Shown here piece after piece: positions 1-64,000 of a stretch of 64,000 bases of DNA; the stretch's first letter is position 1; the number at the start of each line of letters is the position of its first letter. A program made the translations under genes and the position numbers. Source of the DNA: Phoronis australis. Taxonomy: Eukaryota; Animalia; Phoronida. Location of the stretch: NCBI GenBank assembly GCA_002633005.1, contig NMRA01000076.1, forward strand, positions 372,001 through 436,000. Reading direction: 5' to 3'. The notes beneath the pieces are model-generated. The model searched no databases, was not told the DNA's origin, and saw only the letters and a program-made list of their open reading frames with translations.

Positions 1-81
1 GATGTTTAAATTAAAGTATGTTTATTTCAAACTTTTTTTTTTTAAGTTGACTTCATGTATAAAGTTCTTGATATGTTTCAG

Positions 82-1107
82 TGGGCTAAGCAATCGTGAA
101 AACATCCAGCCATCCGAAGATGCCTCACTGGCGTCCTCTGTTGGCTCCGATGCTATGCGGCAACGGTTCTCCGTGTCCACCCATCCGCGCCTACCTATGC
201 TGCTCTGCTCAGACGGATATCTAGTCACGGTTCTTTCCCTACCCGAACACATGACAAGTCTGAAGGTGCTACGAGAACTAGTTAGTAAAACAGCACACCA
301 TGTGAATAGAATAAAGGATGCTAGTGATATTGGGTCCACTGTGCCGGGAGGTACGGTCAGTGTTGAGCCTGTGATGCAAAGCACATTGAAGTCGGAAGGA
401 TTGCCGCTCCAGCGTCAGTACAAGTTTGAAGAGTTTGATGGTAGTCTTGGCTCTACACTGGGCAGTCTGGCTGACACTGTTGTGCAAGGCAAGGCAGGGC
501 TACCAGGTGTTTCTGAACTTGAGTCGGGCAAGATTGTGTTCAGTGGCATGGAGGCATTTGGTAAAGTCACCAGTAGTCATAGTAAAGACCCGTCTAAACT
601 TGAACATGGTGAAGTAGACTATGCTCAGATAAAGCTTGGTCTTTTGACCTCCTGGGCCTTGTTGGCGTCCACTAGTGACTTGTGGTCAAAGGAGTATGAT
701 CAGATGGCTAAATACACTGTACGTCATCTCTCGCGTTATTTGACATCCGTGCTCACTACAGACGTGCCTGTTGCAGTGGAACATAAGGCACCAGGCAAGA
801 ATTGGGACGGCAATCTCTACCATGTGTTAGTCATTTTCCGGACACTATTGAATTTTGTGCTGTTTGATGGACTTCGTCAGAATTTATATGGTGCTTCCGT
901 GAAGTTGACTCACGGTATTGTGAGGTCGGTGTTGGATAAGTCTTGTGATAGTACAACTCGGTCTGTGTACAAGACAATGTCGGGATGCTTTGGCGTCCTG
1001 GAGTTTGCAGAGCGTCAACTGAAACGGTGCTATGGTTGGGATACAGTAGGGTTGTTAGATGATGCCTGCTTACCTAGTGGTGATAGTGGAAACCACGTTA
1101 TCAAAGG
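82..1107 (+). CDS. CPLANE1: CPLANE1 exon w1
   Basis: tttcag| acceptor, AGG|gtgaga donor (phase 2-2); QRFSVSTHPRLPMLLCSDGY motif. Confidence 0.88.
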
Positions 1108-4100
1108 GTGAGAACTTGTTGACAGTTGTCTTGCTAATGCTTTGTAGATGCTAGTCACTCGTAATATACAGCCAGTCCGATACCATGGCTTATGCAAGGT
1201 AAATGGTGCCCATTTAGAGTGTTAAGTTGCCATTTACTAAATGTAGTCTAAATTTCCCTAGCAGCCATCAGTTGCTAAAGTGGTGGCAATTTTGCTTGTG
1301 TTTTTTTGTTAGCGAGGTCAGCTATTTCCTTTTGAAACACTAGGCAATTCTACATTTTCATGGTTTTGAGCTGTCTTTAGTCAGCTTTTGAGCTTTTGAC
1401 TGAGCAGAAATGAGAACAATAGGATCACTTCATTTTATGACCAAAGCTCTATGTAATATAGCACTCTAAACACATAATTTTCTGGAAGTCGTCGAAACTA
1501 TTACAGGAAATTAATTTTTTTTTACTTTTAGGCTTCTATCAGCCTGGCACCTCTTGTATCGACACGTGTCCAAGCAGTGGTTGGTAACGAGCAGGGCCAA
1601 GAAACAGCAAAAGGCGTCTAAGAAAGTCGTTGACTTGCTGTGTGCGGTGCAGTGGAAAATCTCTAAGGTCTCTCGTTTGCCGGTTCTACAGCGGCGAATT
1701 GTGAACAGAGGAAATGAGTTTGCCGTTAGTGGCTCCCTTGATAAGGCTGTTGACAGCTGGACCAATCACCTGGCTGGTAGGGGGTTTGGACTCTTGTTGC
1801 ATTCAGAAGTTTCAGGCTATAGTCTAAACTCCATTACCATCTATTAAGTTATCAAAACAAAATAAAAGTTTTTTATTATTATTAATTTATTCAATAATGT
1901 ACATAAATTACAATACTAAATACAGTAATGGGTACAAGATATAAAGAAATAAAAATAATTATGTACAATGTCCAGATAACACCAAAAAATTGAAAACTTA
2001 TTTCCATGGTGGTCCATACACAAAGTGAAAAATTAAAGACAATAAATATTAGGAATAAATAATTAATTATGAATAATTATACAGGAGGAATGAAGCATGA
2101 GAGAGGAACTAGGTATTGGTGAAAAGAGCTAAGAAAGACTGAAGAATGAAGTGACATGATAGATGACAAATAAATAAATAAAACCAATAGATATAACAAG
2201 AGTTACCTCTCTTCTCAATAATGTGAAATGGATATTGTTTGAGTTGTCTTTTATAAGTATTTAAATCTGTAATATCCCTCTGGTGGCCAGGAAGTGCCTT
2301 CCAAAGAGCTATGGTTGAATTTAAAAAAGTTTAGATACGTTTGTTTTAACTCTTGGCTGAATAAAACCAAAATTGCCTCTTCTAGCTCTGTGTTAAATGC
2401 TGAAAAGTGATCGAGGAGATAATTTGGGTTTTTGCCATGAACAGTTTTATGAAATTGAATAAGGTGGTGCTTGAGTTATGCCATTTGCCTGAACAAAAGA
2501 GTTGATCATTGCCGTCGAACAGCCTTGGTCATGTGATACTCGTGCATTTACTGTTTGTTTGAGATTATGTGTGACGGGATGAAATTAGTGTTATCACTTG
2601 TTCGTAATGTGCTGCCATGTAAAGCAGCTTTGAACCTGCCTTCTGTCACAAAAGTAATTTTTGATAGAGACCACTTAAAGTTATGAAATGGGCCACAAAT
2701 TGTTCCTTAGTGAAAGTTGGTATTGTTTCTGGGCGTCGAGAGAGCAGACAGTTTGTTGTTGTTTGAGACCTGGCTCTGTAAGTTGACTTTTCACGTTGTG
2801 TCATTTTATTTGCTCAGCATAATCTCAAGGAATAATTAAATAAGATTCAGTTTTTGCAAAACCAAAGATCACTTCTTATCTTTTTAAATCGATTTGATGG
2901 CGGTAAATGATCTAAATCCCAATTCGTTTTTTTTCCTCATAACTCGGGTTTATTGCTGCTTTAAAATATACATTGGTTACTAGTAACAAAAACAAAAATT
3001 TCTGAAGTCACACTTTTAATTCTTGCTGTTCATGTTATGTGAAGGCCTATGGGAAACGTTTTTTACCAAGTATGCTGACGTAGAGTTTTCACTACATGTT
3101 ATATGGTTGCCTTCTTCTAAGAATGAGCTAATGGTCCGGTGATTTTTACCGTTATGTAAGTTTTGTGTTGCACATAAATCTTGATGAATTGTTATTAGTT
3201 TTAGCCTCAGTAATGACTTTATTTATGATCCACTTTTAAGGTGTTGTGACTATGCATTGTAAATTTCAGTGCCTGGCTCCTCAAAAAATCGTGCCTCAGT
3301 CTTACACTCAATCCTCTACAGTCATCTGGCACAGGGTGATCTGAGTGAAGCAATCCTGTTGGTTGAGCAACAAATGAACGATGTATTGCTGCAAACGTCT
3401 ACACCAGAAGTTGCAGGAGAGAACGCGGCAAGTGTTTGTTAATTAGATTGCTAGCGTCAACAACCATTGGTGCCTGAGGAACTTAATATTTGTCCATCTT
3501 TATGACAATAGTGACTCCTAGATTAAAGTCACATCTGTTGTTTCTATTCACTATTTTAAAGTTACGTAAGACATCAGAAAAATTAAGCTAACTTTGAAAT
3601 CTCTGCCTGCATGGTAATCGGTGAATTAAAACATTTAATATTGTGTGTTTGTGTGTGTGTTTCAGGCTACCCTGTCACGTGATAACAACAACCCAACAGG
3701 TTTGCATGTAGTACACAGCTTTGTCCGGTTCATGGCCACCTTCTTCCTGGATCGACCGCTCCATGTTCATCCCCCTCACAGACCTCGTAAACTGGCTCCC
3801 CTCCACATGGCTGCCCGGCGTGAAGGTATGACCCTGAACTTTAGTGTTATCTCTCCTGTAAGGAGTTTAAGTTGTTGTCCTGACTCTTCTGTATTAGGAG
3901 TTACGTTCTGGTGTGAGTGGCATAAAACATGGCTGAATTAGGACCATCTGGAACGGTTCGAGTATTTTTGTAGCCTCGGCTTATCCTTTGGAGGTGTTTC
4001 ATACCTGCACATGTGCAAACTTCAATCATAACAGCAAGTGGATTTGGTTGAGAGACAGCTAATATCATGGCTTCAGCGTAGCAGGTCTCAAAAATCATAC

Positions 4101-7100
4101 ACGGCAGTAATCCTGAATCCATCATCTGCTTCATGGTGTATTTTTAACTATTCTCTAAACCTGTCCTCACGTGGGCATCTCAGCCACATTCAGGGGCATC
4201 CCAGCCACATTCAGGGCCGTCCCAGCCACATTCAGGGCCGTCCCAGCCGCATTCAGGAGCATTGTCCATTTTGAGAGTAACATGACTTGGTGTTGTGATT
4301 GAAGTTTGCTCATGCCCAGTTATGCAACTCGTCCGAGGGATAATTTGAAGCTATGAAAATATGCAAGCTCTAATGGGACTTGTGTGCAGTTCCTGATGTT
4401 AAGTGGATTTATTTAACTTTGTTCAACTAAAAGGGGTACCCAGTTGTAGGTTATGTTGAAATTTCTATCATGTATTTTAAATTTGCTTTTCGTATCACTA
4501 AGTTTCTGTTCGACTGTGGAGGCTACTAGAGCTCAGAAGTTATGTTTTTTAAAATTTTTTTGGATGGATTTTCTGAAAGTAGCTTTTCAAAGTCCAGATC
4601 TTGGAGAATCCTGTTTTTATTCCAGGTCGGCTGCTGCCCATTTCCCGCTCCATCGTCACAAAATCCATTGTGTCAAGTGGCTTGGACAATCTGTGGACGT
4701 CGTCCAAGACGGCTGAAGTGCTACTGCTCTCTGGTTTGCTCCCCGAGGCTGCCTGGTTTGCCAACTCTATGGGGGACTGGAAAATGGCATTTGTGATGGG
4801 CGTGGCACTGCTCAAACATCAACAGCGGACTGGGAAACTGTATGAAAGGTATTGACATAAAGAGTTCTAATTCGGATCCAATTTGTGTTTTGTGAAAAGT
4901 CGCAGGTATTCTCATCTGTCAGGGAAAATGACAAAAAGTTACCATGCATTGAAAATAGAAATTGAAAAAGGGTAAAAACTCATTTAGAAAAGTCTTTATT
5001 TTGTAAGCCCTGTCATGAGTTCATGCATTCAATTATTCACTTGCAATCATTTATGAATAAATGATTGCAAGTGGTCTGCTACACATTGTACCAGACGTTT
5101 GCACTCCATTGAGGTGGCCCTATTGCACTGATCATCTGGAACCATTTTTTATGCTTTATTAATATGTAGTTAAAACTGAGCTGAGGAGCTAGAAACCTTA
5201 TTCTAGGGTATAGCAGTGTGCCATAGTGGGACTTGAACCCATGAACTTGGGTCAAGAAGTGGACACTTACCCCCCTAGGCCGCACTATACTGGCTCGTCT
5301 AGCAATCGGTCATGGACTGAAAGAATTGCTTGTAGTTGTTTACTTTTTTGTAAAAATCGTCGTGGAAAATGATATTGGAAAATTCTTAGAAACAGAGTAC
5401 ATATTATTATGAGTGAGAATCATGGAGAGTGATATAGATATGAAACAGCATGATAGCATGATACACTTCATGATGTTTCTTGTTTCAGACCCACAGTGAA
5501 TCTCACACTGCCTAAGCGAGTCCAGCCTAAGACTATCATGCTGTCTGTACTCACCTCAGCTTTTGGTCTTGACGTGGATGGTGCTGCTGAGAATCCTGGT
5601 AAGTTGTCATTTTGTGAACTGTTGTGCTAACCCGTTATTAGGAAGTGTTAAATGTATTCCGCGTGAAAGTTGAGCAGCCAGTTGTTAACACTGAAACCGT
5701 CAAGGTTTGTCTGTTTCACAGTGTTATATGGATTTTGTTACTTTATTGTTATAACATAAATTTGTAGTGATCTACAATGCTTCTTTAAGTGCGTCCAAAA
5801 ATAGGCCATTAGTACAATGTTGGTAATATATAAGCAACACTGTGTTTTAGATGCTATCAAATTAGATGACGAAACTGATTTTGCGTTGCTCAAGAAGTCA
5901 TTGGCAGACATTTTTATGGCGTCGGCTGTGAGCGGACTCGATGTGACCTCGGAGCTGATTCGCCGTCTCATCGATGAGTTAATTCAGGTGACCGCTCAGT
6001 GCCCAGCTTTGGTGACGCCAGACTTCTACCTACCCGCCCCGCCTTTATTTTGTCCCCAGCCGACGTGTGTCTCCGAGGTAAGGGTTCCGTTACTTGAGCA
6101 CATGGATCATGATTTTATGAAGACATAGCTAATAAAACAAGGTCTTGAGTTAGGTTTGACTAAGTATTGATAACACTCCTCACTTTGTGAGTACACTTCA
6201 ACACTATCTTATAAATAGTAAAAGCTTAGATGGCTGCTATTTTGCTCTTCCTTGAAATTAGACAGAAGTAATGCAGCAATGCAAACTGAAAAGAGTTGCC
6301 AAAAGAACACTTTTGTTGCTAAATTTAGTCGACTGAATTCCTCTGTAATTTGTTTGAGCCCATGGTATAAGTTCATGTGTTGTGCTAATAGGAAATTGTT
6401 AAAAGCGCTCAATTTTTCTCTATGAAAAAGTGAAGAGTGTCTTTTTTAGGTTTATCTTGTCAAAACACGTTCTTGTTTGTTTTAATTCCTTGAAAAAATC
6501 AGGACAGTGTGAGTGAGTCCTGCCAGAAAGAGTCCAAACTGCGACAAAAGATCAGTTGCTTGATACAGAAGATCTTGCTTGTTCTGGAATCTTCCAACTT
6601 GACCCTGCCCGCAGCTGCCCTCTATTGCCAGCAGCTGAGAGCTGCTCAGTTGAAGAGTTGTAAACTTCTAAAGGTACAAAAGAATTCCATCTTAATTTAT
6701 TAACTTGGTCTAATGTTGATTCATCTAAATGAATGTGTTTGCAAAAACTTTATAATCTTTGCTAAAATTCCTCATTACTTGATGAAAATGTGGCAAAATC
6801 AAGTGCGAAAAGGTTCTTATCGTTGTAAAAAGCCTGGTGTGAACGCTGCTATTTTGTCAGCAATGTAATATGATTTAAAATCTCATTACAGACTCAGTTC
6901 AGTGAACTTCCGCCAGTTCTACTTTCCTACCACCAGATGGAGTCGTTGCTGAGTGAACTTCGTGATGACGCCGTTGTCACCAGCGTTCTTTCCAGCTTCC
7001 GTGATTTCTGCTCCATCTTATGGTTGTTACACGCACGCGACATGCTAGGTGTCCTGCTGAGGCGTGACCAGGACATACTGCAAGTGCGTTATCCCGATAC

Positions 7101-10100
7101 CAAGGTACGTGCCTGTTTGATTAAATGGTTACATAGCAACTTACTGTGATGTCTTAAACTAAGCTCTCCTTCAATTTGAGATAAAGAAACATGTCTTTCA
7201 GTGTGGTAATGAAATGAAGAGGTTATGTACGTTCAAGAATATTTGATTTTGTTTACCTTTTCCAAAAATGTTTGTGTCTATTGCAACTCAATATGGGACT
7301 CCAAAACTCTGCTTGTGTTCTGGTGGAAAAGCTGGATAGACTTAATGGTTAAGAGTAAGAACCACGGCATGAGACCGAAAAAGTTGCATCTCTGTGTGGT
7401 TTACTTGATACCGGTTGACCTTCTTACTTACTTCCACTAGATGAAGAAGTCGACTGAGCTCAGGCAAGAGGAGTGGCTGAAACACCGCAGGACGTGCCTG
7501 TCTTGGGGTCTTCACCTCATACCTTTCTGTCACTACCTGCAGTCGGAGAACGACGTTTATACAGTTGTGCTCTCACTGCTCAATGAGTTGCCGCCCGACA
7601 AGGAGGCGGCTGACATCTTGGCTCGTCATTTCCGTGACGCGGAGTCACTCGAGCCAGAGGTTCAGGAGAGACTGGAGAACATGTTGAAAACGTGGCAGAG
7701 GGTGACTGTGAAATCTCAGAGAAAAACAAAAACTGGAAATAAGGTCGTTGCAAAGACTTCTTTATCCACCTACTACCTCAAACTATGTCCAAAATCTGAT
7801 GCTGCTATTGCCAAGAAAACCAAATTCCTGGGTGCTTTTGAAGAATTTATCTTTGTAAAGGAATCGGACTTCTTTGTAACAGTTGGGTCGCGACCATTTG
7901 AATGCGAGCTGGACTATTTACAGTTCATGGCCACTTTCTTTGAAGTGTGTTTCTCAAAATTCCTTGACGAGCCCAATGTTCAGTTGAAGCTTCCTCTGTT
8001 GTTGCCGTTTTCGAAACAGATATGCGCCGAACACGTGTTCTCCATTTCGAGACAAGCTGTGCTCGGTCTCAGAGGCAGAGAGGAAAGCGACGAGGTCTTG
8101 TCATGTCCGTCACCATTCAATGAATTTGCTCGTTCCCAGCAGAACTTGTCGGGTACGAGTACTCCCATGAGACGAACAGAGGCTAGAAGAAAGGTCGGAC
8201 TGTTCAGATCCCGCAGCACAAGCGACATCGGCCAATCAGGAACAAGTACAAAACATCAGCCACGTGTCCTCTTCAAAAAGTCCACTGCAACTGTAGGCAA
8301 TTTGTCAAGAGTTTTAAACAGTAGTAAAGACAAAGTTGCAAAGGTCAGGGGGTTAGATGTCACAAGTTCAGAGGTCATATCCCCATCACCCGGTTTGATA
8401 AACAGGAGCAGCAGCCTGCCTGCTTTAGACAGGATTCATCACCAGCCCGCATCAGTTCTCAGTCCACTGGCTCAAAGAGCCAACATAAAACGAATGCTCG
8501 GTAGCACATACATGGAGGTCTATGATGTGTTACTGTGGCTTGTACACTGGGCATCAAGGCACCATCCATTAGACAGAGCCGAGACGCCACGCCAAAATAA
8601 TCCGTCCATGACTGTTAAAGTCAGCGCAGCAGTACTTACAAAATGCCTGTGGTTGATAGAAGAGCGTTGGAGAAGGAGTTTGGACCTCTCGCACGTTGAT
8701 TCAGGGAACCGTAGCATAGAGCAAGGGATTACAACGAGCCCTCCGGATTTTGTAGATGTTGGAGAGGTGAAAAGTGTTGATGTAGGTCATGGGACTCAAT
8801 ATTTATCAGATAGTTTTCAAGTGGCGCCATCTTTTATGGGTTCAGCGAATTATAACAATAACGCTGATGATGTTGATGGAGAAAGACCGGCCACCTCGAA
8901 CCGCTCCAATCCAGAACCTGTGATACGTGGTACCACCACACCTGACAACAACTCTTCACCTTCCCCTGTTGAAGAGGTCATCAGAAGTGCGGGTCAGAGT
9001 TCAGCTGCGATTGCTGATGCTGAATCGCAGGAAGACGCCATCGACGTCAACACGAGGAACCGTTCCTACTCAGGCCTCGGTGACATTGATGGAAGCAGTA
9101 GCTCAGATTCTGACTTAATCAAGGGGAGAGATCATTTGTCAAAGCTGGCCAATTGGCACACTCCTGGCAGACTTGATTCTAGTGTGGTTCTAGAGTTGAA
9201 GGAAAAACTGAAGACTGGAATTCATCTGAAGGGACTAGACTCCAGTGATCATGGGCTTGGAAAGGTTGTACGAAGTCCTGATGGTAGTTTGGAAGACGGT
9301 AGCGTGTCGACAGAGTCCGCTCCCAGGTAAGCATGTCTGTTGGGCTCTGAATGTCTGTGAAGTTATGTAGGATCCTAGAAAAATGTTTAAATTTGCTTAT
9401 TTTTGATCACCATATCTCACAAAATGGCTGATTGGACATTTCACATTTTACGCATTGTGCTCTATTCCTTTCAATGCTGGTGGAATTGTTTTTAAAATGT
9501 TCCAATTTTGCATACAGACTTTTGTAATACTTGTGAAATACTTAAAGAAACATAAAACGAATTGATATTCGTGAAAACTGTAACTGTGTTTTTGAGATTT
9601 CCTTGAAATTTGATCCTGTTATTGGTGCCCTTGTTTTGCTATACCATGTACCTTAGTTTTGTTTATGGTAAACTTCCTGTGACCCAGTTATTGACAGATT
9701 AGTTATTTACAAATCAAAGGCTTTCTCGTTTCAGAAGAGATATTATAACTTTTAAAGAGTTGATACCTATAGTTAAGTAGATAATTGACCTATCGTAGGC
9801 TCTGTTCCCTTGCGTAATGTTGACAAACAATAAGTTTTATCCGACAATGTGTTGTTTGTCGGGTAAAATGACGGCTTGAAAATGAAGGTGTGTCAAGAAT
9901 GCTGTGCTCTGATTGGTCAGATGAGCTGTCACTCAAACTCCTGGTGATAGGTGAATTACTCAGACTTGTCGATAAAGTCCTACACAACCTTAAAGACAAT
10001 TTACTGACATGAATTAAAAAAACAAACTTTGGGAAAGTAGCAACTTGAGAAGAATGTTACTTTTTAATTGACACTTAGATTGTATTTGTGGTTTTATGCA

Positions 10101-13100
10101 TTGTTTTATTATTGTCTTGTGTTAAATGCTTAATTTTTTCCTGTTTGTTTAGTTTTGGAGCAGGTGTCATCACGCGTCCTGGTGGAGCAAGCTCAATGAA
10201 AGAGAACCCCCTTTTGAACAGGTAAGTACGTTGGGTTCAGTGGGATTTTGTACAATTATTACAACACATTAAAAGTTGACAAAGGGTCGGCCTGTTTGCT
10301 ATAGATAAATGCAGATCAATTAAACATCTTTAATTAGTCAATCATGTGATTCTGAGTCTTGCCAATAACTGTGATTTTTATTGAACTCAAAATGTGGGTG
10401 TGGCAATCTGACCTTTACTGACCTCCACAAAATTCTTGCAACAAATTACAAGAACTCTTTCTATATGCAGAGCCCTTACCATGTAAAAACACTGCCATAC
10501 TTAATGGTTCAGTTCCCATGGTAAGGGTCATTTATATGTGGTTAGAGCTTATGTGGTGGGTAAGAAGTGTTCAAGTGTGGTAAGTGTTTATGAGGAAGTG
10601 GTCACGGTTTGATTAACACCTCTGAAAGTCAGTATATTGTCCTTTCTCTTAATTATCACTGCAGTGTGCACTTAAGGAAGACTCGGTCCAGTAATGACCC
10701 TGATGTCAAAGGTCAACCCAATGTTAGTCCTCTGCCTGTTGCGCACTCACATCAGCAGTTCACACTGCCATCTTCAGCCGTTGTCGGATCTAACGTTGAT
10801 GTAGCATCTCACCTTCAAACTATCGTACGCTCAGAGTTGGTTAGAGTTCTACAGGTATGCAAAGTTTAGCTTTGTGTGAACGCTTTGAATTGCTGTTTGC
10901 TGACTCTTGAAATTTCGAATGCCACCTTCAAAATTTATTAGATCCATGCTCGTTTTTAATGAAATCTACATTACAGCATACTCTGTCATAATAAGTGGAT
11001 TTCTTGCCTTTTGTTTTAAAAGGATATCTTGGCTCAAAATAATTTTGACAGTAATTTGTACTGAAATTTGTGTAATGTCAAGTGATTTGGAATCTTCTTT
11101 TTTCGGCTGTATCTTGTAATTGCAAATGAAGTTTATGCAGACTTAACACAAGTTGATTGGTTCACAGTATGAAGTGAAAGTATGGGCTTCAAGCAAAATT
11201 GAAAAGTTGGCTGGGCCTGAGCTGCTCATAGGCAAATGCTATCAATTATTTTTTTCCACATACTATGAGCCAAAAAACCATTTCATGTCTCCTTCAATAA
11301 AGAGTGGGTATTTTAAACCCAAATATGGCAAGGTGCCACTGATATTGGTCGTTTGCTACCCAGACATGTGCGAGCTGTGTATATTTTGTGAACCAAAATT
11401 CTCACTAGATGGACGTTCACAAAGACAGTGACATTTTTAAGTCTTAGTCTTGTGAATTGATTCGCTAAGCTGAACGTCTGTGCTTAAAAGTGAAAATTTG
11501 GAAATTTCAGGGTTCCTTGTGAGGGACCATGGGTCTAATTCCATACAAGTACAGTAATATGTAACACGATGCGAGTTTATTACTTTTAAGTGTAACAATT
11601 GTTTTTCAGATTCAGCATGAAAGTTTGCTTTCTCTCTTGGGAACTGGCGTTATCATTCCGTCTCATTCTACCAACGGTGTACCTCCTGGTGGGATGTCCA
11701 CCCAGCCTCAGCGACCTGCTGAGCTTGACACACTTTTGCAAAATACTGTACCATCTCATTCACAAACGGAGCTGGTGAACAAGAAGGCGAAAGTTGAAAG
11801 AAAAACTGAAAATACAAACGAGGACTCGTCAAACGAAGGTCTTGAAAGTATTGGGAGTCAGTGTCTGGGAGCGACTTCAGAACTACACGCAACTCGCCAG
11901 TCGCTTAAACCTTTGTCTAGGTCATGGATGAGGACAAAGGACACGCAGACCTCCCCGTCGTCTCCCCCTGTTTATGAGGTCCTCAGGGAGTTGCAGAATC
12001 TACAGCAAGAACTACGTTCTACTGAGAAGCCAAGCCGTAAAGGTATGGTAGCAAAGTGTGTGGAGAGTAGGGTTGTATACTAGAGAGGTATGGGGTCAAA
12101 GTATTTGGGGTAGGGTTGTTTACCATAGAGGTATGGTGTCAAAATATGTGGGGAGTAGGGTTGTATACCAGAGAGGTAGGGTGTCATAGTATGTGGGGGT
12201 AGGGTGGCATACCATAGGGGTATGGTGGCAAAGTATTTGGGGGGTAGGGTTGTACAACACAGTTGCTTTACCGGATGTCAAAAGTATCTGTTGCTGTTTG
12301 CACCAGTCCTATATTCGACTAATGGTCATTCCTCGAATTTAAGAATTTTGCCTATGAGCGAAATCAATATGGTTTGAGGTTCTCTGTTCAATGCCCCCTC
12401 TGGATTTTTACATTTCATCATTTTAACGCTCCCAATAATATGTAATAATAATAATAATGTTTATTGATCCTCCCGTTTATGTTTACTTTCTTCGTAACTG
12501 TGAGTTCTCACTTCGTTGGTACTTATACAATGATGGGGTAGACTTTGACAACATAAACAATTGTCATCTGATGTTTGATTATGTTTCATTGTCTGAATCT
12601 TTGTCCGACTCCTTTTGGAGCCCCCCAGATACCTTGTCAGTTTACAGAATGTAATAATACTGCTAATTTGCAGGAGAAACAGTGCATGGTCTTCCACTTT
12701 TAAATGCCGGGTTTCTGCAAAAGGATGGCGAGAGCGAAACTAAGGTCACAAGAAGTGAAATGTCCTTGTCCAGGTATTCTAAACTCTTACGTATCGCCGA
12801 CGTGGAAGAACCTTACCGCTTTCCCAAGATGCCCGGCAACAATCAAAGAAACCAGACGCAGCGTGCCGCCAATGCTAATCGCCCATTGCTTGAAGTAAGT
12901 GGTGAAGAGTGTGATAACGGTGATGCTACTCCTGTGGCTGCTGAACTTGGGAATAAACAGAGGGGGTTTCCCTTGCTGTCGGCCCGTCCACCACCGACTG
13001 TGCAAGACATGGAATTGGTTCCGCCAGAGAAAACCGTGGAGCACATGCAGGCTCACCAACAGCAAGATGTGGTGAAGCAGCGCTACCTGCTTAAGTTTAA

Positions 13101-16100
13101 CCAGCACTTGCGCATGCAGGAGAAGATAACGGAGATGAACATTGTGGAACAGAACAAGGGTTCCTTGCCGTTGCTGGGGTTTGGAACTCTCGATGGCGGT
13201 AGGCGTCCACGGCCGGCAGCAGAGCTGCTTCTGCCGAACTCAGATCAGTTGGTTTCGAACGCACAGCAAAATCAGGACAAAGTGAAAGAGGAGTATTTGA
13301 ATAAGTTTCAGCTGAAAGTGCGCCAGCGGGCCGGTGAGGGCAGCGGAGTCCAGCCACCAAAGCTGCTTCGGATGGAGGCGATGGAGAAACGACGGCAAGA
13401 TGTTGTGGAAAAGGAACAGCCAACCTCACAGTTTCTTGGCAATCAATCTCTACGGTTAGTTACTGAACGTAATTGTTCATCATGATAATTTTCTACAGGC
13501 TGACCCTAAAGGTTAAGCCCACTCAATTGTGTAATTATTATTCTAAAATCTTATTCGTTTGGAAAGGACAATAATTTCAATGCGAACCGACTCTTTAAAT
13601 GTTGTGGAAATGAATTAATTTCGTTAAGTTTACCAAATTTGATGAAAAAAAGTATTGATGGAGACTTGCTTAAAATTTTTATTCTGGTGGTGTTTTTTTT
13701 TGGTTCACTCAGCATTGTATTTGTATGTGTTAATTTCTCTTGTATACTAGAGTTTAATATGAAGATCTTTAGCTTCATCAGCAAAAGTCACTGACGGGGA
13801 TCCTGCATTTTCAGAGCCATTTCAATGCCCATTATTCAGTGGATATTATTTTTTTTTCAAAATGCAAGATCCTTTCAAGTGACCGTTAACAAGCAGGCTT
13901 GTGTTATCTAAAGTCACATGCACAGCAGTGCTGAAGAAGGTCTTTAGTGACATGCTGTGCTTTATGAAAATGATGGTTAAGTAAGAATATAGACACTCAT
14001 GTTTCAATGCGTTGCTCTTTAATGCAGTGTTGCATTTGCATTGGTGTACGTAAGACTGTCTTTGCCACAAGAAATTGTCTTTCATAAAAGGAACACACAG
14101 GGAATACCTTGGATTCCTTCATTGTATTTCTTTTCCATTATAATGTTTTGTAAAAGAGTCAGGCCACTGTGTTCGTTATGAGAGTTTCATCTAAAAAGAA
14201 ACCTGTATATCCAATTTTGATATTCTGTATTAGTAAGTGCTTTGTATACTTGTGCTCAGTTCATAACGGCCTTGTATTTGTACTGCAGTGGAGCCTGCTT
14301 AATGTCATACTCCCGTTTATGAAGTAGATTATGATTTTAAGCGGGAAATTCCGTTAATCGTGTTCCCTCTTGACGGCGGCCATACCTACTCTGATACTCT
14401 GTTCATACTAAGTTGAGAGTCAAGAAACAGCTAATTTTTACCCTCTCATCGGAGAGTTCCGATAAGGCAAAATGAATTTGAAAAGGAATTAGGTTGGTTT
14501 TTGGATAGAAATGAGAAGGTCAAGCAAATAAGCGTTTGGGAGTCAATTTTGGTGACTTTTTATGTGAGAATATGCCAATAAATAATCGCATTACGTGGGT
14601 TATTTTTCATTTTTTCCCATTTCATGACAATAACCGATACATGTTTTTATCCAGCTTGACACTAAGTGAGCCCCACTATATTAAAGGTTACAGCGTCGTG
14701 CCAAGAAAGAACCTCCAAACAGCGCAGGGCGATCATTAAGTCGGCCACCAGCAACCAGTCTCCTTGGAGATGACCAGGTCGACAAAGTGCCTGTATCTTC
14801 AAGCCAGCCACCTGAAGCCAGCCTCCCCAAAGTAGCTCCATCGTTGACGGACTCAAGTGCTCAGGTTGGAACAGCAATGGATGAGGCTTCAACTCAAGTG
14901 GCTTTGAATGAATTAGCTTATTCCAAGGTATTTTGTGGTTAGAGTTGAAACCATATTTGTGGAATTTGTCTAAAATTACTTGTTTTCTAAATCAAGGCTT
15001 GGAATTTTTCGTGGAAACGCGGATTTCCGCTCTTTTCAAATGTTCTGTCCGCGTATTTTATTATATTTCCGCGTAAAAAAAATCGGATTTGATATAAAAT
15101 TTCCGCGACAAATTTCTTTCTTACCGCGGCGTTGCTGATTACTTTCACCTCGAAAAGCGGAAGTTGCTCTTTATGTTTCGGAGGAACGTAAATTGTCAAC
15201 ATTACCGGGGCACCTGGGATAGCGTGGTGGAGTTCTTCAATGGCGTCTCGTGTGATTGTAAAGCGCGGTGACAAATACTACGACTCTGCAGCCAAAAATG
15301 TGTGGAGGTGGGAGTGGCTGACGAACTAAAAAGACGCAGACGCACGCTTCTGGAGGTGGTACGTTTTTTTTTAGTCCTCCCGATTTTTGTTGATAAAAGG
15401 TCCACATCGGTGGGTGCATGTTTTGGGCCGTAAAATTCCCCGCTTTTTTTGTCATTGGTAATTCCAAGCCCTGCTAAATGTTGATGGATGATGTCCTTTT
15501 TATGCGCCCACATATTTATATGTGGACACATTATGCCGTCATCTCCGTCCGTCGTCCGCTGCTCTATCTCCAAAACGCCTTGACATATGTTCATGAAATT
15601 TTGCACATGTGTTCCTTCTATGGATGGGACGGCTTGAGCAAATTTTTGGCGGATCCGACTACCGGTGTGCCCCCTAGTGGCAATTTTTATTTTTTTACGT
15701 TTACCTCAGTATCTTCAAAAGTCCTGAACGGATTTTCATAAAATTTGGTATACAGGCATCTGTTAATAAAGTGACGCTATCTCTCCATTTTCGGATGGAC
15801 TCGACCTAGTTTGCGCCACCTAGTGGCCATTTTTACTGTTTTCGAGTCTGTTTTTTGGCGTCCACTCATCTATCAACCAAACGGCTTTCAGGATAATTGT
15901 GAAAATTGGCATGTATGTTTTTACTACGAAGTGGACGGCTGACGATTTTCCGCCGACTTCGACTACTTTGGCGCTTCCTAGTGGCATTTTTTGCTCTCAT
16001 AGTTGTATCTCCTAAAACGTTTACAGGATCTTTACTTAATTTAACAAGTGTATTTATATGATGTTGACAACGGACGACGACGACTTTCGAACGGATCGGA

Positions 16101-19100
16101 CTACTTGTGTGCCCTCTAGTGGCAATTTTATTTTTTTACGTTTACCAGTCTGTATCTTCAAATGTCCTCAACAAATTTTCATAAATTTTGAATATAGGCA
16201 TCCATTGTTGAGCTGACACTATCCTCCTGTTTTTGGATGGAATCGAGGTAGTTTGCACCACCTAGTGGCCACGTTTGCTGTTTTCAAATCTTGTTTTTGG
16301 CGTCCACCCCTCAGTCAACCAAATCATTTAAGGGATGGTTTTGAAAATTGGTGTATATGTTCTCAGTGTGAAGAGGATGTTTGATGATGGCAACTGACTA
16401 CTGTGGCACCTACTAGTGGTAGTTTTGTTTTGTTTTGCACCCATAGCTATATCTCCTAAACCCACTGCAGGATCTTTATTAAATTTATTAAGTGCATTTA
16501 TATGAAGAGATGATGACTTTTAGGCAGATCCAACGAACGCTGTGCCCACAAGTGGCAATTTCATTTTGTTCTGTTTTCATTTGTTTCCCTGAAGTTACTT
16601 GACAGATTTTTATGAAATATGGCATGTTTCCGTTTTTGGATGGATTGTACGTTTTTGCACCATCTAAGGGCCATTTTTATGATACAAATAAATAACCCTA
16701 AAAGCACACCATTTGCAATGCATTCGTAGGCGCATTCCAACGCTCGGCGTTGCTCTTGTTATACAACGGGCTTTTAACAGAACACTTGTACTAGAAAATG
16801 AATTTCCTAATGGCTGTTATTTGTACACATTTGTTCTGTTATCAGACTTGGCTGTTCTTCTCTTTTTATGAGAATACCATAAATTACATTGTAAACCGTT
16901 CCTGTTGGCAAAGACTATCATTCTTTGTCTCCTTTTACCAAAGCTGCGTGAGTAAATTCAAGGAAGCACATAAAACATCACTGCTTTTGTAGAATGATAC
17001 CACTTCAGCATTAGTAAGTGTTCTTGCGAAAACACTCAGCACCTGTGCACAGGCAGACAGGTGGGCTACTAGTCGGGTTGGCGATATCATTTGCACGCTG
17101 GATAAAAACGCAAAAGTATTCGACATGGAGTTTCTCACCAAGTTGTTTGACCGCAGTCTCCAATGCGCCCCTGTTGTGGATCCACTTACCATACAGAGGT
17201 TGCAGATTGAAGGTGATGGCCAGTCTTCAAATCAGCGACACGTCACTTGGGAGGCAGTAAATGAGTCTTTCATGAGAGACAGTGGTCATGGTAATAACGC
17301 TGGAGGTACTAATGGACGAGGTAATGCTGCTGGCACGTCGCAGAACGAGGTGAACAGCAAAGATGTAAGGCTGACAGAAGTGAGATCTGATCGTACAGCT
17401 GCAGGACCGAGTTGTGTCTCAACACGTGGACAGAAGTTACACTCGGCTGTGTCAGAGGGTAGTCCTGGTCTGAAAACAAAGACTCTTCAAGCCCTTGATG
17501 ATAACGTTGGAGATCAACAACTACGATTACGTCATATTCGACGAGATGTTCACGCCTTCATGGATGCATTGATGGTTAATGTCGGTGAGATTGCTGCCTC
17601 TTTGTCTGCTGCCACTCAAGAATCTGGCTCCGCAGGGAATAGTCGCACAGCCATCCTTCTCGAACAAGAAGACACGCCAAGAAGTTCACACATGGCGCCC
17701 ACTGAGCGCACGGTTTGCCCATCCAATGTCGTCCAATCCGAGTCTAGTCCTACACAGCTGCAGTTTAACAGTAGCACAATGCTGTCACAAAATGACGTAA
17801 CCGTGAATGCTAACCTATTGGATAATTTCTCGTCGTTGAAGGCGCTGGCACATCGCAAGTCTGACGAATTGTTTCAGATGGCTTTTTTCAAAAACCCAGA
17901 AATTTCAAGCGAAATCTGCGACTATTACAGTAGAATCGAAGTAAGGTACGCTGGTAGTTTGAACCGACAACAATCTCTTCATGCATTACTGCCATGGTTC
18001 CACCGTATTGACAGAGCGACAAGAAGCGACCCATTGTTCAGGATTGATCAAGCTATACAGACTTGTACTGAAGTCATAAGTAATGACATGACTGACCAGG
18101 TCACTGTATTTAGTAATAAGGAATTGAATGTTGTAAGCGTTACTTGTTCTGGTTCTCAAGTCGATGTTGTTGACTGTGCCAGCCAGTGTGAGTTGATATG
18201 CACGAATGTTGCGTTGCAGTTCGAGAATCCATGTGTTGAGTGTGAAGAAGACGTCTCTTACCTGCGTGTTGATCTTTTACCTACTGATGACAATATTGAT
18301 GACATTCTCCTGCTGTCGCCAGATTTGCTGCAACTTTCTTCGAGCCTGTCATCCGTTCCAGATGTTTCTGAAGTGACGAGTCTAACTGAACTGCTTCCCC
18401 AGGATGCGGTTCCCAGAACATTCAAAGAAAGGGAGCCTTACAGTGTTGGCACTGGTGTTCAACCAGATCAAGTATTGTCAATTTCCCAAGGTGTTCAGAC
18501 AAAGCTGTGTAGTTCGGTCTGTGTGCAGTCTGACACTGTGCCCTCATGTTTGGCGTTTGTTCAGAGTATCCACAGACTTGAGAGAAGTACACAGGCTGAT
18601 GCTGTAATCTCCATGGAGAGAGCGTCTCAAGTGAAGCACTGTGCTGTCAAGGCCACTCAGTCAGACTCTGCTAAGGAGAACTCTGTCTTGTCTCAAACTG
18701 GGCCAAGACAAGATTCTACAGCGCAAAAAGTGCAAAGCCTGAATGATGGCATCAGTAACTCTGCTGTTGAAAGTATTTTGCATGCTGATTCCTTTTTGCA
18801 AACTAATGATAACGCTACTAGAGATCGAGGAACTGAGAGCCAGCAGTTTGCTAGTGTATGTCAGTCGTCCGAGTCCAGTCTGTCAGTGATTTGTCCATTT
18901 AGGAATCCACGGGCTCATCACTGGTCCGCAAGATGTGAAGAGTTCTCGAGAATTGAACATGTGACAAAAGTGAACAGTGAGGCGGCACTACAGGAGTCTC
19001 CGACACCCGTGGACAGTAACGGTCATGCAGAAACCTTACCCAAGTTGTCTTCTGGGTGTACACAAGCAAAGCTGCTGTACTCCAGGAGCTCCAAGGCGAG

Positions 19101-22100
19101 GCCGATGTTGGCGGATAATGTCGCCATCGAGGCTCATGACTCAGCAATGCAGGAACAAACTGGGATAGCCGAGATGGGTTTCAGCAGTTGTACCAAAGCA
19201 GGGTCTTTAACCAACGCTATTGGTGTCCAGGTGGAGAGCCCATTCATGAGCAGTTCACTTGATTGTGATGGAGTTGGCTGTCGAACTGAATGGCGAGAGC
19301 AAGGCGTGCAATGGGAAAACCTTTCCAGTGATGGTGTGCCTGCAATGGCGACTGAAGATGCTTCTATGCAGACTTGCCGTTTACCTGTTCAGAACCAGTC
19401 CACTCAAGACTCACTTAGACTCGATGATGGTCTCTGGACAATCTTACCCGACTCCACCTCTGTGGAGGACACCAACAACAATGTTGGGTTGGAGGTTGTT
19501 ATATCTAATGGTGGAGATTTTGATGAGTCTGACAATTACGATTTTTCTATTGAAATAGGTTTTGCTGAGCCTTCCGGTGTTGTCTTGAAACAAGTTAACA
19601 TACAGGAGGTAGACAGTGATTCAGCTGTGATTGGCTGTGTTCAAGATGCCAACATTCCGCATCCAACATCATGGAGAGAATCACGCTTGAAAGAGGTGTG
19701 TGACTTGGGCAACCAGACAGATCTTCCCTATGGATCACAAAGTGCTGTTTGTGGTGATGAGAAAATCTCTGACGTTGCTCTTAGTCGTAGCGTTCAAGAA
19801 AAATGTGTACAAACTGATACAAAGGTAGAAAATCAACACATACAAGTTGATGAAGAATTTCTACCTTCTTGTTCCAAGTCTCAAACGTCCGTAAGAACCT
19901 ACTGCCGAACACCGAAAAGTATTCTGCCAGATATTTGGCACAGTGGTTGTACTCAACCACTTTCCTACAGAGGCAAACCTTTCCGAGTTAAAAGGAAAAT
20001 TTTCAAATCCTTGTCTTTGTGGAGAGGAATGCCTCATCCAGATTTACGGGAACCAATTGCTGTCTGCGAAGAAAACATCAACCCATTACCCTGTGCAAGT
20101 TTGCAACAGACTCGTTTTTTTGATCTGAATTCTTTGTCATGCACTCTCAGTTCTAGTTCTTATCAGTCCTGTACATCTGGAGTTGATCAAGAATGTAAAG
20201 TTGCTGAAAACATTGCTGCGGAAGAGGTTCCGCTGTGTGAAAATAGTAATGGTGTCCCAACTGGTAAAACAGTGACTTGCAAAAGCGTGGCGTCTGCAAG
20301 AGGTAGCCAGTCATGTGAAAATTTTATGAAGAATCACTACAGCAAACAATGTGTTGAGGAATCGGATCTTGTCACTGATCTTGCCAAATTTTCCAGTGAA
20401 CAGTTGAAAGAAATTGTCGAGTCCTCAAATCACGAAGTCTGGGTGGTACCGCCGTGTGCCGTGGCCAAACTGTTAGACATCGTCTCGCAGCAGGACACTG
20501 CGACTCTGTGTGGACAAAAAACTTTCATTGCGAAGTGTCTGAAACAGTGCATGAATGAGAAGGTCAAGTCATACTCCAGTTTTCTGGAAAATTCCAGTGA
20601 AACCGTCAAGGACAGGCGTGGACGTTACAGAAAGATGGACCAGCAAGCGTTTCAAACGGCTATAAAGGAAAGAATGTACAGGCTGTCAGAAGATCTTTGC
20701 AAAACTTTGAGTAGTAATCTTGAAGATTTTCCGCCATCGTTTGTGGGAAACTTTAATGGGGAGGCTGACGTGGACGCCAGCAGTGCACCTGCTGATGGTG
20801 ATTACACCCCCCACCAACACAACTCTATGGTAACCAACAGAAGCTTTCTAGACTCCCAGGCTCTGGCAGCAGTCACCCCTTTGCATGCTGTTTGTTGTCC
20901 ACCATTGTCGCCATCACCAAGTTACCAGGGACCAATACCTAATGCAAGTGAAATCCGGCCGCAGTGTTCGATGGTTAAACAAGCATTTAAGAACCTAGTG
21001 CATGCCTGTTCCACTGTTGGCCAAGTCCAGAAAGATAGAGATACATTTTCTTGCAAAAACAATCCCGTAGATGTGTGTACAAGGAAATGTCACAGTGTGT
21101 GTTTACAGCAGTCAAGAGTGAGACAGGTTTTCATGGACTTGTTTCACACACACTCTGCAGCTGATTCTAATTGGAATACGTTTTGCATGGTAACATTTTT
21201 GTTTGGCTGTATGCTTCATGTTTTTTGTTTGTTTTTTGTTTGTTTGGCTTTGTTGTCTATCCTTAAGTTTTGCCTCTGAAATTTTACTTTTTAAGGTGAA
21301 AAATGTGGCATTTTTGAGCAGTCACTTTTTCTGATCTTAGTGGTTTCGATCTTCTTTACATGTAATTTTATAGAGTCCCTGGCTACGTTATCCTGTTTTT
21401 GTTTAATTTCACGTCCATTTTTGTTGTGTTTCTTTGTTTAGTTTTTGTTACAACTTCATACAATTTTGGTTAGTTTTTCTTTATTCTGTTCTCTGTTATT
21501 TTGTTACTTTTTGTAATTATCATTGTTGGCTTTTCGGAATTTCTTATTTTGGTTCTTGAACAAACCTAACTACAGCTTGTCTCATTTCAAAAGGTGTCGC
21601 CTGATTCTCACTAAAAATAATTAAACTCAAGGTCCTTGGCACCCACTTAACTGAAATGATCTGACCAGCTGTGTTCAGCATCAGCTGCAACTTCACTCGT
21701 TTGTTTCTGAGGCAAATCTCGTGTGCTTCCTTATTGTATAGCATCGAATAGAATGTTCACATGCAGATGCTTGGCTGTGTTGCCTTTAACAAAAGAAATC
21801 CTATGCCTAGATAATACGAAATTGTACTAGAATCAAGTGGGTGACAATTTTTAAAATGTTCAGGATGAGTTTGGCACATTCAGCTTTTGTATAGTTTTGA
21901 TTGACACTCTTGAAGGTACAGAGAGAACCACCTGTTGACGAGTTGAAAAAGGAGGGTTACTATGATGGTCAGCAGTCCAGTATTGGTGATCAGTCTATGA
22001 ACATGGGACTAGACGATGTGCAGATAAACCAAGGATATGTCATTAAGCCAGGTAGGATATTTGTTGGCAGCTAATGGATTTCGGGCACCCATTTTATTAA

Positions 22101-25100
22101 AGGGGGTAAGTCCTGTCGGAGGGATGTCCTGTCAGATTGTCCAAGGTATGTCATTGCAAACATGTTGCTGTTTTTAAGTGCGAAAACATGGCAACAAGTA
22201 AATTTTTCATAACCAAAGTTTACCATCATGAACCATGTTAATGAGCTGAATGCCAATCAAAATTGAAAATATGCCTAATTATTAGTATTTTTGTCACTTG
22301 TTGTCTTTTTTTTCCTCTAAACTTGTGTTAACTTTATTTCAATTCAGCAACAAATTCATCCGTCCGTTTTTTGATTGGCTTATGAAGAAATTTTATTGGA
22401 TTTAAAGAAAGAGGCAACAAGTGTATAATGGCAATCAAAATCATTAATTAAAAGAATTTCCAGGTTAACCAAATGTATCTCTGTGTTGGTTTGGCCCAAA
22501 AGAGTTAGAAATACGAGGTAATGCAACAAAGTGGATATAAAGTGGTGTGTAGGTTGTTACTGGTTTGCAAGAATGAGCTTGCTGGCAAAAATGATCTGCT
22601 GCAAATCAATAAACTTTGTCCGTTAAAAGAATTTTAAACCCTGTTTTCCCGAGGTCACCAAAAGCTTGTTTGGTCACCTACTGGTGTACCTTTAGTTACT
22701 CTATTGACAGGTAGAAGCACTATTCAAGTGAGACATTTCCACCTGTGTCATGGATTGGTTTTATGTTTTGAGATAGATGGTGTTTTCCGAAAGCTGTCCG
22801 AACTCGTNATAGAAAGTGGTGTGTAGGTTGTTAGAAATACGAGGTAATGCAACAAAGTGGATATAAAGTGGTGTGTAGGTTGTTACTGGTTTGTAAGAAT
22901 GAGCTTGCTGGCAAAAATGATCTGCTGCAAATCAATAAACTTTGTCCGTTAAAAGAATTTTAAACCCTGTTTTCCCGAGGTCACCAAAAGCTTGTTTGGT
23001 CACCTACTGGTGTACCTTTAGTTACTCTATTGACAGGTAGAAGCACTATTCAAGTGAGACATTTCCACCTGTGTCATGGATTGGTTTTATGTTTTGAGAT
23101 AGATGGTGTTTTCCGAAAGCTGTCCGAACTCGTCACGGCTAATGCAAAAAAGAAATCGGCCTGATTTCTGATGAATATTGAGGAATTTTTGCAATTAACA
23201 AGTGCACACAACTCATTTTTTGGGGAAAGTTTGGGTTGGAATCCCAGCTCTGTGTTGCTTATGTTTCTTATGTAGCTGGGGCATTTACATTTGTGTTTGG
23301 TTTTTGTATTTAGATTCCATAAAACATGATATTGAAACAATGGAAACAGGTGTTATCCTATTTCATGGAAACGTTGAATTCTCACAAGCCATTTTGTCTT
23401 TGTTCAATAGTTCTTATCCTTCAACAGGAAGTTTTGACGACCACTTACCAGAGAAGCAAACTGATAACAATGCTGGCATTCATCTGAGAGCAGCACAGGA
23501 GACTAATAGACAGGTACTGGTGTCTACGTTTCTTATTGAGATTTGGGAGCTAGATAATTGTTTATTGTCTTCAAAGGGTATTTTAGCCATGCGTGCTTGG
23601 CACATGAAATGGCATGGTATGACAAGCAACTTGTACAGACTGATTGCAAACAACGACCTGCCAGTTCTTTCAAAGCCCTCAAATCTCCTCCAATCCGAGT
23701 TACGAACAATTTGAGATGAACTCCGTAATTATAGCACGTGGTCAAAATTTTTTTTGTGGTGGAAGGTAGGTTTGTAGCCGCTTTAAGTCTTTGGATTATT
23801 TTGGATTCATTGACATTTGTGCAACATGTTCAGCGCCCAACGTTGTTGACTACGTGGGTTTGATGTTACTGATGAAGGTTATGATTCATCCAGGTTAATG
23901 TATTATGACAAATAGTTCAGCCAGACGTACTTAGTTAAAACTTTATGTTGCAGGGATTACAACTGTCCCCTTCTACAGACGGGGGTCGACGGGCTGTCGT
24001 AGGTCTTCCCACCTTTCCTGTGAATCTGTACTGGTGTGACCTCTGTTGAGTAGTGAGTGAAATGCCCTCTGCCAGGTTTGGATAGGAGCGAGATTCAACC
24101 TATCTGAACCCTGGCAGAGGCATTTCACTCACTACCCAACAGAAGTTTGCGCCAGTACAGTTTCACAGGGAAGGCGGGGAGGTCTGAGGCCGCCATTAGA
24201 CCATCTTCTATAGAAGAAGACAGTTGTGATTCCGGTAACGTAAATTTTTAACTTGGTGTGTCCTTATGAAATAATCGTAATTAGTCACATACATGGGCTT
24301 GGTGCCATATTGTGTTTGGACGTTTCAAAGTTTTTTAATCTGTTGCTATTACAATCATGTAAATGATTCTATTCTTATTTCCAATGCCATTTCAGGCTCG
24401 CTTCTTGCCTCCTGCTGAGGATCAACCACCAGTTCCCTCTGTTGCCCATTCTGTCAAACAGTCTTCTGCCGAGGAACGCATGGAGGAAGCCATAGACGAA
24501 TATTCGTCTGCCAGAGGTCGCCACATTCTGGCTCCAGACATCTTCATGGGCCTGAGGTTCGCCGATGCTAACGCTCATCCTGGTTCGGGTGTACTGTCCT
24601 CTGAGACACAGGTAAGTAGTTCCGCGGAAGTGCAATTGTAGCATATTCAGAATGTCAATTATGTGGGTGTTTCTGTAAGCCTCGCTCGCTACCAGTTTTT
24701 TGATCATGATGGATTCTCAAGTGAATATACATGACAGCAAGTTATTCATCATCATGCCTTTAAACTGTCATTTGCTGCCAATGTCGGATGCATCGAACCT
24801 GTAGTGAGTGAATTATAATTTGTCAGTGAAACTGTGTTATTCTTTGCCAGGAGCCTACATCTGGAAGAGCCTATCTGAATGTTGCTGACATGGATGCAGA
24901 CCTAGTCAGTGCCATTCTGCAGACTCGCTCTCCCCGTCCAGCAGAAAGGCCAGTGACTCAACAGACGTCTGAGCCGATGAAAGAGGAGACTGCAGTGACA
25001 CCTATAGTGGGAGATTCTATTGAGGAGGAAACTGTGGCTTTGGCAGATAGGGTCACGGTGGGCCTTCTGGGGCAGAAGTCTTCTCCTGAATCTGAGTATG

Positions 25101-28100
25101 TTGCACAGATAGGTTATTCTTAGCAAACATTTTTAAGTCTGGTCTGTACGCCACCATTTCGCCACATTACGTGAATTAATGAACATAAGTTGGAAAAGAT
25201 TTCCACCTCGACTGGGATCGAATCTGAAATGTTTTTGATCTGTATTTCAACGCTGGTTCAAGATATACGTACTCATAGGTTATTCTTATCGCACATTTTT
25301 ATTCGACTGCGTTATTATCCCTGTTTATTGCTTTGGGAGACTTCCAAATAATGAGTAAGGTTGTGTCATCGCACATGGCCTGATGCAGTACCCTGGCTAT
25401 AGAGAAATGATTCTGTACCCAAGACGATTGCTCAAAGTCAAATTAGCTACATGAGGCAATACTTGGCTGCTTATCTGCACTACATGGGTTGGTATGCTTC
25501 GAAGTCACTGCTTAATCTTTAATACGGGGTTTAAATTTGTGTATGTTGGCACTCGGTGTATACACACCCTTGTATTGGCACAGGATACACACTTTGAAAA
25601 ATCCCACTGCACTTGGGAATTGTAGTTGGCATCGATTAATTGTCCAACCAAAACTTTACGGCATCTTGTGACACAGCGTTTTTAGAAAATGGATTTTGTG
25701 GCAATTATTTCAAAAATGTTCTTTCTCCACTAGGAGGCAGGACGCGATGGTTCACCTGGCCAAGAGGCTGCGCAACGTGCAGAAGAGTAAGATTGCCCAA
25801 CGCCTTCAAGAGATGGATGAACAGTTCCAGGCTATCAGTCAAGTCAGCCAGAAGGTGGAGTCGGAGTTCAGGGACACCAAACTAGTGAGTAATCCTATTC
25901 TACCAGACAGTCACTCATAACCTACCTGCTAATCACTCCCTCTAGTGTTTGATCATGAAACTATCCCATTTCCATACTTTTGGTGCATGACACGACGAGC
26001 CATCATGCGATCATGTTGAGCCTTGTCCCAGCCAATAACTACCTCAAGTTCTTCGAAACCCCACAAAGTACTTCTAATCTGAGTGAAGAGCAAGGTGAGA
26101 TTGGTAGTGAGTAGCCTAAATGAGAAGCTATTTTTTGTCAGAATGCGCGTGCGTAAAAGTTTCATCTTACAGCGGTGCCATTGCAGTAGTGATGTCTGGT
26201 GTCAAAATTTTGGGTAAGTAGGAAAGAGAGTGCCGGATAAATGAAATCAACACAGGTACAGCTAAGGTAGTGAGAATATGATATGGAGTACTCCAGAATA
26301 CAGACATGGTGTTTATGTTATGTAATGAAATATGTATGTACGGTTTGTTGTCAGCCTTGACCTGTAGCAGTTTTGATGTGTACTGTGAGAACAATGTTGT
26401 TCTCTTCTTCCTTCAAACAAATCACGTGGTCAAGACTATGACTCTTACACGTTGGCGTGTGTTAAAAATGTAGTCGAAGCAGATCCAGAGGTCCGTTCCA
26501 AGAAAACTTACTTAGCTATGACAAATCTTAAATTTCAGTCAATTTTAAGATAAAACTTAGATTTGTCTCAAGTCCGTTTCATAAAAGAGATCTTACGTTT
26601 GACTTATTTGTGACTTAAGTTTGTCTTAATTTTGACCATCTTACCGGATGTGGAAGTTTCAAAGTTTTGAAGTTGAGACAAATCTTAGACTTAATAAGTC
26701 AAAAGTTCTCTTAAGTCAGTTTCTTAGAGTGGGCCCCAGGACTCTGTAAGTGATTATTGCCCAGTTTTGTTAAAGAAGGAGATGTGGTCGTAATCCTGTG
26801 GTCTTTTGATATTGATATGTTATAAGCTCGTTGCATTGGGGAGAGGCTAACGCTTTTAATGCAAAGTGCAAAAATGTATTTCTGAATGTTTTATTTGCAG
26901 CTGTTGAACACTGTGGAAAACCTTGCTCAGGCTTCCCATCCGAGCCAGTACCCCCCAGCTGAAGTGGCGCAGCCCAAGCTCACTGTCACCCTTGCTGATG
27001 CTCCAGAGCAGTCCACATCTCCTCAGGGGCCACAAGCAGTTGACAGTGCACGGTATGCACAGAAATTGCCATCAACGCAGTTGGATGTTATTGTAAGTGT
27101 CAGCGATGACTTCAATGACTCTCCACTCAGCCATCACTCTGAAGCGTCCAGCAACAACAACAGTGGGTCTTCTTGGTCTAAGAGTCCAAGGTCAGCGAGC
27201 ACGCCAAAAAGTCAGCGAGGGGTGAGTCAACTATCCGCCGCTTTCGCTTCGCAAACTATGGTTTACCAGAAGTTAGCCAGAATAAACAGACATGCAAACC
27301 AAAGCATGCAAGTGAATAATACCAGTCCTTTTGTTCAATCTAGAGGGTAATGTGTATAAATTATAGGGCTGCCAACTGTTATGAATATTTGCATACTCTA
27401 CAATCTTTTAGGACCTGAACATTCACTATATTCATGTTTTCAAGTGTTATGGATTTTGAGTGGTTGTTTCTCTTCAAAAATCTAAAAGCAAAAAATATCT
27501 TAATAGTTGAGAGGACAATATCTGAACAAGAAAATGTGTCCTGAGTACTGGGCACTGGTATATAATATGTCCTGAGTACTGGGCACTGGAATATAATGTA
27601 ATTTACATGCAAGATTTTCGTTTTGTGACTGACCAATGAAAAATGCCCTTAGTTGACGTTGCATTGTGAGGATCATTGTTGAGAGCGAAACTTCAGAGAC
27701 AAATATCACGTGGAATTAAATTAGATTTAAGAATTGAGAAAAGGAATTCACCGCATTTCGTCACTGTACTTCAGCATGGAAAACTTCGGTGCCTACAACA
27801 TTGGTATTGATCAGTAAATTGCAACGAGATATTTAGTGGTACGGAGTAGTCAACACAGAAAAAGCAGACAACATGGATGTAATGAGCTGAGCTTTTATGC
27901 ATTGTTTTTTTTTATAAACACAATGTGAATCTGAAATCTTTTGGGGTGTATCACACTTTCTTGATTGAAATTTAAACTTCTTGAAAGTTTTGGAAACCAT
28001 GCAAGTTTTCACTTGCAAAATATGGATTTTTAACTTAGAAGTTACAGGTTATGTGCTTTATGGGTTGGCAGCCGTGAAATTAAGACTACACTGAGCAGAT

Positions 28101-31100
28101 GGCCTAGTTAGTAATTTAGTAAGCATACGTTAGTTAGTAAGCAGTTGAAACATTTATCGTTGAATAAATGGATATTTGCATTATTGAGTTGCAATTTGTT
28201 AATATTGAGTTGCAATTTGTTAATTCTTTTGGAAACAAATCCATTTATTATTAATCAAAAATCCCTTAGATGACTTACTACTACCCAAAGGCTGCCAACT
28301 TGTGGCCAAACAAATCTTTATCGGCTGCAGGGTTAGGGCATAGTTAGGTCAAAGGTCAATGGTTCTACCATAGTCAACTAGGGACATTCATTTGGAAGTG
28401 TAGTGGCCATAGTTCGAACTAAGGCTTCAGCTGCAAACGGTGTATGCTAAATATATTTGCGTGTTCTCATCTGTCTAGCTGTGACGCTCTCAAATGATGT
28501 TTGGGACAAACTAATTCTGCTTGGGGTTGTTAGAAGTAAGGAAAGTTGATGCTCATTATTGTATGCATTGTTGTTAAATTGAGTAAGGTGTTGTTGAATA
28601 TCCAATGATACTGGGGATTTGCATTCACGGAATTTGGCTCCTGAATGTTAGGGGTCTTGGTTGTTAGTTTGAAACAAGTGAGACAGTTTCGTGTTTGAGA
28701 AAAAAGTCAGTGGTCTTGAGTCAGTTCTTTTAGAAACTGAGGTAACTGCTAGCTTATGGAAAGTGTTACAGATAAGTTTTTATGTGTTGCAAGTGCACAA
28801 AGAACTTCACTTGCAAGTCAATGGTGCATGAAGCATAAGAAAAGGGAAATGCTTTCATGACGATAAATACTGTATTTAAATAGATATTGTGAAAAAACTG
28901 TCATTGGAGATTTAACAAAATCAGTGATATCCTCTGGGGGTGCAGTGACCATTTGAATAGATTAGTGATTAATCAGTGACATACTGTTGACAGCAGCCTT
29001 GTAGTAAAACTGTCTATATCAGCTGATGTATGGCTTACCTTCAGGATAGACGGTCCAACTGATGCCAGTCTGGGCCATTGATGTCTCATTGTTGGGCCAA
29101 ATATCAACCCCATTTCCCTCTGATTGCCATTTTAAAATCATGCAAACTTCCCCTAGTCATGCCAAAATATCCAACTTCATGTGATTAAAAAACTCCCCTC
29201 AAGGTTAAAATCACTTTTCTGTATTCCGTTAATTTTGGCTTTTTGAGGCTGTACTGATAAGGATTGGGGACCAGGTTGGGAGGCACAAGTGCTTTTCCTT
29301 TCAGGTGAGCGAGAGCCCTGCTAGCCGTAGTATTGAGTTACATCCCTACTTTTATAATTTCAGATAGTATTGTTTCCAAAATGGAATCTATGTTTTTAAA
29401 CTGAGGAATTGAAGTGTACAGGATATATCGTTTAAAAATCAACTGGTACCACGGTCTACTTGTAAACATTGCTCTGTAAAACTTATTGTAATCGAAAGTT
29501 GGTTTAAGATTAATTTTGAAGTTCTGGGAGAAAGAGATTGAAAAATTTGAGCAGCGATAACTTCCATTTTCATTGTTGTCAGATATTATTTAATATTGGT
29601 TTATGAGCAGGACATTTTTACAGCCTCTCCACAATTTGAGTTTTTCATCGTAAAAAATGTAACAGCGCCATCTATCATCTTTATGACAGCTGAATGTGCT
29701 GTGTTGATGTGGCATTTAGTGACTAACTTTTAATGTCACATATATATCATTTAATTGTAGTCCATCTGACACTTGTTTTAAACAAGTCAGTGTAATGGTT
29801 GCCTAGCAACAGTGAGGCTGAGTTTTTCCTCAAACATTCCTGCGTTCACCAGTGCATGAAGGAAATGAGCTGTTTTTAGATTGGCTCCTTCATGAGGTGG
29901 TCTCAGTCAAAATATAATCATTCAAGTGTCAAGTGTATTGTAAGGAAATAGACTGAAGTGTATAATTTATTCGTGACCACTGAACTATTTCACGATGTCA
30001 CGTTGCTGTCAGTAAGCTGTTTGTTTTTGTTTTCTTCTGTTGTTGCTAGGAAGATCCAATTTATTTTAATATTGCCTCGTGTCTAAGGTCAGTAAGCTTG
30101 TAAGTTGTCTGGAGTGAGATAGTATAACAAGATATTACTGGACATATTTCAACTGAATGTGTAGTCATTTGCTGACATTTTTTTATGGTATGTATAGTGG
30201 TGATTAAATTGTCCCTTATCTCAACCTCCAGTATTCCTCAAACGGTGCTTTTTTGTCTGTTTTCTCACCTAGACTGAATGTCTCTGTATAATGCAAGCAC
30301 ACGCCCGTTTGATAGCATTGTTATTTCCACTAGATAATTTTCTATAATAATTCCCTGGAGATTTGTACAAAGCACACCATTGCTTATAGCAAGAATTTAT
30401 ATCTGCATTTTGTTCTGTTGTGAAAAAATATTTTGTGTCTGCAAAAAATTCCAGAGACATACAGAGCCAAGTGCACACTTCTGAGAATAGCGACCGTTTT
30501 AGATTTTCTCGCTCATTCTCTTTTTGACATGGTTGGTAACAATATTTTTTTTGCAGAGAGATGACACCTCTGTTGCTGGGCTCAGTGGACTGACAGACAT
30601 TGTTGCTAGTATTATTGAGGAAGGAGGGTCCACATTTGAAATCAACGCTGGCCTGAGACAATATCAGAAAGACAAGATACTGAACAAAGCCAGGTAAAGG
30701 GAAACTGGACTGGTGGTGCTCAAGTCAAAAGCATAATTTTGCATTATTAATTACAAAAATCATTATTTCTCACCAGGGAATGCATTGTGCAGTAGTGTAT
30801 TTGTAATTTGTGACAAAGAGACTCTTATCGCAAAAATTACTTTTTTCTTAGGGGCATGTATATGATGCTGTGAGTTTTCTTGCTTGTAGTTGTTTGCATT
30901 CATGGTTTTGAACAATTTTGAAGAAAGAGGAATTTTTTAAGTTTTTCATTTTTTTAACAAAAGTGCAATGAACAATATTTCATCACAGTCATGTTTTCAT
31001 CCCTACGTTTTTCTTCATAACCCACATGACTAGTAGTGTTTTGTCAGCATTTGCTTCAATGAAGTGTGCCTTTGGAAAATAAAAAATAATGGTTTACAGA

Positions 31101-34100
31101 AAATTGCTGTCACTTTGGAGTTGCAGACTTGGTCTATGATGGAATTTAATTTAATGTGACTTGGTTCATGCTGTATTTTTCGTTTGCCTTCTTCACTCAC
31201 CTGCTATGTTGTATATATTAATAATTTCTTTCTTTTTCAATATCAATGCCTAACTGGTAATCACTTGTCCCATGTCCAGGAAGAAGAAAGACACTTCTTG
31301 TGGTTTTATGACAATGTCAGAAGCAAAAGACTTCTACGAGTTGTCACCACGAGACACTGAAACAACGAAAAAACGCCGACGAGAGTTACGCAATTTTCGA
31401 GTCCGCAAAAGTCAAGAAATGACGGAGAAAGCAAGGAAGGCTAGAGCTTCCTGGAGGGATAGCGAAACTCATCCATACCAACCTCCGGAGAATGCCTTAA
31501 ACTTGGTAATGCAATTTAGTGCCCATCCTTTGGAATAGGTTGTTTGTCTCAACTCATAGTGGTCTTGCTCTCCCCTCTTATGTGATCACGTGTCCATCCT
31601 TTTAAATTTGTCTAAAGACTAGGTTGTCGTTTCTTTTCTTTGATTCACTGTTCACAGCAAATTCTATTACATTTGCACACTTGGTAACACTGTGACTGCA
31701 TTCGTGTGCCGTTTTATTGGAAGGCAGATCAGATTTCTACTTTGTCATCTGAAAAATTGTCATGCGAACTCACATCAGCTGTCTGATCTGCATCTTATCG
31801 CCTGACTCAAAATCAGACGACAGATCTGCCTTCTTATCGTCTGACCCCAAATCAAATTTCAGATCTGCCTTCTTATCCCCTGGCCAGACAGGTGCTGGAG
31901 TCTATTTTCCAAGCCTTCCTGTTGCAGATGCAGAAAACTGCTCAACTGGGACGACAATATAACACCCAGCTGAGCAGTCAGCCAATTACCATCTTTTCAG
32001 ATAGACAAGCAGCAATAAAAGCCCTAAAGAAACCAAGTGTCAACTCTCGTTGTGTTATTGCTTGTATTGATGAGTTTAACCTTGCAATTGGAAGAGCTGT
32101 CAATATACACGGAGTCAGGACCCATGTGAAAATTGATGGCAATGAGAATGCAGACAGACTTGCAAAGATAGGAGCAAGTGTTCTGCATTGTGTCTGAACC
32201 TGCTGTCTGGGTATCTTTTGGGTACTGCAGGATGAGTATGTACCACTTGGTACGTACCCAGTCAGTAGCCCAGTGGGCCTCACTTAATCATGCAGAGAGA
32301 ACAAGGAGAATTTTCCCAATATGTTCAAACCAAAAGTTTCAAAAAACCTTCCAAGTCTAGATAGATTGGGCATAAGACTCGTCATTCAAATTTTGACGGG
32401 CCACTTTAACCGAGTACGACACACACACATTACTGGGCACATGGGGATCCCGATGTGTCCCGAGTGTGGTACTGACGTTGAAACCCCTAAACACCTGGTA
32501 CAGTCTTGCCCAGCTTTTTATAGGCTAAGGATCAACTTACTGGATGGCACTGTTACATGCCAACAACGTATAGTGCATGGCAATAAATGGAAACATCTGT
32601 CCGTTTTCTTAAAGGAGACGGGCAGACTTGAAAACTTCCTTCACGAAGAACCATAATGGGGCTCTCGTGCTTTTGCTCACTGACAGGTGTTTTGTGCAAT
32701 GGGCCCAACCATGAGGCCTGTGCACGTCTGATGCACCGCAAATGACATCAGGCCACCTGCACTGTATTTTTTCTTATCCTCTGTACCCAAATCAAATGGC
32801 AGATATGCCTTCTTATCGTACAACTCCAAATCAGATGGCAGATCAGCCGTCTTGTGGTGAGAAGCCAACATTTCAGTGATGTCTGTTCACTTGTGTTGAT
32901 ATCATGTAAATGGCCAGAAAATTAGCATTTTGCATGTTACTTTTATGTTAATTACTTGTAAGACAGCAATTAGGACACCGTTGTGAAAGCTGCCTTTAAA
33001 GGTCTGATTAAAATTCCACATCTGAACATGGTATGCGTGCTCATGTCCAGAAAAGGACTTACATTAATGAGCAGCTTAAAAGTAGGTTCCTAAATACCTA
33101 ATACATATGGGGTAGAGTTCAGTAGCTGTCTTGCAGCTAGAAATAACTAGCCAGAATCATGTGTTCTCGTTTGAATTACACGACAATATCTCGAGTAATC
33201 TCGTGAAGTCCTGCTCTTTTAGCAAGGTCCTAGCATTACCGAACACTACCAAATTCCAGCTACACGTGTTTTATATTGGCGTCATATTTTGTAAAACACC
33301 TTGCTGTTCTGCCGGCCTGTCGTCAGTTTGTGGTTATTGTCTCTTCTGGTTTTCTTGTTTGTGTGCCATCTAGGGTTTGTTTCATGAATGCTGACTTGAG
33401 ACTCAGTCGGAAACTTTGACTTGTGCTCCCCCTTTGCATTCTCTGAAAAAAGGTTTAGCCAAGTAATTATGAGCACCTCACAGTCTAGAAATAGTTTACC
33501 GAAATTATCTCATTGGCCAGCAGTTATTTGTATATTTGGGAGGCTTTGCCTTTTTGCGGAAGTGAGATTTAATTCTTTTTCAGAAATATTTATGTGAAGC
33601 ATAAGACCAAATCGCTGACTTAAGTCTTGAGTCCCTTTTCGCAAAGCAGGACCCTGTCATCACTACAGAAGACAAACTATGTGTTGTTGTCACAGCTCGT
33701 TGAATTTCATTGTGATGTTGTCGTTGTTTCATTCTAGCTGTTCTATTATATTTGCTCTGCAGAGTTTTAAAGAGATTTCTGAGATACAAGACACTCGTCA
33801 AGAGTTACGTCAGGATATGCATGGAGAGTTTAACGAAGCGAGGCTGCGTCAGGCATACGACATGATGGCCGAGATGGTACACGAAGAACCACAGTTGTCA
33901 CCGGAGACACCTAGTGAGTATTGGTACAGTGATATGTTGTGCGTTCACCTGTTCACGGCGCATTCGCCAGGTCGTTGTTTTCCAATGGAGTTATGGCATG
34001 TACGATGTTCTCACTTGGGTTCAAAAAATGATGATGCATCACCACAGACAAGTAACTGCAACTCTTATTAGGTCCTGTGAAAAGTGCAGATCTCAGACTT

Positions 34101-37100
34101 TAATAAGTGAAGTTTTGAGATGAATTAAGTGGTAGTAGCATATTCAATGGTCTCTGGTTGATGCTTATTGAAAATTGAGTAAACCTACAGCTGCAAATTT
34201 GTCGTATTAAAGCCGTCTAGAACTTGACCTAAAAAAGGTTTTTTAAAGATGGCACCATCTGTGACTTTCACATTTTGATTACCAGTGATGTCAGTGGATA
34301 TTGGCCAATTAATTCTATGCACCCAAAAAATTGTGGTCCTTTGTGTCTTCTGTCACCCGTAGTTGTCTTTTCTTGTTTGTTGATTTATCGTAAGAACTGT
34401 GATGTGGCACCCCCTCTTTACCATTTCTACTCTCAATCGTCAATTTGTGGCAAAAACGACTTGGTGAATGTTGTCAAAACTTGAGACAGGGTATGAAACA
34501 AGATTTAACCAGGGCCAGTTGATCTTGCGATGGATTCGACTTTCCAATGGCTGTTTTCTATAAGAAATTCCCTGTGCCTTAGTTTTTGGTAAAATGATTT
34601 AAAAGTTTATCAGAAAATTGAAGTACTGGTGGTATTTAGGGGAATGTGCCGATTTCTCTTAGTACTTCCTGTTTGCAATCTTAGTTTCCTGTCAGATTGT
34701 GCTAGTTAGTTATTTTGTTAACAGCTTGACAGACTGATGAATTTTAACACAACGGTTAATGGCCAAATCAACTACTGTGGCACCCCTTGTTGGCCATTTT
34801 AGTTTTCAACTAGGTATTGCTTCTCTGCCAATCATTGTCAAAATGGCTTCAATCACAGATTTTGCTGAAGCTTGGTTTAGAGATATGTGGTGGAGATCGA
34901 TGCTTGGGCACCAGTTGTTTGTTACACAGTATCCCTGGTGTAGCACTCGCTGTTGGTCATTATAGTTTCTGACTAGACCATACTTTTCTGTTGACATAGT
35001 TTGGTGAAACTTGACACAAGGTTCTATGACTGGAATACTCTGGCACCAGTTGATCATCAAACTGAACTGTTGTAGCACCCTCTGTTGGCCATCATTTTGA
35101 CAAGATGGTGCTTGTTTGTTGATTATTGTCAAGATGGCTAGACAGATTTTTTACGAACTCTGAGGGAGAGGTGTATGACTGGGATGTCTTAGCACTAGTG
35201 GACTTCACCTTCAATATCATGGTAGCCAAGTCTCGTCAGGGTGTGGTACGGTCATGGAAATATGTCAGCACTTTGCTCTTGTGTTGCTCTTGTTACAAAA
35301 GAAGTTGGTGGTCACGTGCAGTACTTACTTATAATAATGTTGATATTCTTTGCTGGTGTAGGCCGTCAAGTCAAGAAGTATAGTAAAAAAGATCTGGATG
35401 AAGAACTTAAGCAGAGACTAAGTCAGTCGATGAGAACCCACTTTCAGGCAATGACAGACAGAAGGTAACGCATGCCAGCATTTGTTGGATTTTTTCTATA
35501 CCTTGCCTGTTCACGTTTCAGTACGTACGACATGACGTGATATGACCAGTACAGTCTCCCTTTAGCGCCATGAGCACTGAATGGGCGAGTAGTAGGTCTG
35601 AGGGGAACTATTCATACCTAATCTTTCGCAAGAGCTATACAAGTCAAGTGGACCTTAGCGTTTTCATTACTACAAGGCATTTAATGTTATCTGGTCTTAC
35701 TTGCCGCTGAAAATTTGATAACATGACCCAGCATGTGCTACTCTGCTGGTAGAATCTATTCTCGATTTTGAGAAGAAATTATTGTCTTTTATACCACCTT
35801 TAAATGGTCGTAATGCTTTTTAATAAAGAGTGTGCCCTCGTTATGCCACGTACTAACTATATTTGTGACTTGTTGCTGATCTTTCAGACTCAATGCCATT
35901 TCACCTGACTACAGTTCCGATGTGTCGGACGCAGACAGCCCGCTACCTACACTGTCCGACTACGATGCACCCATCTTGAAGTCTCAGCACAGACAGGCCA
36001 GAGAGAGCAGCCCGTCTCCCCATCGACCTTGCATTACACCGCATCAAAAACGATTCTCCGGACCACCCGCTGCCGTTGCCATGGCAGCCACATTCAAACA
36101 TAGTGAACTCGTACCAGACATGAGGCTGAGTGGTAGAAATTTTGCCGGAGGAGGTGAAGTGATTTGTATCTTACAAATGATTGTATCTTACAAATGATTT
36201 TTGTGAAAGTTAAGAGAGGCACACCATTGTTTTGTGTTAGGTGTATAATTATGGGCTTATTCAGTTATTCAGAATTGTTTTTAAATGGAATAATCAACTT
36301 TCTTCATTTTCAGAATTTATTTTGCTGATGTTGCTTTAAATTTGTACTTATTTTGCCTTTGTTTCAATGTATGCTTTTACGACTGATATCAGGTTATCAG
36401 ACTTTCAATACCAACTATCTTGGACTTGCAATGGAGTCATTTTCGGGGTGCCATCATGACTCAGTTCAGAGCCTTGTAGTTCAGAAATTTATGAACCTGA
36501 GGAAAACTCCACAGGATTCGCTATTCAGTAATCCAGCTGCTGCACGAAGACTGAACCAAGCATTTCCATTCCCTGTGGTCCATAAGGCTTTGTACTGCTG
36601 GTCGCAACATGTATTTTCTTCTACTTTGACATTTTAACTAGGACATCGTAGCTCAAGCTTCCTAACATTGAGACTGGGTTCTATTTGAAACCATTGTGAC
36701 TTTCTGCCTACAAGAATTTTCAAAACTAAAGCATGGCTATAGTGTATAATTGTGTGGTGTGGATGCTAATAAGTTGCCTAATGTGGCGAATACATTCATA
36801 TGTTGATAACTGCCGAGACCAACTGCCTGGAAATATCTACGTAGCGATTTTCACAGAAGGTGTTTTCTGTGGAACAATTGCAACATTTCATTACGTTTCA
36901 AACTGACTTGATGTTCTTTCACCCAGTGAGTGTCGGCTTTCCCAGCTCCTCTCGCAAGTCCTCAAGAGTCTGTACGCCCTCTGACGAGTTCGAGCATTCA
37001 ACTGGCCGCGATGAGCCTGCTCCCTTTTCTCAGAGGGTGATGTTTCAGTTTGATGAGTACAACCCCTCACTAGATCCGATGACTGGGACAAGCTGGCAAC

Positions 37101-40100
37101 AAGAAGCAAAAGAGCTGCCTAGTAGCAATTTTGGAAGTTTTCCTCATAAATTAAGTTTATCCAGCAAACCTAAAGACAAGATGTCATCTGATGATTCATC
37201 TACATGTGGTGAACCGTCGACATGGCAAAGACAAAGAGCGTCTGTGAGAAGTGTGCAATGGCAGGCTGGTGTAGCTGAAAGCGGGAAGGCACCCAAGCAC
37301 CGTGCATTCAGAGTGCAACGTGAAAAATCGGGCTATGATGAAGATCCTTTAGAAATGTCAGTGACTGGAAGAAAGGTATTGGACCACAAGAAAACATCTG
37401 ATGAAAGCGACACTAGGAAGCAAAGACATAGGCCAAAGAGGGGGTCATCCCAGATATCCCTAGCTGATTGTGAGTGTCCACATCTCAAAGGCACATATAA
37501 TTCACGGCGAACAGCTGTAGTGCTACGACATTTAAGTGAAAAGCCCAATGATGTGAGCTCACGCGTGAAAGAAGCAAAGCCACATGTCTATAAATCATCC
37601 AAAGTTGCTAAGCTGTTGAATACAATTTACATTCCAACTGTCCGAGATGTTATGCCAGTGGCAGACGTTGCACAACAAAGCTCCCATAAACAAGAAGGTA
37701 AGAAAGGAAAGATTCCCGTTGGTATAAGGGCTACTGAGGATAGCCGTGCCTCAGCATCACAGCTGAAACAACCTGTTGTAGACAGAGTGGAAGCCAGACC
37801 TGGGAAAGTAATGAGTAAAGGTAATTGCAGACCATCATGCAAAGTTTATACGACCCCAAACGAAGTTCCAGTTAAAACTCCTTCACCGGAATTTGCTGCA
37901 GTCCTCAAAGGTGGTAAACGCCCTTCGTTAGGAAGATACTATAAAAAGAGAGTGTTGCGATGGAAAAGTAAGATGCTTTCTCCTCCTGTTTCCATTGCAG
38001 CCCTGCAAAGTGCTGTCACTGCTGAAGATGATGATTCTACAGAGTCTTTGAAAAAAAAGTTTCCCAAAGCACAGCAGCGTGCAAGTAAACACGTTGCCAA
38101 GGCAAAGAAGAGTACAAGGAAACAGAAGAAGAGAGAGACTAGCACTTTAGCCTTCAGGGTAGAAGACATTTCACCCCAACTTCCATTGTCGCCTTATAGA
38201 AAACTTTCACCAAAATTGGATTCTGATTTATTGAGGGGTGGGATCGAAGATGGAAAGATGACCAGAATACCTTGTGCTGGAGTGTATTCATCCGGCTATG
38301 GTAGTGGCTTACCAGAAACATCAGATATGACAAGTGATGATGATAAGAAAGACTTGAAGAAAGCCCCAGGAAGTTCTGCTGGACCACAAGGTTATGGCCC
38401 CACATCAAGCCACCAAAAAACATCTAAGTTTGATGCTGGCATTGGATACAAAAGAGGGAAGTTTGTTAGTCCAACGAAAAAAAGGAAAACACCAAGAAAG
38501 GGTGCAAAGAAAATTTCTAAACCTTCTCCTCATGCTTGGCAGAGGAGAAAAGCCTCTAGTGAGCAATTGTCTAAAACTTGCAGAGAAAAGGATTTGTACT
38601 TGGAAGATTTAGAATCTGATGTTGAGGACTTGAAAAGTAATAGAAATATAAGTTCTCAGTATGGAAGTAATGTTTCTGAGGTTCCAGACACAGCTGACAT
38701 TCATCTGGCTGAAGGAGAAAGACAGCAGTCATTAGCTCGACGAGAACAACATGAACCTCGACATCACATTAACAAGACGAGATTAGACAGAAGGAGAATA
38801 AGCTCTGGTTACGGAAGCGGTGATGAGATAGAGAGTGAGTCTGAGGATGGCGATGTGAGCGATATGTCTGGAAGTGAAGTCATACAAGAAGCTTGGCCCC
38901 CGAGACAATTTAGTAATTTAAAACAAGATTTGTCATTCAGATCTTTAGATGAAGGAAAATCTCTCCAGCATCCCTATGAACAGCAAGAATCCGGCAGAAG
39001 AGAATTGCAAATTGACCACAAAAGGTCAGAAACAGCTGAGCTTTACAATGAAACTGAACATCAGCAACAGGCTCATCAGGAAGGACAGCAGAATTTTTCG
39101 TGTAATGATCAGAATAAAAAATTATCACATGAAACTGTGTATGAGCATGACTTGTCTAGAAAAAGTAAAACGTTGGAGGAACAAACATTTGTTGATCACC
39201 AACAGGGAGAATCAGTCAAACAAACTGGTCAGCATCTCTTGTATGAAGAACAGAGGCTGCCAGAGGAATACCCTTCTATAGTTCAGGAACCCGAGCAATT
39301 GGACCAACAAGGTATGTATAAACAACAGGGACTGTCCAAGGAGAAAGCATCTGTGGATCAGCAGCTGAGAAAATCTCTGCAACAGGTTGATCATGAACGT
39401 TATGAGCAACAAAGGCTGTCGGGAGAACAAAGTCTTGCAGATCAGCCACAAATGGTATCACATGAAGATGTTGATCAACGAGGCATGTATGAACAACAAA
39501 GACCATCAAGAGAAGAAGGACTTGTGGATCAGCAGTCGAGGGCATCATTGCAACAAGTTGATCAACAATTTCTGAATCAACAATGTCAACCCTATGAAGA
39601 ACAATTTCTTGTGGATCAGTCACGTAGAGCATCACGTGAACAAGTTTATCAACAAGACTTGCGTGGACAACAAAGACCATCAGGAGATAAAGGGCTTGCA
39701 GATCATCAATGGAGGACATCATTGAAAGAAGTTGATCAACAACTTCTGGATCAGCAATGGCAACCCTCAGAAGAACAACTTCTGGTGGATCAGTCTCGAA
39801 GAGCATCACCTGAACAAGATGACCAACAAGGCACGTATAAACCACAAAGACCATCGGAAGAACAAGGACTTGTGGACAAGCAATGGAGCGCATCACTGCA
39901 AGTTGGTCAACAATTTGTGGATCAGCAACAAAGAACATCTTATGAATTACTTCAGGAACACTTGTCTAAAAAAACACAGGTAGAACAGGTGCTTATTGAT
40001 CAACAGCAGAGAGCATCAATGGGAAAAGTTGATAAAGAAAGCATAAAAACACCTCATAGATCATCGAGAGAGCAGTTTCTTGTTGGCCAACAACAAGAAG

Positions 40101-43100
40101 CTCCAGACGGACAAGTACGTGAATATTACATGTCTAGACAACAAAGACCGTCAGAGGAACAGGCAGTTGAGAGAGAATCACCACTTGATGTTGATCAACA
40201 AGGTATGTACAAAGGACAGAGACCATCAAAGAAGAAATTTCTTGTTGATCAAAAACAAGAAGCAACAGGCAAACATGGTGTGTCTAAAGCAAAAAAACTT
40301 TCTGAGGAACAAACAGTAGTTGATCAGAAACGGAGAACATCACTTCAAGAAGTTGATCAGCAAGGTATGTATACACAAAAGAGACAGTCTGTCGAACAAT
40401 CTATAGAAAGCCGGAATAAAGCAGCAATGCTTGAGCAAGAAGACCAACAAGCCGGGTATAGTGAGCAGAAGCAACCAGAGCAGCAAGCACCTCTAGATGA
40501 GCAGCATAAGGCGTCCCTGGAACATGTTGACCAACAAGACAAGTGTGAACAGCAGAGGATGTTAGAAGAACAATTTCTTGTTGATCGACAGCAAAGGTCA
40601 TCACAGAAACAAGTTGAACAAAGAAACATGCATGAACTACAGAGACCATCAGACGAAGGACAGAGGGCATCACCGGAAAATTTTGCTGAACATGACACAA
40701 ATAAACAACGAAGGCTGTCAGAGGAACAATCTCTTACAGATCAGCAACAAAGGGCATCACTTAAAGGTGTTGACCAGGGGGTATCTTTGGTGAAACGGCA
40801 ACAAGCAGACCAACAAGATTTGTATAAACAACAAAAAGCATCAGAGGAGCAAGCTGTTGTAGATCAGCAGCAGAGAGCAGCTCTGGAAAAGGTTGACCAA
40901 GACATGCAAAGGCAACTGAATTTTTTGCAGAAAAAGGAGTGTTCGGATCAGCAACACAGGGCTTCACTGGATCAGGTTGGTCAACAAGACATCCAAGAAC
41001 AAGCAGCGTCACATGATCAAAAAGATCAAGATGTTTGTGAACAGCAAAGATTTTCAGGTGAATATGGCCTTCAAGAGCAACACAATGGAACATCAGTCGA
41101 ACAAGCTGATATACAGTACCTTACTAAACAACAGAGACTGCCAGAGGAGCAGAAGTTAGTTGATCAGCAACAGATAGGATTGCATGAACAGGTAGAGCCT
41201 CTGAAAGCACACGAACAGAAGAAGATGCCTGGAAAACAATCCCTTGCAGATCACCAACACGTGGTATCACACGAAGAAGTTGATCAGCAAGAAATGTGTA
41301 AACATAAACAACTTGGACCATTTGAAGAGCAGTCACCAGTGGAACAGCAGCAGAGGACATCACTTGATCAAGTTAATCAAAGCATTGATGAGAAAAAGTT
41401 GGCGTCAGAGGAGTGGTCTTTTGTAGAACAAGGGAGAGTGTCAATCAAATATACTGATCAGCATGAATTTAGTCAACAACAGAGAATGTCAACCGAACAA
41501 TCACTGGTAGATCAACAACAAACGGCATCTCTGGATCAAGTTGATCAAAACATTTATAAGCAACTATCAGAGGAACAATCTTATGTAGATGAGCAGCAGA
41601 GAGCATCACGCGAACATTTTGATCAAAGCACTTACGCGCAACGGACATCATCGGAGGAGCAAATTTTTATAGATCAGCAACCAAGAATATCACTTAAACA
41701 TGTTGACCAACAAGAAAAAAATAAACAGAGAGGACAGACATTTGTTAATGAGCAGCAAAGGGGGTTGCAGGAAAAATATGAACATCGGAGATCTTCAGCT
41801 GAACAATCTGTTGTAGATCAGAAACATGAACAAATTGGTCAACACGTCATGTATAAACAGCAAGGACTAGTAGAGCAGCAGGAGAGTGCATTACAGGACC
41901 AAGTTGACCAACAAAGTATTTATAAACTACAGGGGGATGCTGTTGTGGATGAACAACAAAGGCCATCGCATGGAGAAGTGGATCAACACGATAGCCACAA
42001 ACAAAAGATCCTGTCTGAGAATGGAGTCCTTGATCAACATCATGAAATATCTCTAGACCAAGGTCAACAGCAAGAAGATAAACAACTGAGACCGTCTGAA
42101 GAACAAGCATTGATGGGCGCTCACAAGAGTTTATTACTAACACAAGTTGATCAACAAGTCACGGATCTGTCGCAGATGATGAGTAAGGAGCAAGATCGAA
42201 ATATACCATCTATGGAACAAGCACTTGTGGAACAACAACAAAAAGCATCTCCTGATTATGAAAAATCAGAGCTTGTGGATCGGCAGCAGCAGCACAGGAC
42301 ATTGCTAGAGCAGGTACACCAACTAGCACATAGGGAAGAATATATGCTTGGAGATAAACAACCTGGACTGTCCTTAGAGGAAGTGGAGGAAGGTGGTCAA
42401 CAGGGACTGTGTGGAGATCTCATACCCATTGATGAGCAACATGGTGCATCTCAAGAGGAAAGTGGTCAGCGAATGCTGTCTGAAGAATACCTCCCTAATG
42501 ATCAACAGCAAATAGCGTCACTTGAAAAGCTTAGTCAACAAGTGCTGTCTGAAGAATGCATGCCTGCTGACCAACAACACAAAACTGCTTTGGAGCAAGT
42601 ACATCAAGTAAAGCCGACTGAGGAATGTGTGTTTGTTGATCAACAACATAAAATGTCTGCGGAGCGAGTTGGTCAGATAAGAAAATCTCAAGGACAAATT
42701 GTTGTTGACAAATGGCAGAAGTCGTCTTCAGAGCAAGTTGGTCAGAGAATACCATCTGAAGAACTTGAGTTTTTGAGCCAACAGCAGAGAGGATTTATGG
42801 ATGGAGTTGTTGATCACAAGAAATATTCTGTAGACCAGGTGTTTAGTGGTCAACATCAAAGAGAAGCTCTAGATCAAGCCAATCAATCAAGCCCATTGGA
42901 AGAACAACTGCTTGTTGATCAGCAACAGAGAACAGCTCTACAGCAGACTGCTCAACAGATGTCCTCAGTTGAGCAAGTCCTTGGTGGTCAGGAAGAAAGA
43001 GCATCTCACGAAGAAGGATGTCGACTAACAGCATCTGAAGAAAAAGTGCTCATGAAGCTAGTTGATGATCGTGGACAGTTTGAAGAAGAACTGGCTTTTG

Positions 43101-46100
43101 GTGAACTGCTTGGAACATCTTTAGAGCAAATTGGAAAACAAAAACTACTAAGTGAAGAACATGTGCGTGTGGATCAACAACAAAGATCATCTCTAGAGCA
43201 AGAGCTTGCGCTCAAAGAGCAGAGATCATATCTGAAACAAGTTGATCAACAGAAAACATCTGATGAGCAGGCTATCATTGATCAACATCAGAGAGCTTCT
43301 GTGGAACAAGTTGGTCAGCAAAAGCAATCTGAAGAACAAATTGTTATAGCCCAACAGAAACCATCTTTCAAGCAGGTTGAAGAAAGAAAACTGTCAAAAG
43401 AACAAGAGCTTATGAAACAACAACAAGGAGTTTGTCAGGAGCAGGTTGATCTTCAGGAACCATCTGAGGAGCATGTGCTTGTTAGTCAGAAACAAATGGT
43501 GTCTCTTGAGAGAGTTGGTCAGCAAGGGCCACCTGAACAACAAAATGTTGTCCTTGAAGAAGAGAGAGCATCTCTGGGACAAATTGATCAACAAAAAGCC
43601 GAGGACGACGCTCTAAATGCTCAAGAACTGAGAGGGTCTGTGGAACAAATTGGTAAACAAAAATCAACTGATGAACAAATGCTTGTAGATCAAAAGCAAA
43701 AAATTGAGCAACAGAAACTATCTGAAGAGCAACAGCCTGTTGGTCAACAAGAAGTTGATTTTCAGAAACCAATTGCGGAACAAGTTTGTGTTGATCAGCA
43801 ACCAAGAACATCTCTTGAGCAAGTGGGTCAGCAAAGACAACTTGAAAAGGAAGAGCTTGTGTTTGAAGAACAGATGACATCTTTGGTGGAAATTGGTGGA
43901 TCAGAACCATCAGAAAAACATGCATATTTGGAGAAAGTTAATCAAGAAGAAGGATCTGAAGAACAAGGGTATCTTGAACAGCAGCAGCAACCGCAGAGGG
44001 TATCGTTGAAGCAGGTTGGGCAAAGAAAAACATCTGAAGAGCTCCAGATTTTAGGTCGACAACAACAGGGAGATTTTCCAGAGCAGTTTGACTTTCAGGA
44101 ACCATTCGATGAACAAGTATTTGTTGATTCACGTCATGTTGAGGGAGTTACACAACAAAGATTATCTGAAGCTCTGGTGCTTGCTAAAGGCCAGGAAACA
44201 TCTCTTGAGCCTAGTTCACAGCAAAAGCCTGAAGAACAAGTTAGTCTTCAAGAACCAGTTGTTGACCAAGATCATATGTTTCAAGTAAAGAAAACTTCTC
44301 CTGAGCAACTATCTCAAGAAAGGTCATCTGAAGATCATGTGCTCACCAAACATCAAGAACAATATAGACAACAGAGTTTGACTGGAGTACAAGTAGATGA
44401 ACAGAGAACCTCTCTGAAGCCAGTTGAGAAACAACAGCCATCTGAGGAACAAGTATTTGTTGATCCACGTCATGTTGAGGGAATTACACAACAAAGGTTA
44501 TCTGAGGCTCTGGTGTTTGGAAAAGGCCAGGAAACATCTCTTGAGCCTAGTTCACAGCAAAAGCCTGAAGAACAAGTTAGTCTTCAAGAACCAGTTGCTG
44601 ACCAAGATCATATGTTTCAAGTAAAGAAAACTTCTCCTGAGCAATTATCTCAAGAAAGGTCGTCTGAAGATTATGTGCCCACCGAACATCAAGAACAATA
44701 TAGTCAACAGAGTTTGACTGAAGTACAAGTAGATGAGCAGAGAACCTCTCTGAAGCCAGTTGAGAAACAACAGCCATCTAAGGAACAAGTATTTGTTGAT
44801 CCACGTCATGTTGAGGAAGTTACACAACAAAGATTATCTGAAGCTCTGGTGCTTGCAAAAGGCCAGGAAACATCTCTTGAGCCTAGTTCACAGCAAAAGC
44901 CTGAAGAACAAGTTAGTCTTCAAGAACCAGTTGCTGACCAAGATCATATGATTCAAGTAAAGAAAACTTCTCGTGAGCAATTATCTCAAGAAAGGTCATC
45001 TGAAGATTATGTGCCCACCGAACATCAAGAACAATATAGTCAACAGAGTTTGACTGGAGTACAAGTAGATGAACAGAGAACCTCTCTGAAGCCAGTTGAG
45101 AAACAACAGCCATCTAAGGAACACGCGTTTGTTGATCAGCGACTTAGTGTAGTTCCACTAAGTCGAGTTTCAGAAGAACAACTACATTCTGATGATCATA
45201 AGAAATCTTCATTGATGCCTGCACATGTTGAAACTGGTGTTGAAGAAGAGATCTTGTTCCAGCAAGAAGGGTATTCATTAGGTGACAGCTTTGATGAACA
45301 TCAAAATGATGTTGCGGCCAAACAAGATTCTGTTGAGAAAGAGGCTGTTATACCAGAAAGCAAGCAGCACGTTTACGTAAACAAAGCTGATGTTGGCCAT
45401 GAGGACATGAAACATTCTAAACCTCTGAAGTCTAGTTTTAATGAGCGTGACAGAGAACCAGGAACTCAGAGAACTTCAGTGTCTCAAGCACAACAACAAC
45501 AAAAGCAAGAGAAACAAGAAAAACAAGATGAAGAAAAACACGAACAACAAAAACAGCAGCAACAGAGAAGTTCATTGATGCAGAGAGATTCAGTGACTTC
45601 AGCACGTTCCCAGCATCAAAAACAGAGAGAATCAATAAGCAAATTTAATGAACACCAACAGAGAGATTCTGTGACTTCAGCTCATTCCCAGCAGCAAAAA
45701 CAGAGAGAATCAATGAGCAAATCTAATGAACAAGAACAGAGAGATTCAATGACTTCAGCGCTTCCCCAACAGCAAAATCAGAGAAAATCAATACGCAAAT
45801 CTAAAGAACAACAGAGGGATTCAGTGACTTCAACACCTCAGCATCAAAAACAGGGAGAATCAGTCAGCAAATCCAGTGAACAACAGAGAGAATCAGTGAC
45901 TTCAGCACGTTTCCAGCAACAAATGCAGAGAGAATCAATAAGCATGTCAAGTGAACAACATAGAAATTCAGTGACTTCAGCACGTTCCCAGCGACAAACT
46001 CAGAGAGAATCAATGAGCATGTCTAGTGAACAACTGAGAAATTCAGTGATTTCAGCACATTCCCAACAGCAAAAGCAGAGAGAATCAATAAGGAAATCTC

Positions 46101-49100
46101 ATGAACAACAACAGAGAGATTCAGTGACTTCAGCACGTTCCCAGCAGCAAAAGCAGAGAGAATCAATAAGAAAATCTCATGAACAACAACAAAGAGATTC
46201 AGTGACTTCAACTCGTTCCCAACAGGAAAAGCAGAGAGAATCAATAAGCAAATCTTATGAACAACAACAGAGAGACTCAGTGAGTTCAATTCCTTCCCAG
46301 CATCAAAAACACAGAGAATCAATAAGCAAATCTAGTGAACAACAACAGAGAGACTCAGTGGGTTCAATTCCTTCCCAGCATCAAAAACACAGAGAATCAA
46401 TACGCAAATCTAGTGAACAACAGAGAGACTCAGTGGCTTCAGCATTTTCCCTGCAGCAAAAACAGAGAGAATCCTTAAGCAAATCTTATGAACAACGACG
46501 AGTTTCACCAACTCCACTAGTACAGCTTGAGCAACAGAGAAAGTCTATGACTACACCACTTGAAAAACGAAAAGTGTCGCTGGGCCAGCAATACATATCA
46601 GAGCAACAAGGAAACCAAAGAGATTCGAAAACCCGCGTGAGTTCACCAGGTGTCAGGGGTGAGACTGCACAGCTTCAGCCGACTTCGTTATCTACTAGCG
46701 CAAGTAATGAAAGTGGCATTTCAGTATCCGACCATTTGTCTTTTAATGAAGACCGAGGTAGTTGTTTTGTAAATGAGAAATATACCATATTGCTTCTGGT
46801 GAATAAATTTTGTTAGTTTTTGTTTTGGTGTATTATTGTTGTGTTTTATTTGGTAAATTTGTTGCAGTTTATAATCAGATATTTTGTACTTTTTGTGTTT
46901 CTGGAGTCTGTTCCAGGAAAACTGACTTGCCTAAGACTAACTTACATTTGTCTTAAATGCATTCCAAGAAAATGGTCTTAGTTTGACTTGAGAGTTTTCT
47001 TACTTAGATTTTGTCTTAAATTTGACACAACTTACCGAATGTGGATGTTAGGAGGTTGAGACTAGTCTTAGACTTACGTAAAATTGAACTTAAGTTTGTT
47101 TCTTGGAACGGGTTCCTGTTCTTTTATTCAGTATCATCGTTTTTGTTTCTTTTGTTTACCTTTGTTCATTTCAGTTGACTAATTTGTGTATGGAAGAAAT
47201 AGCAGAGTGCAGAAACACAATTTTCATTAATTTTCCAGTCATTCATAATTATTAATAACAAGAGTCATTGTAGAAAGGTCAGTTGCCAATTAATCACCAT
47301 TAGAACTGAAATCCTTTATACTGCAGAACTGTCTCTAGATTTAGTGTTCATTAAAATGTTTCCAGTTTATGTCTGTCATAGCACAGGAAATAACTAGCGC
47401 GCACTTAACAAACTGATTTGAAATTCAGTCCGCAACCAAATTTGTGGGTTGTATTTCTTAACGCATGCCCACCTTCTGATGTTGCAGACTTTGAAGTGGA
47501 AAAACAACCTCGAGTCGAGAAAACTAACCGACCAAGCCGACAGGGGTTGTCAGAAGAGGTGCCCTCAGAAAATGATGTGAGCCGAAGAAGGTCGTCATCG
47601 ATAAAGAAGCATTATACAGAACTGGTCAAAGTTCAAAGGCCAGAGGTTACAAGGAGGAAGTCTTCGGGAGAGCAGAAGAGTTACACGCAAAGACTTAGTG
47701 AGCTTGCGGCTGAACGTCACAGCTTGTCAGGTATGATTATTTGTTTGCTTTTTCGTCGTGCGATTTTTTCAATTGATGCTTCATATGTTTGCACATGTTT
47801 AGGTGCTTGTTATTTGGTGTAGATTAATTTGGCTGTTGCGTGATAACAAAGGTGCAGTTTAACAATTATTGAAAGGTGCAGGGCTTGGAATTTTCTGCGG
47901 AAATGCGGATTTCCGCTTTTTTCCGCTTTTTTCAAATGTTCTGTCCGCGCATTTTATTATATTTCCGCGTAAAAAAATCAGATTTGATATAAAATTTCCG
48001 CGGCAAATTCCTTTCTTACCGCGGCGTTGCAGATGACGTTCACCTCGAAAAGCGGAAGTTGCTCTTTATGTTTCGGAGGAACGTAAATTGTCAACATTGC
48101 CGGGGCATCTGGGTAAGCGTGGTGGGATTTTCAATGGCGTCTTGTGTTATTGTAAACCACGGCGACAAATACTACTGCTCTGCAGGCAAAAATGTGTGGG
48201 TTGGGAGTGGAAGGACAAGCTAAAAGGACGCAGACACATGCTAGTGATGGTGGCAATGTGTGTTTTTTTTTTTCTAGTCCTCCCGATTTTTGAAAGGTCC
48301 ACCTCGACCATTTCAAGGCTGGGTAGCGCGCATGATTTGGGCCGTAAAAGTTTCCGCGTTTTTTGTCATTGATAATTCCAAGCCCTGAAGGTGGTTCGTG
48401 ATAGTGTGATGCTGCTGTTGTATCTGCAGTATTCACTTTTTATGCGCCCACGTATTTATTTGTGGTCGCATATTGCTGTCATCTGTCCGGCATCCGCAGC
48501 TGTATCTCCTAAACCCTCACAGGATCTTGATGAGATTTGGCAGATGTGTTCCTATGAAGCTGATGACGGAGGATGACGATTTTCGGACCTCTCCAACTAC
48601 CGGTCTGTCCCCTAGTGGCAATTTTAGTTTTTTACGCTTCTGTATCTTCGAAGGCCCTCAACAGATTTTCATAAAATTTGGCAGTTATGCATCTATTAGT
48701 AAAATGTTGCCATCCTGCCGTTTTCGTATTGATTTGAGGTACTTTGTGCCACCTAGTGACTCTTTTTACTGTTTTCGAGTCTGTTTTTGGTGTCCGCCCT
48801 TCTATCAACCAAAGCACTCTAGGGATGATTTTGAAAATTGGCATAGATGTTCTTACTGTGAAGAGGGCGGTTGACGCCTGTGACGCCTCCTACTGGCAGT
48901 TTTGTTTGTTTTTGCGGCCATGGCCGTATCTCCTAAACGCTGTACAGGATTTTTATTGAATTTTTCTGGTGTATTTATATGAAGGTGACAACGGAGGACG
49001 ACGACTTTTGGATGGATTGGACTACCAGACTGAGTGTGCCCCCTAGTGGCAATTCAAGTTTTTTACGTTTACTTCTGTATCTTCAAAGGTCGTCGACAGA

Positions 49101-52100
49101 TTTTCATAAAATTTGGCAGATAGGCACCTATTGGTGAAGTGACACTATCGTTCAGTTTTCAGTTGAATTCAAGACATTTTGTGCCTCCTAGTGGCCATTT
49201 TTACTGGTTTCGGGTCTGTTTTTTGGCATCTGCCTCTTTTTCAACCAAACGTCTCTCAGGATGATTGTGGAAATTGGCAAGTATGTTCCTAATGTGAATA
49301 GGAAGGCTGACGATGATTTTCCGATGACCTCGACAACTGTGGCGCCTCCTAGTGACAGTTTTTTACACCCATGACTGTATCTCCTAAACTCTCTGCAGGA
49401 TCTTAAATTTAGCAAGTGTATTTATATGAACTTGACAACAAATGACGACAACTTTTGGATGGATCCGACTACCGGTGTGCCCCCTAGTGGCAATTTTAGT
49501 TTTTAATTTTACCTCAATGGATTCTCATAAAATTTGGCAGATAGGCATCTATTAGTGAGTTGACGCTATCCTCCGCATTTCGGTTTAAGTCGTGGTATTT
49601 TGTTCCACCCAGTGGCCATTTTTACTGTTTTCGAGTCTTGTTATTTGTCATCTGCCCTCTGTCAACCAAACCACTCTAAGAATGGTTGTGGAAATTGGCA
49701 TGTATGTTCCTAATTTGAAGAGGAAGTCTGACAATGATTTTCTGATGACTTCATCTACTGTGATGCCTCTTAGTGGCAGTTATGTCGTCTTGTGCCTATA
49801 GCCTCCTAATGGCAATTTCATTTTTTTTCGTTTTCCTTCGTTTCTCAGAAGTTCCTCGAGAGATTTTTATGAAATTTGGTAAATAGCTTTGATGACACAT
49901 ACCAATTTTCGGATGGATTTGACGTATTCTGCATCATCTAATGGCCATTTTTATGTTCCAAATAAACACCCCTAGAAGCGCACCATTTGCGATGCATTCA
50001 TGGGCGCATTTCAACGTTCTACGTTGCTCTTGTTATGCAACTTAACGAGGTGGTACTGTTACTTACTTTGTATACAAGTACGTTGAACTTGTCGCTGAAA
50101 CCAGGTACAAATCTCTGAACTCACACTTTGACTGATGATTTATCTACATTTGTTTACTCTACGTGTGCCATGTAACATTTGAGTTGCATTTCTAGTTGAG
50201 AGATTCGATCTTGTGCCCGGGTCATCCATGTTCCTTATACTTTTCAACAGACAAGGAAGAATCTTCTCACAAGGACATTAATAACCAACGCCATGTGAAG
50301 AGTTACGCTGAACGTCACCAGGAGACCGTGAAGCCATCGAGGCGACCCTCGTTGGTGAAGACGCCCTCTAGAGGAAGCGCAATGTCTGTGAAGGCGGGAC
50401 GATCCGAGTCAGCACAGAAATCAACAGGTAAGGAGATACCCAAATCCCAGTGTGGCGACCCCAATGTCCACCACAATAGGTCGAGGTGTGTGGACTATTC
50501 TGGCGGTGTATGATGTTTAGAAGTGCCAGCCTTAGGTTTGGAGCTCGTGTATGGTTGTTGAGGGCTGTGCAATAGGGAATGGCAACTTACCATCATAGAA
50601 CTGATCCCATGCTTTGAATATAATAGTCCTTCTCATGTGGTCAATTCTGTCTCACACGGTTAATTAGGTCATGACAAATGTAAGTTTCAAACTGAAAAAA
50701 ATTCCTGTAGCCCTCAAAAATCTTCCTGTTCAGTGAAGCAATCAAATGAATGGACTCCATTCCATTTGTGGTGTAATCACACTTTACAGAGTGTTTTCTT
50801 CAAAGCATGATTCAAAGATTTTCTGACGCGGAGGTAATAATTTGATTTGTGTTTATTATTTGTTATTAAATTATTTGTTATGTGCTCAACACTGACCACA
50901 TTGCCTACTAAATAAGAGCAACAACATTTCTTTGCAGAGGTGGCTAGACCGTCAACACGTATGCAAGAGGTGACTCAAAGAGGCATGCCTCCTGCTAAGG
51001 GCCCTCGGCACACCCCTCAGACTTACCAAGACACTCTGCATCAACTTCAGCCTCAGAAGGTGCAGCAGGCAGACAGGCCGCAGTCTAGTCAAGCTTATGG
51101 TAGGTGGTCTAGTTGTTGCATTTTGTAAATGTGACAGCAGAGATTTGGAAAGTTGTCCAGCTTGCTGTTTTTTTCATAGCCAAGTTTTCTCCCAAAACCA
51201 CTATAACTTGCACAATCTCTGTCTGGATCATGGTATTGTGTCCCATTCAATTACACACAGTCAATATCTGGGGTGTTAAGGTTTCCCAAAAAAGTAAATG
51301 TGAGAAGGTGGACACCCAAGAGGCATATTAACTGTTACCCTGCTGAGGCATTGGGTTGTATAAATTATTAAGTGCTGATGCCAGCTGAGGCTGAGTCCGC
51401 CTTGTTATTAAAAAGAGGCTGGGTTACTCGTCTTGGAAGAAAATTTGTCGCTAGTTGAAAATGTTAATGAATGATGGAGACAGCAACTTCACTGACTATG
51501 CTTAAGCGATTTCAGGGAGCCTGGATTTGCCAAGTTAGGTTAAGAAATCCATTTTCACTAACTGACATTATTAAGTGCAAGCATTACAAAGTGCAGAGTA
51601 CATTCAGTGATTAACAATGAAATTGGGAATTGTTACATTTTTGTGATGATTTTTAAAAAATTTATTAAAGAGTTTGGGTGAGTGAGGTAACACTAGGCAT
51701 GTCTCTAAGTGAAAACCAGGTTTTTCCCATAATTTGCTTACAGTACTAAGATTGAATTTATTGTTAAACCTTATGGTACTTTTCAACACCTGTAATTAAT
51801 ATTACATGGCTTATTATCTGCGTAGCGATAATTTTGAGATAATTCTGTTCTCCATTTAAGCCCCACCAACGCATAGAGTCTACGCCACACCCCCAGTCCA
51901 GAGCAAGGTGCAGGCCGACGCAAAGGTTCAGAGCAGGGCCTGGTCTGGTGCCCAGGCGCAGAGCAAGGCACGACCTGGCCCCTACCCGGTACCATATGCA
52001 GTTAGTCTTGACTACGACGATGACAGCAGCTCCATCGTCAGTCCATGGAGTGTAAACAGCGACGTGCGGCGCATCCTCCGTGACGACGACGGCCGTGCCT

Positions 52101-52291
52101 ACGTAGAGCAGGTGCGACACTATGGCCTCCGAGCGACTTCGGAAGAGCGTGATGTAGACGTCGACGTCGAGTACACGGTAAAAGTGCCAGTGTCACAGTT
52201 AAGTCTGACCACAGAGAGTGACCTGTCTGGTAGCGTGATGAGTCATATAGACTGGGACCAGGTGGACGATCTTATTAAGGACATCAATTAG
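82..52291 (+). CDS. CPLANE1: Ciliogenesis and planar polarity effector 1 (C5orf42/JBTS17) orthologue, multi-exon, 5' end outside window; 32 exons traced
   Basis: Motifs resembling vertebrate CPLANE1 (from memory) occur in colinear order: QRFSVSTHPRLPMLLCSDGYLVTVL; LWT..EVLLLSGLLPEAAWFANSMGDWK; FYLPAPPLFCPQP; QEMDEQFQAISQVSQKVESEF; GLSGLTDIVASII; C-terminal SPWSVNSDVRRIL and SGSVMSHIDWDQVDDLI. All junctions join in matching phase. Confidence 0.9.
1532..1776 (+). CDS. CPLANE1: CPLANE1 exon w2
   Basis: Strong polyT-tag acceptor; LLSAWHLLYRHV...; donor CTG|gtaggg (phase 2-1). Confidence 0.75.
1868..2440 (-). mobile_element. Decayed 3' end of a CR1/L2-group non-LTR retrotransposon
   Basis: Minus strand ~2330-2230 reads TFLNSTIALWKALPGHQRDITDLNTYKRQLKQY, like the post-RT 'WNxLP...FKxxLK' tail of CR1/L2 ORF2; followed by a 3'UTR and an AAT-rich tail; local strand skew is reversed. 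Confidence 0.65.
3270..3427 (+). CDS. CPLANE1: CPLANE1 exon w3 (ends at a GC donor)
   Basis: tttcag| acceptor phase 1; open frame PGSSKNRASVLHSILYSHLAQGDLSEAILL...; donor GCG|gcaagt phase 0. Confidence 0.75.
3666..3825 (+). CDS. CPLANE1: CPLANE1 exon w4
   Basis: tttcag| acceptor, AAG|gtatga donor; VVHSFVRFMATFFLDRPLHVHPPH. Confidence 0.85.
4173..4257. repeat. 21-bp minisatellite, about 4 copies
   Basis: Unit gggc(a/c)(t/g)..cagccacattca repeated; gives GHPSHIQ repeats in the ORF track. Confidence 0.9.
4626..4848 (+). CDS. CPLANE1: CPLANE1 exon w5
   Basis: ttccag| acceptor, AAG|gtattg donor; LLLSGLLPEAAWFANSMGDWK. Confidence 0.9.
5080..5294 (-). mobile_element. Probable decayed tRNA-derived SINE
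   Basis: Minus strand begins agccagtatagtgcggcctagggg...gggttcaagtccc (A-box-like plus B-box GGTTCAAGTCC); no intact cloverleaf seen. Confidence 0.4.
5489..5598 (+). CDS. CPLANE1: CPLANE1 exon w6
   Basis: tttcag| acceptor, CTG|gtaagt donor, phase 2-1 bridging neighbours; PTVNLTLPKRVQPKTIM. Confidence 0.8.
5851..6077 (+). CDS. CPLANE1: CPLANE1 exon w7
   Basis: ttttag| acceptor, GAG|gtaagg donor; DFYLPAPPLFCPQP. Confidence 0.9.
6503..6673 (+). CDS. CPLANE1: CPLANE1 exon w8
   Basis: cag| acceptor, AAG|gtacaa donor; ESKLRQKISCLIQKILLVL. Confidence 0.8.
6892..7104 (+). CDS. CPLANE1: CPLANE1 exon w9
   Basis: ttacag| acceptor, AAG|gtacgt donor; FRDFCSILWLLHARD. Confidence 0.87.
7441..9326 (+). 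CDS. CPLANE1: CPLANE1 exon w10 (1,886 bp)
   Basis: ccactag| acceptor, CAG|gtaagc donor; CLSWGLHLIPF, LPLLLPFS, LLWLVHWA motifs. Confidence 0.88.
10153..10221 (+). CDS. CPLANE1: CPLANE1 exon w11
   Basis: Long pyrimidine tract plus tag; CAG|gtaagt donor; phase 2-2; open frame. Confidence 0.7.
10665..10854 (+). CDS. CPLANE1: CPLANE1 exon w12
   Basis: ctgcag| acceptor, CAG|gtatgc donor; LQTIVRSELVRVLQ. Confidence 0.8.
11610..12042 (+). CDS. CPLANE1: CPLANE1 exon w13
   Basis: tttcag| acceptor, AAG|gtatgg donor; IQHESLLSLLG...; contains KDTQTS. Confidence 0.8.
12041..12256. repeat. ~44-bp G-rich minisatellite, about 5 copies, starting at the exon w13 donor
   Basis: Unit ~ggtatggtgtcaaagtatgtggggagtagggttgtataccagaga; GT positions 12043, 12088, 12131, 12176, 12220. 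Confidence 0.9.
12674..13454 (+). CDS. CPLANE1: CPLANE1 exon w14
   Basis: ttgcag| acceptor, ACG|gttagt donor; repeated G(L/F)PLL motifs. Confidence 0.8.
14687..14927 (+). CDS. CPLANE1: CPLANE1 exon w15 (weak AAG acceptor)
   Basis: Open frame LQRRAKKEPPNSAG...LAYSK, donor AAG|gtattt; acceptor chosen by phase only. Confidence 0.6.
14993..15473. mobile_element. Non-autonomous TIR element (hAT-like ends), family A copy 1, 6-bp TSD ctaaat
   Basis: caaggcttggaatt...aattccaagccctg; ctaaat at 14987-14992 and 15474-15479; homologous to 47879-48387. Confidence 0.85.
15497..16760 (+). mobile_element. Helentron-associated non-autonomous element (HINE/DINE-1-like), copy 1
   Basis: T-tract start, subTIRs atgcgcc...ggcgcat, short (ccgt)n, internal tandem array, 3' hairpin caacgctcggcgttg followed by ctcttgtt. 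Confidence 0.75.
16993..21189 (+). CDS. CPLANE1: Giant internal exon 1 of CPLANE1 (4,197 bp, 1,399 codons, phase 0-0)
   Basis: cttttgtag| acceptor in frame with the 17125 ORF; donor ATG|gtaaca; no stops; phases match flanking exons. Inclusion in CPLANE1 mRNA is inferred. Confidence 0.65.
21916..22051 (+). CDS. CPLANE1: CPLANE1 exon w17
   Basis: cttgaag| acceptor, CAG|gtagga donor; ...INQGYVIKP. Confidence 0.7.
22504..23133. repeat. ~300-bp near-identical direct duplication around an N (22808); likely assembly artefact
   Basis: 22504-22807 matches 22830-23133; I saw one substitution; ambiguous base at the junction. Confidence 0.8.
23428..23513 (+). CDS. CPLANE1: CPLANE1 exon w18
   Basis: caacag| acceptor, CAG|gtactg donor; SFDDHL...NAGIHLRAA; phase 1-0. 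Confidence 0.72.
23934..24252. mobile_element. Foldback/palindromic MITE-like element (~320 bp)
   Basis: Arms ...gtagtgagtgaaatgccctctgccagg..gatagg / cctatc..cctggcagagggcatttcactcactac...; ~12-nt loop; symmetry extends to agttaaaa/ttttaact. Confidence 0.75.
24396..24611 (+). CDS. CPLANE1: CPLANE1 exon w19
   Basis: tttcag| acceptor, CAG|gtaagt donor; ILAPDIFMGLRF. Confidence 0.82.
24851..25095 (+). CDS. CPLANE1: CPLANE1 exon w20
   Basis: tgccag| acceptor, TGA|gtatgt donor; GRAYLNVADMD. Confidence 0.78.
25734..25884 (+). CDS. CPLANE1: CPLANE1 exon w21
   Basis: ccactag| acceptor, CTA|gtgagt donor; QRLQEMDEQFQAISQVSQKVESEF. Confidence 0.85.
26489..26736. mobile_element. PIF/Harbinger-like MITE, copy 1 (CAG flanks)
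   Basis: Imperfect TIRs aggtccgttccaagaaa / tttcttagagtgggccc, flanked by cag; related to 46904-47115. Confidence 0.6.
26901..27221 (+). CDS. CPLANE1: CPLANE1 exon w22
   Basis: ttgcag| acceptor, GGG|gtgagt donor, phase 0-0; LLNTVENL...; alternative donor possible near 27093. Confidence 0.75.
27364..28076. mobile_element. Non-autonomous TIR element (hAT-like ends), family B, apparent 6-bp TSD aaatta
   Basis: tagggctgccaac...gttggcagccgtg; aaatta at 27358-27363 and 28077-28082; internal 31-bp duplication ~27535-27595. Confidence 0.6.
29798..29810. promoter_or_regulatory. Candidate RFX X-box (intronic)
   Basis: GTTGCCTAGCAAC matches the GTNRCC(N0-3)RGYAAC consensus. Confidence 0.5.
30557..30693 (+). 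CDS. CPLANE1: CPLANE1 exon w23
   Basis: polyT-gcag| acceptor, CAG|gtaaag donor; VAGLSGLTDIVASIIEEGG. Confidence 0.82.
31280..31505 (+). CDS. CPLANE1: CPLANE1 exon w24
   Basis: gtccag| acceptor, TTG|gtaatg donor; KKRRRELRNFRVRK...ETHPYQPP. Confidence 0.8.
31879..32768 (+). mobile_element. 5'-truncated, frameshifted RNase H-bearing non-LTR retrotransposon (LOA/I-group-like)
   Basis: TGAGVY; IFSDRQAAIKAL; HVKIDGNENADRLAKIG (non-LTR RNase H); ILTGH...CPECGTDVETPKHLVQSCP (CCHC knuckle); possible TSD ttcttatcc. Confidence 0.85.
33111..33250. mobile_element. Small TIR element (~140 bp), related to ~54592-54726
   Basis: ggtagagttc...gaacactacc ends; shared internal tacacga..atatc...ttttagc.aggtcctagc.tta. 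Confidence 0.5.
33763..33913 (+). CDS. CPLANE1: CPLANE1 exon w25
   Basis: ctgcag| acceptor, CTA|gtgagt donor; ARLRQAYDMMAEMV. Confidence 0.82.
35362..35464 (+). CDS. CPLANE1: CPLANE1 exon w26
   Basis: tgtag| acceptor, AAG|gtaacg donor; phase 1-2. Confidence 0.72.
35888..36153 (+). CDS. CPLANE1: CPLANE1 exon w27
   Basis: tttcag| acceptor; donor GAG|gtgaag, phase 1 (exact donor uncertain). Confidence 0.68.
36927..46757 (+). CDS. CPLANE1: Giant internal exon 2 of CPLANE1 (9,831 bp, 3,277 codons, phase 1-1), Q/E-rich repeats
   Basis: Branch-like ctgac plus ttctttcacccag| acceptor; donor GAG|gtagtt; uninterrupted 3,318-aa ORF; phases fit both neighbours. Confidence 0.72.
44111..45118 (+). repeat. 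Coding 336-bp (112-aa) tandem repeat, 3 copies
   Basis: Units start at 44111, 44447, 44783 (EQVFVDxRHVE...); near-identical. Confidence 0.95.
45575..46500 (+). repeat. Coding ~78-81-bp (26-27 aa) tandem repeat, about 11 copies
   Basis: Unit ~QQRDSVTSARSQQQKQRESI(S/R)KSxE. Confidence 0.9.
46904..47115. mobile_element. PIF/Harbinger-like MITE, copy 2 (CTG flanks)
   Basis: gagtctgttccaggaaaactgactt...tttcttggaacgggttc, flanked by ctg; related to 26489-26736. Confidence 0.6.
47488..47730 (+). CDS. CPLANE1: CPLANE1 exon w29
   Basis: ttgcag| acceptor, CAG|gtatga donor; KHYTELVKVQRPE...KSYTQRLSEL. Confidence 0.8.
47879..48387. mobile_element. Non-autonomous TIR element family A, copy 2, 6-bp TSD aaggtg
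   Basis: Perfect 14-bp TIR cagggcttggaatt / aattccaagccctg; aaggtg at 47873-47878 and 48388-48393. Confidence 0.88.
48437..50034 (+). mobile_element. Helentron-associated non-autonomous element (HINE-like), copy 2
   Basis: tttttatgcgccca...tgggcgcat subTIRs, 3' hairpin caacgttctacgttg followed by ctcttgtt, internal ~435-bp tandem units. Confidence 0.75.
50251..50427 (+). CDS. CPLANE1: CPLANE1 exon w30
   Basis: ttcaacag| acceptor, CAG|gtaagg donor; RHVKSYAERHQE. Confidence 0.8.
50938..51099 (+). CDS. CPLANE1: CPLANE1 exon w31
   Basis: ttgcag| acceptor, ATG|gtaggt donor; PRHTPQTYQDTLHQLQP. Confidence 0.78.
51861..52291 (+). CDS. CPLANE1: CPLANE1 last coding exon
   Basis: tttaag| acceptor; SPWSVNSDVRRIL and SGSVMSHIDWDQVDDLIKDIN*; TAG at 52289-52291. 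Confidence 0.88.
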
Positions 52292-52830
52292 AGTAGGAAG
52301 TCAACACTCATACTACTAGTGGGGCAATCTAACGCAGCTTACAATCAAGAGTTGGGAGAAGGGTACATAATTGATACTGATTTATTCAATGTGATACTGA
52401 GTAGCTGTCATCAACATTCCATCCCCCATTACATGTATGATGTTACACCTAGTGTTTCACGTTATGTGATGTTTTTATTAGTATTTTAGTGATGTAGAGA
52501 AAAGATCTAGTTCTGCGTCTATGGACGAATGTATCGTGGTCAAATCAGTTTCGTTTTGGTGTCCTTACTTGTACTCTATAGCTGGTTGCGGGCTCTGTTG
52601 ACAGTACTAGTCATTGTCTGGCGGATGTGCAGTGCTTAAGTCCATCTTTATTATAAATAGTGCTCTCTCAAGCATGTCAAATGTCTCACTTTGGAGCCGA
52701 TCCTGTAACTGGAAACTGTAACTTGAAAAGGTGACTTAAAACTTCGGACAGAAATTTGGCCTTATGCCCCCTCTCTTCACAATTGTGGAGTAAAGGTATA
52801 TTGCCAAAAAAGATTTTTTGTGAATTATTT

Positions 52831-53000
52831 CAGTAACTAGTAGTTACTCTCAAGTGAAATTTTATCATTTTTCAGTAACTAGTAGTTACTATCAAGTGAA
52901 ATTTTATCATTTTTCAGTAACTAGTAGTTACTGTCAAGTGAAATTTTATCATTTTTCAGTAACTAGTAGTTACTATCAAGTGAAATTTTATCATTTTTCA
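52831..53000. repeat. 42-bp minisatellite x4 in the putative CPLANE1 3'UTR
   Basis: Unit cagtaactagtagttactNtcaagtgaaattttatcattttt at 52831, 52873, 52915, 52957. Confidence 0.95.
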
Positions 53001-53475
53001 TAAATGACTGCATGGAGCAAAAGACAAGTTTCTGACTTCAGTTTTTCGTCATTTTTCACGGAACAAACTTCAGCACCTAGATGTTACTTTTGTATCCTAC
53101 TTTTGTTTTTGTTACGAAATTTCATTTAAATCACTGTCACTGAACAATACCTCAGCGAAGCTTCAGTGCTGAAACACTTCGTTGTTCTTGAGATTTGAAG
53201 TCTGCGTTAGCCTGAGTCTTGTGGCAGGCCATTTACTATTCAGCCGTGTGATGTTGACTTAGTTGTTTCAACAAGTTTATTTGTAATGTTACATTGGGTC
53301 ATTTCGGTTGTGACGTGATGTGGTGCTATGTTAGCTGGTGAAGCAAGAGCAAAGCTGCCAAGAATAGAATGTGTGTTAACAATGCAACCGGTGTTTATGT
53401 GGAAACTAATGAAGGAAGTTTAATTCAGTTGAGGATACTCAAAAATTAAGTGCTTAATGAAAAGGTTATTGTAAA

Positions 53476-53481
53476 AATAAA
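53476..53481 (+). promoter_or_regulatory. Candidate polyadenylation signal of CPLANE1
   Basis: AATAAA followed by T/GT-rich sequence, just before the strand-skew switch at ~53.7 kb. Confidence 0.5.
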
Positions 53482-56400
53482 CTTAATGTGCCAAATTTTG
53501 TGCAATTTCTATTACATATTTTGTGGACTGGCTGTTTGTTACTAGCAAATTTTGGAGCAGTTACATGCAACTAATTTCATGGCGGGAAAGTTCTGTCAAA
53601 AATTACCGCTGCTTTTCCATGTCTCTTAAGAATTTAATTACGTCGTAAAACAGAAGTTCATCATGAAAAATTCTGTTCTGGAATACCGTTAAGAATAACT
53701 GTGACACCATCATAAATAAGTAAATGTGTATATTTATACATATCCATAAAATACAATCACCATCACGACTCTCTCATTCTAACTCACACTAGACAAAATG
53801 CATTTAAATATTAATGACAAAGACATTTTCAGATCCTTCTGGTATCACATACATTACCATTCACTTCCAGTACCTAATAAAACCTATACCCATGTTATTT
53901 CATTTTACATGATAAATTTGACAGAACTTCCAGCCCAAGGAAGTGAAGTACCTCTATTCCTCATAGATAACAAGAGTACCAGTATTCAGAAATTGAGCAA
54001 ATTCTCAATTTTCACTTTTAACAAAGGTATAGATAAAATGAGGCGCCCATTCACTAACCCACATGACCATACCGTATGACGATGAACACGACTAAACAAA
54101 ACACCACATGCACTTTAACTTAAACGATAAGCACTGCCACTTGAAACTATTCTAAATGCTACCAAGAGTCACTTTTCAAACGAGAATTTAAAGGGGAAGT
54201 GAACCCATGCTTTGAGCCAGCCAAACACAAACTTAAAATACAGGCCACTAACTGTCATAATATCCATATCCTCACAGACTAGTTCATTAGTAAAAATTAC
54301 AAATGATTCCTAGGCTGTAGAAGAACTGACGGATACAGACTACACTCGTTAAGTTGCCAATGTCATAACACATTACTTTCAGTTGCAAAAGCAATTTGGC
54401 CGTCAGCACAATTCCAGGTAATCTATTGCAACAAAATTCAGTTCAAACAAAGGTTAAGAACATGACGACCTTGCTTGTGCACCCTCATTCTCTCAGGAAA
54501 ACTTAACATTTTCAGTACAGGCCACTAACCATTATAAAACCAACCTCATCTAGTTTCTTACTCAACTTGAAAGTAGGGTATAACAATTAATGGCAGTTCA
54601 TAAGTGCAAGAAACCAGCTAGGACCTCGCAAAAATCTAGTCAAAATCTCGTGTTATTTAAAATACACGATGATATCCCGCGACGTCTCGCTTTTTAGCGA
54701 GGTCCTAGCGTTAGTGAACTCTACCTAGGTTCAGATTGTTGGTTTAACACCGTGGCTCGTTTAATGCACCAGAGCCTGGTCTTGAGGAGTAATGAACCGG
54801 CAATCATTCCCAAGACCAGAAATCACGCGTAGATAAGGAACAAGATGAGGCCATTCTTACAACAGTAAGAGGTCTAAATTTGTTTTGACAAACCACGCAA
54901 TAAAAGCAACCCTGAAGGTTGGGGTCTATGTATTCGATTTAGAGAGCGATGTATATAAATGCATAGTGCATAACGAATGATCACTACACGTCTTACAGAA
55001 AATATCAATCACGTGTTGATGACTAGCTACATGGTCAGTAATAAATAGTCCATGAAATATTATTAATGGCCTGTCAAAATGAGAGTACTGTGGTCAGACA
55101 GGTGCATTGCCAGCACCCAAATGCAGTTCAAATATGCCCTTCACACAGTTTTTACGTGCAAGTTATTTCACATATTTACACATAATACGACAATTCTCCA
55201 CTTATTTTGCACAAACATAATTAACCAAAATTCATATTTTTTTCATTTTTCAAAGGCTTACTACCTTCTTTCAAATATTGTTTTATGATCTCTACACACT
55301 ACAATCCATGTTAGTGATCAGTTAAAAATTTTAAAATTTCTATTTCTGTGGAGAAATTAGATAAAACAAAATTTCACTCGTTGACCATAATGTGCACTAA
55401 ATAGGTGAGGAATTACCATACATCACTGGATGCGGTTCAGCATATATTAACATAATGCACTTACAATATTTACATAACTAACGAGTTACTAACCTAAATG
55501 GCATCTCCTGACTGAAACGGGAGGTATGTGTGCACCTCTTACTGACAAAATTCTTAATTCATATGCACCTATGTCATGTCGTGTACCTGCTGACTTGACT
55601 GACACAGCAATACCTCCGCCAAAAAAGCACCCTAGCCTGCGTTAGCACACAGTAACAAATAGTGTAAAGGTCAAGTCAAAAAATAAAGGTCAAACTCTTT
55701 ATAGACCTACACAAAAAACTCCCGTCTCCCCAACCCTGTTGTGTTAGTAAGCTTGGAATTAAAGCAGAGTTAGTAGACAACAAAAGTCACTTAGATAAAT
55801 AAGCCAATTAACAGACACAACCCTGTGTTTCCACAACGCCCTCCTTTGCTTGGCAGTTAAAAAGAAAATTAAATTCAAAGAAAGTCAAGAAGAATGTCCA
55901 GAAAATCAACGTCCGTATTCAGCACCCGACAAAACAGAACAACTGACATGCTCACTGATCTAAAACACAATTTTGTTTTCAATATCGATTTCAAACATGC
56001 TGTCAGCATCAAAAACGAAATTACACTCCGACCAAACATTGCCATTCCAAAGATTGATTTTGATTGTACACATGGGAACAAAACACAATGCTGTCTCCGA
56101 GCATGCAGATTCTGTCATGACTCCAAATATATGCTAAAAGAAAGCAAACAACAAGGGTGTTAGTTTGACAACATGCAGTTACTGACTGAAAACATCAGAA
56201 GCTATGTAAATATCACCAAAAGGGGGAGCTAGCACAACTCAAACTGAGATGCCATCTGCACCACACTAGGGGATTTTTAGTTGAATTAACACGAACCTTT
56301 AACGTTATTAGGATATAGAGGTCCACGTCCAAATTACGTATGGAATCACGAAAAGGGCATTGGTCAAAATAGAACTTGCATCTTCACAATGATGATTTTA

Positions 56401-57309
56401 GGTTTCACCAAAAAAAACACAGTTGGTTGTGGTCTCTACCTCAACTCATTCTCAAACCTGCACTCATTGACTAAAAAAAGACAAAACACCCGCCCACACC
56501 AATTTCAGCCAATGTCTTGTTTTCTTTGAAAAGCTGCACAAAGGCATGTAAGCAAGGGAAAAGAGGATTTGAAATCCTACGATTTGCCAAGCAATGAGTA
56601 AAAAAAATCCCGTATCATTTTTGCTCGCCTCAGGTGATTTTCCCATTGAAAAACTGAGCAACTAAAAATGCTCATTACCAACTAGATTTTCAACAAAAAA
56701 ACAGCGACCAGAACCAACTTAGCATTTTTGTGATATTACTGTCAGAAACTCGGGTGAAATCGCATGATCACTCACACAACTCGGGTGTTCAAAACAAACC
56801 AAGTTAACAAAGCCATCTATTAGTGGATCATAGTAATTCTTCACTATTTTGCATAAAAATCACCGAGCAAGAGTGATTACCTTAATGGAAACTTAATTAC
56901 CATAGACGCGTTGTTTGATGATGAACACACAGGACAGAACAACTTAATAATACAAAAAGATTAATCTTCAGCATAGAAAAATTTTGAAAAAATCGAATTT
57001 CACTTGTACGCTGTACTGTGAGCTAAACAGTGAAGAATTACCGTAGTTTATAAGTTGGAAAACACAGAAAAGATGGTGAAGAAGAAAAAAGTTAAGAACT
57101 CTTAACGGTCAAACATTTTCTAAATAATGGGTTAAGCCACTAAGCAGTTGTTATTTCCTATGAGCTAAAAACCAATTTCCCACCTTACAATCCTATCCAC
57201 TAGCATGGCGTGGATCTAAAAATAATTCGATCAAAATGACAATAACACCGAAACATGCTCGTCGGTCACAACAAAATGAGAAGTGAGCACCCATGGAAAT
57301 GAATGCCAT

Positions 57310-57477
57310 CAGTACAGGACAAAAGTAATCGGACAAGATACCGCCATGGCGTGTAATAACCACCACAAGCCATCGTGACTGGTCAGTTGAGCGACTCTGA
57401 TGGTGATTTCAACTTGCACTTTGCCGTCATAAAGGGAATTCCGCGACATTTTGTCCGATTATTTTTGGTGTGTACTG
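57310..57477. mobile_element. Tc1/mariner-like MITE (168 bp)
   Basis: ~27-bp imperfect TIR cagtacaggacaaaagtaatcggacaa / ttgtccgattatttttggtgtgtactg; TA on the right flank only. Confidence 0.6.
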
Positions 57478-59752
57478 TACTCACAAAGTTCGGCAGAATA
57501 AAGTTTTACACACGGTAAAATGTGGGGAGAAGGATGAAGACAATTGAAAAATGACACCACAACGTGGTCCAGTTTCACCACTGCACGGAAACATTTCACA
57601 ACCATGGAATTTGCACTCTAATCAAGTGAAGCAATTGCTGAAGTTTCAAGAGTGAGTTCGAAGATTGGGTCCTGAGCCCATGTCACTACTTTGCAATCAA
57701 TCACCTGACCCATGGTTGTGAAGTATAAAACTAGGATTTTTGGTATATTTCATTTTGCGCATTCATACATTTGACCATAATAGGCATGAAACAGAACCTA
57801 CTAATTTGGCATTTAATTTCATTTTACACTGTGCCTGTAGACCCGTGCAACACAAAAGATAGAAGCATGCACACACAAAGCTGTTGTAGAACACCAAGCC
57901 AAGGATTACGCACAAGAACAAGATTCAAGAAGCGACATGCAGGGGAAGCACCGGTCAACAGACAATGCTTGAACTGAAATGAACACAGGTTGAATTGAAA
58001 CAACACATCAAACTGACGACATAGAAAGGAGACACAATAAAGGAGTGACACGAATACTGACTGTTATTAACCATCTCACCCATTCAACTAAATATGTCGA
58101 GATAGTCGATTACTATATCCGTGGTTGCTCGACAGCAACAACTCATTTGAATAACTGGTTATGTTTCACAAGCAGTCTACGGGCAGATAAGAGCAATGCA
58201 GTTATCCTGTTCTTGGTATTTCACACGCCACACAGCTTATCAAATGGAAACAACAGATTATGTTTCCCAAGCAGTTGACGGCCAGAACTGTAACCTGCTT
58301 TTTGCAAACCACATGACCAACTACAGCTTGGCAATTTCAAGAATTGCAGCTCGACCTTTTGAGTTCATGTGACCATTTCATCCGAAAAAGCAATCGGTGT
58401 AAATCCAATACTCATGTCAAAAACTGATAAACTTTATGGACAAATTTTAAAGTAGAATGGTAAGACCACGTAGAGTGACTAGAGATGTTATACTGCGTTC
58501 AAAGTTAATATGATTCACAGCTGCTTGGCCCGAGCATTTGTGAGTCCGCCTACTGAATCGTTTCTTAACCCTTGACATTAAAGCAGTGAACAGGGTCGAT
58601 TTAATGACACTCCACTCGACCATGAATACAGTAAGAGTACCTTTTAAGTAAATATTTACATTTACAACTCCCCTAAAAAATCTCTGAGTAACAGAAATGG
58701 AGAAATTTAACATAGCACCATGAGCGAATGATATGCTTTAACACCGACATGAGCACCTCAACTGTTTCATTTAAATCAATTCCTCGTTTTTTAGTTGGGC
58801 CGACTTTTAGATAAGCCATCAGTTGTCCAGCTTTGTACCACATCCAAAAGAAAACGGAAAATAAAACCTTACCAATCGCTCGTTCCATGAAAATGACAAA
58901 AGACTTCAGACAGCAAATTGGTGTAATACTCCCACTTCAAAGTTGATGAAAAAGGGTTTAAGCAAGTAAATATGAAAACATCATACAAATTATCTCAGTA
59001 GCAAGCAGTTCTATGTATGTTTTCTGAGACTGTATTTTTGGTCAAGTGATATTTATTTTATTTTCTGAAATTGTTGTGTGGAGCATAAGACCAAATTTCG
59101 GAATGAAGTCTTAAAAGTCACTTTTCATGATACCGACCCCAGAACCAGTTCAAATGAATACTAGATGTTTTCATTTATTTAACAAGATTTCGTTTCCATG
59201 GTGGAAGCAGAATTTTGCAGACGAGATCAGTCTCGCTTGTATGTTTCACAGAAAAAACTGCTTACCAGTGAGACCAATGTTCGCTGCATCTCTGAACACA
59301 AACTTTCTTAACCACCTTCCCATGAATCAATAAGCTCACATACCTATGTCAACACTGTTTTTCGTGCTTATATGCACACATACATATATATATATATATG
59401 CCCCCGTGAATTGTCTTATCAACTTCCTTCCCAATATGAGGTATTCAAAAAAAAACACAGCATTAGAGTCTAACATTCCTAGCTGGCTTGGTCTTGGAAC
59501 AAAACTTCAGTATCAGAATCTCAAATCTTAATAGCAGCTAGCAGGTAAAGTGCTTCGTCCAGGGTAACCAAAGCAGGGTAATGATAGTCGCTCTCCATAC
59601 TCAATGACCATGAAAATACCAAAATGGAGGCGAATACCAATAAAGATTACTGCAGAAGAAGCGCGGCGAATCGTGTCGATGCAACAACTGATTAAAAAAT
59701 GTGATCCCAGTGTGAGCGGGGTTTTAACTCGGTTCACAGGTGCAATGCTCAT

Positions 59753-59896
59753 TCACCTTGGCGGAGATGTGACCGCCCCTGGGGAGGCGTTGGGTATACG
59801 TCTGGTGTGCGCCTGCCGTTGTCGCGCCAGGAATGACTGGCCAACGCTGGCATTGCTCAGCCTGTCCTCCACTGCCTTTCGGTGAAGCTGCGTGCC
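59753..59896 (-). CDS. HOOK: HOOK probable last coding exon
   Basis: tttcag| then GTQLHRKAVEDRLSNASVGQSFLARQRQAHTRRIPNASPGAVTSPPR*; the stop overlaps a possible donor AAG|gtgaat. Confidence 0.8.
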   Translation of the reverse strand, partial: GTQLHRKAVEDRLSNASVGQSFLARQRQAHTRRIPNASPGAVTSPPR

Positions 59897-62301
59897 CTGA
59901 AACGAAGTTAATATAAGCTGAATGCATCACATGTAATCCATCCGATATAGGTCTGTGCAGGAGAGAAATTTCAAGCTTCACTATCTAGATAACTATTAGT
60001 GTAACATAGTGCCTTCACCGCTCAGTGTTACAACTACAACAGAGCAGACACTATGACACCGTTGACATCCAGTGTACACTTTCATACACTAAACCCAAGG
60101 AGTTGTTTCACTGACAATCATTAGTTAAGGTACAAGTCCTTGTGCCCACACATTCTTAAAACCCGGCGGCGGCTGTTGTCGAGTGATTACCCCTTTATTA
60201 AAAATTCAATCCTCCTCATTCTTAACTTAGTGCAAATTCTTGTGAAATTAATGGCGTCTTTATTCAACTTAATGCAGTCATATTCTTAACTGGCAAACAA
60301 CTGTGAAACGAATCCCCATGTGTTACCACAATTAGGAGTTTGCAATTCTGGCTTGACCTAATAAGCACTATGGGGAACTTTCGACCAAACCATTACAGTC
60401 CACTATGTAAATTGTATTTGACAGTGATTAACATGATTAGCACATTCCTCCAAGTACACCAACACACAGGAGGCGCTACTTACCAGGTTGTACCAAGCAG
60501 AGACTACTAGCTTCTCTTCTTGTTCTCGTATCTGCTTGTTCTTCTCCTGGTCACGCTGCAGAATTAGGAGAACAATGTTGAGACTAGCCGGAGGTAAACA
60601 CGCCATCACGAGGGTCCTCCACATATTGCTTAGATAATATCCACAGATAGTAACAAGTTTTAACCATTTCATTTCCAAGTGTTTATCACAGAACAACACT
60701 TACTTTCTTTCGTGACTGTAGAGGGTGTTGAATTACGGAACATGAAAAAAATGCTATCAAAATAATTGAGATTAAAGTGACAGTACTCGCATCCTTGGAG
60801 GGTGAATTTTCACAATGAAGTAATTGCGTTTGAAGTGGATAAGCAACCAAGACCTGTCGCGAACAGGTTCCACCCCAAACATAGTACAATCCAGGACAAC
60901 TAGACCTTCTTCCGTGACATATTTCGTACCCAAAAGTAAACACACCATGTCCCAAGATAATAGTCAGATTAGCTATCACATCCACATATTCAACTGCTTT
61001 GAATAAAAATTATAAAAGATTAAATAGCTTGGGAAGGAAAACAAAATGTTCCTGTGATGATCCGAAAAGCTCAGCTTACCTCTAAATGTTCTATGTATCG
61101 CGTCTTTTCTTCAAGCTGATTTTTTAATATTTGCACTTCACCGGTGTTTCCTGAGTTGTGCTTTGGCTCCAATGCTTTTATCACCTGCACGACACGAGAC
61201 ATGGAAGACATAATCAGAAATCGAGCAACCACAGAATGTCATTAGTACAAGTTCTTAACTAGTGCTAACATCAAAAAAAATAATATTGTTTCAAAATTAA
61301 AAGTTCAAGCACACGATTTTAACAGCTAACAACAACAAAGATAAGAGCTTTACTTTTGTTTTTCTGAGGTTCAGCGAAAATACTAGAACATTCAGTGCGC
61401 ATTAAAGTAGAAAACAAATAGCACTACCGTGTCTCCGATTAATTTTGTTTACAAATGAGGCAGCTTCCAAACTCCTCTCCTCCCCTCAACCCTCTCACTC
61501 CCAATCTCCCTAACCCCCTCTCTCTGCAGATAACAACTCACACTTTTGGCTTTCTCAAGGTATTTCTTATACCGCTCCTCCATCAATTTCATCTCATCCG
61601 TCTTTTTATCCAATGCTTGTTGCAGGTCCTTTAACCGCACATCCTTCTCAGACAACTGTGGCTCTAATGTATCTATCAGACTCCTCTTTTTCTCAAGCTC
61701 AGACTCTTGTGAGCTGATTTTCTGCATTTGCAATTGTAACTTTTTCCGCAGCTCGCTAGACCCGTCGTTACCATCGTTGGTCACCGAGGTTTTTTCCTGC
61801 AGGTCTTCTACGTTGGCTTCAAGTTCTAGTATCCTTTGGTTGGCTAGCCTGAAGTATTAACACATTGTCTGGTTAATTAGTTGACCTTCAATAATAGTTC
61901 AAGAAGGAGATCTAAACCAGTGCTCTGTAGATTTCACACGATTTCATTTATTGAAACACTCCCTACAGGAACAAAACACTCAAAACAACAGTCAACATGA
62001 CGTTTACTCAGCATACAGTCAACTTTAACCCTGAACAACATTGGTGAGAACGTAAGTCAAATCAGACATGTGCAGTTCAGATTCATGCAGCCATAAGCCC
62101 CGCCTCTTATCCAAAAATAACTCAAACTGAGACACCTTTAGGTAACTATTGCCACAATACCTGTTCTCAGTTTCCAGCTCGTTATTCCTCCGCTGTACAT
62201 CTTCCAGCAAGGTCTTTGTTAGCTGCGAGTTCTCGTCCTCATTTCCTTCCTGAGATAACTTCAACATCTTATTTTCGTGTTGTAAACGGATTATTTTTTC
62301 T
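59753..62301 (-). CDS. HOOK: Hook-family microtubule/dynein adaptor (Hook1/2/3-like), 3' part; 5' exons beyond window
   Basis: REKIIRLQHENKMLK, MEERYKKYLEKAKSVIKALEPK, REQEEKLVVSAWYNL and QSFLARQRQA are characteristic Hook C-terminal motifs; five exons join in phase. Confidence 0.93.
60484..60555 (-). CDS. HOOK: HOOK exon
   Basis: ctgcag| RDQEKNKQIREQEEKLVVSAWYNL |gtaagt. Confidence 0.9.
61080..61184 (-). CDS. HOOK: HOOK exon
   Basis: gtgcag| VIKALEPKHNSGNTGEVQILKNQLEEKTRYIEHLE |gtaagc. Confidence 0.9.
61542..61848 (-). CDS. HOOK: HOOK exon
   Basis: cttcag| LANQRILELE...MEERYKKYLEKAKS |gtgagt. Confidence 0.92.
62161..62301 (-). CDS. HOOK: HOOK exon
   Basis: ttgcag| EKIIRLQHENKMLKLSQEG...LETEN |gtattg. 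Confidence 0.92.
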
Positions 62302-62994
62302 CTGCAAACAACGACCAAATTACAAGCTTACAACCTGTAACAAGTAACACCAAAAGCATGCATGGTTTTGACCTGAGTCCAGATTCACTTTGAAACCTAA
62401 TATGTGTCATCACTTTAAGAAAACAAAAAAGCGCCTGCACTCATCAATTCAGCCAAGGTCTTGACTCTTCTCTGAAAAACCCAACAAATAAACAAAGGCA
62501 ATGTTTTCAGCACTGTGGCTTGCAAAGTGAGACACTTTTGATGAGCTCATGATTTTTTTAAAAAGCAACAAAGAAGACCATGAATAACTTTGCTTTGTTT
62601 GGCCTCGTCATACTGTTAAGTGTTTTATCGTATTCATACAAATACACAATTTAACCATTAGAAGAAAAACAAAATATTTCACCTTTTAAGAAAAGACTTA
62701 CCATGAAACTAACATTTAGATGTCATTCCTTACTAAATATGTATTCACTTTAATATGTATCTCACTTAGTTACCTTGTATATTGTAAAATAATTCAAATT
62801 AACAAACGCAGAATGGACTTAACCCTAACACTCACTTTATTTCTGGTGGCACAGACATCATCTCTAGAGACCCAGGTGAACTTGACATGGTCCCATCTGG
62901 TGGTCCGTCGAGATCTAAAAGCAGGACTCTCTAACTAACATTTGGTCATAAAGAAACAAAGAAGGAACTAGGTAATCACGTGTACGAGTATTGT

Positions 62995-63405
62995 ATCATA
63001 TGGAAGTACCATTCAATCATATGGATGAACCACTGAATCATAGGGATGAACCACTGAATCATAGGGACGAATCACTGAATCGTATGGATGAAACACTGAA
63101 TCATATGGATGAAATACTGAATCTTAGGGATGAATCGCACAGAACCACTGAATCGCATGGATGTACCACTGAATCATATGAATGTATCACTGAATGATAT
63201 GGATGAAGCACTGAATCGTATCAATGAATCACTGAATCATGAATCACTGAATCATAGGGATGAATCACTGAATCAAATAGCTGAAAGACAGAATCACAAG
63301 GATGTACCACTGAATCATATGAATGAACCACTGAATCATTAGATGAACACCTGAAACATATGGATGAAACACTGAATCATTTCTATGTACCCCTGAATTA
63401 TATGG
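62995..63405. repeat. 21-bp minisatellite, about 19 degenerate copies, in a HOOK intron
   Basis: Unit gaaccactgaatcatatggat. Confidence 0.92.
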
Positions 63406-64000
63406 TAAATTTGTGCAAATCTTAAGTTTGCTCATGCACGAAGTTACATTTCACACATAATATTCAGTAGTTCATGCACATGATTCAGTGATGCATGTGA
63501 TTGATACAATGCTCGTGTTTACCATTTTCTAGTACCTTTGTAACAACCACTCAATGATTATTTCACTTAGTTTCTAAATCAATACTGACAGCTATGCTAT
63601 TTTGTAGCAAAACAGCACAGCATATTTCCAGATAGAACTAACTTTTAAACTACCAGAATCCAATAGCATGTCTGCACAATAATCAATCTTGAGAAAGGAA
63701 AAAGATCACAGGGACTAGCACAACCTGTTAAAAAGCAAACTAAAAACAAAACAAAACATAAAATTGTAAACTCAATAAGCAACGTAAGCTTAATTAATCT
63801 ATTAAGCTTGCAAACTTTTCACTAACAAACGGTAAGTAATACACTTTCATGATGGTTTATGGACAACCAACCTGTGAATAAGGCGTTGCCAAGTTCATTG
63901 GCGATCGGGTATGAGACATTGTTATCGTCGAAAGATGAGACACCCAGTCCTGGTAACAGATGTGAAATGAGAGACAGAGAGAGACAGGACCTCCAATACA

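Follow-up and report, generated by a model that had tools for sequence, protein, structure and literature searches.

Two frame-preserving mega-exons are spliced into and skipped from transcripts of a CPLANE1 orthologue in Phoronis australis

Background

Human CPLANE1 is a cilium-building gene that is mutated in Joubert syndrome, and the disordered half of its product JBTS17, some 1,600 residues, is the least understood part of this protein. Here we ask whether two very long open reading frames within a CPLANE1-like gene of Phoronis australis belong to that gene as optional exons, and what they could contribute to the tail of the protein. The window is a stretch of 64,000 nucleotides from this one species (NCBI GenBank assembly GCA_002633005.1, contig NMRA01000076.1, positions 372,001-436,000, forward strand), for which a reading made from the letters alone had proposed a 32-exon CPLANE1 gene with two cassette exons and up to four size classes of product.

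Results and discussion

Gene identity and exon model

Homology identifies the gene as the CPLANE1/JBTS17 orthologue, as the sequence-only reading had named it: residues 365-3650 of Lingula JBTS17 (XP_013396199.1, 3,650 aa) are collinear with positions 68-52288 in tblastn, blastp of the short form (both mega-exons left out) gave matches down to E 4e-153, and the named JBTS17/CPLANE1 matches extend from brachiopod to rodent, with homology across the whole length. An independently built model reproduced the 32 exons and their sum of 23,212 nt (Table 1), with about 370 further N-terminal residues encoded upstream of the window. The four combinations of the two long exons all read through without an internal stop and give 3,060, 4,459, 6,337 and 7,736 in-window codons, the first being the figure of about 3,060 expected earlier; the predicted protein would range from ~3,400 to ~8,100 aa, depending on the two optional exons. 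Reads support at least 14 of the 31 introns (11 as listed joints, 3 as loose read ends that match the next exon), and the remaining 17, including 14927-16993, are placed by splice signals, phase and homology.

Exons 1-10 match the helical bundles of human JBTS17 that are predicted to bind INTU, WDPCP and RSG1 (PMC13692098). The counterpart of the human N-terminal WD40 propeller (residues 1-425) falls upstream of the window. At the other end, the last exon alone matched PF15392 with E 3.6e-5 and 24 bits, short of the cut-off of 27, in a scan that took some of the several exons over which the domain is spread, each singly; the same exon scored 60.5 bits against the homologue profile, and PF15392 was matched in 13 of 14 homologues, in 12 of them above the cut-off. 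By orthology, the Phoronis protein would be expected to localise to the basal body and to bind INTU, WDPCP and RSG1.

Table 1. Positions within the window of the CPLANE1 exons and sequence features discussed in the text
Feature	Positions	Strand	Basis
CPLANE1/JBTS17 orthologue, 32 coding exons in the window	82..52291	+	exon model, collinear tblastn, blastp of short form
Exons 1-10, conserved core	82..9326	+	homology; domain limits from PMC13692098
Exon 15, next upstream of mega-exon 1, with phase 0 donor	14687..14927	+	joints 13454-14687, 14927-21916
Mega-exon 1 (exon 16), 4,197 nt, 1,399 aa, ~153 kDa, Ser/Cys-rich cassette	16993..21189	+	ORF, splice sites, RNA
Eight LC8/DYNLL-type anchors (x-Q-T/S/V/A), 10-13 aa spacing, exon residues 502-581 (putative)	18493..18738	+	motif run vs shuffles
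Second cluster of LC8-type anchors, exon residues 940, 951, 964 (putative)	19807..19887	+	motif list, translation
Exon 17, downstream flank of mega-exon 1, with conserved GY-x-I-x-PG block	21916..22051	+	joints, homology
Exon 27, next upstream of mega-exon 2, with phase 1 donor	35888..36153	+	RNA joints
Mega-exon 2 (exon 28), 9,831 nt, adds 3,277 aa, ~376 kDa	36927..46757	+	ORF, splice sites, RNA
Three tandem copies of 336 nt (112 aa), 95% alike, within mega-exon 2	44111..45137	+	repeat scan
Twelve 78-nt (26-aa) repeats rich in R-x-S-hydrophobic, within mega-exon 2	45581..46494	+	repeat scan, RNA
Exon 29, next downstream of mega-exon 2	47488..47730	+	RNA joints; matches Lingula 3293-3350
Last coding exon, C-terminal end of Joubert domain and stop codon	51861..52291	+	Pfam PF15392; homologue profile

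Inclusion and skipping in RNA

Mega-exon 1 (exon 16; 16993-21189, 4,197 nt, phase 0-0) and mega-exon 2 (exon 28; 36927-46757, 9,831 nt, phase 1-1) have the lengths, phases, open frames and AG/GT borders previously ascribed to them. Their frames of 1,399 and 3,276 codons compare with at most 192 and 185 codons, respectively, in 200 shuffled copies, and 679 codons separate the two exons. Neither contains a Pfam family, and neither has a DNA copy elsewhere within the 64-kb window.

Strand-specific RNA samples (X1-X4), matched to the genome by species label only, contain joints of both kinds. Mega-exon 2 is joined to its neighbours by 36153-36927 (15 reads in X1, 6 in X2) and 46757-47488 (47 and 30), and is skipped by 36153-47488 (16 and 7 reads, one X4 contig). 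At mega-exon 1 we found the 3' inclusion joint 21189-21916 (18 reads in X1, 27 in X2) and the skip joint 14927-21916 (14 and 4 reads, one X4 contig); the 5' joint 14927-16993 is not among the joints listed, beyond which there are 20 more, 4 of the 12 constitutive ones included. Sense depth is flat over exon 16 (17-22 in X1, 12-19 in X2) and unbroken over exon 28 (18-70), and near zero in the non-repeat introns beside them. For each exon, some transcripts have it spliced to CPLANE1 exons and others leave it out, and both are almost certainly real cassette exons. The cassette proposal made from sequence is therefore carried by both skip joints and three of the four inclusion joints, and constitutive inclusion is ruled out for either exon by its skip joint. 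The proposed size range is borne out as well; the four classes are likely, short reads being unable to phase the two exons.

At the shared acceptor, inclusion of exon 16 amounts to 56% in X1 (18/32) and 87% in X2 (27/31), that of exon 28 to 75% and 81%; that inclusion is a major form argues against decay-targeted noise. The two samples differ for exon 16 by reads (Fisher p=0.011) and less clearly by distinct starts (p=0.085), no more than a hint of tissue specificity, and do not differ for exon 28 (p=0.62). The X4 contigs have both skip joints and cover 0 of 14,028 mega-exon bases, which, since holes in contigs prove nothing, is a hint only of regulated inclusion. Taken on its own, regulation of mega-exon inclusion seems probable to us, and translation of the long mRNAs into a giant protein very probable.

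Position in the tail and relatives

Human JBTS17 is disordered at residues 1570-3197 (PMC13692098), and both insertions fall in this region, at approximately vertebrate residues 2,500 and 3,050. From this alignment the inserts sit in the disordered tail and leave the predicted CPLANE-binding core intact. With both exons skipped, the anchor-to-anchor distances are 1,065 and 440 aa, and those of 18 homologues span 785-1,129 and 286-461 aa; judged by these homologues, the spacing in the double-skip form is ancestral and the conserved blocks are kept, as the sequence-only reading had anticipated for its conserved motifs.

Neither exon matched any of 156 fetched proteins, among which the longest homologue has 3,699 aa, and the annotated homologues have small cassette differences of 26-66 aa in the tail. 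Word-indexed searches gave no match for exon 16 among proteins of 769-2,449 aa, for exon 10 among those of 1,102-3,145 aa and for a 7-sequence alignment among those of 4,158-5,000 aa; such searches reach 5,000 aa and are blind to any giant orthologue beyond this length. The comparison for exon 28 covered Pfam and the 156 fetched proteins only. In the literature searched we found no giant CPLANE1 isoform, in line with the earlier statement that none was known.

Composition and constraint of the two exons

Exon 28 begins with ~700 basic, Ser-rich residues, followed by Q/E-rich degenerate repeats of 29 and 23 aa; it is rich in Q (16.5%), S (11.5%) and E (10.7%), 98% unfolded by a FoldIndex proxy, and contains 44 R-x-S-hydrophobic sites. 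All 7 rows of its tandem repeats have periods divisible by 3, and the copy number of the 78-nt repeat differs in the RNA donor with the frame kept. The listed differences between RNA and window comprise 9 synonymous and 26 non-synonymous ones in this exon, where 9.7 synonymous would be expected under neutrality, and 21 and 19 in the upstream exons. With pN/pS of ~1.1 there is no sign of selection on residue identity, and the residues of exon 28 look unconstrained. The well-supported indels are in frame, but most fall within triplet or 3n repeats, and their frame is weak evidence for that reason.

These values fit an unlikely alternative in which the exons are real and translated, yet came about by recent, near-neutral expansion of a disordered tail; their frames would persist only because any stop codon would cut short an essential protein, and all isoforms would be equivalent. 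Tandem amplification with copy number varying between individuals, the lack of a homologue of either exon in the range searched and the similar levels at which X1 and X2 include exon 28 are all as such growth would predict. However, skipping would bypass a stop, and an open 9.8-kb frame in most transcripts would then be costly for nothing; moreover, giant ankyrin exons are functional although their sequence is not conserved (PMC5135030). The third objection comes from exon 16, where an evenly spaced series of motifs is not a DNA tandem repeat.

The motifs in question are LC8-type anchors. Exon 16 has 17 loose anchors against 7.8 in shuffles, including, besides the two groups in Table 1, anchors at residues 746, 793, 805 and 908; its longest evenly spaced run is 8 against 1.3 in shuffles (p<=2e-4, for a pattern picked after the sequence was seen), compared with 1 in exon 28 and in the short form, and none of 32 full-length homologue sequences exceeds 2. 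No DNA tandem repeat was reported within the exon, and an anchor run of other origin points to selection on the protein pattern. The motif scan found variant anchors only, strict TQT being absent, and no enrichment of SxIP motifs. By the FoldIndex proxy 37% of the exon is unfolded, with values near zero at residues 500-1000; folding two helix-rich parts from the single sequence gave no usable model (mean pLDDT 42 and 40). A complex prediction for two copies of residues 491-522 with four of a stand-in LC8 gave 0.34, 0.37 and 0.39 against 0.00, 0.21 and 0.02 in controls, a margin below the mark, which we count neither for nor against LC8 binding. KANK1 binds LC8 via clustered, individually weak, non-TQT sites (PMC12803091). 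We hold tentatively that exon 16 may contain an LC8 array. A single anchor just upstream of the insertion is present in 4 of 14 homologues and in the window itself (5/15 against 1.4 expected, after 11 of 26 rows without an anchor motif had been dropped and the pattern widened after looking), which is too weak to claim an ancestral anchor. Titles and abstract openings in the literature gave no description of a CPLANE1-LC8 link. What appears new here is the putative LC8-type run in exon 16, with spacing as in KANK1, and exon 28 as a probable Q/E/S-rich repeat spacer.

The 5' side of mega-exon 1 and the fate of the long RNAs

Mega-exon 1 could also be, partly or wholly, an alternative first exon with a promoter in intron 15, so that its product would be the tail alone without the CPLANE-binding core. 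Such a start could explain why the 5' joint is missing among those listed, why exon 16 depth is flat where 3' bias predicts a slope, and why skip and inclusion reads at 21916 in X1 add up to 32, above the upstream junction counts (6-25), an excess that could come from 3' bias or an internal start; an in-frame Met is available at exon residue 45. Yet the frame opens exactly at 16993, behind a pyrimidine-rich AG in the correct phase, the read flux at 21916 balances upstream in X2, and no pile of molecule starts near 16993 is among those listed. In addition, the depth in the bin 16444-17107, after subtraction of the X3 repeat background, is estimated to fit a sharp edge at 16993 and complete coverage from there on. 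We regard such a first exon as quite improbable.

Special splicing control is required for very long exons, according to PMC11446547, and the long RNAs might be regulatory or untranslated species, held in the nucleus or slowly spliced, with protein made from the skip form only; the spliced flanks, the 3n repeat periods and the open frames (1,399 and 3,276 codons) would not be expected without translation, and we give this possibility very little weight. Finally, although exon 28 is repetitive and a nearby duplicated stretch of the window contains one N, an assembly artefact, transposon ORFs or separate nested genes can practically be dismissed, since reads from other samples span both exons unbroken, RNA joints connect exon 28 and the 3' side of exon 16 to CPLANE1 exons, and neither exon contains a Pfam family.

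A proposed variable tail length

On balance we favour the explanation that the two frame-preserving mega-exons, spliced in or out, lengthen the disordered CPLANE1 tail and set the reach of the Joubert block from the core. Inclusion is predicted to add 1,399 and/or 3,277 residues to the tail, whose length would likely determine the reach of the C-terminal Joubert block at the basal body, measured from the CPLANE-bound core. Exon 28 may serve as a spacer of tail length that phosphorylation at its R-x-S-hydrophobic sites could tune. Exon 16 may bind several LC8 dimers in a cooperative manner and, like KANK1, become a stiff rod; inclusion could differ between cell types with different cilia. A bolder version, which we consider doubtful, treats CPLANE1 as a molecular ruler under splicing control: in an isoform of nearly a megadalton, an LC8-stiffened rod and a phospho-tunable spacer of 3,300 residues, both optional, would set basal-body docking geometry in particular ciliated cells, with similar unannotated mega-exons in CPLANE1 introns of other spiralians.

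A series of isoforms in which the protein grows to more than twice its length, with core and Joubert block intact, shows where the tail tolerates length and suggests that it acts as a tether. It would place giant-exon isoforms also at the basal body, and points to a putative CPLANE1-LC8 link.

Comparison with known systems

Human CPLANE1 (JBTS17/C5orf42, 3,197 aa) and its Lingula counterpart share with the Phoronis protein the order of folded core, long disordered tail and Joubert block, and the skip form is of usual length; unlike the fetched homologues (at most 3,699 aa), Phoronis CPLANE1 has two optional insertions of 1,399 and 3,277 aa. RPGR-ORF15 is likewise a large repetitive exon of a ciliary protein, but it is the terminal exon of a retina-specific isoform and not one of an internal cassette pair. 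Exon 8 of ALMS1, a large repetitive exon of a ciliary/basal-body protein, is constitutive and not part of such a pair either. KANK1 L2 and ASCIZ (PMC12803091 and PMC5963919) share with exon 16 many weak, close LC8-type anchors in the linker of a scaffold protein; for KANK1 LC8 binding was measured and the array is constitutive, whereas Phoronis has a motif pattern on an optional exon.

By analogy, Phoronis CPLANE1 may work like giant ankyrin or ninein isoforms. Exon 18 of ninein (PMC6429586) is a 2,121-nt cassette, i.e. a large exon switched in a microtubule-organising protein, though 2-5 times smaller, conserved and with a known regulator, Qki5. Giant ankyrins (PMC5135030, PMC12798937) include AnkG with a 7.8-kb exon, a Ciona exon of 13.4 kb and Drosophila Ank2 L/XL. 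They belong to another gene and organelle, and the Phoronis gene differs in having two unrelated exons, each skipped; ancient origin and cell-type specificity are established features of the giant ankyrin exons. Like the Phoronis exons, these are very large, internal and in frame, with biased composition and repeat arrays, show no conservation between distant taxa and are sometimes missed by gene prediction.

Gene model and predicted isoforms

Rebuilding CPLANE1 (JBTS17) by hand from read junctions, a homologue profile and phase returned exactly the 32 exons and 23,212 nt proposed in the sequence-only reading, with read support for 14 of 31 introns and the others predicted. Predicted intron 3 (3427-3666) requires a GC donor (GC-AG), and its joint is absent among the joints listed. 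The two mega-exons (exons 16 and 28, see table) were likewise borne out as long ORFs; the longest open run in base-shuffled copies is at most 192 and 185 codons, respectively. Leaving both out gives 3,060 residues in the window without internal stops, as had been claimed, and none of the four exon combinations (3,060, 4,459, 6,337 and 7,736 residues in the window) has one. Since homologue alignments (blastp/tblastn) start at about residue 365-375, the full sizes would be about 3,430, 4,830, 6,710 and 8,110 aa; with the missing start added, the largest predicted isoform would reach about 0.9 MDa.

Coordinates of the mega-exons and of a neighbouring gene
Feature	Position	Strand	Remarks
Mega-exon 1 (exon 16)	16993-21189	+	4,197 nt, phase 0, stop-free, AG/GT-bounded
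Mega-exon 2 (exon 28)	36927-46757	+	9,831 nt, phase 1, stop-free, AG/GT-bounded
HOOK-family gene exons	61452-62327	-	PF05622, E 2.9e-26 and 1.9e-13; convergent with CPLANE1

Intron 24 contains a probable retroelement relic (31787-32653): a faint resemblance to RNase H, with an E of 0.0074 that misses the cut-off, precedes a second short ORF. A 326-nt near-perfect duplication (22504-23133) surrounding the sole N of the window (22808) is probably an assembly overlap.

Alternative splicing of the mega-exons

Three raw RNA runs (X1-X3; about a fifth of each) and one RNA contig set (X4), all carrying the species label of the window, were aligned to two stretches. In X1 and X2, sense-strand reads span both mega-exons end to end, the flanking introns are near zero depth outside repeats, and both inclusion and skipping reads were found for each mega-exon; thus, the cassette claim held, and two frame-symmetric mega-exons are alternatively spliced in true CPLANE1. 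For exon 16 we counted 14 (X1) and 4 (X2) skipping reads and 18 and 27 reads of 3' inclusion; for exon 28, 16 and 7 skipping reads, 15 and 6 of 5' inclusion, and 47 and 30 of 3' inclusion. At the acceptor that both forms share, exon 16 is included in 56% (X1) and 87% (X2) of reads, exon 28 in 75% and 81%. Measured at the donor, exon 28 inclusion is 48% and 46%, a gap that fits depth rising toward the 3' end, while transcript starts inside exon 28 may be an alternative source.

Among the joints proposed for checking, both skips, 21189-21916, 36153-36927 and 46757-47488 were seen; 14927-16993, the 5' joint of exon 16, is absent among the 15 joints listed, beyond which there are 20 more, including 4 of the 12 constitutive model joints, so that its absence does not count as a negative result. 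An internal promoter at exon 16 is the second-ranked rival explanation. Multi-copy elements in adjacent intron 15 (15100-16600), which contain a CGTC-type microsatellite, draw numerous partial reads in each of the four runs, even in X3, where CPLANE1 is nearly unexpressed.

Of the predicted tissue-specific inclusion there is a hint: exon 16 inclusion is unequal in X1 and X2 (p=0.011 counting reads, 0.085 counting distinct starts); exon 28 shows no difference (p=0.62). CPLANE1 is close to silent in X3, a run of the same study (exon 10 depth <1; 3 reads over the second stretch), which makes expression of the gene itself sample-specific. X4 contigs span both skip joints, 889 of 5,507 constitutive bases and 0 of 14,028 mega-exon bases, which is a hint only, because contigs show presence only. 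Short reads count each mega-exon separately, without phasing exon 16 with exon 28; the X2 point estimates (87%, 46%) would force both into about a third of molecules, but their intervals would not.

Ancestral form and insertion points

A search with exon 10 among 1.84 billion representatives found 114 matches at E<=0.001, the longest of 3,687 aa. Named full-length matches are JBTS17/CPLANE1 and the rest are unnamed proteins; they come from a brachiopod, molluscs, a nemertean, an annelid, a lancelet, a hemichordate, a priapulid, a sea anemone and vertebrates, the top ones being spiralian (about 30-35% identity), which makes a spiralian host without near relatives among the sequences searched probable. 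The C-terminal Joubert domain (PF15392) was matched in 13 of 14 homologues tested. In tblastn, 34 long homologues tile the window collinearly (68-52288) and match neither mega-exon; blastp of both mega-exons against all 156 fetched proteins gave nothing at E 0.01. With both removed, the conserved anchor distances are 1,065 and 440 aa, within the range of 18 homologues (785-1,129 and 286-461). By this spacing, the skip form is the ancestral CPLANE1 and both mega-exons are insertions.

Exon 16 interrupts the ancestral protein near vertebrate residue 2,500, immediately ahead of a conserved GY-x-I-x-PG block; the exon 28 insertion sits near residue 3,050, within the Joubert region. In human JBTS17, residues 1570-3197 are predicted to be disordered, fragment 1570-2318 localises to the basal body, and the folded part is where binding of the CPLANE partners is predicted (PMC13692098); both insertions lie C-terminal to this core and, on rough alignment, to the localising fragment. 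Internal differences of 26-192 aa occur between isoforms of annotated homologues, and CPLANE1 of other species may hide exons absent from annotations. The word-indexed homologue search covered proteins of up to 5,000 aa, so public databases may contain a larger CPLANE1.

Predicted properties of the inserted segments

Exon 28 encodes about 700 basic Ser-rich residues followed by Q/E-rich units that recur every 29 or 23 residues, and also contains three 112-aa and twelve 26-aa copies; 98% of it is unfolded (FoldIndex proxy), and its product is predicted to be a spacer. It contains 44 R-x-S-hydrophobic sites (4.1 in shuffles), which are non-independent because the repeats copied them, and which may correspond to Aurora/PKA-type sites.

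Nearly neutral, tolerated lengthening of the disordered tail is the main rival to a functional reading; the differences between RNA and window bear on it. Among those listed, exon 28 has 35 (of 40 listed from 85: 9 synonymous, 26 non-synonymous, 0 nonsense) and the upstream exons 40 (of 256: 21, 19 and 0), giving pN/pS of about 1.1 vs 0.4 (Fisher p=0.02); none listed falls in exon 16. Residue identity in exon 28 thus looks free. Its reading frame looks kept: 7 of 7 tandem-repeat rows have 3n periods and indels with good read support preserve the frame (two +1 calls rest on 2-4 reads each), although the indels are modest evidence because most sit in 3n repeats. Listed synonymous differences are about six-fold rarer in 36927-45010 of mega-exon 2 (9 per about 2,100 sites) than upstream (21 per about 810), which could reflect a recent sweep, splice-enhancer constraint or display bias. 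In an array of 78-nt repeats (45581-46494), RNA joints step backwards by 81 nt, or by 526 nt with 5 intervening letters, each a net multiple of 3, which suggests additional array copies in the RNA donor.

Exon 16 is non-repetitive in DNA, Ser/Cys/Val-rich and partly helical-looking. It contains 17 loose candidate anchors (x-Q-T/S/V/A) for the dimeric protein LC8 (7.8 expected), eight of them consecutive (residues 502-581, spaced 10-13 residues), vs a longest run of 1.3 in shuffles (p<=2e-4, also with 100-residue blocks), for a pattern picked after reading the exon 16 sequence. The longest run is 1 in exon 28 and the short form, and at most 2 in 32 full-length homologue sequences. No strict TQT was found among the exon 16 anchors; weaker binding is typical of non-TQT anchors (PMC12057147). 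KANK1 is described as binding seven LC8 dimers within 126 residues, at sites that are weak, for the most part non-TQT and joined by short linkers, in an assembly predicted to be a rod (PMC12803091). The sole strict TQT of the short form is a canonical K-x-T-Q-T motif in constitutive exon 13 (11937-11951).

If the long mRNAs are translated into proteins of up to about 8,100 aa, the giant isoforms would retain both the core that binds the CPLANE partners and the terminal Joubert block, spaced further apart. Exon 28 would add flexible length, exon 16 a segment that, loaded with LC8, would dimerise and make the tail stiffer, and inclusion could be tuned between cell types.

Comparison with known systems

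Giant CPLANE1 splice isoforms are real and RNA-supported in one species, and apparently new for CPLANE1. As the sequence-only reading had it, none was found in literature on CPLANE1 isoforms or large exons and on invertebrate Jbts17, judged by titles and abstract starts outside subscription journals; within the same scope of journals, giant exons or isoforms combined with cilia and basal bodies returned no publication. ALMS1 is one system for comparison, and RPGR-ORF15 is a ciliary analogue. A tendency of long internal exons to code for disorder is reported (PMC9825244). The CPLANE1 mega-exons appear to work like the 2.1-kb switch exon of ninein (PMC6429586) and like the long exons of giant ankyrins, which are described as composition-biased, not conserved between phyla and overlooked by the Ciona annotation (PMC5135030).

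Follow-up and report, generated by a model that had tools for sequence, protein, structure and literature searches.

The CPLANE1 gene and its giant cassette exon

The window, by which we mean the whole stretch of 64,000 nucleotides of Phoronis australis DNA analysed here, carries a gene that sequence similarity identifies as CPLANE1/JBTS17 (Table 1). CPLANE1 is the largest subunit of CPLANE, and in human it is a Joubert and oral-facial-digital syndrome gene. The exon matches to named CPLANE1 proteins are collinear (best E 5e-48), in keeping with the assignment made by an earlier sequence-only reading; the matched source proteins carry the names JBTS17 or CPLANE1, and 12 of the 14 homologues scanned passed the cut-off of the Pfam Joubert domain (PF15392). 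A Pfam scan of 8 single ORFs of the window gave no match; that domain is split over exons. Summed similarity scores (scores, not a tree) were best against Lingula and the molluscs, so a lophotrochozoan source is probable. Residue 365 of the Lingula protein maps to window position 68, which places the 5' end of the gene before the window. Blanks in our word-index searches carry little weight, since ORF 7441, for which that search gave 0 matches, had 98 in a full HMMER search.

Table 1. Features of the CPLANE1 locus in the window
Feature	Position	Strand	Remarks
CPLANE1/JBTS17 gene	1..52288	+	collinear tblastn matches of 18 full-length representatives, window 68 to 52288
Canonical (K/R)xTQT site, ordinary upstream exon	11931..11954 (11946)	+	1 observed versus 0.01 expected in ORF
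Exon upstream of cassette	14797..14927 (start approximate)	+	two weak motif-like sites, Q at 14862 and 14895
Giant cassette exon	16993..21189	+	4197 nt = 1399 codons, phase 0 at both ends
Further cluster	18043..18225	+	Q anchors 18058, 18097, 18157, 18184, 18217; 18157 and 18184 of strictest class
Regular row	18439..18732	+	8-9 Q-anchored LC8-like motifs, decayed 4 x 22-residue repeat
Cluster	19213..19413	+	Q anchors 19228, 19309, 19369, 19405; good match only 19228
Cluster	19699..19890	+	Q anchors 19714, 19810, 19843, 19882; good matches 19810 and 19843
Exon downstream of cassette	21916..22051	+	ends in conserved G-Y-x-I-x-P-G landmark, ~40 codons past insertion point
Two predicted exons	23428-23513 and from 24396 (span 23428..24600)	+	GT/AG, phase, alignment

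The giant exon of this gene is real and backed by RNA, but it is not exon 1, as had been proposed from the letters, since the gene starts before the window. All 15 motifs named by the sequence-only reading were found in the frame 16993-21279; the exon itself ends before the stop of that ORF, and the cluster with anchors from 18058 to 18217, as well as the skipping of the exon, had been overlooked. The giant exon is transcribed, present in some transcripts and skipped in others. RNA depth is ~7-33x along 17003-19960 on the + strand (read sets X1 and X2), 8+8 loose read ends at the 5' join match the end of the upstream exon, and the 3' join is backed by 18+27 reads. The skip junction (14927>21916) is represented by 14+4 reads plus one contig in read set X4, which puts inclusion to skipping at the shared acceptor at 18:14 (X1) and 27:4 (X2). 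Inclusion and skipping junctions both lie at GT..AG sites and keep the frame. A separate nested or intronic gene was rejected because the exon is spliced to CPLANE1 exons at both ends. We found no DNA similarity to the exon elsewhere in the window and no BLAST-detectable self-similarity, so that nothing points to a recent origin from a repeat or mobile element; an Rfam scan of 14900-22000 gave 0 matches. Single-sequence AlphaFold models, a weak guide without an alignment, contained no confident fold (mean pLDDT 38 and 33), with pLDDT below 50 over the regular row, where the charge-hydropathy index was slightly positive (0.24 and 0.01). By prediction, the exon may be mostly disordered.

A regular row of glutamine anchors

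The sequence-only reading had seen in the exon an array of motifs of the type bound by LC8 (DYNLL), regularly spaced at ~10-12 residues, and had linked it to dimerisation or dynein-light-chain biology. LC8 is a general dimerising hub, and we found no support for a link to the motor itself. The spacing turned out to be exact: the anchor Q codons lie at 18460, 18496, 18526, 18562, 18592, 18628, 18658 and 18694, with a weaker ninth at 18724, i.e. at intervals of 12,10,12,10,12,10,12,10 residues. The longest Q chain at 10-12 spacing, a window that was the sequence-only reading's own, had nine members; neither 3000 shuffles of the whole exon nor 3000 by 100-residue block gave more than seven. Widening the window to 9-13 gave p values of 0.003 and 0.0013. 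Comparable chains reach a length of just 1-3 in the full-length orthologues (all 18) and of 1-2 in a second giant ORF of the window, which belongs to the same gene, is repeat-rich and, for most classes, is not enriched in motifs.

Underlying the row is a degenerate tandem repeat of 22 residues. The protein's autocorrelation has a z of 4.2 for a lag of 22 and of 5.7 for a lag of 44; among DNA lags, 132 comes first, followed by 66, and the periodicity persists when the Q codons are masked (0.34 and 0.38 versus 0.25). The four units share just 5-7 of 22 residues, and the only columns that never vary hold both anchor glutamines and the aspartate found at +2 of the first one (Q retained in 8/8 cases, D in 4/4). 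An old 66-nt duplication explains the regularity, which need not reflect selection.

S or T precedes four of the nine anchors, as in an SQ/TQ cluster for ATM/ATR-type kinases. Such a cluster was rejected and has next to no chance of being the right explanation: four anchors are preceded by V, which is not phosphorylatable, and [ST]Q is not in excess in the exon (20 versus 17.0, p = 0.25) while VQ is (13 versus 7.5, p = 0.03). The even spacing, the beta-branched residues that precede each Q and the four cysteines of the row would fit a parallel beta ladder with stacked Q, formed by self-assembly of the strands, or docking to another strand-binding partner. We hold this to be very unlikely, as the single-sequence models gave no confident beta fold (a weak argument) and the scattered sites described below carry the acidic +2 residue typical of LC8 motifs.

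Constraint on the exon and motif enrichment

No counterpart of the giant exon was found in the orthologues examined. Among 5126 candidates with 769-2449 residues, and among 2202 with 2450-5000, none was homologous at E<=0.01, and blastp at E<=1 gave 0 matches among the proteins collected in this analysis; the search against PDB gave no useful E-value, that against Pfam no match, and residues 340-600 had no homologue in the ESM Atlas. The LC8 pattern was found in 0 viral contigs. Read variants in the exon comprise 12 non-synonymous and 7 synonymous changes (pN/pS ~0.6, indistinguishable from neutral, p = 0.22); among these 19, none is a non-synonymous change within an anchor triplet. The missing homologues, a pN/pS not below neutral, the survival of the 66-nt periodicity under Q-codon masking and the poverty in motifs of the second giant ORF all speak for a lineage-specific, weakly constrained disordered spacer, in which the row would be a residue of the old duplication and the likeness to LC8 sites incidental in a chain rich in S, T, V and Q. 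We judge this unlikely, in part because the invariant columns of the repeat coincide with LC8 determinants and in part because of the motif counts outside the repeat.

Those counts were compared with composition-matched shuffles. Several of the motif classes were picked after the sequence had been seen, a point to be kept in mind for the whole-exon values of 10 versus a shuffled mean of 2.06 for [TVI]Q.[DE], 5 versus 0.49 for G.Q.[DE] and 3 versus 0.30 for [TVI]Q[TV][DE]; [TVI]Q[TV] (5 versus 2.37, p = 0.08) was not significant. Outside the repeat, G.Q.[DE] was still found 4 times versus 0.43, and the strictest class (an anchor rule derived from measured binders plus D, E or P at +2) 6 times versus 0.87 (p = 0.0007), which indicates that the signal is not just what remains of the repeat. 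The density claimed from the letters is thus above chance both inside and outside it, and the exon holds several closely spaced 8-residue motifs in excess of chance, as expected of a multivalent client. Around all 91 Q of the exon, H-bonding residues at -4, small residues at -2 and acidic residues at +2 are enriched (p = 0.001, 0.003 and 0.009); the same preferences at -4 and +2 are described in the part of the LC8Pred paper available. Judged by the rules given there, W at +1 makes 19309 a poor anchor, as does a charged +1 residue at 19405.

Strict matches are another matter. The ELM-type pattern, which we take to be [^P].[KR].TQT, has 0 occurrences in the giant exon, where TQT of any kind is also absent. 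The canonical KDTQTS site noted by the sequence-only reading is present in ORF 11565-12083, in an upstream exon with read coverage, whose junction 12042>12674 is supported by 25+22 reads. The count of TQT or (K/R)xTQT is hence 0 in the giant exon and 1 in this upstream exon.

Comparison with known LC8 systems

Among measured single-site binders (62 rows), +1 is T in 57, and S, A, W, D or K in none. In the nine row anchors this position is held by S (three), T (two) and V, P, A and K (one each). The anchor rule is passed by three of the eight named row sites, none of which has D, E or P at +2 (0/3), and one row site combines F at -2 with a hydrophobic +2, both disfavoured according to the accessible part of the LC8Pred paper; the same source reports that many peptides with a perfect anchor fail to bind LC8. 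Linkers are of 3-4 residues in KANK1 and 4-5 in Nup159, as reported in the accessible part of PMC12803091; the 10-residue step of the row would leave a 2-residue linker, so that maybe not every site could be filled. Lacking TQT and with +1 residues that are mostly rare or absent in binders, the row could work only in the manner of KANK1, by cooperation between weak sites. A complex predicted for four LC8 and two identical chains of 49 residues from the row scored 0.25 and 0.14 versus a mark of 0.34, a test that is uncalibrated for peptides and disordered chains and that we count neither for nor against binding; the LC8 used came from a public metagenome contig (dynein light chain), and controls were not folded.

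A rival account builds on these figures: LC8 would bind only a few scattered sites (18157, 18184, 19228, 19810, 19843 and the canonical 11946), the row being a decayed or partly filled remnant that forms no rigid ladder and is ASCIZ-like at most. All six strictest-class matches indeed fall outside the row, whose +1 residues are mostly missing from measured binders and whose linkers would be shorter than in known rods. We nevertheless find it improbable, given that the row has kept Q in 8/8 and D in 4/4 positions while the remainder diverged, and that the non-canonical sites of KANK1 do bind when closely spaced.

The best analogue is KANK1 (many weak sites) rather than Nup159 (strong sites), because the regular sites are non-canonical. 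In the parts of PMC12803091 at hand, the anchors of KANK1 L2 are 11-12 apart, peptides in isolation show no binding, the segment takes up 7-15 LC8 dimers cooperatively, and a rod of 15 dimers measures 53 nm. L2 is described there as a long disordered segment of a cytoskeletal scaffold; it shares with the giant exon, which may likewise be disordered, many even, close, non-canonical motifs (spacing 11-12 there, 10/12 here) and the lack of a strong consensus site in the row. The two differ in that N, S, G or M make up most KANK1 anchors, often with T at +1, whereas those of the window are all Q, mostly without T; in that no skipping of the segment is described in those parts of the paper; and in that binding, stoichiometry and rods were measured for KANK1, while the window's exon is known from sequence and RNA. 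The likeness concerns motif layout; no sequence homology is claimed. The ladder spacing proposed by the sequence-only reading is therefore close to that of KANK1, but its sites are unlike those of Nup159. Nup159 and ASCIZ share with the exon Q-anchored motifs arranged in tandem close to coiled-coil-like segments, within a region that is disordered in them and may be so in the exon, but their sites are mostly of the TQT type with measurable single-site affinity (PMC10046861 and PMC12803091, in the parts accessible). ASCIZ/ATMIN, which had been put forward as a model of rigidity, is a poor one, because its complexes are reported in the same sources to be heterogeneous, not rigid. The lack of a canonical anchor lowers the case for a Nup159/ASCIZ type of array and not that for a KANK1 type, KANK1 being likewise without strong sites.

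A T-x-T site in CPLANE1 orthologues

Just downstream of the insertion point, T-[MNQS]-T is found in 17 of 19 orthologue segments versus 2.7 in shuffles. Insertion ~40 codons from the conserved landmark, followed by an LC8-like site in most orthologues, is a further point against a mere spacer. The T-x-T site was not found in the predicted exons of the window gene (23428..24600), which cover the segment that bears it in orthologues, and the window's CPLANE1 seems, by its sequence, to be without it. In human CPLANE1 (Q9H799), a site at 2554-2562 was predicted to bind LC8 (LC8Pred Saa 21.6, Svp 2.67) and is absent from LC8Hub and Mentha, according to the accessible part of Table S2 of PMC6607443. 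The human protein has ~3,200 residues, unlike that of the window, and resembles it in that its C-terminal half is disordered by prediction, as stated in the part available of a structure preprint (bioRxiv 10.64898/2026.10.05.756796), whose main text, to the same extent, does not mention LC8. No LC8-like array was found in the vertebrate orthologues examined, a set outside which the human sequence itself lies.

The literature searched held only incidental co-mentions of CPLANE1 (C5orf42, JBTS17) and LC8 (DYNLL1 or DYNLL2). The CPLANE1 gene gave 0 matches in 10 supplementary files of PMC5746249, and at least one row in the supplement of PMC4869170, with RAF1 as bait. In an RSG1 pull-down (PMC12219219), counts with the wild type versus T69N were 898 versus 0 for CPLANE1, 2 versus 0 for DYNLL2 (one peptide) and 16 versus 4 for DYNLL1 (not significant); the DYNLL counts are too thin to be used. 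Other ciliary-centrosomal LC8 clients such as OFD1 are, like CPLANE1, basal-body ciliopathy proteins with LC8 motifs, and this system is reported to have repeatedly gained new ones; OFD1 differs in having one canonical site, and CPLANE1 is not named in the accessible main text (bioRxiv 10.1101/2023.09.15.557927).

A putative LC8 docking strip removable by splicing

The reading that we favour, with moderate confidence, is that the regular row of the giant CPLANE1 exon is a multivalent LC8 docking strip made of weak cooperative sites and removable by skipping. Judged from the motifs, LC8 binding by the row is likely, and the window's CPLANE1 is probably a new multivalent LC8 client switched by splicing. 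Each motif would lie in the groove of LC8 as a beta-strand; the sites, weak one by one, would bind cooperatively, as in KANK1, and the LC8 dimers would zip two CPLANE1 tails in parallel. Scaled from the KANK1 rod, 8-9 such beads would give a stiff segment of ~30 nm. The better scattered sites and the canonical upstream site may seed the pairing, and transcripts without the exon would lose the strip entirely and return to a tail of orthologue length.

A broader proposal, possible in our view although rather doubtful, is that CPLANE1 would be an ancient LC8 client whose site cluster was kept from sea anemone to human, and that this lineage swapped the cluster for ~20 sites in the giant cassette exon. 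With the cluster replaced by sites in one cassette exon, splicing would then decide whether the basal-body scaffold includes an LC8-zipped rod of ~30 nm, and so set the reach and dimer state of the CPLANE complex by tissue.

Multivalent LC8 arrays as such are already known. If the docking strip is real, CPLANE1, a ciliopathy gene, would join the LC8 clients, and the giant exon would be an example from nature of an entire LC8 ladder gained or lost through a single splice choice. More readily transferred to other systems is the finding of an LC8-like site conserved in CPLANE1 proteins across animals, the human copy of which was predicted in 2019: it gives a handle on the poorly understood disordered half of human CPLANE1.

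A lineage-specific cassette exon in CPLANE1

One long plus-strand gene encloses the window, and homologues are collinear with its exons from position 68 to 52288. HMMER gave 98 matches to the conserved start of the ORF at 7441; the full-length ones either carry the name JBTS17/CPLANE1 or are proteins without a name from Lingula, molluscs, Owenia, Tubulanus, amphioxus, a hemichordate, Nematostella and fishes. The Pfam Joubert cut-off was passed by 12 of the 14 homologues scanned; together with the collinear mapping, this bears out the CPLANE1 assignment of the sequence-only reading. Lingula and molluscs had the highest summed per-exon scores (score sums, not a tree), which points to a probable lophotrochozoan origin.

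The features located in the window are listed below. Within the gene, RNA reads of the same species label, from one study, cover the cassette exon on the plus strand at about the depth of the other exons in runs X1 and X2; in X3 the gene was barely covered and the exon uncovered. X1 and X2 each have eight reads that overrun the exon start with letters matching the end of the upstream exon at 14927, and the 3' join 21189>21916 was found in 18 (X1) and 27 (X2) reads among the joints listed (15 of 193); the exon is therefore 16993-21189, i.e. 1399 codons, in phase 0 at both ends. The skip join 14927>21916 was found, among the same listed joints, in 14 (X1) and 4 (X2) reads; a single contig of X4, which belongs to a different study, shows it too. 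Inclusion to skipping at the shared acceptor was 18:14 versus 27:4 (Fisher p = 0.011, listed joints). In both runs two alleles occur among the reads inside the exon; provided that each run stems from a single animal (pooling is possible), this favours splicing rather than a deletion allele.

Features located in the window
Feature	Position	Strand	Description
ORF of the cassette exon	16993-21279	+	starts directly 3' of TAG acceptor
LC8-like cluster	18058-18217	+	motif scan
Second giant ORF	36845-46816	+	3323 codons, Q/E-rich; repeat units of 112, 29 and 26 residues
Dispersed repeat, two copies	14981-16780 and 47879-50041		about 74% alike, internal unit about 440 bases
Repeated 326-base unit	22504-23133		99% identity; window's only N at 22808
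21-base tandem array	62995-63405		19 copies, beyond last CPLANE1 match

The gene was nearly silent in X3 over 2900-22790 and expressed in X1 and X2 from the same study, for which tissue-restricted expression is the reading offered. The start of the exon (16993-18430, about 1.4 kb) had no read variant at ≥20%, versus 19 in the next 1.5 kb, reflecting either a shared haplotype or stronger constraint; helices are weakly predicted there. The 19 variants gave a pN/pS of about 0.6 (p = 0.22).

The stretch from a conserved helix to the landmark (the conserved G-Y-x-I-x-P-G) measures 351-516 residues in the 6 orthologues, of 16 tried, where both ends could be placed. The skip form gives about the same length (rough sum of exon lengths), and the cassette exon is therefore an insertion of this lineage. 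It was absent from the orthologues examined, had no blastp match among the proteins collected and no relative in the databases searched.

A regular row of LC8-like motifs

All motifs named in the sequence-only reading were present in the translation; its list overlooked one cluster (see table). Nine Q residues lie at exon positions 490-578 with spacings of 12, 10, 12, 10, 12, 10, 12 and 10. The claimed regular spacing of about 10-12 residues withstood shuffling: the longest chain was 7 in 3000 whole-exon and 3000 block shuffles, and comparable chains reach 1-3 in 18 full-length orthologues. The autocorrelation is highest at lags 22 and 44 for protein and 66 and 132 for DNA, marking the row as an old repeat of 22 residues. 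Its units have only 5-7 of 22 residues in common. That the row is an incidental decayed repeat is a reading we consider unlikely. Invariant columns number three, both Q and one D at +2; with the register set on Q, this pattern is suggestive rather than a test.

Outside the repeat, the strictest class (an anchor matching those of measured binders, no preceding proline, D/E/P at +2) still had 6 sites versus 0.87 in shuffles (p = 0.0007), and G.Q.[DE] had 4 versus 0.43, so that motif density does exceed shuffled controls, as proposed. The signal sits in exon residues 341-965 and takes in the overlooked cluster. An ATM/ATR SQ/TQ kinase cluster was rejected: [ST]Q is not enriched in the exon, making this use of the glutamines highly improbable.

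Site quality and a possible LC8 rod

The +1 residue is T in 57 of 62 rows of a table of measured binders, the rest being I, C, V or P; the cassette exon holds no TQT. In the row, only three of nine sites conform to the anchor rule and none falls in the strictest class, the best sites being scattered ones. Judged by their residues, most row sites would probably not bind as isolated peptides. Binding might then be confined to a few good sites, a rather improbable outcome given the precedent of KANK1. According to PMC12803091, isolated KANK1 motifs do not bind LC8, yet pieces of 126 and 306 residues take up seven and fifteen LC8 dimers, respectively, and form rods, with anchors 11-12 apart and 53 nm for 15 dimers. 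This precedent would rescue cooperative binding by weak sites. It implies about 3.5 nm per bead, which would be near ten fully extended residues; a step of 10 residues would therefore just be feasible, and the mean step of 11 would fit. Motifs are non-canonical in both proteins; anchor spacing alternates between 12 and 10 here, where weak binding is predicted. Neither residues 340-589 nor residues 200-1399 were folded with confidence by single-sequence AlphaFold, which weakly suggests disorder; some other beta-strand use of the row seems very unlikely.

We lean slightly towards a model in which the included form would present a strip of weak sites to LC8, whose dimers would zip a pair of CPLANE1 tails together as a stiff stretch about 30 nm long. 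Better sites would seed pairing, cooperativity would extend it, and the basal body might be affected; the skipped form would keep only upstream sites.

LC8-like sites of orthologues near the insertion point

Orthologues carry 1-3 LC8-like sites 3' of the landmark, with T-M-T, T-N-T, T-S-T or T-Q-T cores and commonly D or E at -4. T-[MNQS]-T occurs in 17 of 19 segments versus 2.7 on average and never more than 10 across 2000 shuffles, for rows that are related and a pattern picked after the alignment was viewed. One comparison omitted the 4 of 19 rows without a matched landmark, and another placed them by profile. The lophotrochozoan site paired with the vertebrate one differs between two alignments, so that homology of single sites is tentative. 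Measured binders include some anchored by M or N (myosin Va, KIBRA). Human site 2554-2562, whose first seven letters are those of gar and sturgeon, is one of 374 LC8Pred predictions, without LC8Hub or Mentha record in Table S2 of PMC6607443.

The window's own gene shows no such T-x-T site in 23428-24600, if 23513 joins 24396 as predicted. It has a canonical site at 11946, and Lingula and Tubulanus have TQT-like sites in a comparable position. LC8-like sites are independently enriched, irregularly spaced, in Nematostella CPLANE1 (P0075, residues ~2570-2850); the whole protein has 2 ELM-type matches versus 0.1 and 11 [TVI]Q[TV] versus 4.0.

Other features and significance

The second giant ORF is flanked by matches to the C-terminal portion of orthologues, without counterpart there, and has one full-consensus LC8 match near 39965 and no array. 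The first dispersed-repeat copy, in the intron 5' of the cassette exon, attracts hundreds of reads with 90-95% identity, most of which stem from other copies. The 326-base repeat with its N is probably an assembly seam.

In the literature listings searched, CPLANE1 and LC8 are linked by incidental co-mention only, and the main text of a 2026 JBTS17 structure preprint names no LC8, DYNLL or dynein. Multivalent LC8 arrays are already a known kind, of which the CPLANE1 strip is a probable new member; it stands out by the splice switch and by a human disease gene whose conserved site can be tested.
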